From: a virus
Lineage: Duplodnaviria; Caudoviricetes
Length of the DNA stretch: 64,000 nucleotides
Virus record (IMG/VR): IMGVR_UViG_2912838376_000002
Span: 1 to 64,000 of that record
Reading direction: 5' to 3' (one strand)
Part shown: positions 1 to 64,000 of the stretch, piece by piece
How the letters are laid out: each line of letters begins with the position of its first letter
How positions within the stretch are numbered: position 1 is the stretch's first letter
The notes under the pieces: generated by a model
The model's input: the letters and a program-made list of their open reading frames with translations, nothing else
The model's database searches: none
Told to the model about the DNA's origin: nothing
Made by a program: the position numbers and the translations under genes

Positions 1-588
1 AAGAATGTAGGAAGTAGAACTTGGCGTACAGATTATGTCATATATAAGCAAAATGGACAAGTTAGACGAAACCCGTCAGAGTGGCGTTATGAATATGACG
101 ACAAAGAAGTATTTCATGGAGAATGGGTAGAACTTCGAAACAAAATCCAGGATGGCATTGCAGTTAAAAAAGGAACAAGATGGGGTAGTAACAAATGTTT
201 ATTCTTCCTTGACCACAATGATTGGAGACAAAAATTGCAAGGAAAAGAAATCTTGGATGTAAAGCTTTATATTCGCAGAAGAAATACTGCACACGGATAT
301 CCGGAGGATGGTCGTTTCCTTCATGTATGGGCACATAACTATGGAGGGAAGTGGGATCTGCCTCCAGCATGGCAGGGCCCGCAACTTTTCAACCATCAAA
401 AGATAGAAAGACTAGATTTTAACCGAGGAGAATCACACTGGGTTCCTCTTAATAAGTCATTCGGTGAAGGCCTACGTGATGGTTGGATTAAAGGGGTAGC
501 CTTTTACCATCCGGAAGCAAGTTATGGGCCATATTCTTATATGCGTTTTGACGCTTTAACATTCCAATTTTACGTAAAATATCGATAG
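1..588 (+). CDS. Phage structural-region protein, 5'-truncated by the window edge
   Basis: Frame 1 is open from base 1 (KNVGSRTWRTDY...) into the listed 235..588 ORF; a terminator-like hairpin follows. Confidence 0.7.
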   Translation, partial: KNVGSRTWRTDYVIYKQNGQVRRNPSEWRYEYDDKEVFHGEWVELRNKIQDGIAVKKGTRWGSNKCLFFLDHNDWRQKLQGKEILDVKLYIRRRNTAHGYPEDGRFLHVWAHNYGGKWDLPPAWQGPQLFNHQKIERLDFNRGESHWVPLNKSFGEGLRDGWIKGVAFYHPEASYGPYSYMRFDALTFQFYVKYR

Positions 589-614
589 GGAGAGAGCAAT
601 CTCCCCTTATTTTT
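588..614 (+). terminator. Rho-independent terminator
   Basis: GGGAGA-GAGCAA-TCTCCC hairpin followed by CTTATTTTTT. Confidence 0.55.
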
Positions 615-631
615 TAAGGTGGTGACACGGA

Positions 632-3600
632 TTGGCACAGTACCAAAGAAACTTTTATTCTAGTTCATTATATGGACGACTAAAAGCATTTTATGGAGAT
701 TATCTAACAGAAGAATTTGATGCTCAAGAACCTTTTAGCTATCATATCGATGCAAAGATCCAAGCACAATTACCTTCTACTTTTTACGCAGCAACAAGCA
801 GAGAATTTACAAGAACCGATTCAACCAAGTGGACAGTATCGGGTACTGATATTAAAACAAGAACTGCTAATACACCAGTGGAATTCTTAGCTACGGGTGA
901 CAATTTGGAAGTTCATGTACGACTTCAAAACGTGGGAACTCAGAACATCGAAGCGAGGTTATATAAAGAAGAATTGGTAGCAGAAGCATATCAATGGGTA
1001 GAGAAGCAAATAAAATCAATCAATACTTATCCTTAACGAATCCAAATAAAGTAGATAAAATTGCTTTTGACTCTTACGGTTTTGGTGATTACAAAGTAGT
1101 TATCCAAGCACTTGATACGACAGCAGATGCAATCATTGTTGGAGGCAAATTAAGAACAAGTGATTTCAATATTGAAATTCGTACCTCTGCCAATAAAACT
1201 ACATGGTCTCAATGGGAGCCTATTACTTTAACGAAAGCATTTATTCAAGGACAGGATTATTTATGTACAGGACAGAGCGTGACATTATATCAAAACGTTC
1301 GTTATGTTCAAGGTAAAATAATTTTACTATCTTCGGATAATGCTACTTCTCCAATTATTGATAAGGTTGAATTGCGTTCAGAAGACAGTGGGTTATATGA
1401 TCAAAATGGTGATTACACTGTTAAAATCGATATGACGCAAGTAGCAAAAGTGTTGGTAAGACATTCAAATATGCAAGTAAGATACGTTTTATTCAGAAGC
1501 AACCAACTGGTACTGAAATGAATATTCGTTCTTCTTCTAGTCGAGACAATATATTCTGGGGCCCGATAACAGCGCCATATCGTCAAAATACAAATCGTCT
1601 TCGATTAAAACGTGGAGCAACAAATCACAGTGTAACACTAGGACCGATTAATGAAGGAACTAAGTTCGATTTCAGTAAAACAACTGCATTATTAAAGTGG
1701 GACACACAAGCATTCTCTCCTAAAGATGCAAGTAACACTAAGATATCTTATGTTTTCTCTAAAACAAGAACGAACCAAAAAGACCCTCGAAATCTTCTTC
1801 AAGTAATTGATAATCCGATGAATGTAAAAGATCGAGCGATGAAGTTCTCTCCTCAACCATATTTCCTAACTGTAGAAATGACACGTTCTTCAGTAAGAGG
1901 AACGCCGGTAGTTGACCTTATAGATATTTACCAAAACATCTTATACAAAGAAGTAGTCAATGTAATTAATAAAGATGTTTCTGCAGTAGATGGTTTAAGT
2001 ACAGGTAGAAAATCACTTCAAAAGATTAGCGATTATGCATTCAAGTATCCTAGTACCTCAAATCAAATTCCATTCAACCAACAGCAAATTACTTCTGCTC
2101 AACAAAAGTATGAGCTTACAGACCAAACAAGAAGACCTTCTGATGTTATGATTTACCTTAAATCAGAAGAAAGTAAAGGATCTAGAAAGGTAAGTCTACA
2201 TCTGCATCTGATGAAGTAATTGCAAAAGCTATTCAAAGGAAGTTGGAGTTTGGACAAAAAACAGGAGTCCTTATGCATTACCAATATGGTGCAGGGAAGG
2301 TTCAGTATTTAAGACCTTATGAAAGAGAAATAGATTCCACATTCACACCATTCTTACTACCTAATCTTAAGTACCGTTATTACATTCAAAATGGATGGCC
2401 AAACGAATTCCACAAGGTTGTTAATGGACAAACATTGAATGATGTAGCTGAAATGTATAACACAACGGTAACTGCAATTAAAACTATCAATAAGGATATC
2501 CTGCTGAATGAAGATGGAACATTAGTGAAAGACCAACTTATCACGATGCCAAACACATCTAAAAAACAGTGATGTTTCTCTATTGTTTAAGAATGGTACG
2601 GTTTATACGCAAAAATCTAGTCATAACTCAGTATATGACAAAGATCATGTGTAAACGTTACAGACTTCTCAAGTGAACCAATAAGTATTAAGGTTCCAAA
2701 CACTCCTCCAAAAGGATATGTGGATTGGGCATCAGAAGAAAAAATTTACACTGGTGTAATTAATGCGAATGATATCGCGGTGAATTTGTTCGTACACAGT
2801 TCAACCTTTCAACTCTTGCGGATTTCAATCGTGAATATATGGTAATAGAGGGTGATACTTGGGAAAGTATTGCTACTAAGTACGATGTTCACGTACAAGA
2901 CCTGAAGGTAGCCAATGATTCAATTGAAGATTAAAAGTAGGAGATACAATCATCATTCCTCCAAAATATTATTCTTCCTGCATTAGCTCCCGAAGCCGAG
3001 TTCGAAAATGCGATGCCTTATGAGATTTCTATTATTGAAGATTCTGTTCATAAGAAAAATGGAGTTAGAATTGATGAGTCCTTTGTTCCTATTGATTGGA
3101 GTGGAAAACATCTTCCTCTTGAAGTTACATATAGAACTTCTGAACTTCTAACAGCTGAAATGGTAAGAGGTGCAGATGCAAATGGAATGGATCCACTTCC
3201 TTGAGTGATGTTGTTGAGATTGTTTCTTGTAAGAAAGGCAGTGTAACATATCACATTGGAACGAAACTTTAAAAACAGGTGACTTCAAATTAAAGAGCAA
3301 CTACATTGATTGGTCTCCATCTCAAGCAGGAGTACTAGAGCCTGCAGCAGGAGAAGAATACGTTGTTGTTTATAAGCGTCGTGAAGTAGACAGTGTGAAA
3401 GTTCATTTAGATACAACTTTACTTCGAAAAAAATGGGAACAGACATTGTATGGCGTTCACCTGAAATAAAAGTATTTGATGGGGTTTGTACACCAACAGA
3501 AGACTTTAAACTGGAACTTCCTATCCTCAATCTTTCGAAGGATATGATGGTATCTACAAGAATATCGGATATATTATTGAGGATAATGACTTATGGGTAG

Positions 3601-3921
3601 AAACAGTTGTCCAAGATATCAATGGCAAGAAGTTCTTAATAGGGACTCTGAATGGAAAAGATCCAAGTAAGAATTGGCATCCTGAAATTCAGAAAGGTTA
3701 CTACTACCTAAAAGAACAAGAGCATTACCTATATTCTGAACCATTAAAAACGGTATTAACTGAAAAAGAATTACCGACAGCTGATGGTATCGAATATGTA
3801 AATGGAACAACTGGAATTGGGGCAATGTTATTACCTACTAGTAGCAACATGGTTAAAGATTCAGTGTTTTGAAAACGACAGTTGGAAAAAGGCTAAGGTC
3901 TTTAATGCAACATCATTCTAG
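632..3921 (+). pseudogene. Large LysM-containing baseplate/tail protein broken by many frameshifts (decay or sequencing error)
   Basis: Consecutive overlapping ORF fragments (632-1036, 994-1521, 1518-2219, 2243-2572, 3013-3204 ...) end at TAG 3919-3921. Two LysM motifs: HKVVNGQTLNDVAEMYNTTVTAIKTIN (~2410-2550) and YMVIEGDTWESIATKYDVHVQDLKVAN (~2835-2960). Confidence 0.7.
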
Positions 3922-3929
3922 TTTAGTTA

Positions 3930-3958
3930 AGGAGGGGAGAGATTCCTCTCCTTTTCTT
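3930..3958 (+). terminator. Rho-independent terminator
   Basis: AGGAGGGGA-GAGAT-TCCTCTCCT hairpin followed by TTTCTT. Confidence 0.6.
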
Positions 3959-4021
3959 ATGGACATTAATAAGAATAAAGGTTAGATTGTCAAAAGAAAT
4001 CAATAAAAAGGTGGTGCAGAA

Positions 4022-6497
4022 ATGTTCACTAATCCGGGAACAATTATTAAACATGCTACAATACCAAACGCTATTACATTCCAAAGCGCGGGATATGTTT
4101 CTATCTCCAATGAACTTTATGAAGATAGCAAAGTAGTATTCTCGTTTTCTAGACCTACAGAAAAAGTAGTATTAATCCCTAAATATTTAAGTGATGGAAA
4201 CTTCTTGTTTGCTTCTTTAGATAAAGAAAACCAGTTACATATAGGCGGAATTGTAAAGGATTCTGAGAAGATTTATGGAGTGGTAGATGCAAAGGATAAT
4301 ATCTTAGATTCTAACACTCTAACAATCTCTTCGGATGGATCTCACTTTACAGTTACTTTAAACAATAAAACAGTTTTTAAATTCGAATCTGCTTTATTCG
4401 TCAATGGACAAGTTCGTGTATATGGGGAAGCAGGAGAAATCTTTATTCTTGTGAAATACAAGAACCTCAATCTACTGCATGGACAAGTAATGTAGATAGT
4501 GGGGGAGTAGAGGTAAAAACAATTAAAATAGAAGATCATGAATATATTAAACTCTTAGGTTCTGCATCTAAGAAAGCCACATTCTCTCAATCTATCTCTT
4601 TACTTGCGAAAGACCATACGCTCTCATTCAATGCACAAGGGAATGGTGAATGTCTAATTAAGTCAGGAGATACAGTGTTAAAACAGATTGATATCTCAAA
4701 AGGAGACTTATCTTACATCTCTCAAACTTTCAATGTAGCAACCCCACAAACAATTACTCTACTATTCCAAACAAATGAAATTCTTATCGTGGGAAAACAC
4801 CAATTAGAAGACCGTGTAGATCCTACTCCGTACATACCGAACTCTAGTATTACTAGTTCAGTAGTTCGTAAGGGCTCATCATTAAAGTTCCCAGTAAAGA
4901 ACTTGTTTGATAAAAGAGCAGGAAGTATCTACTTAAAATTAACTACAAAAAACCGTATCGATAGAGATCAAACTCTTTTCCGTTCAGACACAAATGAACT
5001 ATCTCTTGCAGTACGTGGAACTAATTTATCTTATACCGTTGGCGCAAGTTCAATCACTATCCCTAAAACACTTGAAGGAAGTACGTCATATGAATTCCTT
5101 TGCAGTTGGAATGATGAAGGTATTGAATTAACTATTAATGGTGAAAATGCGAAAGCTTTAAATACAGGACTCCTACTTACAACTCCTCAAGAATTGATTT
5201 TTGCAAGTGAAGCAACACCTGTTCAGGAAGAAGTTATTTTAGAGGAATGGGCATTGTTCAATAACAAATTGCCAGCTACTTCTAACATTAAAACACAACT
5301 ACCTTTTGCGGTTATGCAATCTTTATTTGATGGAGGAATAAGTGGCCAGAATGTTACTTGGTCTGAAATCCCTGTAGCCCAATTGACCATTCACCAATTC
5401 TAGTGCAAAAAGAGAATGGAGATACGTTACAAAAAGTATCATTCTTTAATCATGAAACAGGAGCATACCAAACGTGGAATCAAGAACCATTCCAGTATGA
5501 CGGTAAGAGTGATTACGTTGAGGTTGCGTACAATAACCTTGATGAACAATTCAGGGATATTGCTATCCGTACAGAGGATGGAGAAAAAATAGGAGAGCCT
5601 TACAGAATAGATGGTAAAAGATTTTACTTCTCTTTCCATACAAACAGAAAGGCAGTACTAAAAAATAAAACCCTCTATGCAACGTACCAAGTGAATGACA
5701 CTTACACAATTGATTACAATATCAAAGCTGTTGATGGTTACCGAATTGATTTCGCTAAACATGATGGCGGGAAAAGAATTGTGTATCAAGAAGGAAACCG
5801 TTATGGTGAACCGAAGAAGCTAGCAACAATGATCGATATGAATCCAATTCAAAATCAGAATCATGAAGGGTTCTTATATATTACGAACACAATAAATAAG
5901 ACAGATAGCTTTAGAATTACAGCTACGCCAGACCGATTACATGCAGATGGCGCAAGTTTCTCAACGCTTATTATTGAGCCACTTGATTATCAAGGGAACT
6001 TCTTGTCTCACTCGAACTTAGAGATTATTGCTTCTAAAGGATTTGTTTCTAGACATGTATCAAGAGATGCAGTTGAAGCGCAAAAACGTTCAGGACAATA
6101 TCTGTATCAATACCATGCTCCATATATTCAAGCAAAGCGTGCAGGTGAGATTGTAGAGGATTATATTTGGATCACAGATAAAGATAACAATATTGGTGTT
6201 TGCTACAAGATGTTACTAAGCCCTGTGTCAAAACCAGATAAGGTTCAATTAACTAAAAGTGAAAAGAACTTATTAACTGCAAAAACAAGAATCATCAACT
6301 ACCTCCTTATGTATGAAGGGGTAGAGAGATATGAAGATGAAGTGCTATTCTCTATCTTAGATTTTAACCAAGATGGTCGCGTTACAATGGACGAGATTTT
6401 AGTCTTAGAAACAAATCAAAAAGATAATGAACTGACTATTATCTTAAACAAGTTAAAAGAATGGGAGGATACAAAACATGCAGCTGCAACCTCATAA
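4022..6497 (+). pseudogene. Beta-sandwich (LamG/ConA-like) virion protein, frameshifted near 4445 and 5390
   Basis: Fragments 4022-4495, 4675-5403 and 5403-6497 read as one protein; only 4022 has a good RBS (AAGGTGG); GSIYLKL...FLCSWNDEG pattern of LamG-like folds; C-terminal EF-hand-like DFNQDGRVTMDE. Confidence 0.55.
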
Positions 6498-9400
6498 AGA
6501 CCTTGTTCGTAGTGGGCAAAGAAATCGCGGGTATGCTATTCGTATCGGTAATAAAGTTCCTAAGAATAGTGCAAACCTTGCATATGTACAATCAAAATCT
6601 GTATCACCCGAGGAGAACATCTTATTAGAAGATGTTTCTTCTCAAATTAAAGAAAACGGATTATCTAATTTCATAGAGAAGGATTACATGGTTTATCCAA
6701 ACAACAAATTCTTATTAGAAACAGAATCCGGGCAAGCTATTTTTCCTACTGATGCAGTCTATGTAACAGATGAATTTACTATTCGTAAGAACCGTCAAGA
6801 CACTCCAAAACCAGTATTTTATCAGATGGAGTTAAAGGGGCGTTTCGATGCAAGAACTGCTCAAGTCATTCCTTATCTAGGTGGCTTTTCTTCTGAGACT
6901 GAGCAAGATACTATACCTTTAGAAGAAGTGGTATTAGATAAACGAAATGATTTAGTTTATGTAGGCAACAGCATTCGTATAGAAGCCAACGGAGGGCCAT
7001 TGGACGAGGATGATGTGTACAAGGTTCAATTAATTCGTGAGGATAATTTCATATACCGTATTGTTGTATTTACAAATTTCCGTAACAACAAAGATGTTAC
7101 ATACAAGGCAGTATACCCTAACTACCGAAGTGATATTAAACAGAACGAACTAAAAGAAGAAGTGCTTAATGCATATCCATTTTTTGAACAAGTAACAATG
7201 GGTGAGTTTGAAGATATCGTTACTGAAATGGAAATCGATCCAGACAAATACAAACATTTGAAAGTGTATGCAATTGAAGAGAAGGGGAATGATTTTTCTT
7301 TCTATGCAACATCTGATGTTATGATTGCAAATTATCAAACACGAACACCTCAACTATTTAAACATCGCGTCGAAGCAAAATTGAAAACCAAATTAAGTGA
7401 AACAAACCCAGGTAAGATGAATATTGGATTCAGTTTTGTTCAATCGGTAATCAATGTTGAAAACTTATCTTCTATTGGTAAGACGATAAATGAACATCTA
7501 TCACTTCCAAAGTATATAGAATTACAAAACCCACACCCAACAGAAGTGGATCTATTGAAGAAAGATGTACGATATTGGGCAGTTAACCTTGATATGCCAG
7601 ACCATCACTATGAGGATTATGATTTACTCGTTATAACTGGTTACGGTAAAGCCGACTTATCTATGTTTAAAGACAAGTTTGAGCATTACTTAAAAAATGG
7701 CGGTACGATTTGGATAGATAATGCCGGTAGTGGAATCAACATTCTTGATTTCAAAACGAGCAAAGGTAACACATTTATTTCCGACATCGGGTTCTCGTCA
7801 AGCAGCAATGAATTCGGAATTAAGGAAATTACAAAAGACTCTCCATATATTAGTCGTTTGCTACCAATTCAAAACGTTGGAGCTTTAGGCTATGCAGATA
7901 TCTCTCCAGCTATCTTATTTGGACAAGATGAAGAAAGTACGCAGTGGGATATAATTGTAAAACACTTAAATGGTGGGCCTTCTATTATCAAGAAAACACT
8001 GTTTGATAAAGGTACTGTTCTTGTTTCTAACTGTGGAATATTTAGAGCGTTTTACCACAACCAAAAAGAAAGTGTAAACCTTGTTTTGAACTCAATCCTT
8101 TATCATTCAGAAGAACAATGGGTATTTACTCCTTGGCGAAATGACTTCGTATATCACCGAGACAATTTATTTGCTCAGGAATACAAAGTAAACAACACGG
8201 ATGTTTATATTAATGACAGAAGTGATTACAATGCAAACCAAATTGTCGCTAAAAAAATCCTTTATAAGAACTGTAAAGAGTATGTGAAAATCTACTGCAA
8301 ACCTTGGTTCTATAATGCTACAGGAGTGTATGAACATGCTGTAGATGGTGATAAATCAATTCCAATTAACAATAGTGGATTTGAAAGTGGTCAGGTAGAT
8401 GCAGGTGGACAGCCTATTACTTCTTGGACAGCTGATACAGTAAATGCGATCCCTTCATGGAATACAAAGAAGTTAGCTGGTCAAACAGTTACATTCACAC
8501 ATGATTCTACAAAAAGCTTATTCGGTGTTCGTCAGGTGTCCTTAGACTCATCAAACGGAACAACAGGTGCTCAAGCCTTTTGGGAAAGTGAAGATATCTA
8601 TTTATCTATTGATGATTATAAAGTTACTGTATGGGCAACTATTGATCAGGTACGAGGAATTACAACGGATGGTATTAAGGTTGGTATCTATAACTTACAA
8701 GGTGAAAAAATCTCTTCTTCTATTTCTATTACAGGGAAGAAAGATTGGGTTAAGTTAGAAACGAATTTCCACATCGATAAGCCTCAAAACATTAAGATTC
8801 GTTTAGGCTTTGTGGATGGAAATGGTTTCGGTAAAGCAAGCTTTGATGATGTTACATTAGATACAATCGGAGCGGTTAGAGGTGTTGCACAGAATGAAGG
8901 AGAGAAAACTCTCTATGCATTCAGTATTAAACCAAATGCTACAACGATTGACATTGAAGCAGAAGGATTTGAAAATGCAAACATCACTAGAGCTACACCA
9001 GAAATTCCATTCACATACACGATTATGCCATTTATTCATCAGTGGATTTCCTTTGGCGTAGATCCAGGAACAGGACTAGAGTTTGGTCGTTATGAACGAA
9101 TGTATGGACCACCAGTTTCTTATTCTAAATCAATTCGCAAAACAGAAGGATTAAAGAATCTAGGTTACTTGCATACGTTGCTTCCTCCAGTTCCAAGTGG
9201 AAAACAATGGTATGACAAGAACAAAATCTTCTACAAGATTGCACTTGGTTCAGAAAGTTTAGAGGAAAACAATTTAGTTAATCTAAAACTATTTGACCGT
9301 AAAACAGGCATGGAATGGTTCTACAGTGGAGATCTTGTTATTGGCCACAAAGATATTTTCTGGGCAACAGACAAACCAAGTTTTGTTCTTCACGCTGAAA

Positions 9401-10992
9401 CTGGATTCGAAACAATAAGAGCTTCTAAGCGAAACTTTGGATTGAAGTTAATTGATGATCGTCGTATCTATAGTGAACTTCCTCAAACAAAGGACGCGAA
9501 AGAGAACTGGTATTTAAGAATCCATAACGGACAGTTCATTAAGGATGACCTTGGATATAAAGAGTGGTCAGAGCTACATGCTAGTAATAATCCTGCTGTA
9601 ATGAATCAATACAAAGAACGAGTTATGAAAAAAGAGAAGTACCAAGTCAACGAATACGCTTCTCAAATCTTTAATCCTTCTATCGGAATTATGACAGTAG
9701 AGAACGAGATGGAATACATTACTCCTTCTACAGTGAAAGTACCTCACAATAATCTATTTGTAAACCAAGGCTTTGTAGAGAAAGAGCAGCTTTTAGTTGA
9801 GGGATTAGCGAATTCTGCAGGAACATTGTTCCGAGCTAAACAAAAAGACTGGATTCGTAACGATAAAGTTCACATCTTTATAGATGCCGCAAACAACGGA
9901 AACATCGTGGAGATTTTCGAAGAGTATCCATTCGAGATTAATCATGACGAGGGTACTGTTTTCTTCCCAGGTAGAAATATAACTGGTAAAGTGTACGCTA
10001 CTTATGAACATCGTAACTTCCGCCTGTATAAGCGAATCTACAAAAATACAAAAATGTCCAACGACTTATTGGAGAATAAACGTATCGATCCGGTTACGAA
10101 AGAAGTAATTATGTATGGTTCAAAAGAAAACTGGTTAATCCAACCGGTGCCGGTTCTAAAAACTACTAAAGGCAAGGCAACATCAGCTAATACAATCCCT
10201 GCTACAAACTATCGCATCGATTATGAAAAAGGGAAAGTAGTCTTTAAATTTGAACCAGTTGGGCCTGTATATGCAGACTATGGTTATTTCGAAAACCAAG
10301 AGTTAACAGCAAATGATTATGATATCCAAAACGGAATCTTCTTCTTAAAAGAAAACATTTCATTTAAAGATGATTTATTTGCTAAGTATTCTTATTTCGA
10401 TAACTTCTACGAATACAAAGGCTCCTACAATGAAACACTTCGAACATTCCTTCATTTAGACCTCAACCCATCAGTGGGACATTACTCAACTCTTCCGATG
10501 ACAACTTATGTGAATGGTGTTCAAAAGGTAGAGTATAAGAAAGTTCCATCTTCAAAGCTTCTTAATAAGCTTATCCATATCTACATCGTTCCAGATTCTG
10601 AAAATGGAAACTCAATTCGTCACTGTTTCAGTAGGGAAGAATGGAGAAACATTCAACAGTCAAACCCTATGTATCTTCTACTTGCTAAGGTTCAAGTACG
10701 AGAGCATACGAGCGTTAAAGATGTGGTTGTTATGGATGCACGTACTCGCGGTGGTGGTATCTCTGAATCGTTATCAACTAAGACAATCGATGAAAGAGTA
10801 CAAGGAAGACAACGTTATTGGGATATTGGTAATTGGGATGGAAAAGCATTTTACCGAAATGGTGTCCTAATTGTCGCACTTCCTAAATCGATTCTAACTG
10901 AATACGGCGGTAACTTATCGGAAGAATACGCAAAAGAAGTTATTGATAAGCACGTTGCTTACGGAACGTACTGCATTATTGAATGGGAGTGA
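6478..10992 (+). CDS. 1504-aa virion/baseplate protein with an internal carbohydrate-binding-module-like domain
   Basis: Long ORF with GGGAGG RBS; NSGFE...W...ASFDDVTL CBM-like segment; tail-module context. Confidence 0.7.
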   Translation: MQLQPHKDLVRSGQRNRGYAIRIGNKVPKNSANLAYVQSKSVSPEENILLEDVSSQIKENGLSNFIEKDYMVYPNNKFLLETESGQAIFPTDAVYVTDEFTIRKNRQDTPKPVFYQMELKGRFDARTAQVIPYLGGFSSETEQDTIPLEEVVLDKRNDLVYVGNSIRIEANGGPLDEDDVYKVQLIREDNFIYRIVVFTNFRNNKDVTYKAVYPNYRSDIKQNELKEEVLNAYPFFEQVTMGEFEDIVTEMEIDPDKYKHLKVYAIEEKGNDFSFYATSDVMIANYQTRTPQLFKHRVEAKLKTKLSETNPGKMNIGFSFVQSVINVENLSSIGKTINEHLSLPKYIELQNPHPTEVDLLKKDVRYWAVNLDMPDHHYEDYDLLVITGYGKADLSMFKDKFEHYLKNGGTIWIDNAGSGINILDFKTSKGNTFISDIGFSSSSNEFGIKEITKDSPYISRLLPIQNVGALGYADISPAILFGQDEESTQWDIIVKHLNGGPSIIKKTLFDKGTVLVSNCGIFRAFYHNQKESVNLVLNSILYHSEEQWVFTPWRNDFVYHRDNLFAQEYKVNNTDVYINDRSDYNANQIVAKKILYKNCKEYVKIYCKPWFYNATGVYEHAVDGDKSIPINNSGFESGQVDAGGQPITSWTADTVNAIPSWNTKKLAGQTVTFTHDSTKSLFGVRQVSLDSSNGTTGAQAFWESEDIYLSIDDYKVTVWATIDQVRGITTDGIKVGIYNLQGEKISSSISITGKKDWVKLETNFHIDKPQNIKIRLGFVDGNGFGKASFDDVTLDTIGAVRGVAQNEGEKTLYAFSIKPNATTIDIEAEGFENANITRATPEIPFTYTIMPFIHQWISFGVDPGTGLEFGRYERMYGPPVSYSKSIRKTEGLKNLGYLHTLLPPVPSGKQWYDKNKIFYKIALGSESLEENNLVNLKLFDRKTGMEWFYSGDLVIGHKDIFWATDKPSFVLHAETGFETIRASKRNFGLKLIDDRRIYSELPQTKDAKENWYLRIHNGQFIKDDLGYKEWSELHASNNPAVMNQYKERVMKKEKYQVNEYASQIFNPSIGIMTVENEMEYITPSTVKVPHNNLFVNQGFVEKEQLLVEGLANSAGTLFRAKQKDWIRNDKVHIFIDAANNGNIVEIFEEYPFEINHDEGTVFFPGRNITGKVYATYEHRNFRLYKRIYKNTKMSNDLLENKRIDPVTKEVIMYGSKENWLIQPVPVLKTTKGKATSANTIPATNYRIDYEKGKVVFKFEPVGPVYADYGYFENQELTANDYDIQNGIFFLKENISFKDDLFAKYSYFDNFYEYKGSYNETLRTFLHLDLNPSVGHYSTLPMTTYVNGVQKVEYKKVPSSKLLNKLIHIYIVPDSENGNSIRHCFSREEWRNIQQSNPMYLLLAKVQVREHTSVKDVVVMDARTRGGGISESLSTKTIDERVQGRQRYWDIGNWDGKAFYRNGVLIVALPKSILTEYGGNLSEEYAKEVIDKHVAYGTYCIIEWE

Positions 10993-10997
10993 TTAGT

Positions 10998-11195
10998 ATG
11001 AATTATCCATTAGGAGCATTTCAGTACTATGACAAGGAGACAGATACAACCCACCTACAGTGGAGTTATGTTGACGATCCGAACCTTACTCATTTTGAAG
11101 TTGAAATCTATGATCAAAACTTACGTAAATGGGTGAAGTGTGATGGACGAAATGGAATTATAGAAAAGCAACCGAAAATGGGAAGTAACTATTAA
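10998..11195 (+). CDS. Small FN3-like protein
   Basis: GGGAG RBS before ATG 10998; LQWSY...HFEVEIY...W pattern. Confidence 0.55.
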   Translation: MNYPLGAFQYYDKETDTTHLQWSYVDDPNLTHFEVEIYDQNLRKWVKCDGRNGIIEKQPKMGSNY

Positions 11196-11198
11196 CCA

Positions 11199-11228
11199 AT
11201 GGGGCGGATAATTCCGTCCCGTTTTTTA
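11199..11228 (+). terminator. Rho-independent terminator
   Basis: GGGGCGGA-TAAT-TCCGTCCC hairpin followed by GTTTTTT. Confidence 0.7.
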
Positions 11229-11289
11229 TAGCAAAAGTAATTTGTAATGGTTATAAAAGAAGCATATTAAAGACAAAGTAGGTGAATGT

Positions 11290-14200
11290 ATGGAAAAGGA
11301 ATTGATTTTCCCTGTGCCTTATTCTGAGTTTGTCCGTAAAAAGGATGCACAATATGACGGGGATCCTAATGGGGATTACGTCATGTCTGAAGATGTTAAT
11401 GAACTTCAGGAATCTATTGAACAGATAGAGCGCGTCATTAACTTTAAAGAGTTAGGAAGCACAGTCTCAGATGCACTTAATAAGAAAGTAGATAAAGCAG
11501 CCATATCTGATTTTGGTAGCCCGTTATTCGTTGGTTATAGAGGTGCATCTATCAACACGTATGACTCCATCGAAAAACGAATCAATGCTTTTAGTTACAT
11601 TCCTCATGTCATGATTAATAAAGAAGAATCTACTAACTTTAATTTCTTTATAGATGAAGTTAAGAAGAGTGGAACATTGCTATATGGTATTATCAATTAC
11701 CCTAATGTTGTTTTAAATAACATTGAAGCTGATATAACATGGTTCGAATCTAAAGGTTTTCATGGAATCTTACTATCTAATTTTGGATTTGGAAATGGAT
11801 GGAACAGATCGCAACAAAACCAAATTCTTCAATACATTCATGCAAAAGGAATGGCAGCTGTTATTACAGGTGAAATAGAAACTACGTTATTTAACAAACC
11901 TCATAAAAACAATCCCCAGCAAGAAGACCTTAAAACATCGAAAGATGACATTTATTTAGCACAAGACGTATTCGTTTTAAACGGTGCTAAAAACAATCCT
12001 ATCGTAATTCCTTCCGTTGTTTTCAATTTAAACAAAGCTCAAAAAGAAAGAGGTATTCAAATATTCGTTGAAGATACAGCGGATGCAAGTAACGACAACA
12101 ATAAGCTTTATCTATACGGAAAAATGTTATCTACACTGTACAACTTAGATGGATATAGTCTCGTTCCTCAGAGTCGATACGCTTTAAATGAGAAGGTCGA
12201 AAGATATCTTCATGGTTTTGAGTTAGGGAAATGGAAAGCACAGAATCCAGTCTATGTAGAAGAAGCGACTGCTACATCACGTTCTTTCTCTAAAGGAAGT
12301 CTTGTCTTCGATAAGGTAAAAAACGAATGTTATATAAAAGGAGTAGGGTTAAATCCTTCAATCTACACATGGCAAGATAAACAAGTCCCTGGTAGAGCAA
12401 TTGATTTCGCAAGTGCTATTTATGGTTCTGAAGGTGTTGAAACTCTTGTTAATGCAATTAATGATAATGACCACCTAATCCATTATTCAAAAATCTCTGG
12501 ATTAACTGGAAGTGGTGCAACTCCGGATTCAATTAAGGATACTGTTATCAGAGCAATCAATAACTCTCCTGCAGCTGTAGCTAAGAATGGTCCTGGTGGT
12601 TACGATGCACTAGCAGGAAACGACTTCTTACACGGTGGCGTTATTGACTACATTGATGCAGGATCTATTAAATCAGGGGTACTTAACATTGAAGCAATCA
12701 AGACCAATATCATTGAAGCAATTAACGCTTATATTGGTACAGCTAAAATCAATACAGCTGTTATTGGTGAATTGTCTGCAGAACACATCGCAGCCAATGT
12801 TATTGATGCAATCAATATCTACGCTTCAAACATTTCTGTTGGTTCAGCCTTAATTGATAACGCTGTAATCGGTGAATTATCAGCAGAGCATATTAAGGGA
12901 GCAGTTGTTGAAGCTGTTAACTTGTATGCAGGGGAAGCCGTAATTGATTCAGCAAAGATCGCCCAACTTGACGCAGACCATATTAAGGCAGCTGTAATTG
13001 AAGCGATTAACGCGTCCATTGAAACTGCTGTAATCGACTCTGCAAAGATTGGTACCTTAACTGCAAGCCATATTAAAGGTATGGTTGTTGAAGCCATTAA
13101 CCTTTACGCAGGACAAGCTAAAATCGATGCTGCTCAAATTGGTGCCTTAAAAGCTGAAAACATTTCAGCCGGATTAATCGAAGCTTTAGAGATCTCAGCA
13201 GGAAGTGCTGACTTCGATAGATTACAAGCTTCTGTAATTGAAGCGATTAATGCAAGTATCGAACATGCTTTTATTGATGGAGCTATTATTGGTGAAGGTA
13301 CGGTTGATTCCGCACAAATCGCAGATGCTAGTATTACAGATGCAAAGATTGTTAGTTTAACAGCCGCTAAAATTAAAGCCGGTACAATTGATACCTCATT
13401 AGTAACCTTACAAGGTCCAGGTGCACGATTAAAAATCACGAATAACAGATTGCAAGTTTTTGATGACCAAGCAACTCCAATTGAACGTATCTCTCTTGGT
13501 GATGTGAATGGAGACGGATCAGAGTTTGGTTTCCGTGTTCGTGGTGCAGATGGAACTACTATCCTATTAGACCATAATGGTGTAAGGGAAGAGGGTATTA
13601 CTGACGGGGCAATTACTAATAAAAAAATTGAAGACGGAGCGGTAGACAATGATAAGGTTTTACAAAATTCCTTGCAAGGTGACCGACTAGTAGTTGATGC
13701 TATTACCGCTAGAGAGATAGCAGCGAAATCTGTTAATGCTAATCATTTACAAGTCGGTGCGATTGTTGCAGGTAGTGGGGTTATTGAAAAGGGTGCTATT
13801 GGTGAAGCTGAAATTGCACAAGCTAGTATCACAGATGCTCATATTAAAGCGTTAAGTGCCAACAAAGTAACTGCTGGTTCTATTCAGATGACGAGTAGAA
13901 ACTTAGTATCCAATGCAACATTTAGAAAAGGGACAATAGATTGGATTCTTGATTCAAACTTTAGCACTTCTGAAGTAAGTGAAATTGTTCGTTTAAATAC
14001 CACAAATAGTCTTCACTTATTTACCACTGGAAAACCTCTGCAAAATTCGAGCGCATATTCTAAGTTCGTTCCCGCAAGTGCAGGGGAAAACTACTCTGCT
14101 TCTGTATATGTCCTTACAAAAAACCTCTCCGCTTATGATGGTGGACACCCTAGAGTGGAAGTCGAATATCACAACGACTCAGCTCGTATCACATCAAAAA

Positions 14201-14805
14201 TCACCACATCTATATTAACAGGAAATGATATATGGCAACGTATTAGTGTTACAGAAATTGCTCCTGCAGGAACGACAAGAGTTCGATTACGAATCTATCA
14301 TCCTAAAAACGGAGATTCTTATTTCTGTAGACCAATGCTCCAAAAAGGAAACATCGTAACTGAGTGGACTGGTGACGGTTCATTCATGACTGAAGATGGT
14401 TTCTATACAGGAGAATTACATGCGGAACAGATAACTACTGGAAGGATTAAAGCTGGTATGGTTCAGATCGGACCAGATACACAGTTTGAACCAGGTTATA
14501 GCCCCGGTGAGCTTCTTCAAGAAATAGAAAAACGAACTCCTTATCGTGTAGAAATAATAAGTACAAATGGAATGTTCTTTAAGCAAGGTGTTGTTTCAAC
14601 GACACTAAAGGCTCAAGTGTACAAAGGTTCTACTGACGTAACAAGCCAGTTGCAAAACAATCAGTTTCTATGGAGAAGGGTAGATAAAGACGGTAATGAG
14701 GATCTTGCTTGGAATCAAACACATGCAGGATTAAAAGAAGTACCAATTACCAGACAGGATTTAAAACAAAGAGCAACATTCCTTTGCCAGATTATCAGCA
14801 ATTAG
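11290..14805 (+). CDS. 1171-aa tail spike/fibre protein: N-terminal TIM-barrel-like domain, ~30-aa beta-helical repeats, C-terminal CBM-like domain
   Basis: AVIGELSAEHI/IEAIN repeats; ITDAKI and LSANKVTAG motifs typical of Firmicute phage tail proteins; RNLVSNATF...RPMLQKG CBM-like domain. Confidence 0.7.
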   Translation: MEKELIFPVPYSEFVRKKDAQYDGDPNGDYVMSEDVNELQESIEQIERVINFKELGSTVSDALNKKVDKAAISDFGSPLFVGYRGASINTYDSIEKRINAFSYIPHVMINKEESTNFNFFIDEVKKSGTLLYGIINYPNVVLNNIEADITWFESKGFHGILLSNFGFGNGWNRSQQNQILQYIHAKGMAAVITGEIETTLFNKPHKNNPQQEDLKTSKDDIYLAQDVFVLNGAKNNPIVIPSVVFNLNKAQKERGIQIFVEDTADASNDNNKLYLYGKMLSTLYNLDGYSLVPQSRYALNEKVERYLHGFELGKWKAQNPVYVEEATATSRSFSKGSLVFDKVKNECYIKGVGLNPSIYTWQDKQVPGRAIDFASAIYGSEGVETLVNAINDNDHLIHYSKISGLTGSGATPDSIKDTVIRAINNSPAAVAKNGPGGYDALAGNDFLHGGVIDYIDAGSIKSGVLNIEAIKTNIIEAINAYIGTAKINTAVIGELSAEHIAANVIDAINIYASNISVGSALIDNAVIGELSAEHIKGAVVEAVNLYAGEAVIDSAKIAQLDADHIKAAVIEAINASIETAVIDSAKIGTLTASHIKGMVVEAINLYAGQAKIDAAQIGALKAENISAGLIEALEISAGSADFDRLQASVIEAINASIEHAFIDGAIIGEGTVDSAQIADASITDAKIVSLTAAKIKAGTIDTSLVTLQGPGARLKITNNRLQVFDDQATPIERISLGDVNGDGSEFGFRVRGADGTTILLDHNGVREEGITDGAITNKKIEDGAVDNDKVLQNSLQGDRLVVDAITAREIAAKSVNANHLQVGAIVAGSGVIEKGAIGEAEIAQASITDAHIKALSANKVTAGSIQMTSRNLVSNATFRKGTIDWILDSNFSTSEVSEIVRLNTTNSLHLFTTGKPLQNSSAYSKFVPASAGENYSASVYVLTKNLSAYDGGHPRVEVEYHNDSARITSKITTSILTGNDIWQRISVTEIAPAGTTRVRLRIYHPKNGDSYFCRPMLQKGNIVTEWTGDGSFMTEDGFYTGELHAEQITTGRIKAGMVQIGPDTQFEPGYSPGELLQEIEKRTPYRVEIISTNGMFFKQGVVSTTLKAQVYKGSTDVTSQLQNNQFLWRRVDKDGNEDLAWNQTHAGLKEVPITRQDLKQRATFLCQIISN
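12700..13380 (+). repeat. Intragenic ~30-aa tandem repeats (beta-helix-like)
   Basis: About seven copies of VIEAIN-x-Y/S...A(V/K)ID(S/N)A(K/V)IG-x-L-x-A-x-HI. Confidence 0.75.
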
Positions 14806-14822
14806 GTGTTGCGATTCTAAGA

Positions 14823-14873
14823 CGTAATAGATTACTTTGATTGGGTAAAACAAAGTAGTCTATTACTTTTTTT
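14823..14873 (+). terminator. Long hairpin terminator
   Basis: GTAATAGATTACTTTG...CAAAGTAGTCTATTAC followed by a T run. Confidence 0.7.
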
Positions 14874-14905
14874 AATAAAACATAAATCAGAAAGAAGGGA
14901 ACAAT

Positions 14906-17900
14906 ATGGAAGTATTAGCAACGGGGCACATATCACTTGTTGATATTAACGATGCGATTGTATCAGATGTACCGCCCGCTGACCCTTCATTAGGAGCACT
15001 TTGGATTGACACAACTAAAGATCCTAATACATTAAATAGTTGGGACGGAATTAATTGGGTTGAGCAATCGTTATCTATTTCCGCTCTAGACCCATCATTT
15101 TATCAAGACGTAGAAAAACTAAAAGACTTTGCTGATAAAGCAGGAAGTGACGGTATCATTACTTCAGGTGAAAAAGCAAACATCAAATTAATCCTAATGG
15201 AAATCACAGGTGATGTTCTTTCTGGACAAACTCTTCCTACTCTTACAAACATTGATACTGCAAAAGGCGGACAAGTTTATTTAGCAAGAGCAGAAGCAAG
15301 AGCTTCGGGTATTCCAATAACTCATGCGGATTATACAGCTTTTGAAACAGCCTACAGTGATTTAAAAACATATCTAGAGTCACTAACTCCGAGACCTTGG
15401 TTAACAGGCGATACAACAATTGATCCTGTTGCATGGACAGCTAAATGGGATGCTTACTACGAAAAGCTTTCAAGGTTAGCAGTAGCAACATCTACATATC
15501 TGGCAAACAGTATTAGACCAGGAGAAGACTACAACGGTGTTACTATCAATACCGATAAAGGTATCGTTGTTTTAAGAGGTGATGGTCTTTTCAGAACAAT
15601 CCTGAATGCAACTGAAGGTATTTCTATTGAGAAGAACAATGCAGGCACATGGAACAAGATGTTCTATACGAACCTAGATGGTAAAATCTACGCAAACGGA
15701 CTAGTTATTAGTTCTGATTCTACAATTGCAGGAACAGCAGCAGGAACGGTTACAGATAATGCCCTAAAAGGTAAGCAGGGTATTGATGACTTAACAAGTG
15801 ATCTGAAGGTTACTCCATCAGAGAAAACGACATTAAGTAGAGAGTGGGAAGGTATTAAAGCAGAGTATACTCAAGTATTAGCACTAGCAATCTCTCTTGG
15901 TGTTACTGCTTCTACTTATACGACATCTTATACAAACCTAGATGGCGTTACTCCAAAAATAGCAGCCGAAGTACTAGCTACTATGACAACCACTTATACA
16001 TTCGCTTCAGCATCTGCGAGAGATGCGTTTAGAACAAAGATAAACTCTTATTTTGCTGAGTCTGAAAAAATTAAGAAAGCAATTAATGACGCTATCAATC
16101 AGTCAGCAAGTGATGCAAATAACAAGATTACTAATCTTCAAATTGGCGGTCGAAATTTAGTTACTGAATATAGTGACATAAGAACGTTACCTCCTAAAAA
16201 CAATGGAGATGCAGCCGACAATTTCAACTACGAAAGATTTTATGTTGATATGGAATTAAATAAAGAGTACACAGTATCAGCTAAAGTTGAATTCACTACT
16301 CAAGCACCGAATACTGATACTCATATTTCCATATACCCTTACCCTGAAGGCAGCGACACGTTTGTTCCGATTATTGACGGTAAAGTTGTTTTTACATTCA
16401 CTAAGAAATCTGCAAATACAAATAGTGTATTAATGTATGCAGGTAAGGCAGGGACTACTAGAAGCAAAGGAGTTATTTTTAGGGAAATCCAAATCGAGCA
16501 GGGAAATAAAGCTACAGCTTATCGACTAGCTCCAGAAGCTGTAAATAAATTGATTTCCGATGCAGATAAAAAAGCTGAAGAGAGTAAGACTGCTATTGCT
16601 GAAATGACAAGTGACATGAAAATTACACCACTTGAGAAAAACCAATTGAGTCGAGATTGGGAAGCAATCAAAGCTGAATATACACAGGTTTTAGCTTTAG
16701 CTCAATCTACCTCTGGTGTTTCTACGACTGCATATACAACAGCTTATTCAAACTTAGATAGCGTATCTCCAAAGATCGCTTCTGAAATTCTAGCAAGTAT
16801 GAGCACAACATATTCATTTGCTTCAGCTGCTGCTAGAGATTTATTCAAAACTAAGATGAACTCGTACTTTAGTGAATCTGAAAAAATCAAGAAAGCAATT
16901 AGCGATGTAATTAATAACTCAGCAAAAAATGCTAATGACAAAATCGACAACTTAAAAATCGGTTCACGAAACATTGTCAGAAAGAAACAAATAATTCCTT
17001 TCAACGCAGCAGATTCATCTTATGATGAGCCTACAAATACATGGACAATAACAGCTAATGATGGAGCTGGTGGTTCATGGGGAGCGGGTGTACGAATTAC
17101 TGACAAGTTCGCTGTTATTCCAATTGGAAGCTGGTACACAGCTAGTTTCGAAGTGTATTCACCTGTCGATATCACTTGGAGTAATGATACGAACAACTTC
17201 CCAATTGGTACAGCATCTGGAACGAATGACAATGATGAAGTTGCACTAAGAAAGAATTCCGGTAGAAACATAAAAGCAAATACATGGACGAAGTGTTGGT
17301 TCTCGTATAAAAACAAAGACAATTCAACGACGGAACTGTATGATCAGTCTAATATCGGAGTTGTTAATAATACCGGTGCTCCTATCACATTTAAAATCAG
17401 AAATGTAAAAGGGGAACTTGGAAACATTCCTACTGATTTTACATTTAACCAGGAAGATCTAGATGAAGCAATTGCCAAGATTTCTTTTAGTGGTAGAAAT
17501 CTGATTTTGAATTCAAATCAAGATTACTCTACAACTGGTTATCTTATTAACCAATACATGTTGTCTGAAGATTGGATTACGGGACAAGAATATACTTTCG
17601 TAATAAAAGGGTCTATTCCTCAAGGACAAACTTTTGGAATTTGGCAAAACGGTGGTTCAACTAACGTAGGACATGCAACAACTGTTTACATTAATGGTGT
17701 AACATACGTAACGTTTAAAGCTGCTGCAACGACATCGGGCAATGAAAGAAAATTGTCTTTATATAACTACCCTAGTAACACAACACTAGCCAATGTTGAC
17801 TGGGTTGCTTTATACAAAGGTAACAAACCAATGGACTGGATGATTGCTCCAGAAGATATTGAATCTATAGTCAATCTCCAATCAAGCGGTGCTGCAAACA

Positions 17901-20900
17901 TATTTAGAAATTCTGGGAACTTCAAGAATCTCAATGGATGGATATCGAATGCGGGTAAATCATTGAAAATAGGAGAAAAAGATGGGTTTACAGTATTAGA
18001 AGCTGTAGGGTCTATTACATCTACTAATCATATTACTCGCGAAAAGTTAAAACCATCTACAGAGTATGTTTATTCTGTAGAAATCATGTTCAGTAAAGAT
18101 ACCAATATCGACAACATAAAACCTATACATCATTGGTTCTTCGATACAGGTGGTAACTACAATGCAGTAGATTCCTATGTTTTGATATCTAGTGACAAAG
18201 TTGCAAAAGCAAATACATGGACTAGAGTATCTATTCTATTTAAAACGAAAGCTACCATAACGAGTGCAGCGTACTTTAAAGCATTTGTATACGATAATGT
18301 ACAGTTAACAGACGACAATACGTATTGGGTTAAAAACGTTATGTTCTCTGAAACAAACAGAATTGTTAACTGGTCAGCATCTCTTGCAGATATCGAAGAG
18401 TTAGTTGCAAGTGTTCCGTTTGTGGGAAGAAACCTGTTTTTAAATGCCGCACTTCTTCAAGGTGCTAAGTATTGGTATTCGAATGTGGCGCAAACAGAAA
18501 TTATCACTGATGGATCAGATATTGCTTTTAAATTTGTTCCTAATCTAGGTTCAAAAAGAAGTGGTATATATCAGAGACAAGGTGGCGTTTCTACAGGTGC
18601 TTTACCATTTGACGCGAACCAAGACTATACTGTCAGTGTAACTATGAAGTCTAGTGCAGCTGCTCAAAAAGTAGAGTTTGGTGCAGAGGGTACTAAAACC
18701 ACAATGGCAAATGTAGGTACAGAATGGCAGGACTATTCGTTCACTTTCAAAGGCACGGGCACTGGTAATGGAACTATAATTTTCTATGGAATTGATGCTC
18801 CGGACAATACACAATTTTTCATCAAAAAAATGAAGCTAGAAAAAGGAACTAAGAAAACAGATTTCAGTGCAGCTCCAGAGGATATAGATCAAGCAATTGC
18901 ATCAGTAACGAATTCTGTTGCCGACATGACAAGTGATATGAAAATCACACCATTAGAAAAGCAAACGCTAAGTCGAGATTGGGAATCTATTAAAGCCGAA
19001 TATGCTCAGGTGTTACCACAAGCTCAATCAGTTTCAGGTGTTTCTACGTCAGCATATTCAACTGCTTATAGTAACCTAGATGGTGTATCTCCAAAAATCG
19101 CCTCAGAAATTCTAGCAAATATGAGTACCACATATACATTCGCTTCAACAGCAGCTAGAGATTTATTTAGAACACAAATTAACACGTATTTTAATGAAGC
19201 CGAGAAAATTAAGAAAGCTATCTCTGATGGAATAAATGATTTAAACAGAGAGTTGGCTCAAGCCATTTCAACTGGGAAAATGATGTATACTGATCCGATA
19301 TTTAAAAACGGTATGAACAGTGTTCAAGTCTACAACAATAATAGCACTGGCGGAGCAGTGACAGTGACTAGAATTGCGGCACCAGTTGATGCGCCAACAA
19401 CTTCTTCTTCCGTATTAGAAATTAAGACAACAGGAGCAGCATCTCCAAGTCATGGTGGATTCCAACACCCAATCAGTTCAAGAGCTGGTGCTAAATTCTT
19501 ATTACGAATCATTGCTAAGATACCAGTAGGGTACACTCTGAATACAGCAACTAATTCAATGGGAACTGGATATACGGACAGAATCTTAACATCGAACAAA
19601 GGAACAGGTAAGTTTGAAGAGTATATTCGTCTTGTTACTTGTGGAACTACTGGGATTTTTTCAAGTGGAGGACACTTCTTTTTAGCAGGTGGAGCTACAG
19701 CTACACCAGAAGCGCCAGTAGTTTGGCAATTAGCTTATGCAACCGTGTTTGATGTGGGAGATGCAGACTACACTGTTACAGATAACAAAGGGAAATGGGA
19801 CGATGCTGCGAATAATGCAAACAATGCATTAAAGCAAGGTTACGTAGTAAATAACCCAACATTCTCCGACTGGACAGGATCATTTCCTGCTGGACTTGGT
19901 TCATGGAGCAGTTCAACAGTTTCAAAAGAAACAACTCTAACAAGAACAGGAAGTGCAATGAGGTTTAATGTTGGAAGTGATACTGCACAAATAGGTGCAA
20001 CTATACTTCCAAGCTTCTTCATAAATAATCTACCAAACCGGCAGCATTATGTTGTCGAATTAGATTTCATGTTGGTAAGTGGTGCAATAACTGGAGCTTG
20101 TGTACTGTTGGATTGGAGTGGGATGAATCCATACCGAACTACGATTCATCTTTCAGATATAGAGCCGAATCCGACTTTAGGTAAATGGTATACAGTTCGG
20201 GCAGTAATGAAAAGACCGCATGATAATTTAACTGGATATAATACTATGCAAGGTTTCCTTCTTGCTAACTATTCAGGTTCAACAACAAACAAAGTTAAGA
20301 ACATTATCTTTGATCGACTTGTTTTCAGAGAGCCTACTCAGCAAGAAATCGATGCTTACGAAATCACAACTATCGAAAATGGTAAAACAGTAATTGATGG
20401 AGGAAAACTTAAAACCAATTCTGTAAAAGCGGAATCAGTCGATGCAAGACGTTTAAGAGTAACAAACAGCAGTGGTACTGTTACATTAGAGATTACCGAT
20501 GCAGGGGAAGTAACTGTTAACGGTAAGGTTTCTATTAATAGTAGTTCAATGTTTGCTCCAGGGTATGACCCATCAAAAAATGATGGCGGACGAAATGTTG
20601 TATTAAACTCTCGTTTCTCTACTGCAGATGCAACAAGTTGGACAAACTGGGGATCTCCTTCTGTACGACAAGTAGAAGATATTACAGACTTGCCTGGTTT
20701 TGATAAAGCAGTTAAATTTACAACAACAACATCAAACCAAGGACTGTATCAAAACTTCCCTACTATAAATGGTAATACATATACAGCTTCTTGCTATGTT
20801 AAATCTTCAGTAGGGCAAGCTGTTCTTCAAGTTAATGATGGTGTAGGTTATCCAGGCGTAACTATGGCTGCGGCTGATGCAGCTAAAAACAAATGGGTGA

Positions 20901-22237
20901 AGATATACTTTACTTTTATTGCGAAATCAAACAATGCAATAGTATACATCGGTAGAAGTGGCGCAGGTACAAATGGTACCTATTGGTTTACTGGTGTCAA
21001 AGTAGAAGAGGGAGACAAAACAACAGGTTGGACTCCTGCAAATGAAGATGCTGATGGGTTAATTGGAAAAGTAGTAACTCCAAATGGAGACATTAAAGCA
21101 CTTGATATTGCTTCTTCTATGTCTGTTACACCAGGAGCTATTGATATGGTAAGTAAGAACATTAACTTAAAAGGTAAAGTTACATTCTCTGATTTTGCTT
21201 CTGGATGGGCACTTGACTCAGCTGGAAATAAAATAAGCAACTCTAACCAACCAGGTTACGATCCGGCGAATCCGCTTTATCTAGATATGGATGGGAACTA
21301 CAGACCTTTATCAGATGAAAAGAACTTCATGTCGAATCTATTTACTAAAGATGACACAACTGGAGTAACTGTTATCGATGGTAACTATATCAAGACAGGA
21401 ACAATTCAAGCAAAGTACGCCAACTTTAGAGATGTCCAAGTATACAATGATTCAGGTCAACAGACCTTCCGCATTGATACAAATGGTAACCTATCTACAT
21501 CTGGTACCTCTCAATCTATTGGATATGAAAGACAGAAAAAAGGTTGGAAGATTGATGCTGACGGTTCTGCTGAGTTCAATGCTGCTACATTCCGTGGAGA
21601 CATTGAATTAGGGTATTATAACGCACCAACAGATTCTTTCGTCGTTACTGGTGGGTTGCTAAGTAGTATTGGTGGAACTGGTAAGGATTTAAGATTCTGG
21701 GCGGGGGCAAATAAATCTACTGCTCCATTCAAAGTTTTCTCAGATGGTACTTTAGAAGCAACAAAAGGATTCTTCACAGGAACGTTCTCTGGTGAAGTAG
21801 TTGTGGGAAATATCTTAATCAAAGATACTGCAACAAAAGGAGATGCCAAAATAATTCTTACTGATGACTCTAAGATTCAGAAGGTTGTTCTCGGAGAATC
21901 AGCAGTAGAATTAAATACAAAGACGACTTTTGGTAACTTCTTAACGGTAGATATTACTAATCAAAAACTCGATTTCGGAGCAAACGATTTCGGAATTGAT
22001 TACAAAAACAATACGATCAGAATGAAAAGCTTTTCTTTAAAAGGAACGACGGCTTTAGAATTTGTATCAGATGGTTCATCTGGTGATGATTTCGTATTCA
22101 AAAACGTAACTGGTGATACATCGGTGCGGGTAGATGGTAGCTTTATTGCTAGAGATGACATTGAAATTACGAATGTTTTACGTATGAAAAAATCTACAGA
22201 TGCCGGTAACAAAGGTATCGATTACGTATTCATTTAA
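14906..22237 (+). CDS. 2443-aa modular tail fibre/receptor-binding protein with repeated helical spacers and multiple CBM-like domains
   Basis: Three ~105-aa repeats (SDMKITPLEK..LSRDWE.IKAEY...EKIKKAI) alternate with GRNL/GSRNI/GRNV-initiated CBM-like modules ending in K(L/V)E.G...PED; C-terminal GWKIDADGSAEF. Confidence 0.8.
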   Translation: MEVLATGHISLVDINDAIVSDVPPADPSLGALWIDTTKDPNTLNSWDGINWVEQSLSISALDPSFYQDVEKLKDFADKAGSDGIITSGEKANIKLILMEITGDVLSGQTLPTLTNIDTAKGGQVYLARAEARASGIPITHADYTAFETAYSDLKTYLESLTPRPWLTGDTTIDPVAWTAKWDAYYEKLSRLAVATSTYLANSIRPGEDYNGVTINTDKGIVVLRGDGLFRTILNATEGISIEKNNAGTWNKMFYTNLDGKIYANGLVISSDSTIAGTAAGTVTDNALKGKQGIDDLTSDLKVTPSEKTTLSREWEGIKAEYTQVLALAISLGVTASTYTTSYTNLDGVTPKIAAEVLATMTTTYTFASASARDAFRTKINSYFAESEKIKKAINDAINQSASDANNKITNLQIGGRNLVTEYSDIRTLPPKNNGDAADNFNYERFYVDMELNKEYTVSAKVEFTTQAPNTDTHISIYPYPEGSDTFVPIIDGKVVFTFTKKSANTNSVLMYAGKAGTTRSKGVIFREIQIEQGNKATAYRLAPEAVNKLISDADKKAEESKTAIAEMTSDMKITPLEKNQLSRDWEAIKAEYTQVLALAQSTSGVSTTAYTTAYSNLDSVSPKIASEILASMSTTYSFASAAARDLFKTKMNSYFSESEKIKKAISDVINNSAKNANDKIDNLKIGSRNIVRKKQIIPFNAADSSYDEPTNTWTITANDGAGGSWGAGVRITDKFAVIPIGSWYTASFEVYSPVDITWSNDTNNFPIGTASGTNDNDEVALRKNSGRNIKANTWTKCWFSYKNKDNSTTELYDQSNIGVVNNTGAPITFKIRNVKGELGNIPTDFTFNQEDLDEAIAKISFSGRNLILNSNQDYSTTGYLINQYMLSEDWITGQEYTFVIKGSIPQGQTFGIWQNGGSTNVGHATTVYINGVTYVTFKAAATTSGNERKLSLYNYPSNTTLANVDWVALYKGNKPMDWMIAPEDIESIVNLQSSGAANIFRNSGNFKNLNGWISNAGKSLKIGEKDGFTVLEAVGSITSTNHITREKLKPSTEYVYSVEIMFSKDTNIDNIKPIHHWFFDTGGNYNAVDSYVLISSDKVAKANTWTRVSILFKTKATITSAAYFKAFVYDNVQLTDDNTYWVKNVMFSETNRIVNWSASLADIEELVASVPFVGRNLFLNAALLQGAKYWYSNVAQTEIITDGSDIAFKFVPNLGSKRSGIYQRQGGVSTGALPFDANQDYTVSVTMKSSAAAQKVEFGAEGTKTTMANVGTEWQDYSFTFKGTGTGNGTIIFYGIDAPDNTQFFIKKMKLEKGTKKTDFSAAPEDIDQAIASVTNSVADMTSDMKITPLEKQTLSRDWESIKAEYAQVLPQAQSVSGVSTSAYSTAYSNLDGVSPKIASEILANMSTTYTFASTAARDLFRTQINTYFNEAEKIKKAISDGINDLNRELAQAISTGKMMYTDPIFKNGMNSVQVYNNNSTGGAVTVTRIAAPVDAPTTSSSVLEIKTTGAASPSHGGFQHPISSRAGAKFLLRIIAKIPVGYTLNTATNSMGTGYTDRILTSNKGTGKFEEYIRLVTCGTTGIFSSGGHFFLAGGATATPEAPVVWQLAYATVFDVGDADYTVTDNKGKWDDAANNANNALKQGYVVNNPTFSDWTGSFPAGLGSWSSSTVSKETTLTRTGSAMRFNVGSDTAQIGATILPSFFINNLPNRQHYVVELDFMLVSGAITGACVLLDWSGMNPYRTTIHLSDIEPNPTLGKWYTVRAVMKRPHDNLTGYNTMQGFLLANYSGSTTNKVKNIIFDRLVFREPTQQEIDAYEITTIENGKTVIDGGKLKTNSVKAESVDARRLRVTNSSGTVTLEITDAGEVTVNGKVSINSSSMFAPGYDPSKNDGGRNVVLNSRFSTADATSWTNWGSPSVRQVEDITDLPGFDKAVKFTTTTSNQGLYQNFPTINGNTYTASCYVKSSVGQAVLQVNDGVGYPGVTMAAADAAKNKWVKIYFTFIAKSNNAIVYIGRSGAGTNGTYWFTGVKVEEGDKTTGWTPANEDADGLIGKVVTPNGDIKALDIASSMSVTPGAIDMVSKNINLKGKVTFSDFASGWALDSAGNKISNSNQPGYDPANPLYLDMDGNYRPLSDEKNFMSNLFTKDDTTGVTVIDGNYIKTGTIQAKYANFRDVQVYNDSGQQTFRIDTNGNLSTSGTSQSIGYERQKKGWKIDADGSAEFNAATFRGDIELGYYNAPTDSFVVTGGLLSSIGGTGKDLRFWAGANKSTAPFKVFSDGTLEATKGFFTGTFSGEVVVGNILIKDTATKGDAKIILTDDSKIQKVVLGESAVELNTKTTFGNFLTVDITNQKLDFGANDFGIDYKNNTIRMKSFSLKGTTALEFVSDGSSGDDFVFKNVTGDTSVRVDGSFIARDDIEITNVLRMKKSTDAGNKGIDYVFI
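15788..19237 (+). repeat. Three dispersed ~315-bp direct repeats in the fibre gene (~15788-16099, ~16601-16915, ~18923-19237)
   Basis: Similarity is visible in both protein and DNA, e.g. ATGACAAGTGAC/TATGAAAAT and AGTCGAGATTGGGAA. Confidence 0.8.
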
Positions 22238-22265
22238 TAAAGAGATTAAGAGAGGAGTAAAAGAA

Positions 22266-25040
22266 ATGGAGTTATTTGCAGCATTGGCGTCGGGTTCTTA
22301 CCCGACCATGCTTTATACCGTTTATGCAGATGAGACAAGTCGTTCTGCAAATTCAGTTACGTATAGCGTTACAGTTTGGGCTAGGTTAGACAACCAAACT
22401 TACGATTATTTTGGTGCGCTTGTTTATCCTAAGATAACTATAGGTGGAACAACAGCGAGTTTTGCTTCATTAGGTACATTCCCAAAAGGATCAGGAGCTA
22501 AATCAAGTAATATCAGCGTGACTGTATCCGGGATATCACCAACAACATCAAGCTTGTCATATACGTTTTCTTCAACATCCCAGCTTGGTGGAACATCAAG
22601 TAGTACAACAGGTTATGTTGGAGGAAAATCAGGAACAATACCTGTATCTATTTATGCTACGACTCCTTCATTAAGTGGTCCAATTTGGATCAGCGACGGG
22701 TCAACATCAGTTACATCTTACTATAGAGAAAACTTAGGAACAGGAGCTTTCACCTTAAACTGGTCAGGTGCAACTGGAGCCAATGGAACACTTACTTATG
22801 AAATACAGAGGCAGATAAATGGAGGCGCTTGGACAGTAGTAGCTGCTAATAACAACGGAACATTTTCAGATGCTCCTGGAGCAAGTGCCAATTCCGTTCG
22901 TTATTCAATACAAGCAAAGAATACAGTAGGTACCGACGTAATGCGGTCCGGTTGGATCTACTCTCCTACCGTATACAAAAATGAATTAAAACCTCCGTCA
23001 CTATCATCTAGTGCTAGTGTTACTTACAACACAAGAACTTTTGTTGTAACACTTGGAGCCGCTTCTGATAATCTCGGCTCATCAATCAGTTACACCATTA
23101 GTGGGATATCAAGTAAGTACACTACGCTTAATGGACCTAGTGGTGTTTCACCAGGGAATATTACTATTAATGCAAACAATGGTACATCTGGTCTTTATAT
23201 GACACTAGATAATTTGAAAGCTGCAGCATTAAATGGGGCTGCTCATTCAGATTTGAACCTCTATAGAGGAACAATTGATTTACAAGTAACAGCTACAAAT
23301 GGTAAAGGTTCATCTAAAACCGAAACGGTAGCTATTCCACTTGATTTAGGAATAGATGCTCCTGTAAATGGAACTCCTAGTGTGTCTATAGCAGCCACTT
23401 CCTACTACTCAATCAATGCAGTTAACTATATCTTCCCAGAATACAAACCACTTTCACTTTCGATTGCTGGTGCAGTCAAGGACATGCTTGGACGAAATTG
23501 TAGTTACGACATAATAATGGAAGAAGGAGAAGCATTATGGGTTCTTAAAAATACAGGTATTGTTACTGCAGCAACTACAGTAACTCTTAACCACACCGAA
23601 GTTGGTTTATTAACTAGTAAGAAAAATGTTTCTTTCTTTATAGAAGCTAAAACAATAGGTGACGCATCGAAACTTTCTGCAGAAACCCCAAAAGTAGACC
23701 TTCACTATTACAAAAAACCAAGTGTTACTTCAAGTGACTTATCTCGTATCGTTGGTAAAGCAACTTTCAAAGTTAGTATTACGCCTAACACCTCATTAGC
23801 AGGATCTACAAATACCTCAACCATGCCAACTGGTTATACAAAAGGAACGTCAACTATAGTCTCAGGAACAGAGTCATACACGGTAACAAGTAACACAACT
23901 CTTGCTGATTCGTATACTGCGACAATTTCTGTTGTAGTTCGTGATTCGATAGGTTATATATTAAGTGGTTCGAATGACGTTACCCTAAGAGTTACTATTC
24001 CTACATTTACACCGGCATTATCTATCCGTGAAAGAGGGGTAGGTATTAATGGTTTTGCAGGAACAACTGAAAAACTTTATGTTGGTGGTAACGTAAAACT
24101 TACTGGGAACTTAATTGTTGGCGGAATCATTGACATGGGTAATACCAATATCGAAAACGTAAACCATATTACGATCACTGATCCAGGTGGTGGAGAAGGA
24201 CTAGAATGGAAAGACCCTACAAACAACTGGAAGATTGTAGTTGCTCCAGACAACCTTGGAAACGCTACAGGTGATTTACAGTTTGCACGAAATGGTGCAA
24301 GAAGAGCAACGGTAAGAGCAAATGGTGAGGTTGCATCAGTAGGTGGTTTTTCTGCAACTAACCCTGGTAATACTGCAGCATCAATCTCATTAAACTTCCT
24401 TAATAATATCGCAAGACTTCGTACTGGTGGAACAGGTGCTGGCGCAGATAATGGAATGGAAATTCACGGAACAGGTGATGTTGTTAGGTGGAAAGTAGAC
24501 GGTGCTGGTAACGTAACAAACTATGGAAACCTTAATATTGCTGGAGGTAGAGGAATTTACTTCTTAAACGCATCAGGAATGATGATGGATTCATTTGGGA
24601 ACATCAAGGTTAGAGATGCAGCTACACATTCAAACGATGCTTCCTGGAGTGTGAGCGATAAAAATGGTTCTATTCCTTTAATAGTTTGGACTGGTGCGAA
24701 TGGTGGATACACGGAAGCAAAAAGTAGGCCATTTACACAAGTTACAGCATTTACGAATGGTTGGCAGGATTACGGTGCCTTTGGTCCGGTTGCTTATACA
24801 AAAGACGCTGCAGGATTTGTTGTACTGCAAGGATTGTTAAGAGGTAATAGTGGTACTACTGGGTCTGCATTCCAATTACCTGCTGGATTTAGACCAAACA
24901 CAACTCTTATTTTTAATGCTATTAATGGTGTCAATGGTAACTCCCGTCTGGATATAAATGCAGATGGAACCGTTGTAATGCAGGGTGGCGCTCCTGATTT
25001 CTGCTCTCTAAATGGAGTTAGATTCCTAGCTAGACAATAA
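22266..25040 (+). CDS. Ser/Thr/Gly-rich tail fibre protein with Ig/FN3-like domains
   Basis: AGAGGAG RBS before ATG 22266; C-terminal GFVVLQG...AFQLPAGFRP motif typical of fibre tips; a chaperone-like gene follows. Confidence 0.75.
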   Translation: MELFAALASGSYPTMLYTVYADETSRSANSVTYSVTVWARLDNQTYDYFGALVYPKITIGGTTASFASLGTFPKGSGAKSSNISVTVSGISPTTSSLSYTFSSTSQLGGTSSSTTGYVGGKSGTIPVSIYATTPSLSGPIWISDGSTSVTSYYRENLGTGAFTLNWSGATGANGTLTYEIQRQINGGAWTVVAANNNGTFSDAPGASANSVRYSIQAKNTVGTDVMRSGWIYSPTVYKNELKPPSLSSSASVTYNTRTFVVTLGAASDNLGSSISYTISGISSKYTTLNGPSGVSPGNITINANNGTSGLYMTLDNLKAAALNGAAHSDLNLYRGTIDLQVTATNGKGSSKTETVAIPLDLGIDAPVNGTPSVSIAATSYYSINAVNYIFPEYKPLSLSIAGAVKDMLGRNCSYDIIMEEGEALWVLKNTGIVTAATTVTLNHTEVGLLTSKKNVSFFIEAKTIGDASKLSAETPKVDLHYYKKPSVTSSDLSRIVGKATFKVSITPNTSLAGSTNTSTMPTGYTKGTSTIVSGTESYTVTSNTTLADSYTATISVVVRDSIGYILSGSNDVTLRVTIPTFTPALSIRERGVGINGFAGTTEKLYVGGNVKLTGNLIVGGIIDMGNTNIENVNHITITDPGGGEGLEWKDPTNNWKIVVAPDNLGNATGDLQFARNGARRATVRANGEVASVGGFSATNPGNTAASISLNFLNNIARLRTGGTGAGADNGMEIHGTGDVVRWKVDGAGNVTNYGNLNIAGGRGIYFLNASGMMMDSFGNIKVRDAATHSNDASWSVSDKNGSIPLIVWTGANGGYTEAKSRPFTQVTAFTNGWQDYGAFGPVAYTKDAAGFVVLQGLLRGNSGTTGSAFQLPAGFRPNTTLIFNAINGVNGNSRLDINADGTVVMQGGAPDFCSLNGVRFLARQ

Positions 25041-25052
25041 AGGAGGGTTGTT

Positions 25053-25721
25053 ATGGAAAGCTTAGAAAATATTGAAGTCGTAGGTGAAGTAGGGATTATA
25101 GAGGATCCTATTAATAATTTTCAACCTACTCCTATAGACACAGGATTACCATGTTGGGAAGTAGACGAAGCAGGTTATGTGATTGAGCACTATTTAATGT
25201 CTGAGGACCAAATAAAAGAAGCTCTATCTGAAGGGCGAAGAATTCTTAAGTTTTGCTGGAAAGAAAGTTTTTTTAAGCCACGATTCGATGAGAGTTTAAA
25301 CGAGTGGGTCGAAGGTGCCGACATGGAAGTGGTTTTAAAAGACATTAAGGCAGTTAAATTTAATGAATTAAATGATGCATGCAATAAGGATATATCAGGT
25401 TACTTTGATGCTCCTGTCGGTTCAGAAACATATTCATTTTCGTTTGATACAGAAGCACAATCTAATTTTATTGGCAGCCTAGCATTATTTAATGAAGGTC
25501 TTATGACGGAAGTTGAATGGACTGCATGGAAAGGTGATACACCCCATAGAGTTACTTTAAGTAAGGAGCAGTTTCTCAATGTAGCATTTTTAGCATATCG
25601 AGAAAAGGATGCAAAGATATCTAAACTAAGAAATGTACTACAACCAAGAATCGAAGCTTGTACAACTATTGCAGAAGTACAAGCTATTTCTTGGGACGAA
25701 AAACCGATACAACTAGCTTGA
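25053..25721 (+). CDS. Tail fibre assembly chaperone (DUF4376-like)
   Basis: KFNELNDAC...FSFDTEAQSN...IEACTTIAEVQAISW; directly after the fibre gene. Confidence 0.7.
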   Translation: MESLENIEVVGEVGIIEDPINNFQPTPIDTGLPCWEVDEAGYVIEHYLMSEDQIKEALSEGRRILKFCWKESFFKPRFDESLNEWVEGADMEVVLKDIKAVKFNELNDACNKDISGYFDAPVGSETYSFSFDTEAQSNFIGSLALFNEGLMTEVEWTAWKGDTPHRVTLSKEQFLNVAFLAYREKDAKISKLRNVLQPRIEACTTIAEVQAISWDEKPIQLA

Positions 25722-25747
25722 TATTTTAGTAAGTAGTCCTTATGATG

Positions 25748-25782
25748 TGTTCAATAAATAACATGTTCCAAATGTTCAATAG
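25748..25782 (+). promoter_or_regulatory. Ter-like replication terminator site (left), putative RTP-binding site
   Basis: TGTTCA-N8-CATGTTCCAAATGTTCAATAG; core ATGTTCCAAATGTTCA is 15/16 to the B. subtilis TerI B-site ATGTACCAAATGTTCA (from memory); the identical 21-mer occurs inverted at 51627-51647. Confidence 0.75.
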
Positions 25783-25795
25783 GAGGAAAAACAAA

Positions 25796-26017
25796 ATGAA
25801 TCAACAAGGGAATACAACAAATTTAGATGTGAATCTATTAATCAAAGAGTATGAGGATACAATTATTAAGTTAATCAGTGAAAACGTTAAATACAAAACA
25901 CTTCTAAAACAAAAAGCTATCGAAGAACAGCAACGTCAGGAAGAAATGATGCGACACGCAGCACCACCTGCACCACCTGTAGTTGCAACAGAAGAAGTCG
26001 TAGAAGCTGCAGCATAA
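25796..26017 (+). CDS. Small coiled-coil protein
   Basis: AGGAGG RBS (25781-25786) before ATG 25796. Confidence 0.7.
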   Translation: MNQQGNTTNLDVNLLIKEYEDTIIKLISENVKYKTLLKQKAIEEQQRQEEMMRHAAPPAPPVVATEEVVEAAA

Positions 26018-26066
26018 CAATAACGGATTATATATTGACTGGTTATATACGAATGGTTACGTTCAT

Positions 26067-26098
26067 GAGGGAGCAAAAGCTCCCTCTTATTTTATTTT
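26067..26098 (+). terminator. Rho-independent terminator
   Basis: GAGGGAGC-AAAA-GCTCCCTC followed by TTATTTTATTTT. Confidence 0.7.
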
Positions 26099-26114
26099 GG
26101 AGGTGTTTTTCTGT

Positions 26115-26489
26115 ATGACACAGGTACGAATTCGTTCCATTACAAAAGACGAAAAATCCCCCTGGGTTTATATTCAAGAAGAGACCAGACAGGAAACTCC
26201 AAAAGCAAATGTATTCCAAGTAAAAGCCGAACCTGTTATAAGAGAAAACACCAAAACAAATCAATATGGACGTTTTCGTTACAGTGAAATGCAATACGGA
26301 AGAATTGAAGCAATCTTAGCTTCTGCTTTAGAGATAAGTAAATCTCCTATGAGAATAAGAAACCAAAACGGAGAATGGATCTATATTCAACAAACAACCA
26401 TCGATGGTGCTTGTCCTGCTATTCGGGTACGAAACCGAAATAGTGAGCAAGTAGGACCTTGGGTTTATATCCAACATAAGGAGGTGTAG
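26115..26489 (+). CDS. Hypothetical structural-region protein with three W(V/I)YIQ repeats
   Basis: GGAGGTG RBS before ATG 26115; RIR...W.YIQ motif three times. Confidence 0.65.
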   Translation: MTQVRIRSITKDEKSPWVYIQEETRQETPKANVFQVKAEPVIRENTKTNQYGRFRYSEMQYGRIEAILASALEISKSPMRIRNQNGEWIYIQQTTIDGACPAIRVRNRNSEQVGPWVYIQHKEV

Positions 26490-26491
26490 GT

Positions 26492-27227
26492 ATGGAGTAT
26501 TTACATAATTATTTATCGGTTCTACCTAATTACGACGCAGCTATTACAAGAAAATATGGATTTGTTTGATGTAAAGGTCATAACCAAAGAAGAGTTCGAA
26601 GCGCTTATCCAACAACTTGCAAATAGACAAGAGAAGATTACAACTCTTACACCAACTGGTGAAAAAGTCGATGCTGAACATTTTAATCAAATGCATTCGA
26701 ATGTAGGTTTAGATTTGAAGCGACTTTATAACTCTCATCTTATCATCGAAAAAGTAATAGCGAACTACGACAGAATCCTTCGAGGAACATTAGATGATGT
26801 TAAAAGAGAAGTAGACTCACTTTCTACTCGCGTTGAGGAATTAAACCTTAAAGCAAAAGGGGAAGATGGTTTAGTCGTAAAGACTTATGGTTTTGAAGAG
26901 AAAGAAAAGAGCTTGTATATGGAAACAGACCGTGACCAATATGCTCATCTATTCTTAGACCGTGACGGTAGATCTTTACCTAGTGCGTCATTGAATCGAA
27001 GTTTTCATCAACACTATTTATCTCTACCTATTAGAGAAGTAGAGAATGCTCTACAAAACCCAAATGGAGCAACAACTGCAAAGATTGAAGTTGTGTACCA
27101 AGCACCAAATAGCATTTCAGATAGAAACCATCCATTGGAACATGCAATAGATGAATCATTTGAAACGTACTGGGCTCAAGCAGTTAAAACAAACGCACCT
27201 GCTTATACAGAAATAACAAAACTATAG
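26492..27227 (+). CDS. Virion protein, paralogous family member 1; apparent frameshift near 26535
   Basis: The RBS-preceded ATG at 26492 is out of frame with the 26556 ORF; GEKVDAEHFNQM...DLKRLY motif. Confidence 0.6.
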
Positions 27228-27242
27228 AAAGGAGGAAAGTAG

Positions 27243-28190
27243 ATGCCTACTCCCATTTATATTGAACAGCATTATTCATTATCAGTATCTGAATTTGAAG
27301 GACTATGGGAAATGACATTTATGCATCCATACAATCGACAAGAGCATTTTAGTATTTACCTAGTCGCTCCTAATAGTGATTATGAACATGCTGAACTTGA
27401 TGATCGACCGATTGTAGAAGCTGGACCAAGATTAAAAGAAGTATTAAAACGATTACTGTATAAAATCGAATATTATCCTTATTCTTGGGACTTTGCTGGG
27501 AATAAAATTGTTTCCTATGGATATGATTTCGAAACAGATTTCACAGGTACAAGTTTGACCTATATTGACCTAACAGAGATTGCACTTAAAGAAGTAAATG
27601 AATATTACAACTTCTTTTCTGCATTAGAAACAGATGTAGTAGACGAAACAGAAAAGGTCAGTGGAAAAGGTGTTATGGCCAAACTAAAAATCACATTAGA
27701 TAAACCTAAAACAGTAAACCATTTATCCGTTGATTTCTTCACAGAGTATCCAATCGAATTACTGTCATTGATGTATCAAGTTGATCAGAATGAAGAATCT
27801 ACTACTTACGAAATTCCTCTTTCAAAAGCAGTTCAAACAAATGGTTCTATTTATCTTCATTTCTCTCCTGTATTTGCAAAGACATTCTATTTAATAATTA
27901 AACAAGAGTCTTATACATTACTAGACCAATCAAAGACGGAAGAAGAAGTAATGAAAGCAGAGTTATGGAATCAAGCTTCAACGAGAAGCCAAGTTATTTA
28001 TGAATCTGCAGTCGGAGAATATGTAGATCAATTATTCTCATCTCAGTCAGGTATTCAGCTACATCAAGAAATCTTAGATAGCTACAAAAACGTCAACGTA
28101 AGTCATGAAGCTATTTCAGCAGATCCTATGAATCCATACCGTAGTGATTTTGAACGAGCAAAAAAATCTTTAGATAGCCAACAATCATAG
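27243..28190 (+). CDS. Hypothetical virion protein
   Basis: 315-aa ORF with AGGAGG RBS in the structural operon. Confidence 0.7.
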   Translation: MPTPIYIEQHYSLSVSEFEGLWEMTFMHPYNRQEHFSIYLVAPNSDYEHAELDDRPIVEAGPRLKEVLKRLLYKIEYYPYSWDFAGNKIVSYGYDFETDFTGTSLTYIDLTEIALKEVNEYYNFFSALETDVVDETEKVSGKGVMAKLKITLDKPKTVNHLSVDFFTEYPIELLSLMYQVDQNEESTTYEIPLSKAVQTNGSIYLHFSPVFAKTFYLIIKQESYTLLDQSKTEEEVMKAELWNQASTRSQVIYESAVGEYVDQLFSSQSGIQLHQEILDSYKNVNVSHEAISADPMNPYRSDFERAKKSLDSQQS

Positions 28191-28204
28191 AAAGGAGGAT
28201 TTTA

Positions 28205-29419
28205 ATGGTTAACAGTTTTGAAAGTGCAAGCAAACCAAAAACAACTTTAGTACAAAGTCAAAGCGTTGCAAGTAGTACGACACCTGGGCCACTTCCTCCA
28301 ATCGTAGAAGGAGTTGGCTCAAGCAACCGTACAAATAGTTCAACAGAGTATGTGTATCAATATGGGGTAAAGAACCTGCAGTTAAATCATTCACTGTATG
28401 AACAAGCAGGAATTTTCGTTACAAAACCAATTGAAGTAGAAGGGAATATTGTAGAGGTTTCACTATCTACCTTTGAAGACCATCCATTATTTAATGAATT
28501 AGATGGAATGGCAACAGATCGAGTTACTTCTATTGAATACTACATCTCATTAGAGGAGAATCCTTCGCTTAATGATTGGGTTTCAATTCTTCCGGAAGGT
28601 ACAAAGAATGTAAAATGCGAAAAGCTTTTCTTCCGTGGTTCAAGTGCAGAACTTCGATTCCATGCAGATATTAGTGATGAAGATAATACGAAAGTATACC
28701 GCAACAATATCTTAATGAATAGAAGTGATTGGTACTTTACAGAAAGAGGAGCTGCTATTCAGTTAGCTGTACCTCATGATAGTAGTTCAATCTATACAAT
28801 TGATTATGTACCAAACGCAAGCCTATTTGACCCTTGGACAGTTAAGGTAGGAGATCACTTCTCTAAGAGAGTTCGCAAAGTAGAGTCCTTCCCAAATGGA
28901 ACGGATTCTAATAACACGATTAAACTTTCTAAGTATCCATTTGTCGATTACAAACAAGTGAATAATGGAGAGAGCTATGATCCTAATACAAGTGATTACA
29001 GACCAATTGATGTATTCCTAACGAATGGTTCAATTGTAGTAGGAGGCGGAAAGACTCAACCAGAATTCTTCCCGATATCTTACTCAAGCAAAAATCAATT
29101 CACAACAAAGAACCGTACTGATTACAAAACAAGTAAAGATGTGTCTTTAAATAAGTACAGCATTGTTCCGGATTCTATTTACAACACATTTGAATACAAG
29201 CAAGAGAAGAATAAACTGATCTTCACTGAAAGCTTTAATCGTTCGGATCTTTATTACAACGAAGCAACAAATCATGGTAATGCTAAAGTCGTTGTTCACT
29301 ATGATTACCTAGTGACAAACTTCCGACTAAAAGTTATCTTACGTAAAAACGTAGGCGATGAACTAGTGGTAACACCAATGGTTGATAGCTATCAATTAAA
29401 ATTTAAAGTTATGAAATAG
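28205..29419 (+). CDS. Hypothetical virion protein
   Basis: 404 aa; YQYGVKNLQL..SLYEQAGIFVTKP and terminal TP.V..Y.L motifs shared with the C-terminal halves of 29432 and 31217. Confidence 0.7.
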   Translation: MVNSFESASKPKTTLVQSQSVASSTTPGPLPPIVEGVGSSNRTNSSTEYVYQYGVKNLQLNHSLYEQAGIFVTKPIEVEGNIVEVSLSTFEDHPLFNELDGMATDRVTSIEYYISLEENPSLNDWVSILPEGTKNVKCEKLFFRGSSAELRFHADISDEDNTKVYRNNILMNRSDWYFTERGAAIQLAVPHDSSSIYTIDYVPNASLFDPWTVKVGDHFSKRVRKVESFPNGTDSNNTIKLSKYPFVDYKQVNNGESYDPNTSDYRPIDVFLTNGSIVVGGGKTQPEFFPISYSSKNQFTTKNRTDYKTSKDVSLNKYSIVPDSIYNTFEYKQEKNKLIFTESFNRSDLYYNEATNHGNAKVVVHYDYLVTNFRLKVILRKNVGDELVVTPMVDSYQLKFKVMK

Positions 29420-29431
29420 GGAGGTGCAAGA

Positions 29432-31213
29432 ATGAATGCTCCTGTTATTGAATCTAAAATATTAGAGAAACAAAGAGAGTATCTTTTAGAGCAAGCAAAG
29501 CTACGATTAAGTAGTGCTGCTACACAAGAAGAGGTATCTCAATTAGCAGATGAAATCTTTTACAGGTATCAATCTTGCATAGGCAAGCCTTTATTCCAAG
29601 CGCGAAAAGTTGTGTATGGAGAATTACCTTTCCTTGAAGATTATTATGACAACAACAAGGACATGGAAAAAGACCTAGGTATTTTATTCTCAGAATTAAA
29701 TACTATTGCTACTTACCTAGTAGACTACTTCAACTATTCTCAAAGTGAGAAAGACAGAATCTTATCTATCGTTCGTGGTATTAATGGGGTTGTATCAGAT
29801 CTTCAAATGTTAACAGAAGAAACAACACCTAATACGATTTACTTAAAAGAATCGTTTACGAATTATGATAACGTCGATACGGTTTTAACTCCAGTAGAGA
29901 ACCGAAGTATGATCCATACACAAGAAGGGGTATTAACTCTTCGACGTGAAAATGCTTTAAATAGAAGCATCGGAAGTAAAGTCCGAACCATACAAGGTAA
30001 TGGTATTGCAGGTACTTATTATTTAGCCCGTAAAGTTCAATCAGATTCAGAATTCGAAAATTACGAACATATTTCTTCTCAAATTAAAAACGATGACCCA
30101 AAAGCATTAGTTGATGGAAACGTGGATACAGTATTCGAATTCGAAATGGTTAACATTCCAGAAAGCTATAAAAAGCAGGCTTTCTATTATGATGTTGAAT
30201 GGGCAAAAGGGAAAGAACATGACGACTTACTACGTGTAAAGATTGTTGTTCAATTACCTAAGAACGAGACAATCAACTGGATTAATTTAAATCCTTATCA
30301 TGCTGCAGGTAGCCCAGGTACAGTTAATGTGTATTCTATCCGAACATCTAATGACGGTATTGAGTATAAAGGCCTTTTTCAAAATGACCAATTTGTATTG
30401 AATCAAGAAATCAATAAAACACCTCAAAGTTATCGAGCAGAGGATTTATTTGATGGTAGTGAAAACTTTGCTAAAACAAAATTCTCTGGCCAAGGTGTTT
30501 GGAGCTTCCCATCAAGAGAAGCAAAGTACATCGAAATCGTACTAGAGCAACCAAACTCATACAAAGAATTACTAGGGCAAGAAGCTTTCTATAGAAGAAA
30601 AAAAGATTCTACTTCATGGACACGTATTCGAAAACAAGAAGTACCAAGTAATATCATTGATGAAAAATACGGTATTCATACTGTTAACAGCGACTATGAA
30701 ATTAAAAAAGTATTAGAAGCCGTTGAAGGATGGCGTTATGCTATCGGAATTCGAGATATTGATATTATGAGCTTTGAATTCGCTGAAGCAAGTGAGTATA
30801 TCAGTAAGCCGTTTTTACTTGAAGATGGTATTAAGAAAGTACTCCTATATGCCAATGAAAAAGTTCCTGCTATGTATAAAGAGAAAGTAAGTGAGTCTAA
30901 CGACTGGATTCAGTACTTTGTTTCTTTCGATGATATAGACTGGCACAGAGTTTCTCCACAACATCAGCAACCGGTAAACGATAAGTTCCCAGCAAAGATT
31001 CTTTCTATTAACGATAACGAATCTGATATTGAAAATGCGTTTGCTCTTCATAAACAAAACCTTCAGTTAAAAGAACTTCCGAAACAAGTAAGATTAAAAA
31101 TCATTATGAAGCGACCAGACAAAACAACAGAAGATGAGATACCTCTTCTTCATACAACACCGCTTGTTGAAGACTTCGCTTTAAAAATTCTTACAGAACA
31201 GAAAGGGGTGTAG
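29432..31213 (+). CDS. Virion protein, paralogous family member 2
   Basis: 593 aa; GELPFLEDYYDN...DLGILF motif; ALVDGNVDT discoidin-like segment. Confidence 0.7.
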   Translation: MNAPVIESKILEKQREYLLEQAKLRLSSAATQEEVSQLADEIFYRYQSCIGKPLFQARKVVYGELPFLEDYYDNNKDMEKDLGILFSELNTIATYLVDYFNYSQSEKDRILSIVRGINGVVSDLQMLTEETTPNTIYLKESFTNYDNVDTVLTPVENRSMIHTQEGVLTLRRENALNRSIGSKVRTIQGNGIAGTYYLARKVQSDSEFENYEHISSQIKNDDPKALVDGNVDTVFEFEMVNIPESYKKQAFYYDVEWAKGKEHDDLLRVKIVVQLPKNETINWINLNPYHAAGSPGTVNVYSIRTSNDGIEYKGLFQNDQFVLNQEINKTPQSYRAEDLFDGSENFAKTKFSGQGVWSFPSREAKYIEIVLEQPNSYKELLGQEAFYRRKKDSTSWTRIRKQEVPSNIIDEKYGIHTVNSDYEIKKVLEAVEGWRYAIGIRDIDIMSFEFAEASEYISKPFLLEDGIKKVLLYANEKVPAMYKEKVSESNDWIQYFVSFDDIDWHRVSPQHQQPVNDKFPAKILSINDNESDIENAFALHKQNLQLKELPKQVRLKIIMKRPDKTTEDEIPLLHTTPLVEDFALKILTEQKGV

Positions 31214-31216
31214 GAG

Positions 31217-33271
31217 ATGTCTATTAACATTCGTCAAAAACGTTTTACTGTAGCAGTAAACCAAATCCTTCAGGAAGAACTTCGAAAGGGGAATCTTCCT
31301 ACATCCAAGGAGTTCGGTTCGCGTTTAAATAAACTACTAAGAGATCAAGACTTAGGTGCTCCTGAGTATACATTCAAACGTATTCGTAATGGGGAATTAG
31401 CTGAGTCCGATTTCTATAATGAAGTTGTTAGTAAAATTCAAAAAGACTTGATGATTCTTTATGAAAATACAATCGCCGTTCACGATCAGTTAAAGGGAAA
31501 GTTTAATTGGTTTGAGGTAGAAAAGAATCGATTAGAGTATGAGGCTAGAAGGTTAGAAACAGAATTAAAAGAGAAAATCTTACTGTATGGTAAGACGGGT
31601 TACTTAGCGAGTATCTTTGATACATTTGATGACTTATCTAAAATCGAATCAGAAGAGAATGTATCTATTGATATAAAGAACCATCAGATTACACTTAAAA
31701 AACAGGAGAATACTTCATTCTTAATCAATCCTGATAGTGTAATTAAATTCGTTATGCCGAAAAGTTCTGCAAGTACATTCAAAAAGATTCCTATTTCAGG
31801 AAAGATTGAACAAGCTTTGAATGTAAATACAAACGAAACATTCCAAGAGGTATGGCTATCTAAAACAGAGGGACCAGCTGATGGGTATGTAGATATCACA
31901 TTCAACGACAGACAGGTATTAAACCGAATTGATTTAAGTCTACATTCAATTAAGGATGTTACGGTGTATATCGAATTCACGCTAGATGAACTAAACTACT
32001 TCCACTTACCGTACTATCCAGAAGGAAAACAGACGGGCAATAACGTATCATTTTATTTCCCAACAACAGAAATGAAAAGCATGAGAATTTGGATTCGCAA
32101 ACAGGAAAGCGATAAAGAAATTGTTCATCCTGAAGGGTACTCATACCAGTACTTGTTCGGAGTTAAAAAGATTCAATTCTTCCAACTAAGCTATCCGGAA
32201 AGAGGAGAGGTTGTTACAAAATTCCTTACTCCGAATACAGACGAAACATTCTCTATTGGTAAAGTATCATTGGTTACAGAAGAAGAGATTCCCGATGGTA
32301 CAGATATTGAGTACTTTGTACGTGTAGATAATAGGGAAGAGAGTTGGAAACAGATTTCTCCTGTTAATAGAGATACTGCACAAGCTCCTAACCTAATTGA
32401 TTTTAAATACGTTGTACATGCTAGTCCAACAAACTTAGGTATTCCAGAGAATGCTAGTGGCCAAGAATCAGAAATCATTGAACTACAAGCAAACGGAATC
32501 GCATTTTATTCATTAGGTTCAATCGAAAAACGAAAAATCGTTCCGCGAACAGAACGCTTGTATATGGGCAAAGATGCTTGGAGTATGCAAAAGACAGTGG
32601 CGGACTTCGGTGAAACTCATATCCCTTCATTAGACGACTGGAAGCAACCATCAAATGATATTGTCCGTAATGTGATTCCGATTAAGGAAGGGAATCGTGG
32701 ATTGATTCTGCAAGATGAGCAATTCACACAGCATACACAACTGTACTATGGAATGGGTATTTTCTATGAAGGAAAAGAACAAGTACTTCCTACGATTCCA
32801 TCATCTACAGAACCAATTACTATCTTCTTAAATGGAGAGAAATTATTTGAGGGAATCCCTTCTTCTCAAACCAATGTGAACTATAAGTTTAAGCAAGGGT
32901 GGAATGACTTAACCGTGTTGGTATATGTACAGAGTTTAAACAAAGACTGTACGATTGATTTAGGATTTGATCCGATTCGTGTAAGTACACATTGTTATTC
33001 TACAAGTCAGTTCTTAGAGAAGGTATCTGTATTCGACCTTCGATACAACACAAAGAATAATGATTGGTCTAAGTACGCTCTTTACGAGAAAGATGGAAAG
33101 GTCTATATTGTGGTTAATCATTCGTTACCTGGTGTAACATATGACCTTTACTATGACTACGTAGATGAAGTAGAGCATCGAGATATCCAATTAAAAATTG
33201 CTATGAAACAATTCTCAGTAGGACAATATACGACACCTGTATTACGTCGCTACACATTACAATTTAGTTAG
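31217..33271 (+). CDS. Virion protein, paralogous family member 3
   Basis: 684 aa; GELAESDFYNEV...DLMILY motif. Confidence 0.7.
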   Translation: MSINIRQKRFTVAVNQILQEELRKGNLPTSKEFGSRLNKLLRDQDLGAPEYTFKRIRNGELAESDFYNEVVSKIQKDLMILYENTIAVHDQLKGKFNWFEVEKNRLEYEARRLETELKEKILLYGKTGYLASIFDTFDDLSKIESEENVSIDIKNHQITLKKQENTSFLINPDSVIKFVMPKSSASTFKKIPISGKIEQALNVNTNETFQEVWLSKTEGPADGYVDITFNDRQVLNRIDLSLHSIKDVTVYIEFTLDELNYFHLPYYPEGKQTGNNVSFYFPTTEMKSMRIWIRKQESDKEIVHPEGYSYQYLFGVKKIQFFQLSYPERGEVVTKFLTPNTDETFSIGKVSLVTEEEIPDGTDIEYFVRVDNREESWKQISPVNRDTAQAPNLIDFKYVVHASPTNLGIPENASGQESEIIELQANGIAFYSLGSIEKRKIVPRTERLYMGKDAWSMQKTVADFGETHIPSLDDWKQPSNDIVRNVIPIKEGNRGLILQDEQFTQHTQLYYGMGIFYEGKEQVLPTIPSSTEPITIFLNGEKLFEGIPSSQTNVNYKFKQGWNDLTVLVYVQSLNKDCTIDLGFDPIRVSTHCYSTSQFLEKVSVFDLRYNTKNNDWSKYALYEKDGKVYIVVNHSLPGVTYDLYYDYVDEVEHRDIQLKIAMKQFSVGQYTTPVLRRYTLQFS

Positions 33272-33285
33272 GGAGGAGCAACTCT

Positions 33286-34059
33286 ATGAGAATCGAAAAG
33301 AAATATAAACCTTCCTTTCATAAAGCCAATGCTCGTTATCGTGGTGTAACAGAGCTTTCCCAATATACGAATTTTGTTCTTGAATCTGCTCATGACCTTT
33401 TATTATTAGGACACATTACAGAAGGAAATGAAGCAACAAATAAAGATGGCCACAAAAAAGAAATGTACAATAATTTCGTTTCTATCATGACAGGTGATCG
33501 AGAAGTAGGGAAGTCGAATGTATTTACGGCTTCCACGCTTCAAAAAATTGATTACTCTCGAACAGTTCCTGTTCCTGGATTAGATAGTTGGAGTCCATTG
33601 AATGGATGTACAAAGACAGTTGCGGGTGATGCAATTAAGCTTTCCTCAAATGGATTGTTAGACCCAGTAGGTATGTTTAGTACTCTTTATGTAGAACCAG
33701 GGGACAAGCTTTATATTCGTATGAAGGTAAGAAGTATAGGTGGTGCTGCTGATTTTACCTTTGGTTCAAACAATATGCGTATGGGACCAAATACAAATGG
33801 TGACACAAGAAAGGTTCCTCTACCACAAAGTAATGAATTTATCACTATCGATTACGTGTTACGTTTTCAATATGCTGAATCAGTATCAATTAACATAAAC
33901 GTTCATGAAAAACCGAATGTGTTAAAAGCAACAAATATCGAAGTAAAAGATCTTGAGATGTATTACTTCAATGAAACACCAATTCAAGTCTCATCTTTTG
34001 ATACAGTTATTAAACCAAATGTTGATGAACTAGAAGAAAAAATTAATTCGATACGATAG
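33286..34059 (+). CDS. Virion protein, paralogous family member 4, with CBM-like domain
   Basis: 257 aa; RGVTELSQYTNF...DLLLL motif. Confidence 0.65.
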   Translation: MRIEKKYKPSFHKANARYRGVTELSQYTNFVLESAHDLLLLGHITEGNEATNKDGHKKEMYNNFVSIMTGDREVGKSNVFTASTLQKIDYSRTVPVPGLDSWSPLNGCTKTVAGDAIKLSSNGLLDPVGMFSTLYVEPGDKLYIRMKVRSIGGAADFTFGSNNMRMGPNTNGDTRKVPLPQSNEFITIDYVLRFQYAESVSININVHEKPNVLKATNIEVKDLEMYYFNETPIQVSSFDTVIKPNVDELEEKINSIR

Positions 34060-34072
34060 GGAAGGTGAGTAT

Positions 34073-35320
34073 ATGCGCCCGATTACATTAAGAAATCCGA
34101 ATCTAAATAAAGGGCCTAGCTCTTCTGAAGAATTTAATAAACTACGTAATGATATTCAAACAGACATTACTACTTTGTTTGATATTGTTAATGACCATGA
34201 TGGTGTAATTTCTGAAAACATGGATCATATCTTACGTGAAAATTACTTCTTGCAAAACCGTCTAAAGAAATTAGAGGGAAGAGTGTATGAGTTAGAAAAG
34301 GATTATCAGAACAATAGTATAGCAGGGGAGAGTATCCTTACTCGATCTTTCTATCATGCAAGCAACATCATTTCATCAAATCCAAATAGCCCCGTTAATG
34401 TAGATACACTTCATGGGCTTATTACCCCAGTTGTTGTTCGATCTCATGATAAGATTGCCTATAAGAATGACTTAGGTGAATACATATTACCTAGCAACCT
34501 AGAAGTAAACGTATATGAGTCATCAGATGTAGAGCCAATTGATGAAGAAACAAAACAACGTAAATTCTACGAAGTAGATTCTAGTGGCATTACAAAAGCA
34601 TTTGATGGAGACAAGAACTCATTCTGGGTTCGTCAATCAGAAACAAATGAGAATAAATGTGTAACAGAAGTGTATGGATTGATTCATGTAAAGATCCCAC
34701 AAAACATTTCTAACAACATTTATACAAATACGATTACTCTTCATCCATCTCCAGAGTACTCTATGAGCGTTCTTGATATTCAATACAAGAATCAGAATGG
34801 GGAGTGGAGGCGTATTGAAACTTATCCCGTTAAAAAGGTAAACAATACAGATGTACCGGAAGAGATGGTTGAATCTGGTAAGTTAGTATTTGCATTCCCA
34901 AGACGACAAGTAACGGAATTACAAATCAAAGTAAAACAACCTTACTGGTTCAAGCATGACAATAAAAGAATCTTTATGTACGGATTCCAAGACATCGTTG
35001 TAGAGTACCGTGAGTATTCACAAGATACTGCAGAGTTCACAACAAAGTTCTCATTAGAAGGAACAGATCGTCGTTTCACAAATGTAAACACACCAAAGGT
35101 AACAGTACCAGTTGGATGTCCACCATTTAGCGACTATACTGTAAAACATGAATTGTATTTTGATGAGGGGTTAACGGAGAAGTTTGATTTCTCAACAGAT
35201 ATTTTCCAACCAATTCAATCTGTATATGTAAAAACACTTTTAAAAACAGCAGGGGATCAGGTACCATTCTTACGTGAGATTGAGTTACCTTACCGACATG
35301 AAGAATTAGAAGTACTGTAA
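34073..35320 (+). CDS. Virion protein, paralogous family member 5
   Basis: 415 aa; KGPSSSEEFNKL...DITTLF motif; AFDGDKNSFW discoidin-like segment. Confidence 0.7.
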   Translation: MRPITLRNPNLNKGPSSSEEFNKLRNDIQTDITTLFDIVNDHDGVISENMDHILRENYFLQNRLKKLEGRVYELEKDYQNNSIAGESILTRSFYHASNIISSNPNSPVNVDTLHGLITPVVVRSHDKIAYKNDLGEYILPSNLEVNVYESSDVEPIDEETKQRKFYEVDSSGITKAFDGDKNSFWVRQSETNENKCVTEVYGLIHVKIPQNISNNIYTNTITLHPSPEYSMSVLDIQYKNQNGEWRRIETYPVKKVNNTDVPEEMVESGKLVFAFPRRQVTELQIKVKQPYWFKHDNKRIFMYGFQDIVVEYREYSQDTAEFTTKFSLEGTDRRFTNVNTPKVTVPVGCPPFSDYTVKHELYFDEGLTEKFDFSTDIFQPIQSVYVKTLLKTAGDQVPFLREIELPYRHEELEVL

Positions 35321-35337
35321 TTCAGATAGGGACAAAA

Positions 35338-35365
35338 CTTCAATATAAAAATAGTTATATTGGAA
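35338..35365. other. 11-6-11 palindromic Xer-type core site (site A)
   Basis: CTTCAATATAA-AAATAG-TTATATTGGAA; inner 8 bp of the arms perfectly inverted; ATAA-N6-TTAT dif signature. Confidence 0.45.
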
Positions 35366-35513
35366 TACATAAACATTTAAAAGATTCTTGTACAAGTATT
35401 CTAATTGGTTTAAAATACAAAAAAGTATAACTATTTTCAATTCTTTAGTTTTCGCAAGAAGAAGCTATAACCGTCTTCTTCTCGTAGATAAAACATAGGA
35501 GAGGATTGGTATA

Positions 35514-35777
35514 TTGAGCAAAATATTGTCTGGTGATTCTAAACAATTACTACAAGAAGTAGATCGAAAAATGAGCATAATTGAGTCTATACTTCAGAAT
35601 AGTTCTGGATATGTGGTTGCAGAAGAAGTATCAAAGATTCATCAATTGCTTTTAGAGGCATCACGATTGTTACTTCTGTTAGAACAAGACCACAGGATGG
35701 CATCTCACGCAAAAGAATTAAATCTACAATTACAAACTTTTAAAGAACACTACAATCAAATAATGAGTAGAGGCTAA
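35514..35777 (+). CDS. Small helical hypothetical protein
   Basis: 87 aa, TTG start with AGGAGAGG upstream; terminator downstream. Confidence 0.6.
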   Translation: MSKILSGDSKQLLQEVDRKMSIIESILQNSSGYVVAEEVSKIHQLLLEASRLLLLLEQDHRMASHAKELNLQLQTFKEHYNQIMSRG

Positions 35778-35797
35778 ATATAATGTCTCTATAATCT

Positions 35798-35832
35798 AAA
35801 AAGATCAACTTACGATATGAGTTGGTCTTTTT
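35798..35832. terminator. Bidirectional terminator
   Basis: AAAAAGATCAACT...AGTTGGTCTTTTT. Confidence 0.6.
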
Positions 35833-35988
35833 ATTATGTTAAATACAATTTGTCAATTCATAAAATTACCTTTGATAACTCCACTTTTTGTGAATCTAAA
35901 GATCGGGATTTAATGTTATTATATGAATTGTCAGAAATATAATACATATGTAAATATTTTTGAAAATCACATTTGGAGGAATTATACT

Positions 35989-36714
35989 ATGGTAAAATCT
36001 AAAACAAAATTAAAGAAAATCATTCCGGTAACAATGCTATTAGCAACTACGCTAACATCTGCACCACTGTCTTCTTTTGCGGCTGAAAAAAACGATGTGC
36101 AAAACAATTATGTTTCTTCTCAAAAAGCTAATAAAGCATTTCAACCTACAGAAGAATCAATTACTTTTATGTCTAAAGTAGTAAGCAGTGGGGCAATTAA
36201 AGAATTTGATTTTAGTCCAGATTTAAAAACAATGACATACAAACATGATATGGCCACAATGAAAAATACTTACAACTTTAATGATGAAGAGATTGCTAAA
36301 TTAGAGCAAATCGTAACCTTCTATAATGAAAGTGTGAAGAATAATTCTAGTTCAGGTTTAACTAATCCAAATATGAACGCAGTTAAAAAAGGTGGTCCAC
36401 AATATGTAGTAACTGATTACGGTTGGACATGGATTAAAATGACGTTCACGAATGCAGAAACAAAATTACTTTTAGCAGGCGCTGCAGCTGAAGGAGCATA
36501 TGCTATGTATGCCGCATTTGTAGGACTATCAGCAATTACAGCTACACCAGTCGGAGGAGCGATTATCTCTGCTTTAGCTTTGATGGGGCTTCCTAAATTT
36601 GCTTCAATTTGTCAAACTGTTCTAAGGGCGCTTGCTGCAGGAAAAGGAGTTTTCATTGAAATTGGAATGGATGGTGTGATTCCATATATCTCTGCAAGTG
36701 TTGCGAGACATTAA
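35989..36714 (+). CDS. Secreted protein with a hydrophobic Gly/Ala-rich C-terminus (putative bacteriocin precursor)
   Basis: GGAGG RBS; Sec-type signal MVKSKTKLKKIIPVTMLLATTLTSAPLSSFA; hydrophobic C-terminal ~90 aa. Confidence 0.55.
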   Translation: MVKSKTKLKKIIPVTMLLATTLTSAPLSSFAAEKNDVQNNYVSSQKANKAFQPTEESITFMSKVVSSGAIKEFDFSPDLKTMTYKHDMATMKNTYNFNDEEIAKLEQIVTFYNESVKNNSSSGLTNPNMNAVKKGGPQYVVTDYGWTWIKMTFTNAETKLLLAGAAAEGAYAMYAAFVGLSAITATPVGGAIISALALMGLPKFASICQTVLRALAAGKGVFIEIGMDGVIPYISASVARH

Positions 36715-36736
36715 GGTGAGTCAGGGAGGTGGTACT

Positions 36737-37087
36737 GTGACAAAGAAAAAGATGGATACGTTTAAAATTGCATGTGGTTTTGGAGTCTGGGGGTACACCT
36801 TTTTTCTAGGTGCTATGCTTACACATGTGTATTATGCTGGTGATCTTCTCCTAGCAACATGTATCTATGGATTTATTGGGAGTGTACTTTTAACTATACA
36901 ATATCATATGTTACGGGATCTCCCATTTACGGAGCGTCTCCTTGAAATAATGATAGTACTAATAATACAGGCATATACTATTTTTTCTGAACATCAAAAT
37001 ATGAATGTGGTAATGCTTGTATTTGTTATTGCTGTTGTGAGTTGTGTATTAATTAATCAAAAGAAAGTAAGAAAAGTATATAGGTAA
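36737..37087 (+). CDS. Four-TM membrane protein (putative immunity)
   Basis: GGGAGG RBS before GTG 36737; four hydrophobic segments with basic termini. Confidence 0.55.
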   Translation: MTKKKMDTFKIACGFGVWGYTFFLGAMLTHVYYAGDLLLATCIYGFIGSVLLTIQYHMLRDLPFTERLLEIMIVLIIQAYTIFSEHQNMNVVMLVFVIAVVSCVLINQKKVRKVYR

Positions 37088-37111
37088 CTAATAATGTCAT
37101 CATAAATTCCT

Positions 37112-37157
37112 AAAAAAGAGAAGGGAGCATAACCGAAATGGCATGCTCCTTTTTTAT
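37112..37157. terminator. Bidirectional terminator at the coding-strand switch
   Basis: A-rich run, GGAGCAT...ATGCTCC hairpin and T run between convergent genes. Confidence 0.65.
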
Positions 37158-37358
37158 TTAAAACTTTATCTTTGAAACTTCTTCTAATAAAGCTTTCTTT
37201 TTATTCTCATCAGTTGTTGTAAGAGATTCATTAATCATTCCTGTAGCTTTAAGAAAGTTCTTAACTGCTTCTACTTCTTCGGGTCTAGAATCTTCGTTTT
37301 CTAAAACCTCTAAAGCATATGTAATTGAAGTAGCAAGTGAAACCGTTAAAATTTCCAT
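37158..37358 (-). CDS. Hypothetical protein
   Basis: AAGGAG RBS before MEILTV. Confidence 0.6.
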   Translation of the reverse strand: MEILTVSLATSITYALEVLENEDSRPEEVEAVKNFLKATGMINESLTTTDENKKKALLEEVSKIKF

Positions 37359-37420
37359 ATTATTATCTCCTTCTAAATGGCTTTTAATATGTATTTCTAC
37401 AGGTAACAAGTAATACCTTT

Positions 37421-37627
37421 TTAATTGTTTAAATCATAAATCATACCAGCGAAAAATATCCCTATAACTACAAGTGCGATAAGAGCACCTAATAGCATTT
37501 TCCCAAGAGAGCCAGTTAGAATTTCATGTAACATTCCTTTAGCATGCTCTTGAGGTTTTCCTCGTAAAGTGAGGGAGAGGATGAAAGTAATTATTAGTAA
37601 AAATAATGCCGCAATTAAATATCCCAT
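37421..37627 (-). CDS. Two-TM membrane protein
   Basis: AAGGAG RBS; two hydrophobic helices. Confidence 0.65.
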   Translation of the reverse strand: MGYLIAALFLLIITFILSLTLRGKPQEHAKGMLHEILTGSLGKMLLGALIALVVIGIFFAGMIYDLNN

Positions 37628-37700
37628 TGTTTATGTATCTCCTTAATTTAAGTTGTCCAATACATTATATCAGCTGGAACATCTGAAGGTAATAATATTT

Positions 37701-37913
37701 TTATTTACGTACAAGTCTTATTCTATTGAATTGAGCAAGGTTATTATTAGTGTCATGAGCCATTACTTTATCGACGATTCTAACACCTATATAATCCTTA
37801 AAATCCTCGTCGCCATCTTTAATCTTTTGTTTGATCTCAGCAGCTTTTTGTTTGCAAAATTCATTTGTGTAATACCCAGTACACCATAAGAGAGTTTTAC
37901 TTCTATCAGCCAT
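37701..37913 (-). CDS. Hypothetical protein
   Basis: 70 aa; starts 2 nt after the stop of the ArfA-like ORF. Confidence 0.55.
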   Translation of the reverse strand: MADRSKTLLWCTGYYTNEFCKQKAAEIKQKIKDGDEDFKDYIGVRIVDKVMAHDTNNNLAQFNRIRLVRK

Positions 37914-37915
37914 AA

Positions 37916-38065
37916 TTACACCGCTCTTAAATCGATTTTAGAATTTTTGCGTGAGTAAGAACCTTTGCCTTTTTTAGCTTTATCAGCTCTTGCTGGTGGG
38001 GGCATAGTTCCACGGTTTTGTGTCATAACACCAATACGCTTATCTTTATTCTGTTTATTTTTCAT
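37916..38065 (-). CDS. ArfA-like alternative ribosome-rescue peptide, 49 aa (not in ORF track)
   Basis: MKNKQNKDKRIGVMTQNRGTMPPPARADKAKKGKGSYSRKNSKIDLRAV; contains KKGKGSYxRK, the conserved ArfA motif; AAGAAGGA RBS. Confidence 0.65.
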   Translation of the reverse strand: MKNKQNKDKRIGVMTQNRGTMPPPARADKAKKGKGSYSRKNSKIDLRAV

Positions 38066-38101
38066 AACAAATTCCTTCTTTCTTAATAACAATAGTGAAT
38101 A

Positions 38102-38235
38102 GAAAAAGACAGCCTGCGAACGGCTGCCTCAATCCTTAGGGAGGAAAATAATGATTTGGTAAAGTAGATAGGTTTTAAACAAGTTCGGATTTCACCGGGA
38201 GGTGTGAAAGCGTAAAAACTTGCGAGGTAACTTAC
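38102..38235 (-). ncRNA. Candidate sRNA with C-rich anti-SD motifs
   Basis: No substantial ORF; minus-strand hairpin UUUCAC-ACCUCCCG-GUGAAA, a second UUUUCCUCCCU, and terminator GGCAGCC-GUUCGCA-GGCUGUC-UUUUU. Confidence 0.4.
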
Positions 38236-38277
38236 TCTCTTAATAAAACCTTTTCACTGTGCATATGCAACTTTGTA

Positions 38278-38451
38278 TTACATCAAAATTTCCGGATGAT
38301 ACATTTGAATGTGTTTAGCATCATCAAACGTATACGACGACATAAAATCTAATGTATTTTCATAATCAGTATGTTCCTTAACGTACAAACCTAGTGCGAT
38401 GAAATTAACGGTTAATGTTTGGTTGTAACCAATACACAAATCAATTCTCAT
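38278..38451 (-). CDS. Hypothetical protein (57 aa)
   Basis: GGAGG RBS before MRIDLCIG. Confidence 0.55.
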   Translation of the reverse strand: MRIDLCIGYNQTLTVNFIALGLYVKEHTDYENTLDFMSSYTFDDAKHIQMYHPEILM

Positions 38452-38517
38452 GATAAAACCTCCAGTAAAAATATATGTAATTAACCCAAAGAGGGGATTA
38501 AAGTTGCTTTCGAACTC

Positions 38518-38545
38518 TTTCAACATAATACCAATTTAGTTGAAA
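38518..38545. other. 11-6-11 palindromic difSL-like core site (site B)
   Basis: TTTCAACATAA-TACCAA-TTTAGTTGAAA, intergenic; flanks AACTC and GACATC shared with site C. Confidence 0.6.
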
Positions 38546-38586
38546 GACATCACCTGAAAATAAAACCAGGGGAAAGACCCCTGATT

Positions 38587-38799
38587 CTAATGAACAAAAA
38601 GTTCTCGGCCTTTAGTAAATTCTTTTTCATCTAAGATCAAATAATAAAAATAACATTCTTGATCATCGATAGGTTCAGAGCCTACTAGTTGAAAAGTTTT
38701 ACCGTACTTATTTACAAACCAAGTGCGAGCTTCATCATGGCTAGAGAATAAAGGGATTTTGGCTTCATCCTCACGAGAAATATGACCAGGAGCGTACAT
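38587..38799 (-). CDS. Hypothetical protein, possibly a remnant
   Basis: 70-aa ORF; an in-frame upstream ATG (38835) is separated by a TAG. Confidence 0.4.
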   Translation of the reverse strand: MYAPGHISREDEAKIPLFSSHDEARTWFVNKYGKTFQLVGSEPIDDQECYFYYLILDEKEFTKGRELFVH

Positions 38800-38843
38800 A
38801 GGATCGCCAACTTTCTACAAGATTAATTGTTTCATAGTTTGAT

Positions 38844-39248
38844 TTATTCCGTTTTCCTTCTCCAAATTTCAGCAGCTTTAGGTCTAATTTGAGCTTTGTG
38901 ATAAATACTCGTACCGCTAACACCTTTAGCGTTTCGCAGACCTACAGCTAATTGATAAAAATCATGACCATCTTGTTCGTACTTATATACGAATCTGTAA
39001 TCTCTTTTCATTTTACGAGGTGGATTCATCATTGAATGAAAGTCTAAGCGACTCCAACCCTCTAATTGGAATCTAAGTTCGGTATTTGGAAGAAAAGGAT
39101 TGGCCATTGCAGTCGCTATAGCATTCTGAAAAGTACCGTAATAAAATTCATGGAATCGTTCCTGAGTCATGCTCTGAGCAATTTCAGCAAGATCGTTCAC
39201 AATCTCCGGATGTATGTACACGTCTCTTATTGGATATCTACTGCTCAT
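38844..39248 (-). CDS. RelE/ParE-superfamily toxin-like protein
   Basis: VYIHPEIVNDL N-terminus; L...LEGWSRL...DYRFVY...AVGLR...SIY pattern; overlaps the upstream gene. Confidence 0.55.
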   Translation of the reverse strand: MSSRYPIRDVYIHPEIVNDLAEIAQSMTQERFHEFYYGTFQNAIATAMANPFLPNTELRFQLEGWSRLDFHSMMNPPRKMKRDYRFVYKYEQDGHDFYQLAVGLRNAKGVSGTSIYHKAQIRPKAAEIWRRKTE

Positions 39249-39684
39249 CTTTAAATTTCCATCCTTTTTCTTTTTTATTTTGCATAATTAAATCAAATAA
39301 TTGCTCAGGGTTATTAGATTTAATAAATTCACTTTTAGGAGTGTTTGCACGTTCAGCATACTTTTCACTAATTTCTTTTTGTTCTATAAAACTTTTTAGG
39401 TGCCTCTTTGGTCTTGGGTTTTTATTCTCAAGAGAAACTCGATGAGGTAATGGGTATTCAAATGCGACAAAAATGCCACTATCAGTTTCTTTTACTTTGT
39501 ATTTTGGTGGTGTTGGCACAGTTGGTGGCTCAGCATATTGTAGAGAAGAACGTATAGCTGGTACCGCTCTAGCTATGTTCGTCATTTCGGCCTGAGACAT
39601 TCCTCTAACTAGACTTAAAAGCGCATCTTTATCTCCTTTTTCTATTACATCCAACATAAGTTCTAACTTGTCGGTTGTTTTCAT
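39238..39684 (-). CDS. Putative cognate antitoxin
   Basis: 148 aa, GAGGTG RBS, overlaps the toxin by 11 nt; operator-like inverted repeat in its promoter. Confidence 0.5.
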   Translation of the reverse strand: MKTTDKLELMLDVIEKGDKDALLSLVRGMSQAEMTNIARAVPAIRSSLQYAEPPTVPTPPKYKVKETDSGIFVAFEYPLPHRVSLENKNPRPKRHLKSFIEQKEISEKYAERANTPKSEFIKSNNPEQLFDLIMQNKKEKGWKFKDEQ

Positions 39685-39722
39685 GCTTACTCACCTCAAT
39701 CAATATAGGTTTATTTTCCATT

Positions 39723-39756
39723 ATTATAGCATATATCTTCTCCGAAAAAGATATAT
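39723..39756 (-). promoter_or_regulatory. -10 box plus inverted-repeat operator of the TA operon
   Basis: TATAAT on minus at 39723-39728; ATATATCTT-N8-AAGATATAT at 39731-39756. Confidence 0.5.
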
Positions 39757-39774
39757 CTTAAACCAAGAAAGGCT

Positions 39775-39802
39775 TCTTAACGATAATATTATTATGTTAA
39801 CT
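39775..39802 (+). other. dif-like site (XerC/XerD, CodV/RipX type)
   Basis: (T)CTTAACGATAA-TATTA-TTATGTTAACT; right arm 10/11 to both the E. coli (TTATGTTAAAT) and B. subtilis (TTATGTAAACT) XerD arms as recalled; spacer is 5 rather than 6 bp. Confidence 0.5.
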
Positions 39803-39803
39803 C

Positions 39804-39831
39804 TTTCTACTAAAAACGCTTATTGTTGAAA
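39804..39831. other. 11-6-11 palindromic difSL-like core site (site C)
   Basis: TTTCTACTAAA-AACGCT-TATTGTTGAAA, 1 bp from the dif-like site. Confidence 0.6.
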
Positions 39832-39855
39832 GACGTCGAATCATTAAAAACTTTC

Positions 39856-40326
39856 TTATGCAGCAACCAATAGCTTTTCTTGTATAATTGCATTTGCTTT
39901 TTCTGCTGTAATTTTCTGAATTTCTCCATTATCAATTAGATAGAAATACTTATTCCCCACAATGTATGACTTGTATAAATCAAAATACATAGGATTATAC
40001 TTGTCCTCTAAAGGAATATAGTGTGTCCCACTACTTCTTAATAACCAAAGAGCCTTCTTATCCCCTGTTAGATACGCATGGAGATCGTGTAGGTAAAAGT
40101 CATTTGAGTAATGATTTACATGACTTGTTACTACCTCCTCCATTGCTAACAACTCCGGATAATCTTCTGGATTAATACCTGCTGGAAATGCCCAGTGTTT
40201 CACACCGTATTTTTCATTTAGTTTATTCGTAGTATCATATAGCTCAGATAATGCAGGATTTTTCAGTCCACTACGTCTACGAGCCCATTTATTTTTTACA
40301 CGCGCATAAAATTTAATATCTTCCAT
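39856..40326 (-). CDS. Hypothetical protein
   Basis: 156 aa, GGGAGAG RBS. Confidence 0.7.
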   Translation of the reverse strand: MEDIKFYARVKNKWARRRSGLKNPALSELYDTTNKLNEKYGVKHWAFPAGINPEDYPELLAMEEVVTSHVNHYSNDFYLHDLHAYLTGDKKALWLLRSSGTHYIPLEDKYNPMYFDLYKSYIVGNKYFYLIDNGEIQKITAEKANAIIQEKLLVAA

Positions 40327-40387
40327 TAATAATCTCTCCCTTTTATATAATATAAAAAAGCCCCTATCTCATAGGGACTCTTCATTG

Positions 40388-40657
40388 TTATTCGTATACT
40401 AAAAACTGTTCTCTTTCTTCATCTGTTAAATCTTTTGGTTCGACTCCACGTTCATTACAATATTTAAACAATGCTCTTACTTTTACTCTTGGTTCTTTTT
40501 TATCGCTTGGTTCTACATATACTCCGTCGGGAAATCCTCTTTCAAATCTTTCTGCTTTGTTAATCATAGCACCACGCACCTTTTTTATAGTATGCCCAGT
40601 CAATGAGTTCTTAACAATTCCAACTTTAACAGCTGAATTTCTAGCTAATTTAACCAT
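40388..40657 (-). CDS. Small basic protein coupled to the GNAT gene
   Basis: 89 aa; GGAGGTG RBS lies inside the GNAT 3' end. Confidence 0.65.
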   Translation of the reverse strand: MVKLARNSAVKVGIVKNSLTGHTIKKVRGAMINKAERFERGFPDGVYVEPSDKKEPRVKVRALFKYCNERGVEPKDLTDEEREQFLVYE

Positions 40658-41184
40658 TTTATAACACCTCCCGGAAATTTTGTAGCGGCCAAGCTTTGCC
40701 CAATAGGTTCATCAAAAACAATCATCTGACTTCCTCTTGATAATTGTTTTCCTCCTAAGCGTAAATAGAAAGGTATTGTGTCTGTCTTTGAAGTTAAATA
40801 CATGTGTCCGTCGCATCCTTGCTCTATACTATACTGACAAGCAAATGCTACTAGATTGTATCCTACACCTGTATATATTCTATCTTTATTTACGCCATTC
40901 CTTTTTAGACCTCTAACATGATATTTATTACAATCCGCACATTCTGCAGATTTAAGATGTACAGTATACTCAGCCTTATTTACTTTAAGAGCAATAACGC
41001 CCTGAACTTCTCCTGGGTACTCGAATGTTTCCAGGGTAAAAATTTCAAAACCTTCTTCAAGATCTTTTTTAAAATCGAAAACCCACTTAGGAGGAACATA
41101 TTCTCCTGCTTCACTAAGAGCTATTTTACGATAATAGCAATCAGTCCACTTCTTGGTTTTATAGTTGTATATCATTTTTATCAA
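40645..41184 (-). CDS. GNAT-family acetyltransferase
   Basis: EVQGVIAL...YTGVGYNLVAFAC...G..L......FY..LG GNAT motifs; extended -10 TGTTATAAT upstream. Confidence 0.65.
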   Translation of the reverse strand: MIKMIYNYKTKKWTDCYYRKIALSEAGEYVPPKWVFDFKKDLEEGFEIFTLETFEYPGEVQGVIALKVNKAEYTVHLKSAECADCNKYHVRGLKRNGVNKDRIYTGVGYNLVAFACQYSIEQGCDGHMYLTSKTDTIPFYLRLGGKQLSRGSQMIVFDEPIGQSLAATKFPGGVIKWLN

Positions 41185-41241
41185 TTCTCTTTCTAGTATT
41201 GTCTTTATATTATAACATAGATTGGAATTATTTTGGGCTAT

Positions 41242-41529
41242 TTACCAGTTGTGCGTGGGCAAATCATCAATTACTTCAATATCTCTATCAAGCATAAGCC
41301 AAGAACATCCTTTTCCCATTGCGTATCCAATTATGAATACTAATGACTCTGGTAGCACTTTACCTGCAAACATTTCTGGATACAGTGGAATAAACGCTCC
41401 ATATTCACCTTTTTCGTAAACAATAAGCTCCATATCGTTCTCTTTTGTTGCCTCAACTTGGCTGTCTAACCATTTAGCCGTTTCGTAAGTAATGTGTGCA
41501 GTAGAAACTTCTAACATTTTTTGAATCAT
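41242..41529 (-). CDS. DUF5983-like protein
   Basis: GGAGG RBS before MIQK; LEVSTAHIT...GC.WL.LD.D...LP...W. Confidence 0.6.
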   Translation of the reverse strand: MIQKMLEVSTAHITYETAKWLDSQVEATKENDMELIVYEKGEYGAFIPLYPEMFAGKVLPESLVFIIGYAMGKGCSWLMLDRDIEVIDDLPTHNW

Positions 41530-41651
41530 ACTTCTTATGCCTCCATCGTCAAATACAAAAAAAGATCCCGAATTAACGGGACCTTTCTTTATAGGGTATT
41601 TCGACTCATTTTTTATTTTAACAATATACACAAAAAATGTATACTTTTCTC

Positions 41652-42104
41652 TTATTCTTCGTCTTCGAAATCACGTAGGTTATCAAGCAACTCTGTAAAT
41701 GTAGAGCAAACAGGGTATATTGCTTTCTCTATATCATCTTCTTCATGATCCCAAAATACGATTGTTGGTGAATCAGGATTGTTTCGATAATCAAAACATA
41801 AAAAATTTCCAAACGAATCACTTGCAAATGGGTATACTCGATCCACCAACCATTCTTTTATATTCTCGTATCTTTGGACAATTGAATATTTATCATCCAT
41901 ATGTAGAGTTAATAGATCATTAAATGTACTTTCATCTTGTCCTGCTATATCAAAAACTTTAGGCTGAGGATATCCTCCGTCATTTTCTTTAACACACTCA
42001 ATAAAATCATTAGGTAATTTAATGTTAAAATACTCTTCTACTTTTTTTATCTCATTATCCGTAATTTCTTTTTTACTTACACCAATCCATGTAATGTTAC
42101 TCAC
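41652..42104 (-). CDS. SMI1/KNR4 (SUKH) immunity protein
   Basis: EIKKVEEYFNIKLPNDF...NDGG; PFASDSFGNFLCFDYR...IVFWDHE. Confidence 0.9.
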   Translation of the reverse strand: MSNITWIGVSKKEITDNEIKKVEEYFNIKLPNDFIECVKENDGGYPQPKVFDIAGQDESTFNDLLTLHMDDKYSIVQRYENIKEWLVDRVYPFASDSFGNFLCFDYRNNPDSPTIVFWDHEEDDIEKAIYPVCSTFTELLDNLRDFEDEE

Positions 42105-42116
42105 GGGTCAACCTCC

Positions 42117-43349
42117 TTATTTTTCACCTTTTTTGCCCCAAATATTATATCCACCAGTATGACCAGTTTTCTCATGCAGGAACGCGTCTACGAGCTGCAT
42201 TCTACCTGTATCCTGATGGTGGTGCCATGTATACGTCTTAGGTTTTTCACCCCTCTTAAATAGTTCAATTTCCTCTGCTGTAAATTTAGCAGCCAATTTT
42301 GGATCTTTTACTATTTGTTCGTATAACAGCTTATTACATATTCTATCATGTGTAGGTCTTGTTTTTTTAAAGTCAGCTTCTTTTAGTTTAACTTCAGCAA
42401 AAGCATCGAAAATAGGGAACCCATCTAAATCATACGGTACACCTGAAACTGGATGCCTATCTCCCGCCAACTCCCCTTTTCTTAATTTGATTGTCTTTGG
42501 ACCATTTTTACCTTCATAAGTATAGGTGACCGCTTTCTGTAAATACTGCTGAGTACTTCCGACTCCCGCATATGAAAGATGGTTCCCACCTTTAAACTCA
42601 TAGTTGTTTAATATATGCAATGCATTTCTGTATGCTGGGGAATTAATTACAAGTGATTTACCTTTAGCAAAACCTGTAACAGCAGCTACCTTCCCTACTT
42701 GTCCTGCTTTACTAAGACCCTTATCACCCAGAAGTCCGAGTCCTAACGTTGTTATACCATAAGCTACATAATGCTCTCTACTTTCCAAATCTCCATTCCA
42801 AAACTTATTCATAAATGTATCTGAGAAAGCGTTCCATGCAGCAGGAATAGTTTCCTCATAGTTTACAATCGCATCTCTCATATTCAGCCAGGTTTCTTTA
42901 TCAGCTAAGGATATTAGTCCTTCCCATGCATCTACTGCACCATCTACAAAACCAGTAGAAATACCAGTCCACGCAGCACTTAAATCCTTTTTATTAAAAA
43001 ATGACTCTTCTGATTTTGGAGGGAGTTTTCCACACATGGCTCCTTCTTGAATATCAGAATCAGCTAGATTCCCGCCATACAGCTCATCGGCTTCTCGGAA
43101 TTTAACAGCTGCACGTTCTAATTCTACTGCAATTTTTTCTAATTCTTGTAGAACATTAAACATCATTGGTTTCGTATCATTAAACATATGGTAGAACCGA
43201 TCACTAGTTGCTCCACTCCATTGAGAAGCAATGTATTCTGTTTGTTTATATAAATCTTTATGTATGTACTCTAGGGTTGATTTCGCATCTCTTACGGTTT
43301 TGGCCGCATTTTCTAATTGCTCTGGCGTTACCTTAATCTGCGTACTCAT
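42117..43349 (-). CDS. T7SS polymorphic toxin: WXG100 N-terminus plus HNH (WHH-type) nuclease
   Basis: IKVTPEQL...QWSG WXG100; C-terminal GFPIF...YTWHHHQDTGRMQLV...H...GHTGG. Confidence 0.9.
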   Translation of the reverse strand: MSTQIKVTPEQLENAAKTVRDAKSTLEYIHKDLYKQTEYIASQWSGATSDRFYHMFNDTKPMMFNVLQELEKIAVELERAAVKFREADELYGGNLADSDIQEGAMCGKLPPKSEESFFNKKDLSAAWTGISTGFVDGAVDAWEGLISLADKETWLNMRDAIVNYEETIPAAWNAFSDTFMNKFWNGDLESREHYVAYGITTLGLGLLGDKGLSKAGQVGKVAAVTGFAKGKSLVINSPAYRNALHILNNYEFKGGNHLSYAGVGSTQQYLQKAVTYTYEGKNGPKTIKLRKGELAGDRHPVSGVPYDLDGFPIFDAFAEVKLKEADFKKTRPTHDRICNKLLYEQIVKDPKLAAKFTAEEIELFKRGEKPKTYTWHHHQDTGRMQLVDAFLHEKTGHTGGYNIWGKKGEK

Positions 43350-43468
43350 TCCATCCCTTCTTTTCTTGTATATTAAGAAAATTATAACATATTGTTCATT
43401 TATGTTACTTGGGTTTTGAGTATCAACATATAAAAACTTTTACTATAAAAAACAAAAAGGACCGCTCA

Positions 43469-44230
43469 TTAAAGAGCAAGTCCTTGTTTATTGATGTCCA
43501 TTAACATCTTATTGATTTTGTCATAATCAGCTTTTGCAGGAAGCTCCGATTTTTCAAAGGCTGCAGCTAATTCATTGTCATACATTTCAACCATTTCTAA
43601 TGCTTCTTCGAAAGTGTATTTTCCATTACGACAATCTAATAGCAATTCACGATTAGGACGATATGTACTGTAATCACCGGTCTCCAAGATCTCTGTTGCA
43701 CTTGTTAGTAATCTGATACTGTGCATAAAGAACTTTGTATCGTAGCCATGAGCATCGATTAAGTCGCGTCTGCCTGTTCCGTTTGAGTTCTTGTTCTTTA
43801 GTTTTTGGATTTGTGAATTTGCATATCCACCGAATCGATACTTGATGTTTTTAGATAAGAACAAGTGACGGTTATCGATTAAGATTTGTCCTAGTGGAGT
43901 AACCTTGATGTAATCCTCAGGACGAACAAATAGGATCTCGATGTTATTAGGTACGCTTTGCATAGCATCTCTAACAAATTTGTTTACATGAATGATGTTC
44001 ACATCTACATCGTCTTTCGTATTTCTGAAGTTTTTACCACCTGATGTATTGTACTCATTAAATGAATCCAAACCTAAGTAATACTCAACTGGTGGGATAC
44101 ATACACCCTTGTAGTCCTTATCTGATGTATCTGTATTTGTTCCATAGGCATAACTACCTGTAGGAGACAAGATGATTGTTCTATCTTCTAACCACGTTAA
44201 ATTGGATTGCTCTAATTTTAAATCTGTCAT
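43469..44230 (-). CDS. Pol-beta-superfamily nucleotidyltransferase (Nuc-transf type)
   Basis: GSYAYGTNTDTSDKDYKG; GYDTKFFMHSIRLL. Confidence 0.85.
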   Translation of the reverse strand: MTDLKLEQSNLTWLEDRTIILSPTGSYAYGTNTDTSDKDYKGVCIPPVEYYLGLDSFNEYNTSGGKNFRNTKDDVDVNIIHVNKFVRDAMQSVPNNIEILFVRPEDYIKVTPLGQILIDNRHLFLSKNIKYRFGGYANSQIQKLKNKNSNGTGRRDLIDAHGYDTKFFMHSIRLLTSATEILETGDYSTYRPNRELLLDCRNGKYTFEEALEMVEMYDNELAAAFEKSELPAKADYDKINKMLMDINKQGLAL

Positions 44231-44481
44231 TTTGAAGCCCCCTTCATTCTTTTAAGTAAATCTATTCTACCAGTAAGGATATTTAATCCATGATGGCTCA
44301 GATGTGGAATTACATCATGAAGAGTCATTAACATGATTTCCTCATATTTCGGATGATTAACAATTGTATCATCCATGTACGTCTTCTGTAACTCTTTTAT
44401 AGCTTCCTCTTTTCTCTGTAATGAAAGAGAACCGCAGCACTGTCTAAATCCTGGGTTTCTATCACTTCCACAAACACACAT
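44227..44481 (-). CDS. Small protein with a SEC-C-like Cys motif
   Basis: CVCGS...FRQCC at the N-terminus. Confidence 0.6.
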   Translation of the reverse strand: MCVCGSDRNPGFRQCCGSLSLQRKEEAIKELQKTYMDDTIVNHPKYEEIMLMTLHDVIPHLSHHGLNILTGRIDLLKRMKGASK

Positions 44482-44482
44482 A

Positions 44483-44800
44483 CTAAGCTACCTCCTTTAA
44501 GGAATGTTGCTCCTTAATTTGTTCTGCAATAGCTGAAGCAACAGCTGCAACATGAATACATTCCATATATAAATCGTCTGCATCTGTATCTTTCACACTA
44601 GCTAATCCTAATTCACTTTGAGCAGCTTGGCATACTTCTCCAAACTCTTCTCCTAAGATAGATAGCCATGTACCAATAGGGTGTCGTTGAATACCCCACT
44701 TTTCATTTTGACGAAGACGTTCTTGATATACTTCTTCATTTACACTATCCATTAATTTTTCATTTTCAGTCACTTGAATCACCTTCCTCATAAAGAACAT
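44483..44800 (-). CDS. MazG-like nucleotide pyrophosphohydrolase
   Basis: ERLRQNEKWG...ILGEEFGEVCQA...ECIHVAAVA. Confidence 0.75.
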   Translation of the reverse strand: MFFMRKVIQVTENEKLMDSVNEEVYQERLRQNEKWGIQRHPIGTWLSILGEEFGEVCQAAQSELGLASVKDTDADDLYMECIHVAAVASAIAEQIKEQHSLKEVA

Positions 44801-45071
44801 CCAGTAACTTACGGATCTTCTCTTCTAACTCTTCGTCTTCTTCATCAAACCATATATGTCTTTTCCACTCTAAATCGGATAAGATTTCTTTCTTTGTTTG
44901 AAAAGTATACTCAGTAGTTACTATTAGTTCAGCATTTTTAAATACTGCCGTTACATCAAAACTAGAACCAATAAACCAATTCAATAGGCTTACAACATCA
45001 TCGTTATATTCCTTTGTACGGAAGATACTTAATGATTCATAACTTTTAAGAATAACTATGTAAGAATCCAT
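44766..45071 (-). CDS. Hypothetical protein
   Basis: Purine-rich RBS before MDSYIV at 45071. Confidence 0.6.
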   Translation of the reverse strand: MDSYIVILKSYESLSIFRTKEYNDDVVSLLNWFIGSSFDVTAVFKNAELIVTTEYTFQTKKEILSDLEWKRHIWFDEEDEELEEKIRKLLDVLYEEGDSSD

Positions 45072-45085
45072 TCCCCTTCCCCCTC

Positions 45086-45241
45086 TTACTGTTCTTTTGG
45101 ACAATTTCCACAGTTGCAGTTTCTTCTAGCATTCAGGTAATTGTGCCATCGTTGCTCCGCCATTCCTGGTGGTGGTTGACCGAATAGATATTTCTTCGCT
45201 TCTACTACTAAACATTTCTTTTCAATTGGTCTTGTTTCCAT
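45086..45241 (-). CDS. 51-aa Cys-rich protein (not in ORF track)
   Basis: METRPIEKKCLVVEAKKYLFGQPPPGMAEQRWHNYLNARRNCNCGNCPKEQ; AGGAG RBS. Confidence 0.55.
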   Translation of the reverse strand: METRPIEKKCLVVEAKKYLFGQPPPGMAEQRWHNYLNARRNCNCGNCPKEQ

Positions 45242-45339
45242 ATCCCTACTCCTACTACTTCTTCATTTCATCTATCGTAAGCACTTCATAAGAAACGTCA
45301 ATAGGCAAAATAAAAAGAGTCCCATCAGAGACCCATTGT

Positions 45340-45603
45340 TTATTTTTTGTCTTGTTTAAGTGGTATTACAGGAATTGAAAATACTGCTTTTAATACAGGG
45401 AATATTGTTCCTAATATAATAGCAGGGATATCTATAATTGCCCACAAAATGTGGTATAGCTTAATGCTCTTTGCCCCGTAACCAACAGTAGCCAATTTAA
45501 GCCCACTATTGAAAATCCAAAATGCTCTAACCACTACATAAATTGAGTAGATACCAAGCAAGGCAAATTGCCACCAAGTTAACTCTGTAATTAATGCGCT
45601 CAT
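45340..45603 (-). CDS. Membrane protein
   Basis: GGAGG RBS; two hydrophobic segments. Confidence 0.65.
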   Translation of the reverse strand: MSALITELTWWQFALLGIYSIYVVVRAFWIFNSGLKLATVGYGAKSIKLYHILWAIIDIPAIILGTIFPVLKAVFSIPVIPLKQDKK

Positions 45604-45650
45604 TACGTTACCTCCATTTATTAAAAAGAGCCCAAAATAGGGCTCTCACT

Positions 45651-45836
45651 CTACCAGAATATAGCTACTGCAGCAGCATCTACAAATCCCCAAAATAAGA
45701 AGAACATGATACCGATGATTCCAATGAACATTCGAATCCAGTTTCTATTTTCTAAATGGTAAACTGTAAAAGCTAAACTACCTACGAACCCAAAAGCTGA
45801 AACAACTAATAGGCACATAGCACTAATTAACATCAT
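45651..45836 (-). CDS. Two-TM membrane protein
   Basis: ATGA overlap with the redoxin gene; hydrophobic. Confidence 0.6.
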   Translation of the reverse strand: MMLISAMCLLVVSAFGFVGSLAFTVYHLENRNWIRMFIGIIGIMFFLFWGFVDAAAVAIFW

Positions 45837-46084
45837 TGTGCACCTTGGTACAGGTCAATAATTTCTCCTAGCTGGCCAGGATTAAAACCAGTTGTACGCA
45901 TAACTTCTTTGTCGCCGTTTTTAAGAATGACAACAGGAACTGACATTAAAACATCATGCTCTACCGCTTTTCCAGGGTCTGCTTCTACATCTACAGAAGT
46001 AAAAGCTACGTCTTCGTCACGTAAGAAATTTTCAACCATATTGCAAGGGTTACATCCCTTTTTACCAAACTTAATAATTTCCAT
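45833..46084 (-). CDS. Thioredoxin/NrdH-like redoxin
   Basis: GCNPC active site and cis-Pro SVP; downstream of nrdF. Confidence 0.85.
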   Translation of the reverse strand: MEIIKFGKKGCNPCNMVENFLRDEDVAFTSVDVEADPGKAVEHDVLMSVPVVILKNGDKEVMRTTGFNPGQLGEIIDLYQGAQ

Positions 46085-46116
46085 TTCAAATACCGTCCTT
46101 TATCTTGATGTTTTAA

Positions 46117-47153
46117 TTAAGCTGCATATGATGGAAGGCCTTCAAACACAAAATCTTCGTCTCGTACTTCTTCAACGTTAATGGCTTTTACATATCCATT
46201 TCCTTTAACAGAGAAGAAATCATGTTGTTTCGTTTTTGTTTGTAGTCCATTTTGAACGATTGGATTTACATACTCATCATCAAAGTATTGGTCATATCCT
46301 AAATTCATCATTGCTTTATTTGCGTTATAACGTAGGAATTTGTTTACTTCTTCGATCATGTCTTGTCCAAGTGGAGCATACACATCATTCGTGTAATCTA
46401 ATTCATTCGCGTATAACACTTCTAATAATTGAATTGCTTCTTTATCTACCTCTTGCTGTTCAGCTTCAGTAAGTTGGTTTTCATAAATCTCTTGAGCAAA
46501 GATACCACCTGTTACCCCGTGAATTGCCTCATCCCTTAAAATTAATGCGATGATTTCACCGGAAGCAGTTAGCTGTCCTTGTCCTGCTAAGAATAGCGGA
46601 TAGAAGAATCCACTGTAGAATAAAAAGCTTTCTAAGAATACTGATGCTACTATAGCCATATATAGTTCTTTTGGATCCACATCAGGTTTTAATAACTTAC
46701 GATAATGACCTGTTATGATATCAGCTTTCTTTTGAAGGAATGGGTTCTCTTCAACCCAATCAAACACCGCATCTACTTCTTCATTTTCACAAAGAGTCAT
46801 GAAAATATGAGAATACGATTTCGCATGGATATCCTCCATCATTGCCATGAAGTTGATAATTGCTTTCTTTTGAGGGTCTTCCATATGCAATGAGACAAGT
46901 GGCATACCATACCCTCTCCACCTTGCTTTGTATCTAATAGCGTTAAACCGCCAAGAACTTTCTTATATACTTCCTTCTGTTCTTTCGGAAGCATGTCCCA
47001 AACGTTCTTATCTTTTGATACAGGTATCTCATTTTCTAGCCAAAACTGTTGGCGCATTTGGTTGTAAATGGACTCGATATATTCTGTATTGTATTTGGTC
47101 CAGTTAACCGCTTTATGTTTCTTTAAATCTACTGATCTAGTACTAATCACCAC
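46117..47153 (-). pseudogene. nrdF: Class Ib ribonucleotide reductase beta subunit, frameshifted by a 5-bp duplication
   Basis: GGLTLLDTKQ, EDIHAKSY, ESFLFYSGF and DEAIHG motifs; duplication CATAC-CATAC at 46903-46912. Confidence 0.9.
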
Positions 47154-47168
47154 TACTACTCCTCTCTC

Positions 47169-49253
47169 TTATACTGCACAAGCAATACATTCTTCTATAG
47201 TTGAATTTGATGTACGTGTATAGTAAAGGCTCTTAAGCCCTTTCTTTTCTGCATAGATGTAATAACGAGCAAGATCTCTTGTCGAAGTACCATTTGTAAC
47301 GTGCAGAATACATGAAATACCTTGGTCTACGTGAGGTTGGATTTCAGCAATTAAATCAATAACTTTCATTTGATCCATCTCATAAGCAGACTTATAAGAG
47401 AAGAATGTTTGTTTTGATAAGTAAGGCATTGGATAGTAAGTAGTCGCTTTATCAGTTGAGCGAGTTTCTACTTTATCAACGATTGGCATTACGCTTGGTG
47501 TAGCGTTCTGTACATATCCTGAGCTTTGATTCGGAGCAATTGCAAGTCTGTAAGAGTGGTATAAACCATCACGTTGAACTTGCTTCATTAGACGTTCCCA
47601 ATCCTCAGTTGTTGGAATCTGAATACCTTCAAATAGCTTCTTAACTTTTTCAGATTGAGGCAAGAATTCAGTTGTTAAATACTTCTCAAAATAAGTACCT
47701 TTTGCATATTCAGATTTTTCGAACCCTTCAAAAGATACTCCTCTTTCTTTAGCAATCTCTGAAGATTTTTCGATAGAGTGATAGTTCAGCATTGCAAAGA
47801 ATACACGAGCAAAGTCTTTTGCATCTTCTGATTCGTATGGAATGAAGTTCTTAGCAAGGAATCCATGAAGGTTCATTGTTCCAAGACCTACTGAGTGTAA
47901 TGTAGCATTCGCTTTCTTAACACCAGGAGCGTTTTCGATATTAGACTTATCTGTAACATCTGTTAACATTTCCATACCAGTATGCACAGCTTCTTTTACA
48001 TCCTTATTCTCCATTACATTTACAATGTTTAATGAACCTAATACACAAGAAATGTCATTCTTAATCCAGTCCGCGATATTGTAATCGTTAATTACGCTTG
48101 TCTCCATATACTGAAAAATCTCAGTACAAAGATTAGACATTTTAACGTCGCCTAAATCTTTTAATGGATGTTGTTCATTCGCGTTTGTTTTATTCATAAA
48201 ATAAGGATAGCCAGATTCTAATTGAATCGTTGCGATCTTAACTAACATGTCACGAGCTGTAAGGTCTAACTTGCGTTTACGAACCATAGGGTTTGCTACT
48301 AACTCTTCGTATTTCTCATCTAAATCCATATCATCTAGGTGGACTCCATAAGCTTTATAAACAGTAGCAGGTGCAAATACATACATCTCTTTGTTTTGTT
48401 CAGCTAATTGGAAGAACTTTCTCGGTGTAACTAATCCAATAGATAAAGATTGAATACGTGTCTTCTCATCGGCATTTACTTTTTTTGAATCAAGGAATTC
48501 AATTAAGTCCCAATGGAAGATGTTTAAATAAGCAGCACCAGCACCTGGTCGTTGTCCAAGTTGGTTAATGTAAGAGAATGAATCCTCCATTAACTTCATT
48601 ACCGGTAATACACCACTAGCAGCGTTCTCAATACCTTTAATAGCTTCAGTACGACCACGTAATTTACTTAAGTTAATCGCAATTCCTCCACCAATTTTAG
48701 ATAACTGTTTTGCTACTGATAAGTTGTAGTTAATACTATTTAATGAGTCATCCATTTCTAATAGGAAGCAACTAACTAATTCCCCAGCACGAGCTTTACC
48801 AGAATTTAAATATGTTGGTGTAGCCGGTTGGTAATTTTGCTTCATAATTTGGTTCACATAACGTAGTGCTTTCTTTGCATTACCTGACGCTAAGTATAAA
48901 GCTACAATTGCAGCACGATCTTCATAATCTTCTAAGTAGATTTTCTTATCGTCTGAACGTAATGAGTAGTCCTTGTAGAACTTTGTAGCAGCCATATAGG
49001 ATTGGAATTCAAACTTATGAGCATAAGCAGCTTCATAAATACGTTCAACTTCTTCCTCCGTATATTCTCCAAACACATTGTAGTAATAATTGTGTTCGAT
49101 AAGGTACTTGATTTTGTCTAGTATCGAAGCAAACTCTAATTGCTTTGTTTTTACTTCGGCAAGGAATACCGCTAGGGCTTCTTTGTCTTTTGCAAGTTGA
49201 TAGAATCCATCCTTTAAGATCCCAACTTCATTGTTTAATGCAACGTGAGACAT
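47169..49253 (-). CDS. nrdE: Class Ib ribonucleotide reductase alpha subunit
   Basis: QPATPTYLNSG, LVSCFLL, SNLCTE, KSLYY and C-terminal CIAC. Confidence 0.95.
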   Translation of the reverse strand: MSHVALNNEVGILKDGFYQLAKDKEALAVFLAEVKTKQLEFASILDKIKYLIEHNYYYNVFGEYTEEEVERIYEAAYAHKFEFQSYMAATKFYKDYSLRSDDKKIYLEDYEDRAAIVALYLASGNAKKALRYVNQIMKQNYQPATPTYLNSGKARAGELVSCFLLEMDDSLNSINYNLSVAKQLSKIGGGIAINLSKLRGRTEAIKGIENAASGVLPVMKLMEDSFSYINQLGQRPGAGAAYLNIFHWDLIEFLDSKKVNADEKTRIQSLSIGLVTPRKFFQLAEQNKEMYVFAPATVYKAYGVHLDDMDLDEKYEELVANPMVRKRKLDLTARDMLVKIATIQLESGYPYFMNKTNANEQHPLKDLGDVKMSNLCTEIFQYMETSVINDYNIADWIKNDISCVLGSLNIVNVMENKDVKEAVHTGMEMLTDVTDKSNIENAPGVKKANATLHSVGLGTMNLHGFLAKNFIPYESEDAKDFARVFFAMLNYHSIEKSSEIAKERGVSFEGFEKSEYAKGTYFEKYLTTEFLPQSEKVKKLFEGIQIPTTEDWERLMKQVQRDGLYHSYRLAIAPNQSSGYVQNATPSVMPIVDKVETRSTDKATTYYPMPYLSKQTFFSYKSAYEMDQMKVIDLIAEIQPHVDQGISCILHVTNGTSTRDLARYYIYAEKKGLKSLYYTRTSNSTIEECIACAV

Positions 49254-49597
49254 AGTTCTTCTATCCTTTCTTTGGTTATTTGTATATCTTTTCTTGTCCC
49301 GCTTAACTCAAATTGATGAATGAGCGGTACGTGATATTGCTCTGAAATAACTCTTCCTGCAGCTGCGAAGTGTTCACCCCAGTTGCGGTTACCACTACTA
49401 GCAACTCCTTGTAAGAATGAATTATTGGCTTGTAGAAATGACTGTGTAGTTTCTGGAACTTGACCGAATCCTGATGTATAAGTAATCAAGATGAAAGGCT
49501 GTTCCATAACTAAGTCGGGTGTAATTTGTACAGCTGGCATACCGAGTTTCTTAATGAACCTCTTTACGTTTCCAGTCTTGCTGTCAAATACAATCAT
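49235..49597 (-). CDS. nrdI: Flavodoxin-like NrdI
   Basis: FDSKTGNVKRF; SSGNRNWG; FELSG. Confidence 0.95.
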   Translation of the reverse strand: MIVFDSKTGNVKRFIKKLGMPAVQITPDLVMEQPFILITYTSGFGQVPETTQSFLQANNSFLQGVASSGNRNWGEHFAAAGRVISEQYHVPLIHQFELSGTRKDIQITKERIEELCLTLH

Positions 49598-49697
49598 GTG
49601 CATCACACCTTTTTTGAAACTTTTTAAAATACAACCATTTGATTTCTAAAAGTCAATTCGAGATATGGCCTATTTTTTAGATTTTCATATGGGCATA

Positions 49698-49713
49698 GCC
49701 CTACATATAGATT
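49698..49713. promoter_or_regulatory. NrdR-box-like site
   Basis: GCCCTACATATAGATT has the CTACATATAG core; upstream of nrdI; no convincing second box. Confidence 0.4.
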
Positions 49714-49782
49714 TCTAAAAATCGAACATTCATTCTTGATTCAGGAAAAAATGAGATATAAAATAGAAGTGAGGTGAAAATA

Positions 49783-50880
49783 ATGAGACTTGAACGCCAA
49801 AAGGATAGTGAGAAGCTAGAAAAACTACGTCCTTCGTTTCCTTACTATATTTCTGAATACATACAAGTGAGCTTAGATCAACTCACGCCTACAACAGTTC
49901 TCTCATATACAATAGATATCCAAGACTTTTTAGAATGGTTTTGGCATACTTTCGTACCGGAAAAACCGGGAATAAAAGAAATCTCCCTAGAAGACCTAGA
50001 GAGATTAATTGAGATTGATATATCTCATTACCGTTCGCACTTAAAGTATCGTGAGGATTCTCATAACAAAGGTAATAGATATTACAAAACAAAAAATAAG
50101 GACACCACAATCAGCAGAAAGATTAGTGCCCTTAGAAGTTTATTTGATTATTTAACTAAGAATACAAACCGTGAGACAGGAAGACCCTATCTTAGTAAGA
50201 ACGTACTTGAGAACACAAAAGTATTCTCCACGAAAGTTTCTGTTAGAGCTAAGGCTCAGAAACTAAAGAATAGTATTATAAGACTTGAAGAACTGACTGA
50301 GTTCCAAGACTTTATCCTAGAGGGATATGGTAAAGAACAATTAAGTAACATGGAAAAAGCCTACTGGAAAATTAATCGACATAGAGATGCTGCAATCATA
50401 TCCCTTTTATTAACTAGTGGTATCCGTGTTGGTGAGTTATCTAGTCTTAGACTGAAAGATGTTATCTTTGATTCCCGCAAGTTAGTCGTAGAAAGAAAAC
50501 GTAGTAAGGAAGATGTTGTTTTCTTTTCTAAGCAGACGTTAGAATATATAGTACAGTACCTTGAAGTTAGAGAAAGTCATTATAAAGCAGACGATAAACC
50601 GACTTCTCCTTTATTTGTTACAAAATATGCAGGTAAGATAAATCCTATCAGTAAGAATACTGTTCAAAAAATGATAATGAAATATGCTAAAATCTATGGA
50701 AAGCCCGAACTAACAGCACACATATTGCGTCATAGTTTCGGGACGAATGTATTTAAAAAGACCAAGAACATTCGAGGAGTACAAGAAGCTCTTGGTCATT
50801 CATCAATTAATACGACTCAAATCTATACTCACATGTTCGAAGACGACGAACGTGAATTAATAGATGAAGTGTTTGAGTAA
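49783..50880 (+). CDS. Tyrosine recombinase, XerS-like
   Basis: R (SGIRVGEL), K, HxxR (HILRH), LGH and Y (TQIY) catalytic motifs; ~365 aa with P.YI.EY N-terminus; GAGGTG RBS. Confidence 0.85.
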   Translation: MRLERQKDSEKLEKLRPSFPYYISEYIQVSLDQLTPTTVLSYTIDIQDFLEWFWHTFVPEKPGIKEISLEDLERLIEIDISHYRSHLKYREDSHNKGNRYYKTKNKDTTISRKISALRSLFDYLTKNTNRETGRPYLSKNVLENTKVFSTKVSVRAKAQKLKNSIIRLEELTEFQDFILEGYGKEQLSNMEKAYWKINRHRDAAIISLLLTSGIRVGELSSLRLKDVIFDSRKLVVERKRSKEDVVFFSKQTLEYIVQYLEVRESHYKADDKPTSPLFVTKYAGKINPISKNTVQKMIMKYAKIYGKPELTAHILRHSFGTNVFKKTKNIRGVQEALGHSSINTTQIYTHMFEDDERELIDEVFE

Positions 50881-50884
50881 AACA

Positions 50885-50914
50885 AAAAGGCTAAGGATAA
50901 ATTCCCTAGCCTTT
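50885..50914. terminator. Bidirectional terminator
   Basis: AAAAAGGCTAAGG...CCCTAGCCTTT between convergent genes. Confidence 0.6.
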
Positions 50915-51116
50915 AATTTATGCCCAACATTCTTATTTGTTCAAAACACAAACTATATAAACCTGGGCGCAATACTTCCCCTTCAATTTTAAAGGTTCTG
51001 TAATCAAATCCCCAGTCAATTGTTCCGTGACATTCTACTGTATATACCTGACCAACCTTGAAATGCTTATAGTTTCCAATACACATAGAGCGTACTAAAT
51101 AAGGTTTCTCCATCAC
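50913..51116 (-). CDS. Hypothetical protein
   Basis: 67-aa ORF directly downstream of rtp. Confidence 0.55.
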   Translation of the reverse strand: MMEKPYLVRSMCIGNYKHFKVGQVYTVECHGTIDWGFDYRTFKIEGEVLRPGLYSLCFEQIRMLGIN

Positions 51117-51121
51117 AACCC

Positions 51122-51508
51122 CTAACTAACTGGACCATAATGATCTTTAAGTGCTTTATCAAGCAATCCTTTGCAACGTTCCAGTTCTTTCTTCATTTGT
51201 TGTTTATATCTGTCGTATTCTTTCTTACCGTCATCAGTCAATTGATAAAGAATGATTTCTTGAAAGTCTACTCCCTCTTCCCCTTTTATCTTCTTCTCCC
51301 GTTTTACATATCCATCTCGTGTTAATTCATGTAATGTTTTATATAGTTCTGTATGAGTTGGATTATAGCCTAAAAACTTAAACTCTTCTCTCAAGTCATT
51401 AAGATACTGTGAACCATACCCTTTATTACGATCAATTATTTTATAGATATATAACTTTAAGTATGAACGCTGTTTTAATAAGAACCCTCTATTTTGATAT
51501 TCCTCCAC
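51122..51508 (-). CDS. rtp: Replication terminator protein homologue
   Basis: GFLLKQRSYLKLY...YG...LREEFK.LGY.P.HTE.Y..LHEL..DG...QEIILYQ...ELERCK.L..KAL.D parallels B. subtilis RTP along its length. Confidence 0.9.
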   Translation of the reverse strand: MEEYQNRGFLLKQRSYLKLYIYKIIDRNKGYGSQYLNDLREEFKFLGYNPTHTELYKTLHELTRDGYVKREKKIKGEEGVDFQEIILYQLTDDGKKEYDRYKQQMKKELERCKGLLDKALKDHYGPVS

Positions 51509-51626
51509 CTATAACACCCCTTCTAAATGAAAAAACCATATTCTTATCTTTCAGTAGTTAAATTAATTATACAATTCATAGCAGATTTTGTAAGCTTATT
51601 TGCTACTGACTATGTATTTTAAATAA

Positions 51627-51661
51627 CTATTGAACATTTGGAACATGGTTGGTGATGAACA
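51627..51661 (-). promoter_or_regulatory. Ter-like replication terminator site (right), upstream of rtp
   Basis: Minus strand TGTTCA-TCACCAAC-CATGTTCCAAATGTTCAATAG; 21-mer identical to 25762-25782. Confidence 0.75.
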
Positions 51662-51670
51662 TCTTATTCA

Positions 51671-51817
51671 TTACCTTCTGCTTTCTCTCATTCTGTGACT
51701 ACAGATTTCACATCTATAATCACTAACATGACAAGGGCATTTAGGTTTCTTTCTTTCCCCAATTTCAACGATCACAATGGGCAAAATGGCAATAACTATA
51801 ATAAAAAGGGTCGTCAT
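51671..51817 (-). CDS. 48-aa TM-anchored Cys-rich protein (not in ORF track)
   Basis: MTTLFIIVIAILPIVIVEIGERKKPKCPCHVSDYRCEICSHRMRESRR; GAGGTG RBS. Confidence 0.55.
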   Translation of the reverse strand: MTTLFIIVIAILPIVIVEIGERKKPKCPCHVSDYRCEICSHRMRESRR

Positions 51818-51833
51818 ACTATCACCTCGCTTA

Positions 51834-52451
51834 TTAAACAGCGACTAGTTTCTGCTCTCTTAATTTTTTTATGCGTTTCTCTACGCTAATCTTAGTTCTG
51901 TTCATGATTACACCTATTTCTTTTTGAGTCTTCCCCTCTGTGTAAAACAGGTGCCATACTTGAGCATCTTGTTCTGGTGTCCAAGGTCTCGGTCTCTTCA
52001 ACCATTTCTGGTAATCTTCTTTCCTACGCTCTTCTAGCCATTCCGGTTCAGGTGTTAAAGCGTATTTAGGTAGTTGATACCAATTGATTAGATCTTTGTT
52101 TTCTGTTGCCCACTTCCAAAACTTATCTATATCGATGTAAGTAAGAAGACGTTTCACTCCGTCCTCTTTCTTTATACGAAAATCTCTTTGTACTGTAGGC
52201 AAGCCATGATTTTTAGCAAATTTTTTCACCGTCTTGCTACATACACATAAGCATTTTGCTAACTCATGTACAGTTATTAATCCACTTGCTAACTTTGTAT
52301 TTCCAATACCTAATTTGTCCGCCTTAGATTTAACAGCCGTAGGAGTTTTGCCTAACTTTTTGGCAATCCTATCATACGAATATACTCCAATACTGTTCTC
52401 TAAGAATTCAATATCCTTTTCCGTCCATCCGTTACTATATTGATTAGCCAT
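51834..52451 (-). CDS. Multi-HTH DNA-binding protein
   Basis: WTEKDIEFL..IAKKLGKT..AV and WTPEQD..IGVIMNRT..SV repeats plus a central HTH. Confidence 0.7.
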   Translation of the reverse strand: MANQYSNGWTEKDIEFLENSIGVYSYDRIAKKLGKTPTAVKSKADKLGIGNTKLASGLITVHELAKCLCVCSKTVKKFAKNHGLPTVQRDFRIKKEDGVKRLLTYIDIDKFWKWATENKDLINWYQLPKYALTPEPEWLEERRKEDYQKWLKRPRPWTPEQDAQVWHLFYTEGKTQKEIGVIMNRTKISVEKRIKKLREQKLVAV

Positions 52452-52584
52452 AAAGTAGACTCACCTTTCTCGTAGATTATTTCTCATGATGTATAGTAAT
52501 TCTGAGATAACATAAGCTATTCAGAAAAAAATTCAAGAAGTAAATTTTAACAATAAAAAAGAGAGCCGAAGCTCTCCCTTTTTC

Positions 52585-53481
52585 TTAACTAGTTTTCATT
52601 AATTCATGAATACTTACTAGTCCATTACCGAACATGTCATCGGCACCTTTTTGTCCAAGATCTACCGAATGCTCACGAATTAATTGCATGATTTGATCAG
52701 GAGTTAACTTTTTACCAATGTCACGATAGCGAGCTAGAATAAGAGCAATTACTCCTGCAACCATTGGAGTAGCCATAGACGTACCAGATAGTCTCGCATA
52801 GCGACCTACAGGGTATGTACTATAAATGTCTACACCTGGAGCAACTACATCTGTTTCACTACCGAAGTTAGAGAAGCTAGCTCTATCAATATTTTGATTG
52901 ATAGCTCCAACCGCAATTACTTCATCGTATGATGCTGGCCATCCAACATGAGTATTCTCATTACCAGTAGCAGCAACAATGATAATACCTGCTTCATGGG
53001 CACGTTTAATTGCATTGTGTAGAACAGGACCAGGATCAGCTGAAGAACCTAGACTCATAGAAATGACATCTACTTCTTCAGAGATAGCCCAATCAATTCC
53101 TTTTACAATTGCTTCAATCGAGCCAGAACCATCATCCCCTAATACTTTAGCGATGTATAATTCAGCTCTAGGAGCAACCCCAACAATACCAATTGAGTTA
53201 TCGCAACCTGCAATGATACCTGCACAGTGCGTACCGTGTCCCTGTCTATCCATTATGTCAGTAAAGTTAGACGTAGTAAAGTTCATTCCTTTTTTGTAAT
53301 TAGCAGCAAGATCCGGATGAGTAGCATCGATACCTGTATCTAATACAGCAACCTTAATGCCCTCTCCTTTTGTTACTGACCACATTTCAGGAGCCTGAAC
53401 AACATTAACACCCCAGTCAACTGTTTGAATAGGTGGCACTGATTGAATCTCAATTACATTAGATTGGATTTTAAATTCCAT
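52585..53481 (-). CDS. Subtilisin-like S8 serine protease with no signal peptide
   Basis: DTG, HGTH and GTSMATP triad; GGAGG RBS before MEFK. Confidence 0.92.
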   Translation of the reverse strand: MEFKIQSNVIEIQSVPPIQTVDWGVNVVQAPEMWSVTKGEGIKVAVLDTGIDATHPDLAANYKKGMNFTTSNFTDIMDRQGHGTHCAGIIAGCDNSIGIVGVAPRAELYIAKVLGDDGSGSIEAIVKGIDWAISEEVDVISMSLGSSADPGPVLHNAIKRAHEAGIIIVAATGNENTHVGWPASYDEVIAVGAINQNIDRASFSNFGSETDVVAPGVDIYSTYPVGRYARLSGTSMATPMVAGVIALILARYRDIGKKLTPDQIMQLIREHSVDLGQKGADDMFGNGLVSIHELMKTS

Positions 53482-53616
53482 TGGAAGACCTCCTATAATC
53501 ATAATCGGTACTAAAAGTAACCATTTGATTTAGAAGGCTCAATGAATAAGTGTATCGTCTCCCAACCACTTCACTACAAAATAAAAAGACGAGAACTAAG
53601 TCTCGTCTTGCATTGT

Positions 53617-53715
53617 TTATTTGAAGATAGCAAAAATGATTTCGAAGAACCCTTCAAAGATAGCCCCTAGAAATTCAAAAAATACGGACCATCTTTTTGT
53701 TCTACGTCTAGACAT
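53617..53715 (-). CDS. 32-aa amphipathic peptide coupled to the NupC gene (not in ORF track)
   Basis: MSRRRTKRWSVFFEFLGAIFEGFFEIIFAIFK; TAATG overlap; terminator follows. Confidence 0.5.
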   Translation of the reverse strand: MSRRRTKRWSVFFEFLGAIFEGFFEIIFAIFK

Positions 53716-54899
53716 TACACGAATAATCCTACAACCGTTGCAGTTAAGATAGAAGCCATAGTAGCTACGATTAACATCTTAAGTCCAAACTTAGCAACAG
53801 TACCTGCTTTTTCTCCATTGATAGCTTGCATAGAGCCACCGATAATACCAATTGAAGAGAAGTTAGCGAATGATACTAAGAAAGTAGAAACAATCGCTAC
53901 AGTCTTTTCAGATAGGTCAGCAATCATAGGTTTGAATTGAAGCATTGCTACGAATTCATTTGTTGCTAACTTAGTTCCCATGATAGAACCTGCAGTTACA
54001 ATTTCACTTGCTGGAACACCCATAACATATGCGATAGGTGCAAATACATAACCAAGGATTGTAGTAAGATCTACTCCGAAGATACCAGCGAATGCAGCGT
54101 TGATTAATGCGATTAAGGCAATGTATGCAACTAACATAGCAGCAACGATTAAAGCAACCTTACCACCATCAAGAGCACCTACTGAGATAGCTTCAAAGAT
54201 TGATTTTGTTTGAGATACATCTTTGATATTAATCTCTTCATCTTCTTCTTTCTTGATCGGTGCAACAATTGTAGCAATGATTAGAGAAGATAAAGCATTT
54301 AAGATCATAGCAACTAATACATATTTTGCTGGAATCATAGTCATGTATGCGCCCATGATAGCAGCTGATACAGAAGCCATTGCTGATGTACAAACGATAA
54401 ATAATTTGTTGTCATTCATTTTATCTAGGTGTGTTTTAACTGCTAATAATGATTCTGATTGACCGAAGAAAATCGAATTCACAGAGTTAAATGTGACAAC
54501 TTTTGATAATCCAGTAACCTTAGCAAGCGCTCCACCAATACATTTAATTGCTAAAGGAAGCACTTTAATATGAGTTAAGATTGATAATAAAGTTGAAGTA
54601 AAGATAATAATCATAAGAACATTGATGAAGAATACTGTTACGCCCTCTGGAACCAGTCCACCTACGACGAAGTTAACACCTTCAACTCCATATGATAATA
54701 CTTTATTTACACCGTTAGAAACAGCTTCTACTACTTTTAAACCTGCAGTAGTTTTGAACATAACTAGCGTTACAATTACTTGTAATACAAGTAAAACTAG
54801 AATTGCTCTGTAATTGATGTTCTTCTTGTCGTTTGACATTAGGAAGGCAACACCAAATGTAAGAACAATACCTAAAAGACCTATTAAAATACCTGTCAT
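53715..54899 (-). CDS. nupC: CNT-family nucleoside transporter
   Basis: FFGQSE, MASVS, KLATNEFVAM and SFANFSSIGI motifs. Confidence 0.9.
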   Translation of the reverse strand: MTGILIGLLGIVLTFGVAFLMSNDKKNINYRAILVLLVLQVIVTLVMFKTTAGLKVVEAVSNGVNKVLSYGVEGVNFVVGGLVPEGVTVFFINVLMIIIFTSTLLSILTHIKVLPLAIKCIGGALAKVTGLSKVVTFNSVNSIFFGQSESLLAVKTHLDKMNDNKLFIVCTSAMASVSAAIMGAYMTMIPAKYVLVAMILNALSSLIIATIVAPIKKEEDEEINIKDVSQTKSIFEAISVGALDGGKVALIVAAMLVAYIALIALINAAFAGIFGVDLTTILGYVFAPIAYVMGVPASEIVTAGSIMGTKLATNEFVAMLQFKPMIADLSEKTVAIVSTFLVSFANFSSIGIIGGSMQAINGEKAGTVAKFGLKMLIVATMASILTATVVGLFV

Positions 54900-54984
54900 T
54901 GTAAAACTCCTTCTTGTTTGTTTTTTATTCGAAACAAAACATAAGCAGTTGACCTATTAAAAGTCAACTGCTTGAATGGACGTT

Positions 54985-55506
54985 TCATCTAGCCTTCATA
55001 TAGCTATACCGTTTCACTTTTTTTAACGGCATTAATTGTTCACAAGTAAGGTACTCATGAGGGAAAATATCTCCACCTTGATTTGGGAATAGGTCAATCC
55101 CCGCTTCTTTTAGGATTTCATCTACTAGTTCCGTACAAACAAACTTGTTCTTGTTATCAAATTTGTCTATTAGTTTACTATTCGGAAATTTCGATTTCAG
55201 ATATAGAGAAATCAATCGAAGCCAATCATAGCGAAAACCTTTTCTCTGATATGTAACTGCTGAAGAAATAATAGCATCTCGTTGTTCTTTCGTTAATTCA
55301 TCCTTATTTCTTAGCACTACACAATCTAAATCACTAGTAGAATACTTCTCTCTTACGATAGTAGATTTTGTATTCCAGTCTATCTCTATGATATACCCTC
55401 CACCCACGTATAAAGCTACATGAGTCCATTTAGAACCTGCTACCTTTTGAATTACCTTTGAGATAAAAGACTTTCCACTTACAACAATAATATCTCCAAC
55501 AATCAT
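54985..55506 (-). CDS. Permuted papain-like amidase (YiiX/YebB-like)
   Basis: GDII...WTHVALYVG...YD...FVCTELV (His precedes Cys). Confidence 0.8.
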   Translation of the reverse strand: MIVGDIIVVSGKSFISKVIQKVAGSKWTHVALYVGGGYIIEIDWNTKSTIVREKYSTSDLDCVVLRNKDELTKEQRDAIISSAVTYQRKGFRYDWLRLISLYLKSKFPNSKLIDKFDNKNKFVCTELVDEILKEAGIDLFPNQGGDIFPHEYLTCEQLMPLKKVKRYSYMKAR

Positions 55507-55532
55507 ATTGCTAACCACCTTTCCAGTTTAAA

Positions 55533-55635
55533 TAAAAAAGAGGGGCCTCTAATTAGAGACCCCCAAGAAGAGAGAAGTAAGAAGGAGAAAATAACATAAC
55601 AAACACATAAGAGGATACATATCGTATGATGAACG
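55533..55635 (-). ncRNA. Candidate ~100-nt sRNA with GU-rich and anti-SD tracts
   Basis: TATAAT on minus at 55640-55645; UGUGUUUGUUAUGUU and UCUCCUUCUU tracts; terminator GGGGGUCUCU-AAUU-AGAGGCCCCUC-UUUUUU. Confidence 0.4.
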
Positions 55636-55713
55636 CTACATTATATATATAAGCTGTTGCTATATATCTCTCAACCTTCTAAACTACTATCTCTCGACTG
55701 GATAACGATGGTT

Positions 55714-56439
55714 TTATTTCAATCTATTGTCTATCTCTACTAAAGTTTCAGTAATGTTATCGTAAATGCGAACCGAAGCCATATGGTCATACGGTGTATC
55801 GCTTTTGGTGATGATCATCACTGGAGCCTTACCAGGGTAAACACTTTCCACAAGTGAATTAAACGGAAACACTTGTAGTGATGTGCCAAGTACAATCACT
55901 AAGTCAGTCTTTGTCATTTGTTCATTTGCTTGATGCCATGCGAGAGGAGGAAGTGTTTCACCAAACAATATAACTTCCGGACGAACAATCCCTGTACATT
56001 CCCACTCTAAACCACAATTATCCTTACCTTCTTTTGTATACATCGAGTTATCGTATTCCTTTGAGCAAGTATCACAAACAAGATTCCGAAGATGGCCATG
56101 CATTTCAATTACATTTTTACTACCTGCATCTTTATGATAGCTGTCAATGTTCTGAGTAATAACAGCCTTAACCTTCCCCTGCTCTTCCCATTTTGCTAGT
56201 ATTTCATGTGCCTTATTGGGTTTGCAATTTGAAATATCATTGATACGATCTGCAAAGAATTTGACGAACTCAGGTTTACCAACGGCTGAGAAATGAGATA
56301 TCTCTTCTGGTTTCTTTCCATCCCACAACCCACCATTGGACCTATAATCAGGAAGGCCGCTATCCGTTGAGATACCAGCCCCTGTTAATACGACAATATG
56401 ATTTGATTTCTTAATAAGTTCTGCTGCTTTATCTAACAT
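55714..56439 (-). CDS. Sir2/CobB-type NAD-dependent deacylase
   Basis: GAGISTDSG.PDYR, TQNID, HG, CxxC...CxxxxC, RP.V..FGE and GTSLQV. Confidence 0.92.
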   Translation of the reverse strand: MLDKAAELIKKSNHIVVLTGAGISTDSGLPDYRSNGGLWDGKKPEEISHFSAVGKPEFVKFFADRINDISNCKPNKAHEILAKWEEQGKVKAVITQNIDSYHKDAGSKNVIEMHGHLRNLVCDTCSKEYDNSMYTKEGKDNCGLEWECTGIVRPEVILFGETLPPLAWHQANEQMTKTDLVIVLGTSLQVFPFNSLVESVYPGKAPVMIITKSDTPYDHMASVRIYDNITETLVEIDNRLK

Positions 56440-56458
56440 GATAACAACCTACCTTTTA

Positions 56459-57550
56459 TTAATTAGCTGCTTGTAACAACTGTTCTTTCCAAGAGTTTTG
56501 CCCAGTACCTACCGAAGTAGCACTAAATGCTGAAGAAACACCAATAGAATCTTCTATCTTCATTAAGCTAGTTTCCATATCAAATTCAAAGCCACCTGCT
56601 TTTGGATGACCGCCGCCACCCGCAACAGCTTTAGCTATTTCACCAACATGAACATTGTCATGAATTGTACGTAAACTTGCTTTACCACCATTTAAATCAA
56701 GGATCACAATAAAATCTAGATGAGGGTTTTCTTTGCTAAGAGTATTCCCTAATGTTGAGTGATACTGGTCACCAAACACCACCCCAGCCTCATAGCTCTT
56801 ATCCCCTACAGACCATGTGCGAACAATCATTGTCTTAGAACGAGATTCAATGTACTTCTCCTCTTTTTTGTTTTCAACATCAATAAAGAGCTTTTCAGTT
56901 TCATTGAATGAATACTGAACCACTGATGGATCGTTTACATGTTCAGCAATCTTTGCAAATTGCATATGCATGAATTTACTTGGACCAAATGTATAAAGAA
57001 GAGAGTTTAACTCTTTTGCTTCTACATTACCTGTAGTATTCCAATCCCACGTGTCATAAGCACGAACTTGTTCAACAAAGCTAGAGAAGTACTGAGAGTT
57101 TAATACATTATCATCAAACATCTCATTTTCTTTTAGATAAAGATAAAGTAATTCAGTTGCACAAGTTTTTCGTCCATCAAGTTCACTTTCGATAAAAGCC
57201 CAATTTGGATACTTTTCGCTAATCCATTTAGCTGTATCGTGGTGATCAAGAAGAACAAGAGTAAGACCGCGTTCGAATAATTTATTTAAGCGGTCTACTA
57301 ACTCTTCTGACTTTGGAGCGATATCTGTAATTAAGATTGCGTGCCCTTCTAGGGCTTTAGCTGTCTCAAAGAAAGTAATCGTGTCTTCTAGTTTTTCCTC
57401 GAAGTTAGTATATCCGCAATGAATATATTCAGCTGTGTTTAGTTTAGAGATTTTTGATACGACTTGCGGAGCGTATCCATCCATATCATTATGTGACAAA
57501 TGATGAACTACTTTATCTGTTAATGATGGTAAGTTAGTAAAGATAGTCAT
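56459..57550 (-). CDS. DHH/DHHA1 phosphoesterase (NrnB-like)
   Basis: SHNDMDG, ITD, LDHH and GGGHPKAGG. Confidence 0.88.
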   Translation of the reverse strand: MTIFTNLPSLTDKVVHHLSHNDMDGYAPQVVSKISKLNTAEYIHCGYTNFEEKLEDTITFFETAKALEGHAILITDIAPKSEELVDRLNKLFERGLTLVLLDHHDTAKWISEKYPNWAFIESELDGRKTCATELLYLYLKENEMFDDNVLNSQYFSSFVEQVRAYDTWDWNTTGNVEAKELNSLLYTFGPSKFMHMQFAKIAEHVNDPSVVQYSFNETEKLFIDVENKKEEKYIESRSKTMIVRTWSVGDKSYEAGVVFGDQYHSTLGNTLSKENPHLDFIVILDLNGGKASLRTIHDNVHVGEIAKAVAGGGGHPKAGGFEFDMETSLMKIEDSIGVSSAFSATSVGTGQNSWKEQLLQAAN

Positions 57551-57569
57551 ACCTATTCCTCCCAATTAA

Positions 57570-58319
57570 TTACGCTTCTGCGCGTTTATTTTTCTTAATA
57601 GCATGTACAACGAATGTCATACCGAAAGTAATGATTAATACGCCGAAGAACATCCAATGTGGAATATGGATTTCTTGCATTTGATAAGCACTGTCAGTGA
57701 ATGAAACAACAAAGTTAACCATGTAATGAACAGTACCTAATAACATCTTCAGACCGATAATTGCAATAAGAACGAATGCTGTGTGTTCCATTTCTGGTAC
57801 ACGATTGATTAACTTAATGAATACTCCTGCAACCGAACGCATCATGATGATTCCAAGAACTCCACCTAAAGCTAATACCCAAAACTTGTCGCTTAATGCT
57901 AATGCTGCTGTAATGCTGTCAATTGAGAATGCTAAATCCATGAATTCGATTGATACAACGATTGCCCAAAACTGTGATAAACGAACACCGAACTTACCTA
58001 AGATCTTGTGAAAAATTGTGTTTTCATATTTGTCTACGTTCATTTCTTCTTCGCCTTGAGATTTGAAGTGGCCGATAGCTAAGTGTAATAAGTAAGCTGC
58101 ACCTAAAACTTTAATGATCCAGAACTTAAGAATAATTGTTCCTAATAAAATAAAGATGGCACGAAATGCAACTGCCCCGACCATACCGTAGTACAATGCC
58201 TTCTTCTGTTTTACAGGGTCTTTAATTTTACTTGCCATCATAGATAATACAAGTGCGTTATCTGCACTTAATAAACCTTCCATAAGTACCAAAATAAAAA
58301 CGATATATAAATTTTCCAA
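57570..58319 (-). CDS. terC: TerC-family membrane protein
   Basis: EGLLSADNALVL; DLAFSIDSITAA. Confidence 0.9.
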   Translation of the reverse strand: MENLYIVFILVLMEGLLSADNALVLSMMASKIKDPVKQKKALYYGMVGAVAFRAIFILLGTIILKFWIIKVLGAAYLLHLAIGHFKSQGEEEMNVDKYENTIFHKILGKFGVRLSQFWAIVVSIEFMDLAFSIDSITAALALSDKFWVLALGGVLGIIMMRSVAGVFIKLINRVPEMEHTAFVLIAIIGLKMLLGTVHYMVNFVVSFTDSAYQMQEIHIPHWMFFGVLIITFGMTFVVHAIKKNKRAEA

Positions 58320-58357
58320 TTTAAATTCCTCTTCCCATGTTGTTTTTATGTAATAGA

Positions 58358-58456
58358 TTAACGACGATTCATAATTGCACGTTTGATATCGTCACCTGCG
58401 TAATCCCAAATAAAACATCCTGCAACTGCGCCTAATAAGAAAACGAATAAACTCAT
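58358..58456 (-). CDS. 32-aa single-TM peptide (not in ORF track)
   Basis: MSLFVFLLGAVAGCFIWDYAGDDIKRAIMNRR; ATGA overlap with the upstream gene; GGAGG RBS. Confidence 0.55.
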   Translation of the reverse strand: MSLFVFLLGAVAGCFIWDYAGDDIKRAIMNRR

Positions 58457-58680
58457 TTTTTCTTTCCTCCAAACCATAGAATTGTGATTATAAATCCAAA
58501 AATGCCAAATAAAATATGCTGCCCAAAGGACAACATTGCTGCTCCGACACTAGTATAAGGGCGGAACAATAGCTCCACCCATACTAGTACTTTGCAAACA
58601 AAGAACATGACAACTTCTACTACTAATAGCAGAATCATAAATTTAAAGTTATCTGCGACCTTCTTTGCTTTCTCTCTCAT
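58453..58680 (-). CDS. Two-TM membrane protein
   Basis: Hydrophobic 75-aa ORF in the ter cluster. Confidence 0.6.
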   Translation of the reverse strand: MREKAKKVADNFKFMILLLVVEVVMFFVCKVLVWVELLFRPYTSVGAAMLSFGQHILFGIFGFIITILWFGGKKK

Positions 58681-58684
58681 TTAA

Positions 58685-59287
58685 TTAACCTACTTGTAAT
58701 CCGTACTCAACGATGAAGGCTTCGACACCTTTGTTGTATCCTTTACCTTCAGCACCGAATCTCCAGTCACCATCTTTTAGGTAAAGTTTGAATAGAAGAA
58801 TTGCTGTTTCAGTTGAGTAGTTTTCTTCTAAATCGTACTCGTACATTGGCTCGTTTGTTTCGTCATTAACAAGAACTACTTTCGCGTTACGAACGTCACC
58901 GAAGCGCACACCGTCATTTGTACTAGCAATGAAGTGCATCTCAGTGATATGAGCTGGAAGACGAGTGAAGTCAACAGAGATAACTTCATCTGCACCATCT
59001 TTGCTTCCTGACATTTCATCACCACTATGAACGATTGCTCCACTTGGATGAATAGCTAAGTTGTTTCCATTGTCGTCATAACCGAATGCCACGATGAAGT
59101 CACGATCTTCACGACACTTACCATTAGATTGAAGAGCTACTGCAAAGATATCTAAATCGTGTTTACCGCCTGTATCGAATCGGTTTTCATCCCAAGAGAT
59201 CTCAGCACGAAGTTTCTTCAGTCCTGGTTGTTCCTTACGTAAATTGATTCGTTGTCCGCCTACTACTTTTTGTAAATTAACTGCCAT
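58685..59287 (-). CDS. terD: TerD-family protein
   Basis: GQRINL, DLD, HSGD..SG...DE.I and DWRF.A.G.G. Confidence 0.85.
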   Translation of the reverse strand: MAVNLQKVVGGQRINLRKEQPGLKKLRAEISWDENRFDTGGKHDLDIFAVALQSNGKCREDRDFIVAFGYDDNGNNLAIHPSGAIVHSGDEMSGSKDGADEVISVDFTRLPAHITEMHFIASTNDGVRFGDVRNAKVVLVNDETNEPMYEYDLEENYSTETAILLFKLYLKDGDWRFGAEGKGYNKGVEAFIVEYGLQVG

Positions 59288-59338
59288 GATTAATTTCCTC
59301 CTGTTGTATGTTAGTTTTTTGTTTGAGTTTGTTTTTGA

Positions 59339-59989
59339 TTAACCAATAATTGCTCTTTCAATTACATCAATAGAACCAGATTGAACACCTTGTCCTAAAG
59401 CTTTGAACTTCCAATCACCGCTATGTTTGTAAAGCTTACCAAGAACTACTCCACGCATTCCCTTGAATTCATCTAATTCATAGCGTACTAACTCATCGTT
59501 GGTTTCAGAATTCAAAAGACGTACATATGAACCTCTTAATCGTCGGTCATTAAAATCGTTAGCTCCTGAGAAGATGTTTGCAATAACATAAATCTCTTTA
59601 ACAGCCGGATTAAGTTTTTGAAGATCTACATAGATTTCCTCATTGTCTACTTCACCGAACTGATTGTTACCGCTGCGGTCATCACCTGCATGGTAAACAC
59701 CTTGAGCACTACGCATTGCATAGTAAACACGGTCTACCTTACGACCCTTTTCATCTAGTAAAATAACTGCAGAGTCAACATCGATTGCTCCACCTGACAT
59801 AAATGATTCACTAGAACTAGAACGACGACCGCCACCGAAGATTGCAGATAAAAGACTTACTTTTTCCTTTTTCTCTTCCTTCTTCTCAATTAGTGCTCCC
59901 CATCGTAAACCTAATGTCACTTTACGTAGACTTGAATTTTCTTTTGCTAATACAACTGTTTGACCAGCTTTAATAAGATTGATAGCCAT
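59339..59989 (-). CDS. TerD/TerZ-family protein
   Basis: LGLRW, IDVDSA, HAGDDRSG...DNEEI and WKFKALG. Confidence 0.85.
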   Translation of the reverse strand: MAINLIKAGQTVVLAKENSSLRKVTLGLRWGALIEKKEEKKEKVSLLSAIFGGGRRSSSSESFMSGGAIDVDSAVILLDEKGRKVDRVYYAMRSAQGVYHAGDDRSGNNQFGEVDNEEIYVDLQKLNPAVKEIYVIANIFSGANDFNDRRLRGSYVRLLNSETNDELVRYELDEFKGMRGVVLGKLYKHSGDWKFKALGQGVQSGSIDVIERAIIG

Positions 59990-60048
59990 ATATAAATCCT
60001 CCCCGATTTGTTTTGCTTATAAGTTACATAAAATTTATCCCTATTTCC

Positions 60049-60255
60049 CTATTTCTTCAGACGTTTCTTTTTGAATTCAATAATCGTAGTAGGGACGATG
60101 AAAATTGCTAAAGCCATAAAAACAATATCTATCCATAATGCTGTATCAGATCCCACAATGGCACGATGAGCAGAATCGATAAAGATAAAGAACCACCCTA
60201 CAATAACAAACACATCAACACCCATTTGAAACTTCGTAGATTTTATAAATTTCAT
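60049..60255 (-). CDS. Two-TM membrane protein
   Basis: Hydrophobic 68-aa ORF with ATGA overlap. Confidence 0.6.
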   Translation of the reverse strand: MKFIKSTKFQMGVDVFVIVGWFFIFIDSAHRAIVGSDTALWIDIVFMALAIFIVPTTIIEFKKKRLKK

Positions 60256-60773
60256 GCAGACCTTCCTTTCTTTAATTCTCTGTATCTCTTTCGATAATCA
60301 TCCAGTTCTTTTCGAGTAGAACTTAACTGTCTTCTCAATGAAGATACGATAGAAGGACTTGCACTTTGGAAAAGCTTGTCCGACTCTCTTGATAATGATC
60401 GAATCAATGAATCTTTTAATACTTTCTCTTCCACTAATAGCTTTTGCTTTTTGGCTTTCTTAACGCACATTCCGTTAACATAAACACCTACATGAGATGG
60501 GATTTCATCTTTAACCTTCTCAAATAATTCTTTAGGCATTACAAAGTAATTGAAATGTCCGCAAAACGTTTTCTTTGCTTTACTTCTAAAGTCAGCAAGT
60601 GAAACTTTAATTTCATAGCATCGCCAAACGCCCTTAGTGTCATAAGTCATATAATCGACTCGTTCATTGCCATTAAATCCGATAGTGACTTCAAAACAAC
60701 CAAAGACACCCATCTTTTTTGTAGCAAAGTATATCTGTCTTTCTAATTGAGTTGTTAATGCTGTTTTAGCTAT
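60252..60773 (-). CDS. MmcB-like PD-(D/E)xK protein; probable ATA start
   Basis: FEV...RVDYM...CYEIKVSLADF; the frame stays open to ATA 60773, which has a GGAG RBS. Confidence 0.65.
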   Translation of the reverse strand: MAKTALTTQLERQIYFATKKMGVFGCFEVTIGFNGNERVDYMTYDTKGVWRCYEIKVSLADFRSKAKKTFCGHFNYFVMPKELFEKVKDEIPSHVGVYVNGMCVKKAKKQKLLVEEKVLKDSLIRSLSRESDKLFQSASPSIVSSLRRQLSSTRKELDDYRKRYRELKKGRSA

Positions 60774-60842
60774 TCAAATCAACTCCTAATGTATTCACAC
60801 GAACAATAAACAATCTGCTATTTCAAGTAGGATAATTCATGT

Positions 60843-61733
60843 CTAAGCAGCTTTGCAGTTGTTTAAATTGTTAGCATAGATTTTGCTGTGATTCATTTCT
60901 CTTGCTCTTTCCTCTTGAATCTTCCTAAGTCTTTCCTTGTCCTCTTCTAATGCAGCTTCTGCTCTTTCTATCATGTCATCACTCAAAGCTCTGAACTGGA
61001 GAAACCCCGCTTGCATATGTAAATCAAGGTGTTTAAACATTTCACCGAATTCTGTTTCCCAAGATACACGTTTACTTACAGTATCTTCGATTGTAATTTT
61101 ACCGCCCTGTTTATAGACGAAGATTTCACACATAGGAGACTTATTATCATTTAAGAAAGCTTTACCAAGAAACACTACGTCACTATGGTAAGATAGTACT
61201 GTTTTAATTTCAGAATAAGAAAATTCTCTTACCTTACTCTTTCGTTTTCTTGTTGTGCGTTGTGTATTTAAATTCATTAAATCTATTTTCAAACTATCAC
61301 GCTGAGATTTTACGCTTACTAAACTTTGATTTAGTTTAGCAATCTCTTTGTCTTTTTCTTTTAATTGATTTTTGTATTTGTCAGCAACTTGTTTTAATGC
61401 GTCTATTTCGCCTTTTGGATCATATTCCATTTGCTCAAGACTTTCCCAACAAAAATTACTCTCATCAATTTCAATCGACATGATAGATGAATACTTCTTG
61501 CTTGAGTTGTATACTGGCTTCCATTTGTTAATGAAGTACAGTTCTAATACACTCATATCTGACTCACTATCTAATTCAATACACTCTACTACGGATACTT
61601 GTTCATAACATTCCTCCGGCAAATGACCGTTCTTTCCGAAATGTTGTCGCATCCTATTCTTTATGTTGTTGGTTTTGCCGACGTATATGATTTGGTTCTC
61701 AACGTCAAGAAACCTATAAACGTAAAAATCCAT
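60843..61733 (-). CDS. GIY-YIG nuclease-domain protein with coiled coil
   Basis: YVYRF...IIYVGKTNNIKNRMRQH...E...I....P.YN. Confidence 0.8.
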   Translation of the reverse strand: MDFYVYRFLDVENQIIYVGKTNNIKNRMRQHFGKNGHLPEECYEQVSVVECIELDSESDMSVLELYFINKWKPVYNSSKKYSSIMSIEIDESNFCWESLEQMEYDPKGEIDALKQVADKYKNQLKEKDKEIAKLNQSLVSVKSQRDSLKIDLMNLNTQRTTRKRKSKVREFSYSEIKTVLSYHSDVVFLGKAFLNDNKSPMCEIFVYKQGGKITIEDTVSKRVSWETEFGEMFKHLDLHMQAGFLQFRALSDDMIERAEAALEEDKERLRKIQEERAREMNHSKIYANNLNNCKAA

Positions 61734-61840
61734 CAGTAAAACCTCTTTCTATATTGCTAATAAATAAAGACCGAACCCCAGTCAGGAATTCAGTCTTTAA
61801 AATAGAACCATTTGTTTTCAATTTGTCAATAGGTCAAAAA

Positions 61841-63376
61841 TTATGCTGCTTGAAGTCGCGCACGAATTTCACTTAATGATTCATCGCGCATAAGCTTTCC
61901 ATCAACAAATACATCTTGTAATAAATCTACATCTTTAAGCGCATTTGCTTGTTCTTTATTTAAACCATCAATGCCAATGATACCAAAGTCATCATCTTCT
62001 GTTACTACTACACGACCACGTTGAGATTTCTTAGTTCCATCATCTGTTTTTGGATCCTTGAACAATAAGCGCTCTTGTCCATTTACTACAGCATATGTAG
62101 CTTTCATAGCAAAACCTAAAGAATCGCGAGTTTGATATTGGAAAGTATAAGATCCCACGCCGAATACAACGTTTGTTGAAGCGAAGCCTTTTTCTTCTAA
62201 CTTCTCAACAATAGCTTTTGCACGCTCAAGAGTAATAGAGTCGCCATAGATTGCACCAATATGAGTATCTAACAGTTTGTAACCCTTCTCAGTAATTGTT
62301 CCACCAAAGATATCCCATAAAGCTTCAATTAAGCCTTTACGTTCAAGTTCTGTTTCTCCTTCTGGGTTACCAGTAAGAATAAGAACAGGATCTCCACTAT
62401 CAGGACGAATAACCATACGGCCATCACGTTCCATGATTTCCTTCTTAAGACGAGGAAGGATTTCTCCTACTACTACCCAGAAATCATACGTGTCAGAAAC
62501 TACACTGAAGAATCCTTTAGGGTATACCTCAGTTACAAGACGCTTGTACATTGCGAATTCATCACGGTTATCCGCATCTGTATTAGCACTCATTACTGAA
62601 TGTTCAGTAGCTGGGATAGAAGTTCCTACTAATTCTTTTTCGATGTTCGCATTATAATAATGCTCAAGGTAAGCAATAGCTGGAACCGTATCTGTTCCTA
62701 CGAATGATAATAAGTGTCCTGCTCCACTTGCCATAGCAGACTCTAAGCTGCTCATTCCACGCATAGAGAAATCGTGTGCTTGAAACGGTACATCATTTGC
62801 ATGACCTACTGTTTTCATAGCCATATCAATTAATAACTTGCGGTACTGATAAGAAACAGTCGCACTTGTCATTGGTAACCAAATTTCATTCGACATAATT
62901 GTTTCAAGATAGTTAGTAATCCAGAAAGTAGATACAATGTCTGGTCGTGTGTTCTCAACAGATAAAACTGGTACCTTGATTGGCGCTAGCGTTCCTTCTG
63001 GTAATGCTTTCACTTGTAACGGCATATATCCTAACTTGTGAAGTTCAATGATGTGTGCAGCATTTGGCTCTTCAATAAATAAAGTGTGTTTCATGTAACG
63101 AACATATTCTGCTACTACATCCTCAAGTGGTCGGTTAAAGAAATTCTCATTGAAGTAATCGATTAGATATTTCTTAACAAAAGATTGAATACCGAATACT
63201 ACTACTTTGTCTGCATATGGCATGTAGCGATTGCTACGTGGAGTAAACGTAGAGTAAATTACTTCCGTACCTTCTGGGTATTGATCAATATGGGACGTTT
63301 TATAATAGTCACAAAGTAACATTGGTGGACAAACCGGTTTCGCTTTAAATGATGTTAAATTTTTATCGTAAGTCAT
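61841..63376 (-). CDS. Nicotinamide phosphoribosyltransferase-like protein (NAMPT; candidate NARP1 Namat)
   Basis: CDYYKTSH, HDFSMRG, IPATEHSVM, SVVSDTYD, RPDSGDP and GAIYGDSIT. Confidence 0.9.
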   Translation of the reverse strand: MTYDKNLTSFKAKPVCPPMLLCDYYKTSHIDQYPEGTEVIYSTFTPRSNRYMPYADKVVVFGIQSFVKKYLIDYFNENFFNRPLEDVVAEYVRYMKHTLFIEEPNAAHIIELHKLGYMPLQVKALPEGTLAPIKVPVLSVENTRPDIVSTFWITNYLETIMSNEIWLPMTSATVSYQYRKLLIDMAMKTVGHANDVPFQAHDFSMRGMSSLESAMASGAGHLLSFVGTDTVPAIAYLEHYYNANIEKELVGTSIPATEHSVMSANTDADNRDEFAMYKRLVTEVYPKGFFSVVSDTYDFWVVVGEILPRLKKEIMERDGRMVIRPDSGDPVLILTGNPEGETELERKGLIEALWDIFGGTITEKGYKLLDTHIGAIYGDSITLERAKAIVEKLEEKGFASTNVVFGVGSYTFQYQTRDSLGFAMKATYAVVNGQERLLFKDPKTDDGTKKSQRGRVVVTEDDDFGIIGIDGLNKEQANALKDVDLLQDVFVDGKLMRDESLSEIRARLQAA

Positions 63377-63402
63377 AATAAATTCCTCCTGGTATAAGTT
63401 AA

Positions 63403-64000
63403 TTAAGCAGCTTCTACTGCGTCCTCTTGTTCTTCTTCGTTTTCTTCCTCACTCCACATTGGGTAGATAATTTCTACCTTCTCGTGAGTTGATTCATCAA
63501 TGATTGAATCAGAAGTGTAAACCTTTGTAATTAAATCTGATTCAGGGATTTTCCCTTTGAAGATACTGTCTTCACAATGAGTAACAGCAAGGAAAATGTC
63601 TCCTGCTCCTAGTTCTTTTAATGATGCAGCGCTCATCATAAATGTGCCGCCAAATGAACTTAAGTCATCAAGGATAATTACTTTTCGACCTGGTTCGATA
63701 TCACCGATAACTTGTAAACTCTCAATCATACCTGTCTCAACGTTACGTTTCTTGAAACCTACTAATTCATTAGGAAGTCCTAGTTTGCTATAACGTTTTT
63801 GAGCGCCTGCATCTGGGAAAAATACATAATCCTTTTCTGTATCAAACTCAATTTTTTCTGAAACAAGTTCGAATAAATGAGCACCATCTTCAAGTGCAAT
63901 ACAGTTATTTAATAAAGCAACAGCGACGTCTGAATGAGATTCGTGGACGTAGATTTGACTAAAATTAAGTGAATTAATAAAGTCGCATACATATTTCAAG
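63403..64000 (-). CDS. Ribose-phosphate pyrophosphokinase-like protein (candidate NARP1 Adps), 5'-truncated
   Basis: FPDAGAQKRY, K.R, ILDDLSSFGGTF and VTH; frame open to the window edge. Confidence 0.85.
   Translation of the reverse strand, partial: LKYVCDFINSLNFSQIYVHESHSDVAVALLNNCIALEDGAHLFELVSEKIEFDTEKDYVFFPDAGAQKRYSKLGLPNELVGFKKRNVETGMIESLQVIGDIEPGRKVIILDDLSSFGGTFMMSAASLKELGAGDIFLAVTHCEDSIFKGKIPESDLITKVYTSDSIIDESTHEKVEIIYPMWSEEENEEEQEDAVEAA

Follow-up and report, generated by a model that had tools for sequence, protein, structure and literature searches.

Introduction

The replication terminator protein (RTP) and its Ter sites are regarded in excerpts of PMC6549158 as a chromosomal speciality of a subgroup of the Bacillales, and RTP-mediated polar fork arrest is described in part of a review as still poorly understood mechanistically. 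The polarity rule, as given in an excerpt of PMC10331603, is that sites of opposed orientation let forks enter and not leave. The Bacillus cereus group is reported in excerpts of PMC8116677 to be without a chromosomal Rtp. For pBtic235, a jumbo phage-plasmid published from B. thuringiensis, the same excerpts already note an Rtp-like protein and a gene 'XerC'; Ter sites, their polarity and a dif-like site on pBtic235 are absent from the excerpts of PMC8116677, PMC6199540, PMC8026635 and PMC9700832, a set that does not include the original description (Gillis 2017, Res Microbiol).

The DNA analysed here (the window: 64,000 nt) belongs to a record of 244,829 bp, G000, which was covered whole. The initial annotation had proposed a virion-encoding element that replicates as a circle. 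Indeed, G000 is a circular plasmid related to pBtic235, and the window comes from a circular jumbo phage-plasmid of ~245 kb that falls into the pBtic235 group (Bacillus cereus-group type). The stretch is contained in 24 public runs, all stored as contigs.

The RTP homologue

An RTP homologue had been proposed in the window, and profile and structure-based searches bore this out.

51122-51508, minus strand: rtp, replication terminator protein homologue, 128 aa (profile, structure-sequence and alignment matches)
51566-51594, minus strand: likely rtp promoter CTTACA-17-TATAAT (from sequence; kept in pBtic235)

The rtp product matched the Pfam RTP profile (PF02334) with 140.2 bits (E 5e-41, cut-off: 26.7) over its whole length, positions 1-113 of 113, and a six-frame search gave 139.6 bits for the same ORF. 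The structure of B. subtilis RTP, 1bm9, matched residues 3-124 with an E value of 2.7e-28. Y88 was invariant in all 14 aligned sequences; Tyr88 of RTP has a role in fork arrest. The alignment also showed that the recognition-helix region HTE.Y..LHEL, the Tyr-Gly pair and LYQ are kept: HTELYKTLHEL of the rtp product aligned with HTEVYRSLHEL of B. subtilis RTP, and Y31-G32 with Tyr33-Gly34, which contact the phosphate backbone (PMC3506622, in excerpt). PGAP names RTP homologues 'helix-turn-helix transcriptional regulator'.

This name would suit a reading in which the protein is only a PadR-like transcription factor and the 21-mers described below are its operators, with no role in replication. 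The PadR profile passed its cut-off (32.5 bits, cut-off: 27), and RTP and PadR have a common fold and DNA-binding mode (excerpt of PMC3506622). However, the RTP profile scored four times as high, and PadR was rejected as the best family of the product (32.5 vs 140.2 bits). By sequence, the ORF is clearly a member of the RTP family. We consider the operator reading as a whole quite unlikely, and return to it with the sites and their conservation.

Two inverted Ter sites

For fork arrest in B. subtilis, both sites of a Ter, A and B, are needed. Two putative bipartite sites were found in the window.

25748-25753 (TGTTCA), 8-nt spacer, 25762-25782 (21-bp core), plus strand: putative Ter-1, 33.7 bits
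51627-51647 (core), 51656-51661 (A-side hexamer TGTTCA), minus strand: putative Ter-2, TerI-like, 33.7 bits
25796-26017, plus strand: small ORF, 73 aa, directly downstream of Ter-1 in the virion-gene block
25718-25746, plus strand: promoter-like TTGATA-17-TATGAT just upstream of Ter-1 (10/12 matches)

The two cores are identical copies of the 21-mer CATGTTCCAAATGTTCAATAG in inverted orientation, and TGTTCA is found 8 nt upstream of each, both as previously claimed. No further copy with up to 3 mismatches was found in the window or in 100 dinucleotide shuffles, and no third copy across the whole 244,829-bp record. When G000 was scanned with a weight matrix, everything other than the two Ter sites scored at most 14.8 bits (Markov-shuffle null: mean maximum 16.0, largest 25.2; 40 shuffles); the search for extra copies thus returned two strong sites only, and these are in trap polarity.

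The core ATGTTCCAAATGTTCA differs from ATGTACCAAATGTTCA at 1 of 16 positions. ATGTACCAAATGTTCA sits upstream of chromosomal rtp in B. amyloliquefaciens (L009) and B. siamensis (L148), in the same orientation relative to the gene as Ter-2; the claimed 15/16 match to a Ter core was confirmed. A core on the rtp strand with up to 2 mismatches and no more than 600 bp upstream of rtp was present in 16 of 80 genome loci. The A side is weakly conserved, with a loose T.TTC...AAC pattern over 9 sites; chromosomal loci including L071, L074 and L078 have the hexamer T[AG]TTC[TA] with an unchanged spacing.

Ter-2 is located ~120 bp upstream of rtp and is arranged like the distal one of the Ters that precede rtp in B. 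amyloliquefaciens (L009). Its core stops 33 bp short of the -35 hexamer of the putative rtp promoter, on the upstream side. By analogy with B. subtilis, RTP probably controls its own gene through Ter-2 as well. Ter-1 lies 25.9 kb off, inside the virion-gene block, and adjoins the RBS (GGAGG) of the 73-aa ORF, which had no NCBIfam match and has homologues in pBtic235 and in the Cytobacillus element pCyto. The core (B) end of Ter-1 points towards higher coordinates, so that forks heading to lower coordinates should stop there; that of Ter-2 points towards rtp and lower coordinates, so that forks heading to higher coordinates should stop.

If the 21-mers were operators, one would be autoregulatory and the other would control the 73-aa ORF and the virion genes downstream. 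The gene that follows each site points the same way as the site, RTP of B. subtilis is autoregulatory via a Ter site (PMC10331603, in excerpt), and in G000, pBtic235 and the further replicon G001 the Ter-1 site follows the promoter-like sequence and adjoins an RBS. Nevertheless, promoter-like sites around Ter-1 were not above chance (3 vs a shuffle mean of 4.9), and the core is the one found in the Ter of chromosomal rtp loci.

Conservation among related replicons

We compared five complete replicons from three host genera: G000, pBtic235, pAD3, pCyto and G001. Two strong Ter sites were present in each (5/5): in the first four they scored 30.2-33.7 bits with all other positions at or below 16.7, and G001 contains two exact matches to the Ter pattern. 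The cores faced inwards in all five, with rtp adjoining one site. The expectation that a Ter lies just upstream of rtp held for the window, for pBtic235, pAD3, pCyto and G001, with the core towards the gene, and for L009. In addition, the two sites of a replicon share their bases at the variable core positions (G000 T..G, pAD3 T..T, pCyto G..C, G001 T..A); the two cores of pBtic235 differ there by one base. Both sites are therefore conserved in relatives, as anticipated, and co-vary within replicons. The five replicons are interrelated, so their agreement does not amount to five independent events.

The RTPs of the Bacillus cereus-group, B. velezensis and Cytobacillus elements that share the sites are only 62-80% identical. 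Together with this divergence, conservation and co-variation refute the idea that the 21-mer is a functionless chance or selfish duplicate; nothing but the shortness of the repeat speaks for it, the shuffles gave no match, and we regard it as hardly credible.

Within a syntenic virion block, pBtic235 and G001 likewise have a site at the Ter-1 position, ahead of the 73-aa ORF as in G000. The second site of pAD3 and pCyto follows a 415-aa gene instead, ~10 kb away, with its polarity kept. Regulation by operators fits this arrangement poorly: the second site of pAD3 and pCyto comes after the last of the conserved virion genes, at a place that is not homologous, and the intergenic region of pCyto that is homologous to the Ter-1 locus of G000 contains no site. 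It also predicts neither the inward polarity in 5/5 replicons, nor the position opposite the RepA_N initiator, nor both coverage borders described below. Weaker sites were an extra one in pAD3 (15.8 bits, in the null range), outside the trap and of opposite polarity, and a TerII-like one near rtp in pCyto (16.2 bits).

Layout of the enclosed zone

The initial annotation had the pair straddle a coding-strand switch and a dif-like site at 39.8 kb. Both were found between the sites.

37087/37158: convergent coding-strand switch, with the cumulative total GC-skew maximum at 37,127
39775-39805, plus strand: dif-like site ...GATAATATTATTATGTTAACTCTT, ~0.1 kb from the point opposite RepA_N
49629-49657, plus strand: conserved element ATACAACCNTT-N13-GTCAAT, ~145 bp upstream of xerS
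49774-50880, plus strand: XerS-type tyrosine recombinase, dimer resolution (NCBIfam NF003462 equivalog)

RepA_N plasmids have their origin within or beside the initiator gene. G000 encodes a RepA_N initiator at 161,933-163,030 on the plus strand (PF06970, E 2e-13, 50.5 bits, cut-off: 30); RepA_N was also present in pBtic235, pAD3 and G001, and was not found in pCyto. In all four replicons with RepA_N, the point opposite the initiator is inside the Ter pair (G000 39.7 kb, pBtic235 234.1 kb, pAD3 173.17 kb, G001 65.8 kb), in pAD3 only 0.1 kb inside the trap edge. The lengths of the arms are compatible with replication in both directions from a RepA_N initiator opposite the trap.

The dif-like sequence 39782-39805 is unique in G000 and has counterparts inside the Ter pair in three relatives, pBtic235, pAD3 and pCyto; the G000-type motif was not found in G001. 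The xerS gene matched NF003462 with 329.2 bits (cut-off: 267) as well as Pfam Phage_integrase. It is annotated in pBtic235, pAD3 and pCyto; a search for XerS in 40 kb around the G001 trap found none. XerS and a dif-like site are thus enclosed by the Ter pair in 4/5 replicons. For comparison, difSL is a 31-bp site with an 11-bp spacer directly beside xerS. The xerS-adjacent element, present at the same place in 4/4 replicons, has no obvious match to the arms quoted in PMC5357621 and could, from its sequence, be a XerS site or a regulatory site; the site at 39.8 kb, 10 kb from xerS, is the better dif-like candidate.

The expectation that GC skew inverts between 26 and 52 kb held for total skew. 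The total-skew maximum falls inside the Ter pair in all four replicons computed (4/4), G000 among them, but total skew here mostly follows the coding strand, and its switch coincides with the coding-strand switch. At third codon positions, the skew of G000, pBtic235 and pCyto kept a single sign over most of the circle and did not confirm the 37-kb switch of G000 as a terminus; only in pAD3 did it flip as predicted (maximum: 167.1 kb, inside the trap). As independent support for a terminus, skew therefore counts for little, and replication in a single direction may play a part. The total-skew minimum is ~26 kb from RepA_N, which places the origin only approximately.

The single sign in 3/4 replicons hints at a unidirectional component. 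It could mean that arrest is real and was selected, not for theta termination, but as a barrier to run-on (rolling-circle or over-replication) or to forks of the host that run in once element and chromosome are joined. On plasmid R1, Tus-ter keeps over-replication and rolling-circle intermediates in check (PMC10331603, in excerpt), and the published coverage steps discussed below concern chromosome-joined DNA. On the other hand, a trap that lies opposite RepA_N in 4/4 replicons and encloses XerS and a dif-like site has the layout of a true terminus. The roles of barrier and terminator are mutually compatible; as the selected role in place of termination, we rate the barrier as improbable.

Coverage steps on pBtic235

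In NZ_CP013278.1, the pBtic235 sites are at 225,347-225,366 (plus strand) and 14,326-14,345 (minus strand). Excerpts of Bolotin 2020 (PMC8116677) report for two samples of strain 4Q7 that coverage is 1.5-fold up over 225.5->235.4/1->48.6 kb, position 48,586 being the junction to the chromosome, and for a third sample that coverage is higher over 210->235.4/1->15 kb. Comparing the borders at 225.5 and 15 kb with the sites at 225,347 and 14,326 puts each junction-free border on a Ter site, as far as rounded figures from the text of that source allow. The Ter core at each of these borders points to the side with raised coverage and the other site is passed from the A side, in line with the predicted polarity. 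The alternatives offered in the excerpts are duplication or integration, and the steps concern DNA joined to the chromosome. A fork trap would be a concrete explanation for these unexplained steps in a widely used strain. In a bolder and rather unlikely reading, the RTP of the element would stop host forks and so reshape chromosome ends in the joined state, as in 4Q7.

A probable fork trap opposite the initiator

To summarize, the locus is probably a real RTP/Ter fork trap on a phage-plasmid, ending the element's own replication opposite RepA_N. An RTP dimer would bind the bipartite sites Ter-1 and Ter-2, whose high-affinity cores (B sides) face each other, so that a fork from either arm would meet the first site from its A side and pass, and meet the second core-first and stop. 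Fork fusion would be confined to a 26-kb zone, ~10% of the circle, with rtp, XerS and the dif-like site. We infer that RTP binds the sites and arrests forks in a polar way, that theta replication proceeds in both directions from the RepA_N region opposite this zone, and that the dif-like site serves to resolve dimers. The inward cores in 5/5 replicons support the polarity originally proposed, with a permissive first and a blocking second site, and the position opposite RepA_N in 4/4 together with the coverage borders supports the proposal of a chromosome-like terminus on a bidirectionally replicating circle. Those refuting conditions named at the outset that sequence analysis could address all turned out in favour of the proposal.

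A bolder version, which we think rather unlikely, makes the trap a switch between the plasmid (lysogenic) state and induction. With late genes silent in the plasmid state, RTP would keep hold of both Ter sites, and one clean theta round would end at the XerS/dif zone. Ter-1 is within the virion operon in G000, pBtic235 and G001; induced late transcription would cross it from the permissive side, remove RTP and open the trap, and the fork would run on as a rolling circle, giving the concatemers that packaging needs. In this view, the single sign of the third-position skew would be what this unidirectional mode has left behind.

Distribution and significance

Among Bacillales plasmid records, 26 that are large and non-mobilizable encode RTP homologues, so the phenomenon may extend further. 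In the tree, the phage-plasmid RTPs fall within a clade formed by loci from assemblies, among them rtp on contigs of megabase scale and Cytobacillus/Peribacillus type, and a second plasmid RTP lineage groups with the B. subtilis group. This pattern suggests, on phylogenetic grounds, repeated capture of rtp by mobile elements; in contrast, the Tus trap has been proposed to be plasmid-derived (excerpt of PMC6549158). The plasmid-maintained virus carries the complete set of protein, two polar sites, recombinase and dif-like site, and offers a small natural replicon for studying RTP polar arrest with the chromosome untouched.

Comparison with known systems

The B. subtilis system has a homologous protein (46% identity here to B. 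amyloliquefaciens RTP) and a Ter core that agrees at 15 of 16 positions, and there, too, a Ter sits just upstream of rtp, its core directed at the gene. As described in part of a review, its sites number nine, compared with two here, and those of opposed polarity lie on either side of rtp and a dif-type site, as in the phage-plasmid. The B. subtilis trap is chromosomal, whereas the present one is on an extrachromosomal, virion-encoding replicon; moreover, B. subtilis has a closely paired TerII beside rtp, which the phage-plasmid lacks, and the trap here is linked to a XerS-type single recombinase, unlike in B. subtilis.

Tus/ter of R1, R6K and E. coli is likewise a polar protein-DNA barrier and plasmid-borne (PMC10331603, in excerpt), but its protein and sites are unrelated to those described here. 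According to an excerpt, the ter sites of R1 are beside the origin and enforce unidirectional replication, whereas the Ter pair here is opposite the presumed origin.

Among phages, the 'replication terminator' of Brevibacillus phage Jenst (linear genome record, 126 kb) is an RTP homologue with 37% identity. It has two inverted Ter-like cores just upstream of the gene, ~60 bp apart as in TerI/TerII, whereas the phage-plasmid cores are 19-30 kb apart. A close counterpart is pBtic235 from B. thuringiensis serovar israelensis: its RTP is 95% identical, its genome is collinear with G000, and both sites, XerS and the dif-like site recur in it.

A replication terminator protein homologue and its predicted Ter sites

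The features of the window on which the analysis is based are the following, the terminator protein being abbreviated RTP.

25748-25782 (+), Ter-1, a 21-bp core with a hexamer on its A side
37.1 kb, convergent switch of the coding strand
39782-39805, dif-like sequence
51122-51508 (-), RTP homologue, 128 aa, Pfam RTP
51627-51661 (-), Ter-2, beside rtp, built like Ter-1
between the two Ter sites, a XerS-type tyrosine recombinase

The product of the ORF at 51122-51508 aligned with the complete Pfam RTP profile (E 5e-41; 140.2 bits, cut-off 26.7), scored only 32.5 bits with PadR, and was matched by the solved B. subtilis RTP, 1bm9, over residues 3-124 (E 2.7e-28). On these matches we assign it to the RTP family, as the initial annotation had proposed. 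The 21-mer CATGTTCCAAATGTTCAATAG was present in two copies, at 25762-25782 (+) and 51627-51647 (-), each with TGTTCA 8 bases upstream, just as first described. No further match with up to 3 mismatches was found in the window and none in 100 dinucleotide shuffles, and the whole virus record of 244,829 bp (G000) contained the same two copies only.

As the Ter reference we used a fetched rtp locus of the chromosomal type from B. amyloliquefaciens (L009), which carries ...ACTAAATAAACTATGTACCAAATGTTCA on the rtp strand ~160 bp upstream of rtp and a second, inverted Ter copy adjoining the ribosome-binding site; the arrangement in B. siamensis (L148) is identical. The core in the window differed from the core of these loci at 1 of 16 positions and had the same orientation relative to rtp. 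The initial observation is confirmed. An unannotated small ORF (51670-51815, -), conserved in the B. thuringiensis plasmid pBtic235, stops just a few bases short of the A side of Ter-2; its product has a hydrophobic N-terminus and two Cys-x-x-Cys pairs.

The element is a circular phage-plasmid of the pBtic235 group

The closest RTP (95% identity) was found on eight copies of a 235-kb plasmid of B. thuringiensis serovar israelensis. According to the available parts of the publications, pBtic235 is a circular jumbo prophage-plasmid that is inducible and forms plaques (PMC6199540, PMC8026635, PMC9700832), and XerS, ParM and replisome genes of its group are already in print (PMC8026635). The last and the first 3 kb of G000 mapped head-to-tail on pBtic235 (35952-32959, 95%, and 32947-29947, 91%, respectively), and G000 is therefore a permuted complete circle.

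Its layout was derived from an ORF map and Pfam scans. The virion genes lie on the plus strand from 189 kb via the record ends to 37 kb, among them those for an intein-containing terminase, for portal, capsid and baseplate J, and for several proteins 1,000-2,400 aa long; together with the head-to-tail ends, this block bears out the earlier view of a virion-encoding circle. The putative large terminase (193,152-196,046, +, outside the window) has an intein with a LAGLIDADG endonuclease domain. Between 37 and 189 kb, ~150 kb of minus-strand genes include those for a DnaE-type Pol III alpha subunit, a DnaB-like helicase, NAD ligase, SSB, RecA, a UvrD-type helicase and nrdIEF, and a small plus-strand island at 161.9-164.7 kb carries a RepA_N initiator (E 2e-13).

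Both Ter sites are conserved in related replicons

We compared the whole records of pBtic235, pAD3 from B. velezensis (220 kb, RTP 80% identical) and pN497-ZHONG from Cytobacillus oceanisediminis (240 kb, RTP 62% identical; here pCyto). With a weight matrix, these three replicons and G000 each had two, and only two, sites that scored above 30 bits, and all other scores were at most 16.7 bits, inside the range of a null of 40 Markov shuffles (mean maximum 16.0, largest 25.2). Since the matrix had been made from these same sites, the informative part is the lack of further sites, not the high scores; the motif scan suggested by the initial annotation thus gave no additional strong Ter in G000. 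An extra site of 15.8 bits in pAD3, outside the trap and of opposite polarity, is within the null range.

A scan of IMG/VR with the exact pattern added a fifth complete replicon with two sites (G001, 239,374 bp, RTP 78% identical), a pBtic235-like fragment of 128.8 kb with two sites, one assembly with a single site on each of two contigs, and one 64-kb fragment with a single site. All five complete replicons carry the two sites as an inverted pair, 18.8-30.0 kb apart and with the cores turned inward; one member of the pair lies 120-160 bp upstream of rtp and is aimed at it. Conservation in relatives, proposed as a check, was thus found with the same polarity throughout, and so was the expected place of Ter just upstream of rtp.

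The variable core positions were equal at both sites of a replicon (T..G in G000, T..T in pAD3, G..C in pCyto and T..A in G001), except that the two cores of pBtic235 differ once. Judged from these sequences, such sharing is what is expected if one protein reads both sites. The A side is only loosely conserved across sites.

The gene block homologous to 26.1-35.3 kb of the window is collinear in all relatives. The second site precedes a 73-aa ORF in G000, pBtic235 and G001, and in pAD3 and pCyto it directly follows a 415-aa gene ~10 kb further on. The ORFs that flank Ter-1 in G000 have homologues in pCyto, but the site between them is absent. The polarity is identical in both placements, and on this comparison the second site is not bound to any particular gene. 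A weak inverted site of 16.2 bits between Ter and rtp in pCyto (136,959-136,979, -) occupies the position of B. subtilis TerII; G000 has no such site.

The site pair has the polarity of a fork trap

RTP binds the B half of a Ter site more strongly, and a fork that meets the B site first is arrested; in B. subtilis, terI stops the clockwise fork, and rtp and dif sit between terI/terII and terVIII (available text of PMC13220808 and PMC10331603). If the conserved core is taken as the B half, Ter-2 would stop forks heading to higher coordinates, which would traverse rtp first, as at terI, and Ter-1 would stop forks heading to lower coordinates. A fork arriving from outside would find either site permissive. 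Permissive entry from outside and a blocking inner side at both sites amount to trap polarity, and with the core so taken, the polarity claimed for G000 recurs in 5/5 replicons. By its geometry, the element has the layout of a fork trap.

A promoter-like sequence, TTGATA-17-TATGAT, lies just before Ter-1, so this site may have a regulatory side-role. By analogy, rtp is likely to be autoregulated via Ter-2.

Published read coverage of pBtic235 provides an independent experimental hint. Bolotin et al. 2020 used the AM65-52 copy of the plasmid as the mapping reference for three strain 4Q7 samples and, in the available text, report that in two samples coverage was ~1.5-fold higher from 225.5 to 235.4 kb and on from 1 to 48.6 kb, with 48,586 being a chromosome junction supported by reads, and that in the third it was higher from 210 to 235.4 kb and from 1 to 15 kb (PMC8116677). 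They noted rtp-like and 'XerC' genes near the 225-kb border, found a single junction without explaining this, and also considered a duplication (PMC8116677). In the AM65-52 copy (NZ_CP013278.1), the Ter sites are at 225,347-225,366 (+) and 14,326-14,345 (-). For synthesis that enters at 48.6 kb and runs downward, the 14.3-kb site would be passed on the A side and the 225.35-kb site then met core-first. For synthesis that enters near 210 kb and runs upward, the roles would be exchanged, the 225.35-kb site being passed on the A side and the 14.3-kb site then met core-first. Indeed, both junction-free borders are at the sites predicted by the trap model, and the reverse polarity would swap them. 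The borders are rounded values from the text, and we regard this agreement as suggestive of a trap, not as proof.

The zone between the Ter sites contains XerS and a dif-like site and lies opposite RepA_N

The tyrosine recombinase between the Ter sites passes the XerS equivalog model (329 bits, cut-off 267). A conserved element ~145 bp upstream of xerS, at the same place in 4/4 replicons, may be a XerS site or a regulatory one; the difSL arms given in PMC5357621 are not obvious in it. The dif-like sequence at 39.8 kb, which resembles B. subtilis dif, is unique in G000 and has counterparts inside the Ter pairs of pBtic235 (231.5 kb), pAD3 (167.9 kb) and pCyto (154.4 kb). As first stated, this site and the strand switch both fall within the pair. 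In G001, the motif of the G000 type was not found with up to 2 mismatches, nor was XerS found in the 40 kb fetched around the trap. Instead, the G001 trap contains a different dif-like sequence (...ATATCTTATGTAAACTAGAAA) as two direct repeats at a distance of 2.9 kb (72,975-75,880; L163), an arrangement that could reflect a dif-flanked insertion.

The point opposite RepA_N falls inside the Ter pair in all four replicons with RepA_N; as these replicons are related, they are not four independent trials. Each trap takes up 8.5-12.5% of its circle. Conversely, the point opposite the trap midpoint of G000 is at 161.1 kb, and the RepA_N gene is at 161.9-163.0 kb.

Position of the point opposite RepA_N relative to the trap
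Replicon; point opposite RepA_N; trap
G000; 39.7 kb; 25.8-51.6 kb
pBtic235; 234.1 kb; 219.2-243.6 kb
pAD3; 173.17 kb; point 0.1 kb inside the trap edge
G001; 65.8 kb; 56.5-86.6 kb

We consider it quite probable that this jumbo phage-plasmid carries an RTP/Ter fork trap with a XerS/dif-type resolution zone, in which RTP binding and fork arrest are predicted.

The zone also holds a polymorphic-toxin cassette (41242-43349, -), consisting of a 410-aa toxin with a WXG100 N-terminus and a colicin-DNase/WHH nuclease C-terminus and, after it, a SUKH/SMI1 immunity-type and a DUF5983 protein. In the window, nrdF (46117-47153, -) is divided into two overlapping ORFs of 262 aa (profile positions 72-281 only) and 104 aa, and in pBtic235 it is a single 318-aa gene; either a frameshift or a sequencing error may explain the split. 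Adjoining the trap is a cargo block (53715-63376, -) with a NupC-type nucleoside transporter, Sir2, TerC, two TerD, a GIY-YIG endonuclease and a nicotinamide/nicotinate phosphoribosyltransferase.

GC skew and the mode of replication

The maximum of the cumulative total GC skew lay inside the Ter pair in 4/4 replicons, and the skew inversion expected within 26-52 kb was thus found. However, the maximum coincides with the coding-strand switch, and this, together with the third-position results, makes the skew poor as independent evidence. The minimum of the total skew was ~26 kb away from RepA_N.

To separate replication from coding effects, we used the skew at third codon positions, whose signal was weak and noisy. 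At 37-162 kb of G000, it was +0.088 in minus-strand genes (n=117) and -0.122, relative to their own coding strand, in plus-strand genes (n=10), so the minus strand is G-rich in both. This is a genuine strand asymmetry and fits forks heading to 37 kb. In the virion arm of G000, the plus strand was not correspondingly enriched in G (-0.05 and -0.06). At strand level, the third-position skew, unlike the total skew, kept a single sign over most of the circle in G000, pBtic235 and pCyto and did not locate a terminus in these three. Only in pAD3 did it flip as predicted, peaking within the trap at 167.1 kb and reaching its minimum at 71.8 kb, 8.7 kb from RepA_N.

The bidirectional replication envisaged by the initial annotation agrees with the flip in pAD3 and with the position of the trap opposite RepA_N, but not with the single-sign skew of G000, pBtic235 and pCyto. 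A unidirectional mode may contribute, and the single sign is perhaps its trace.

Other RTPs and comparison with known systems

A scan of genome contigs found 146 RTP relatives. The 80 listed came from Bacillaceae, Anoxybacillaceae and Sporolactobacillaceae assemblies, many on megabase-scale contigs, with no B. cereus-group record among them. Within 600 bp upstream of rtp and on its strand, the core was present with up to 2 mismatches in 16 of these 80 loci and with up to 3 in 28; 9 had a match on the other strand only, and 43 had none on either strand.

The RTP tree (85 rows, 130 columns) comprised 78 of the 80 loci, two having been left out by a length filter of 100-170 aa, and seven plasmid or reference rows; with only 130 columns, its deep branching is uncertain. 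The three closest phage-plasmid RTPs clustered at 100/98 and pCyto joined them at 86/68, nested in a 100/99 clade of loci from Cytobacillus, Peribacillus and 'Bacillus massiliigorillae/testis'-type assemblies, in which only some of the contigs have a length that makes a chromosomal location certain. The RTPs of the B. velezensis US1 and B. licheniformis plasmids clustered with B. subtilis-group genes (100/93). These two separate placements suggest that large plasmids captured rtp at least twice.

Neither the G000-type pattern nor the B. subtilis-type core revealed a convincing Ter pair in the US1 plasmid or in B. licheniformis pBL141-2; the US1 plasmid had two one-mismatch hits, against one for a reversed-pattern control. 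No recognisable core was seen upstream of rtp in the Paenibacillus pY5S7-2 and B. pumilus pSHB9 plasmids. In the phage collection, blastn with 50900-52000 of the window gave no match, and protein searches retrieved only the Brevibacillus phages Jenst and SecTim467 (3 records).

Two arrangements on these other elements resemble known ones. In Jenst (L159, 1330-1440), two inverted TATGTACTAATTGTACA copies ~60 bp apart, arranged like TerI/TerII, lie just upstream of an annotated 'replication terminator' gene, which is located at a strand switch halfway along the 126-kb genome. In pBL141-2 (L011, 1367-3357), the RTP gene is next to a DnaA_N-domain protein and a run of ~22-bp iterons, and the terminator gene therefore adjoins a likely origin, a neighbourhood reminiscent of R1-type plasmids.

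RTP is stated to be confined to a subgroup of Bacillales (available text of PMC6549158). Our literature search found no description of an RTP/Ter trap on any plasmid or phage, and in the portions of the sources covered, elements of the pBtic235 group were not described as having Ter sites, a dif-like site or trap polarity. The rtp-like gene of pBtic235 has been published, as has the absence of Rtp from the B. cereus group (available text of PMC8116677). To summarize, the gene itself has already been noted in print, and the system is of a known kind on an unusual carrier.

Follow-up and report, generated by a model that had tools for sequence, protein, structure and literature searches.

We found two sites, B and C, which from their letters look like Xer-type core sites of 11-6-11 organization, and we consider the chances about even that B, and probably C, are core sites used by the recombinase XerS for dimer resolution at the replication terminus. 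Both are located in a window of 64 kb (the whole stretch of DNA analysed here), which is part of a circular jumbo phage-plasmid of the pBtic235 family of Bacillaceae; the full record containing the window is 244,829 bp. The two sites, and a third position grouped with them in the preliminary description, are:

Site B, 38516-38547: near-perfect palindrome TCTTTCAACATAA-TACCAA-TTTAGTTGAAAGA, with a 28-bp 11-6-11 core at 38518-38545.
Site C, 39802-39833: TCTTTCTACTAAA-AACGCT-TATTGTTGAAAGA, of the same family as site B, with lower symmetry.
Site A, 35338-35365: an unrelated 9/11 palindrome, at chance level.

The coordinates and letters reported earlier for B and C were correct, and their common pattern is real: TCTTTCWAC-N14-GTTGAAAGA matched three times in the window (B on both strands, C on one), with a mean of 0.00 in 100 shuffles. 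With at most 1 mismatch allowed, B and C were the sole places in the whole 244,829-bp record, and the reversed-pattern control gave 0. G000, W01 and W02 each contain the pattern TCTTTC-N20-GAAAGA exactly two times. Both sites are indeed intergenic, each 3' of a minus-strand gene and ahead of the next promoter. The preliminary description had grouped three 11-6-11 sites together, which is right for B and C but not for A, a different palindrome outside the family. The letters of site A matched; it was absent from the 7 matches to a looser pattern (at most 2 mismatches; 4.0 expected), and it is at chance level because the record has 79 11-6-11 palindromes with complementarity of at least 9/11, site A among them. 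It falls within a 1.8-kb stretch (35321-37112) that is missing from the closest relative, G001, and from the contigs of runs X1 and X3. The A-B module proposed earlier does not exist as such.

The element belongs to the same family as pBtic235 of B. thuringiensis sv. israelensis, with XerS 98% identical and collinear phage genes; it differs in its size of 244.8 kb and in the extra insertions at 35321-37112 and 38846-39703. The available parts of the pBtic235 papers already mention an Rtp-like protein and a recombinase named XerC there, and they describe neither Ter sites nor a fork trap on pBtic235, nor any dif-like sites (PMC8116677, PMC6199540). The only close comparison was the window against G001 and G002 at 84-98% identity, and the blocks around B and C in the pBtic235-like G001 were 84-89% identical to the window. 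The following features surround the sites:

25762-25781, minus strand: Ter-like site 2, a 20-mer identical to Ter-like site 1 in opposite orientation.
37087-37158: convergence of plus-strand and minus-strand genes.
49783-50880, plus strand: xerS, matching NF003462 and Pfam Phage_integrase and SAM_1.
51122-51508, minus strand: rtp, a replication terminator protein homologue (Pfam RTP, 5.1e-41).
51628-51647, plus strand: Ter-like site 1, TATTGAACATTTGGAACATG, just upstream of rtp.

The gene rtp and inverted pairs of Ter-like sites were also present in G001, W01 and W02, and in 4/4 elements site B is flanked by two inverted Ter-like sites, one of them adjoining rtp. The cumulative GC skew reaches its maximum in the 36-37 kb bin, but skew is inseparable here from gene-strand bias. 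In three replicons the maxima were at 37, 158 and 168 kb and site B at 38.5, 156.5 and 168.3 kb, a distance of 0.3-1.5 kb. Since the four phage-plasmids are syntenic, their agreement on position does not amount to four independent observations. Ter-like site 1 is similar to the B. halotolerans site TATTGAACATTTGGTACATAG. An RTP homologue, a Ter-like site adjoining its gene, an inverted second copy, and a dif-like site with the skew switch between the Ter sites are shared with the fork trap and terminus of B. subtilis as given in the available text of PMC10331603; unlike that terminus, the present one is on a 245-kb phage-plasmid, has two Ter-like sites found and XerS instead of XerC/XerD, and is known here from sequence. 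Because the sites are at the replication terminus, dimer resolution was the first reading indicated.

The XerS-like gene noticed earlier 10 kb from the sites was confirmed (NF003462, 329.2 bits; cut-off, 267). The element has no other tyrosine recombinase gene, as PF00589 matched just once in the 244,829 bp, and the xerS product is 98% identical to those of genes annotated xerS on 235-kb B. thuringiensis plasmids. The difSL string given in the preliminary description agrees, other than near its end, with the minimal difSL of L. lactis (PMC2965235, available part). The likeness of the sites to difSL was not distinctive: 12 other placements in the record share as many arm positions with the lactococcal site (17/25) or more. 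As far as the available parts of the difSL papers go, the element resembles the XerS/difSL systems of streptococci and lactococci in having a XerS, by the equivalog model, as its sole tyrosine recombinase (PMC2965235, PMC2731167), in the two inverted arms of its sites with 6 bp between them and in their terminus position, and the strongly bound left arm of difSL begins with the TCTTTC that forms the outer end of B and C (PMC2965235). Streptococcal difSL is situated directly upstream of xerS (PMC2731167, available part), whereas B and C are 10-12 kb from xerS, and no difSL-like site was found adjoining the gene (top score, 15/25 arm positions). Unlike the asymmetrical difSL, B and C have nearly symmetrical arms with a likeness of only 17/25, and they occur as two sites per replicon on a Bacillaceae phage-plasmid. 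A tet(45) mobile element of B. cereus has a difSL-like motif at its edge and a XerS-like integrase. As described, it likewise links such a site with a XerS-annotated recombinase and with mobile DNA of the B. cereus group, but it is inserted in the chromosome and carries two integrases as well as an excisionase-like gene (PMC4876114, available part).

In the proposed mechanism, B and C would be core-type sites of a Xer-family tyrosine recombinase, with inverted arms of about 13 bp and a 6-bp central region, and the most likely enzyme would be the element's own XerS, two monomers of which would bind a site through its arms. On a replicon dimer, the two copies of a given site would come together, and strand exchange within their shared central region would split the dimer into monomers. 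B would be the conserved primary site, and C a second, looser site abutting a XerD arm like that of the host dif. Since the central regions of B and C are unrelated (TACCAA and AACGCT), productive recombination of B with C is not expected. Distant XerS plasmids carry 11-6-11 palindromes of their own adjoining xerS, in W03 at the skew turn, while the B/C motif exceeded the control level in 0/5 of such plasmids. A point against dimer resolution is that two sites per replicon are unnecessary for it.

The sites are conserved where the surrounding DNA is not. The arms of site B are identical in four elements, namely the window's, G001, Cytobacillus pN497-ZHONG and B. velezensis pAD3, and its only two substitutions sit in the central 6 bp; the 32-bp cores of B and C do not differ between the window and G001. 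Site B aligns with W01 over 35 bp at 97% within otherwise unalignable DNA, and site C over 57 bp at 91%; C is kept in G001 and W01, and its inner arms are degenerate in W02. Both sites are retained in relatives whose XerS is merely 69-70% identical. Across the 14-kb accessory stretch of 35.3-49.7 kb nothing aligns with W01 apart from B, C and a coding piece of 238 bp, and 0/19 window proteins from 34-44 kb matched the 8 kb around the W01 sites. A pattern with the arms fixed and the flanking dinucleotides left free gave 10 further exact-arm B sites, flanked by AC in 9/10 and GT in 8/10. Across these and the sites in the four related phage-plasmids, ten different central regions occur. In L192 and L195 an exact-arm B site precedes tandem Xer-like recombinase genes by about 190 bp, and another adjoins a decayed xerS in G006. 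XerS above the cut-off was absent from 5/7 genomes with exact-arm B sites, although in G006 the copies are located within decayed remnants, and the site is thus not strictly tied to XerS.

This absence would also suit sites that work with the host XerC/XerD (CodV/RipX) and not with XerS, as a plasmid dif-like site or a terminus-organising XerD site, which we regard as unlikely. Host Xer proteins are conserved across Bacillaceae and would account for invariant arms, and XerD binding places for SMC unloading have reportedly been found in B. subtilis. Evidence for their use comes from the flank of site C:

39781-39802, plus strand: conserved flank to the left of site C with TTATGTTAACT at its end, the last base overlapping the palindrome.

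The chromosomal dif of B. thuringiensis ends in the same 11 letters, TTATGTTAACT (PMC8116677, available part), so that site C abuts the exact outer letters of dif. G000 and W01 each contain the exact 11-mer once and W02 has it twice, the C-flank place included each time, and it or a one-letter variant abuts the C-type sites in W01, W02, L187, L194 and a megaplasmid. The left arm of B has its inner 7 letters in common with the dif arm in reverse, but B is without a dif-like flank. On the left side of the XerD-like arm, the partner arm and the spacing do not match, with 5 instead of 6 bases before the conserved ATAA in an alignment with the printed dif, and in B. halotolerans 0/7 exact XerD-arm 11-mers were followed by the palindrome.

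The interval between B and C contains:

38562-38586, minus strand: likely terminator of the cassette, a G+C-rich hairpin followed by a T run, directly before site B.
38587-38799, minus strand: 70-aa remnant of a 106-aa-family gene, the usual C-B cargo, with an internal deletion near its 3' end.
38844-39248, minus strand: toxin candidate of 134 aa with a predicted RelE/ParE-like fold.
39238-39684, minus strand: antitoxin candidate of 148 aa, the upstream partner, overlapping the 134-aa gene by 11 bases.
38846-39703: insertion of 858 bp relative to pBtic235-like relatives, carrying both TA-like genes.

The palindromes could instead serve as operators or architectural sites for a dimeric DNA-binding protein that is not a recombinase, e.g. 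a regulator of the flanked cassette, a reading that we hold to be quite improbable. A variable centre with fixed half-sites suits many regulators as well as a recombinase, C is about 45 bp upstream of the promoter-like region of the cassette (extended -10 TGCTATAAT), and B is just behind its terminator, the hairpin of which is kept in G001. Recombination products (circles, B-C joints or deletion joints at the sites) were not seen in public contigs, a weak test that would agree with such operators. Homologues of the 106-aa-family gene adjoin site B in pAD3, L190, L191, L193 and L194, but W01 has both sites and no 106-aa homologue (best tblastn E 5.7), so the 106-aa protein is not the binder. 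The sites adjoin unrelated genes in W01, L186, L188, L189, L192 and L195 with no shared candidate regulator, recombinase genes adjoin them in L192, L195 and G006, and an operator leaves the terminus position unexplained.

A RelE-like TA pair had been described between the sites. The predicted fold of the 134-aa protein tends to agree: its AlphaFold2 model (pLDDT 65; order beta-alpha-alpha-beta-beta-beta) gave Foldseek matches mostly to HigB2, RelE, YoeB and ParE (best E 6.4e-4, TM 0.45-0.54), and the 148-aa protein is an antitoxin candidate by its position. Neither the pair nor the 70-aa remnant matched a family in Pfam, PHROG, NCBIfam or PADLOC. The ends of the 858-bp insertion are not at B or C, as the blastn blocks stop at 38845 and 39704; it was placed behind the cassette's own promoter inside the B-C interval, and L004 has a single gene between the sites. 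The TA-like pair is best read as a later insertion and not as cargo bounded by B and C.

TA pairs are common cargo of Acinetobacter pdif modules, which use the host XerC/XerD at sites of alternating orientation. By analogy, B/C-type sites may border exchangeable cassettes, with exchange between like sites on different replicons moving the intervening DNA; this is compatible with dimer resolution, and we consider it possible but rather doubtful. The preliminary description had proposed such modules and had named synteny breaks away from the sites as speaking against them: 0/6 breaks at 35.3-41.5 kb against G001/G002 were at B or C, with the TA-like pair inserted within the interval. B and C each retain their own central region across relatives, as fixed resident sites would. 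The lack of circles and deletion joints at the sites in public contigs, a weak test, likewise speaks against modules. The module idea is favoured by more distant comparisons. The content between the sites varies from one 106-aa gene (G001, pAD3) to three unrelated genes (W01) and the remnant with two inserted genes (window), and the genes outside likewise vary among the window, W01 and W02, all of which keep the sites. An unrelated 407-kb B. thuringiensis megaplasmid has site C, its flank and a 106-aa-family gene; its likeness to the window ends at the outer edge of C, but at the other end it stops inside the terminator and not at a B site. The distant comparisons fit site-specific exchange and ordinary turnover around selected sites alike. 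According to the available part of PMC13141974, several Xer-type sites per plasmid, varied central regions and small flanked gene sets are shared with Acinetobacter pdif modules; unlike these, the present element has a plasmid-borne XerS candidate, one flank orientation and close relatives without differences at the sites. The unit of B and the 106-aa gene recurs in 4/10 further loci, in genomes without RTP. Paired sites occur elsewhere: 2/5 distant XerS plasmids have two 11-6-11 sites with different centres around an MNT/HEPN pair adjoining xerS, and W06, a distant XerS plasmid with such a pair, has four 11-6-11 sites with four different centres.

The letters of the two palindromic sites B (38518-38545) and C (39804-39831) were confirmed as read in the preliminary description. 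The pattern TCTTTCWAC-N14-GTTGAAAGA, which covers B and C together with their shared flanks, matched the window at these two places only (0 matches expected by chance, 100 shuffles of the window), and was also confined to them across the 244,829-bp record. Site A, which had been counted into the same family, is a different palindrome that failed a looser pattern even with two mismatches; it was one among 79 palindromes of 11-6-11 form in the record whose arms are complementary at 9/11 or more positions, and is treated here as a chance palindrome. The main features are listed below.

25762-25781, minus strand: Ter-like 20-mer, first copy
35338-35365: site A
38516-38547: site B
38562-38586, minus strand: hairpin-plus-T-run terminator
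39802-39833: site C
49783-50880, plus strand: xerS
51122-51508, minus strand: rtp
51628-51647, plus strand: Ter-like 20-mer, second copy, upstream of rtp

Searching IMG/VR with the exact pattern returned two close relatives and one chance match, nothing else, and ACTCTTTC-N20-GAAAGAGT returned 16 loci there, all regarded as chance since the inner arms were present in 0/16. The region gave no match in the phage collection by megablast, and genome_contigs yielded no relative, or one distant relative, of the 156-aa neighbour and of XerS. All genes from 37158 to 49606 are carried on the minus strand. Along this strand C comes after the stop of the 156-aa gene and ahead of a promoter-like stretch, and B stands between the terminator and the next gene. 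Other assignments of B and C were also considered. A general promoter motif was ruled out, there being two copies only in 245 kb; RTP Ter sites were ruled out, a separate pair of Ter-like 20-mers having been found that resembles a B. subtilis-group site; and an intrinsic terminator was unlikely by inspection, as the arms are A+T-rich, the loop is 14 nt, a T run is absent and a proper hairpin adjoins B.

The recombinase, previously described as XerS-like, was placed in the XerS family by the equivalog NF003462 (329.2 bits against a cut-off of 267, residues 7-366), and its gene is the sole Phage_integrase-family gene in 245 kb. It is 98% identical to the annotated xerS genes of eight B. thuringiensis plasmids of 235,424-235,426 bp. 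These plasmids are pBtic235, a circular jumbo prophage-plasmid according to excerpts of PMC9700832 and PMC6199540. Two IMG/VR fragments, G001 and G002, are pBtic235-like, and two more distant plasmids, W01 and W02, were compared as well.

Table. Distant relatives of the record (handle, element, size, XerS)
W01, Cytobacillus oceanisediminis pN497-ZHONG, 240,207 bp, XerS 69%
W02, B. velezensis pAD3, 220,131 bp, XerS 70%

An Rtp-like protein and a recombinase called 'XerC' are reported on pBtic235 in an excerpt of PMC8116677. Neither the excerpts of PMC8116677 and PMC6199540 nor the literature searched, a set without the original description (Gillis et al. 2017b, cited in PMC6199540), described Ter or dif-like sites on pBtic235.

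W01 carried exactly two family sites; W02 also had two, the inner arms of its C-type site being degenerate. The arms of B were identical in 4/4 elements, and substitutions occurred only in the centre (TACCAA, TACTAA or TACCGA). Over 35.3-49.7 kb the alignment with W01 was limited to B (35 bp, 97%), C (57 bp, 91%) and a single 238-bp coding piece, and 0/19 window proteins from 34-44 kb matched within 8 kb around the W01 sites, so the sites are not hitch-hiking with neighbour genes. Comparison at the sequence level suggests that they are selected for themselves, independently of these genes. Both sites are real and under functional constraint. With about even confidence, we read them as core sites of Xer type in the terminus of the pBtic235-family phage-plasmid, probably acted on by XerS and probably serving dimer resolution. 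The 106-aa protein usually encoded between C and B was ruled out as the binder of the sites, because W01 has both sites without its homologue; in Atlas this protein fell into unnamed clusters only.

A 49-aa ORF at 37916-38065 scored above the Pfam ArfA cut-off (26.3 vs 25.5 bits). In pBtic235 and pAD3 the corresponding ORFs carry the annotation arfA, and the loci L190 and L194 also have ArfA-like ORFs left of B.

In the record, W01 and W02 the cumulative GC-skew maximum was at 37, 158 and 168 kb, with B at 38.5, 156.5 and 168.3 kb, respectively; skew and transcription bias are inseparable here, because the peak coincides with the convergence of plus- and minus-strand genes. An RTP homologue (PF02334, 5.1e-41, Pfam) adjoins xerS, and rtp was present in 3/3 relatives searched (G001, W01 and W02). 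The 20-mer TATTGAACATTTGGAACATG had exactly two copies in the record and resembles the B. halotolerans site TATTGAACATTTGGTACATAG followed by TTTAATTAGT, which we take to agree with the B. subtilis Ter consensus. G001, W01 and W02 each carried rtp with one inverted Ter-like pair, the copies within a replicon bearing identical changes. For the 16-mer Ter pattern in genome_contigs, locus L020 was examined among the matches listed. Judged from these sequences, the inverted 20-mers and rtp have the look of a replication fork trap carried by a jumbo phage-plasmid. Fork arrest occurs when the strong half-site is met first, as stated in an excerpt of PMC10331603. Both B and C lay inside the Ter-like interval in 4/4 elements. 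Taking the conserved 20-mer as the strong 'B' half of Ter, we infer a polarity in which the pair would admit forks, not release them.

The 21 bases left of C (39781-39802) end in TTATGTTAACT, conserved in relatives, which corresponds to the final 11 letters of the chromosomal dif of B. thuringiensis as given in an excerpt of PMC8116677. The exact 11-mer occurred once in the record, once in W01 and twice in W02, the place beside C always among them; it also abuts the C-type site of the B. thuringiensis megaplasmid NZ_CP083086.1, and a one-letter variant abuts those of the loci L187 and L194. Host XerD may bind at the C flank. The sequence left of TTATGTTAACT at C misfits the dif spacing, and the palindrome followed 0/7 exact copies of the variant arm in B. 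halotolerans. A host-Xer role of B and C themselves is considered quite unlikely. In the 4Q7 strain, which lost its chromosomal dif, reads joining pBtic235 to the chromosome and an overcoverage bordering the rtp/recombinase region are reported in the same excerpt (PMC8116677).

The match to the arms of lactococcal difSL (PMC2965235) was 17/25 for B on both strands and for C, and a score of at least 17/25 was reached by 15 of about 490,000 placements, B and C included. No difSL-like site was found beside xerS, the best in the 230 bp upstream scoring 15/25; the conserved stretch upstream of xerS resembles a promoter and contains a small palindrome of GAAC/GTTC type. Compared with the XerS/difSL system, the recombinase family matches, but the linkage of a site directly upstream of the gene fails here, B and C lying 10-12 kb from xerS. 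Five distant XerS plasmids had their own 11-6-11 palindromes within ~1.5 kb of xerS, which in W03, one of the distant XerS plasmids, lie at the skew turn; the B/C motif was above control level in 0/5 of them. Among the GTDB genomes with exact-arm B sites, XerS was above cut-off in 2/7 and RTP in 0/7. In a Peribacillus genome (G006) an exact-arm B site adjoins a decayed xerS, and in the loci L192 and L195 such a site (3001-3032 in each) is followed ~190 bp downstream by tandem genes for Xer-like, non-XerS recombinases. On these points for and against, the tie of the sites to tyrosine recombinases is good and that to XerS specifically is moderate. The alternative that B and C are bound by a protein other than a recombinase is regarded as quite unlikely. 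If B is the XerS target, this would be a 245-kb phage genome with a chromosome-type terminus toolkit (fork trap, dimer-resolution site and dedicated recombinase), and XerS would gain a directly testable family of non-streptococcal sites. Concrete sites would also become available for stability work on pBtic235-type elements in a widely used biopesticide species.

The hosts of L192 and L195 are Peribacillus deserti and Bacillus sp. OV322, and P. deserti had four tandem matches at C1:172.3-175.6 kb. In G006 both B-type sites, in the regions C5:278314-281315 and C10:45770-50720, adjoin stop-riddled remnants of the phage virion gene, and one of the two adjoins xerS fragments as well; these loci are decayed terminus regions of such elements. 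Upstream of xerS, CGAACATTCATTCT (49723-49736) is conserved as CGAAC-N4-GTTCT in W01 and W02, and it resembles the Bacillus LexA box. Such a box would make xerS part of the SOS response, in keeping with the induction of pBtic235 by DNA damage.

The preliminary description had proposed that B and C, as well as A and B, may delimit exchangeable modules. When the window was compared with G001 and G002 by blastn, their blocks were collinear with the record, with breaks at 35320/37113, 37153/37367, 37673/37915, 38597, 38845/39704 and ~41526, and gene content did not change at the sites, since no break fell within 38516-38547 or 39802-39833. Both sites lay within blocks of 84-89% identity, with identical 32-bp cores. 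The relative has a single gene between C and B, encoding the 106-aa protein, which is cut to 70 aa in the window. Compared with G001 and G002, the two TA-like genes form an 858-bp insertion (38846-39703) behind the cassette promoter. The segment 35321-37112, with site A and the 'bacteriocin-like' pair, is missing from G001, and contigs of the public runs X1 and X3 had loose ends at 37113 running into the end of the 415-aa gene. Because this segment is absent in G001, the breaks lie away from the sites and 38846-39703 was inserted inside the interval, the A-B module was rejected, and B and C are not the borders of the TA pair. No B-to-C joint or circle junction was found in assembled contigs of the public runs, a result with no bearing on absence since contigs drop rare forms; one 12-kb contig of run X2 joins 39294/39782, on 50 letters only.

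At 35321-37112 a 1.8-kb insertion separates the stop of the virion gene (415 aa) from the shared terminator; it carries an 87-aa ORF together with genes for a secreted-looking protein of 241 aa and a membrane protein of 116 aa. This insertion was absent from the pBtic235-like relatives and from the contigs of two public runs.

The cassette proposal survives only in a narrowed form, which we regard as rather unlikely. It would hold that in XerS-bearing Bacillaceae plasmids and phage-plasmids short gene sets, often TA, sit between Xer-type sites with their own centres and are swapped among replicons when XerS acts on like sites. Such a system would correspond to the Acinetobacter dif modules, but in Gram-positive bacteria and with a single recombinase, and its seat would be the chromosome-like terminus of a jumbo phage genome, where an RTP/Ter fork trap and a dif-like site are also present. 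Consistent with this, the inter-site content varies (the window has a remnant and two inserted genes, G001 and W02 have a single gene each, and W01 has three unrelated genes), but the content changes between the window and G001/G002 start and end away from B and C. The B plus 106-aa-gene unit was found in 4/10 further loci. In the 407-kb megaplasmid NZ_CP083086.1, C, its flank and a 106-aa-family gene are present and the likeness ends at C's outer edge; however, its other end falls inside the terminator, with no B site, and an IS3 element lies ~190 bp away. Two sites with different centres flank an MNT/HEPN pair beside xerS in 2/5 distant XerS plasmids, and several sites with differing centres per replicon were seen (two per phage-plasmid, two in the distant XerS plasmid W03, and four with four centres in W06, one of the two plasmids with the flanked MNT/HEPN pair). 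The same pattern would also be left by a fast-turning accessory region in which resident sites are under selection. B and C also make it possible to test, in a defined way, if cassettes of Gram-positive plasmids are moved by Xer sites.

In plasmids of B. bombysepticus and Peribacillus (L180 at 1288 and 2431, L183 at 1339 and 2428, respectively), a nucleotidyltransferase/DUF86 pair lying immediately upstream of xerS is flanked by two 11-6-11 palindromes of the TATTCGTAAAA-N6-TTTTACGAATA type whose centres differ. Two further such sites are at 60156 and 115794 in the Peribacillus plasmid.

The inserted genes had been called a RelE-like TA pair. The 134-aa protein gave no Pfam, PHROG, NCBIfam or PADLOC match; its AlphaFold2 model (pLDDT 65.2, pTM 0.62, from 9 sequences) shows the RelE/ParE order of elements. 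HigB2, RelE, YoeB and ParE ranked first in Foldseek (best E 6.4e-4, HigB2), the top 30 being mostly RelE, YoeB, ParE, HigB and YafQ with TM 0.33-0.54, and the Atlas lead was YhaV (0.89). The 148-aa gene overlaps the 134-aa gene by 11 bases, and the two are a likely TA pair. A direct repeat, AAGATATAT in two copies (39730-39760), lies in the cassette promoter region and is a possible operator of this inserted pair. Further along, 41652-43349 encodes a polymorphic toxin pair of the phage-plasmid: a 410-aa WXG100/LXG-type protein that ends in a colicin-DNase/WHH nuclease and, after it, an immunity-like protein of the SUKH/SMI1-KNR4 kind.
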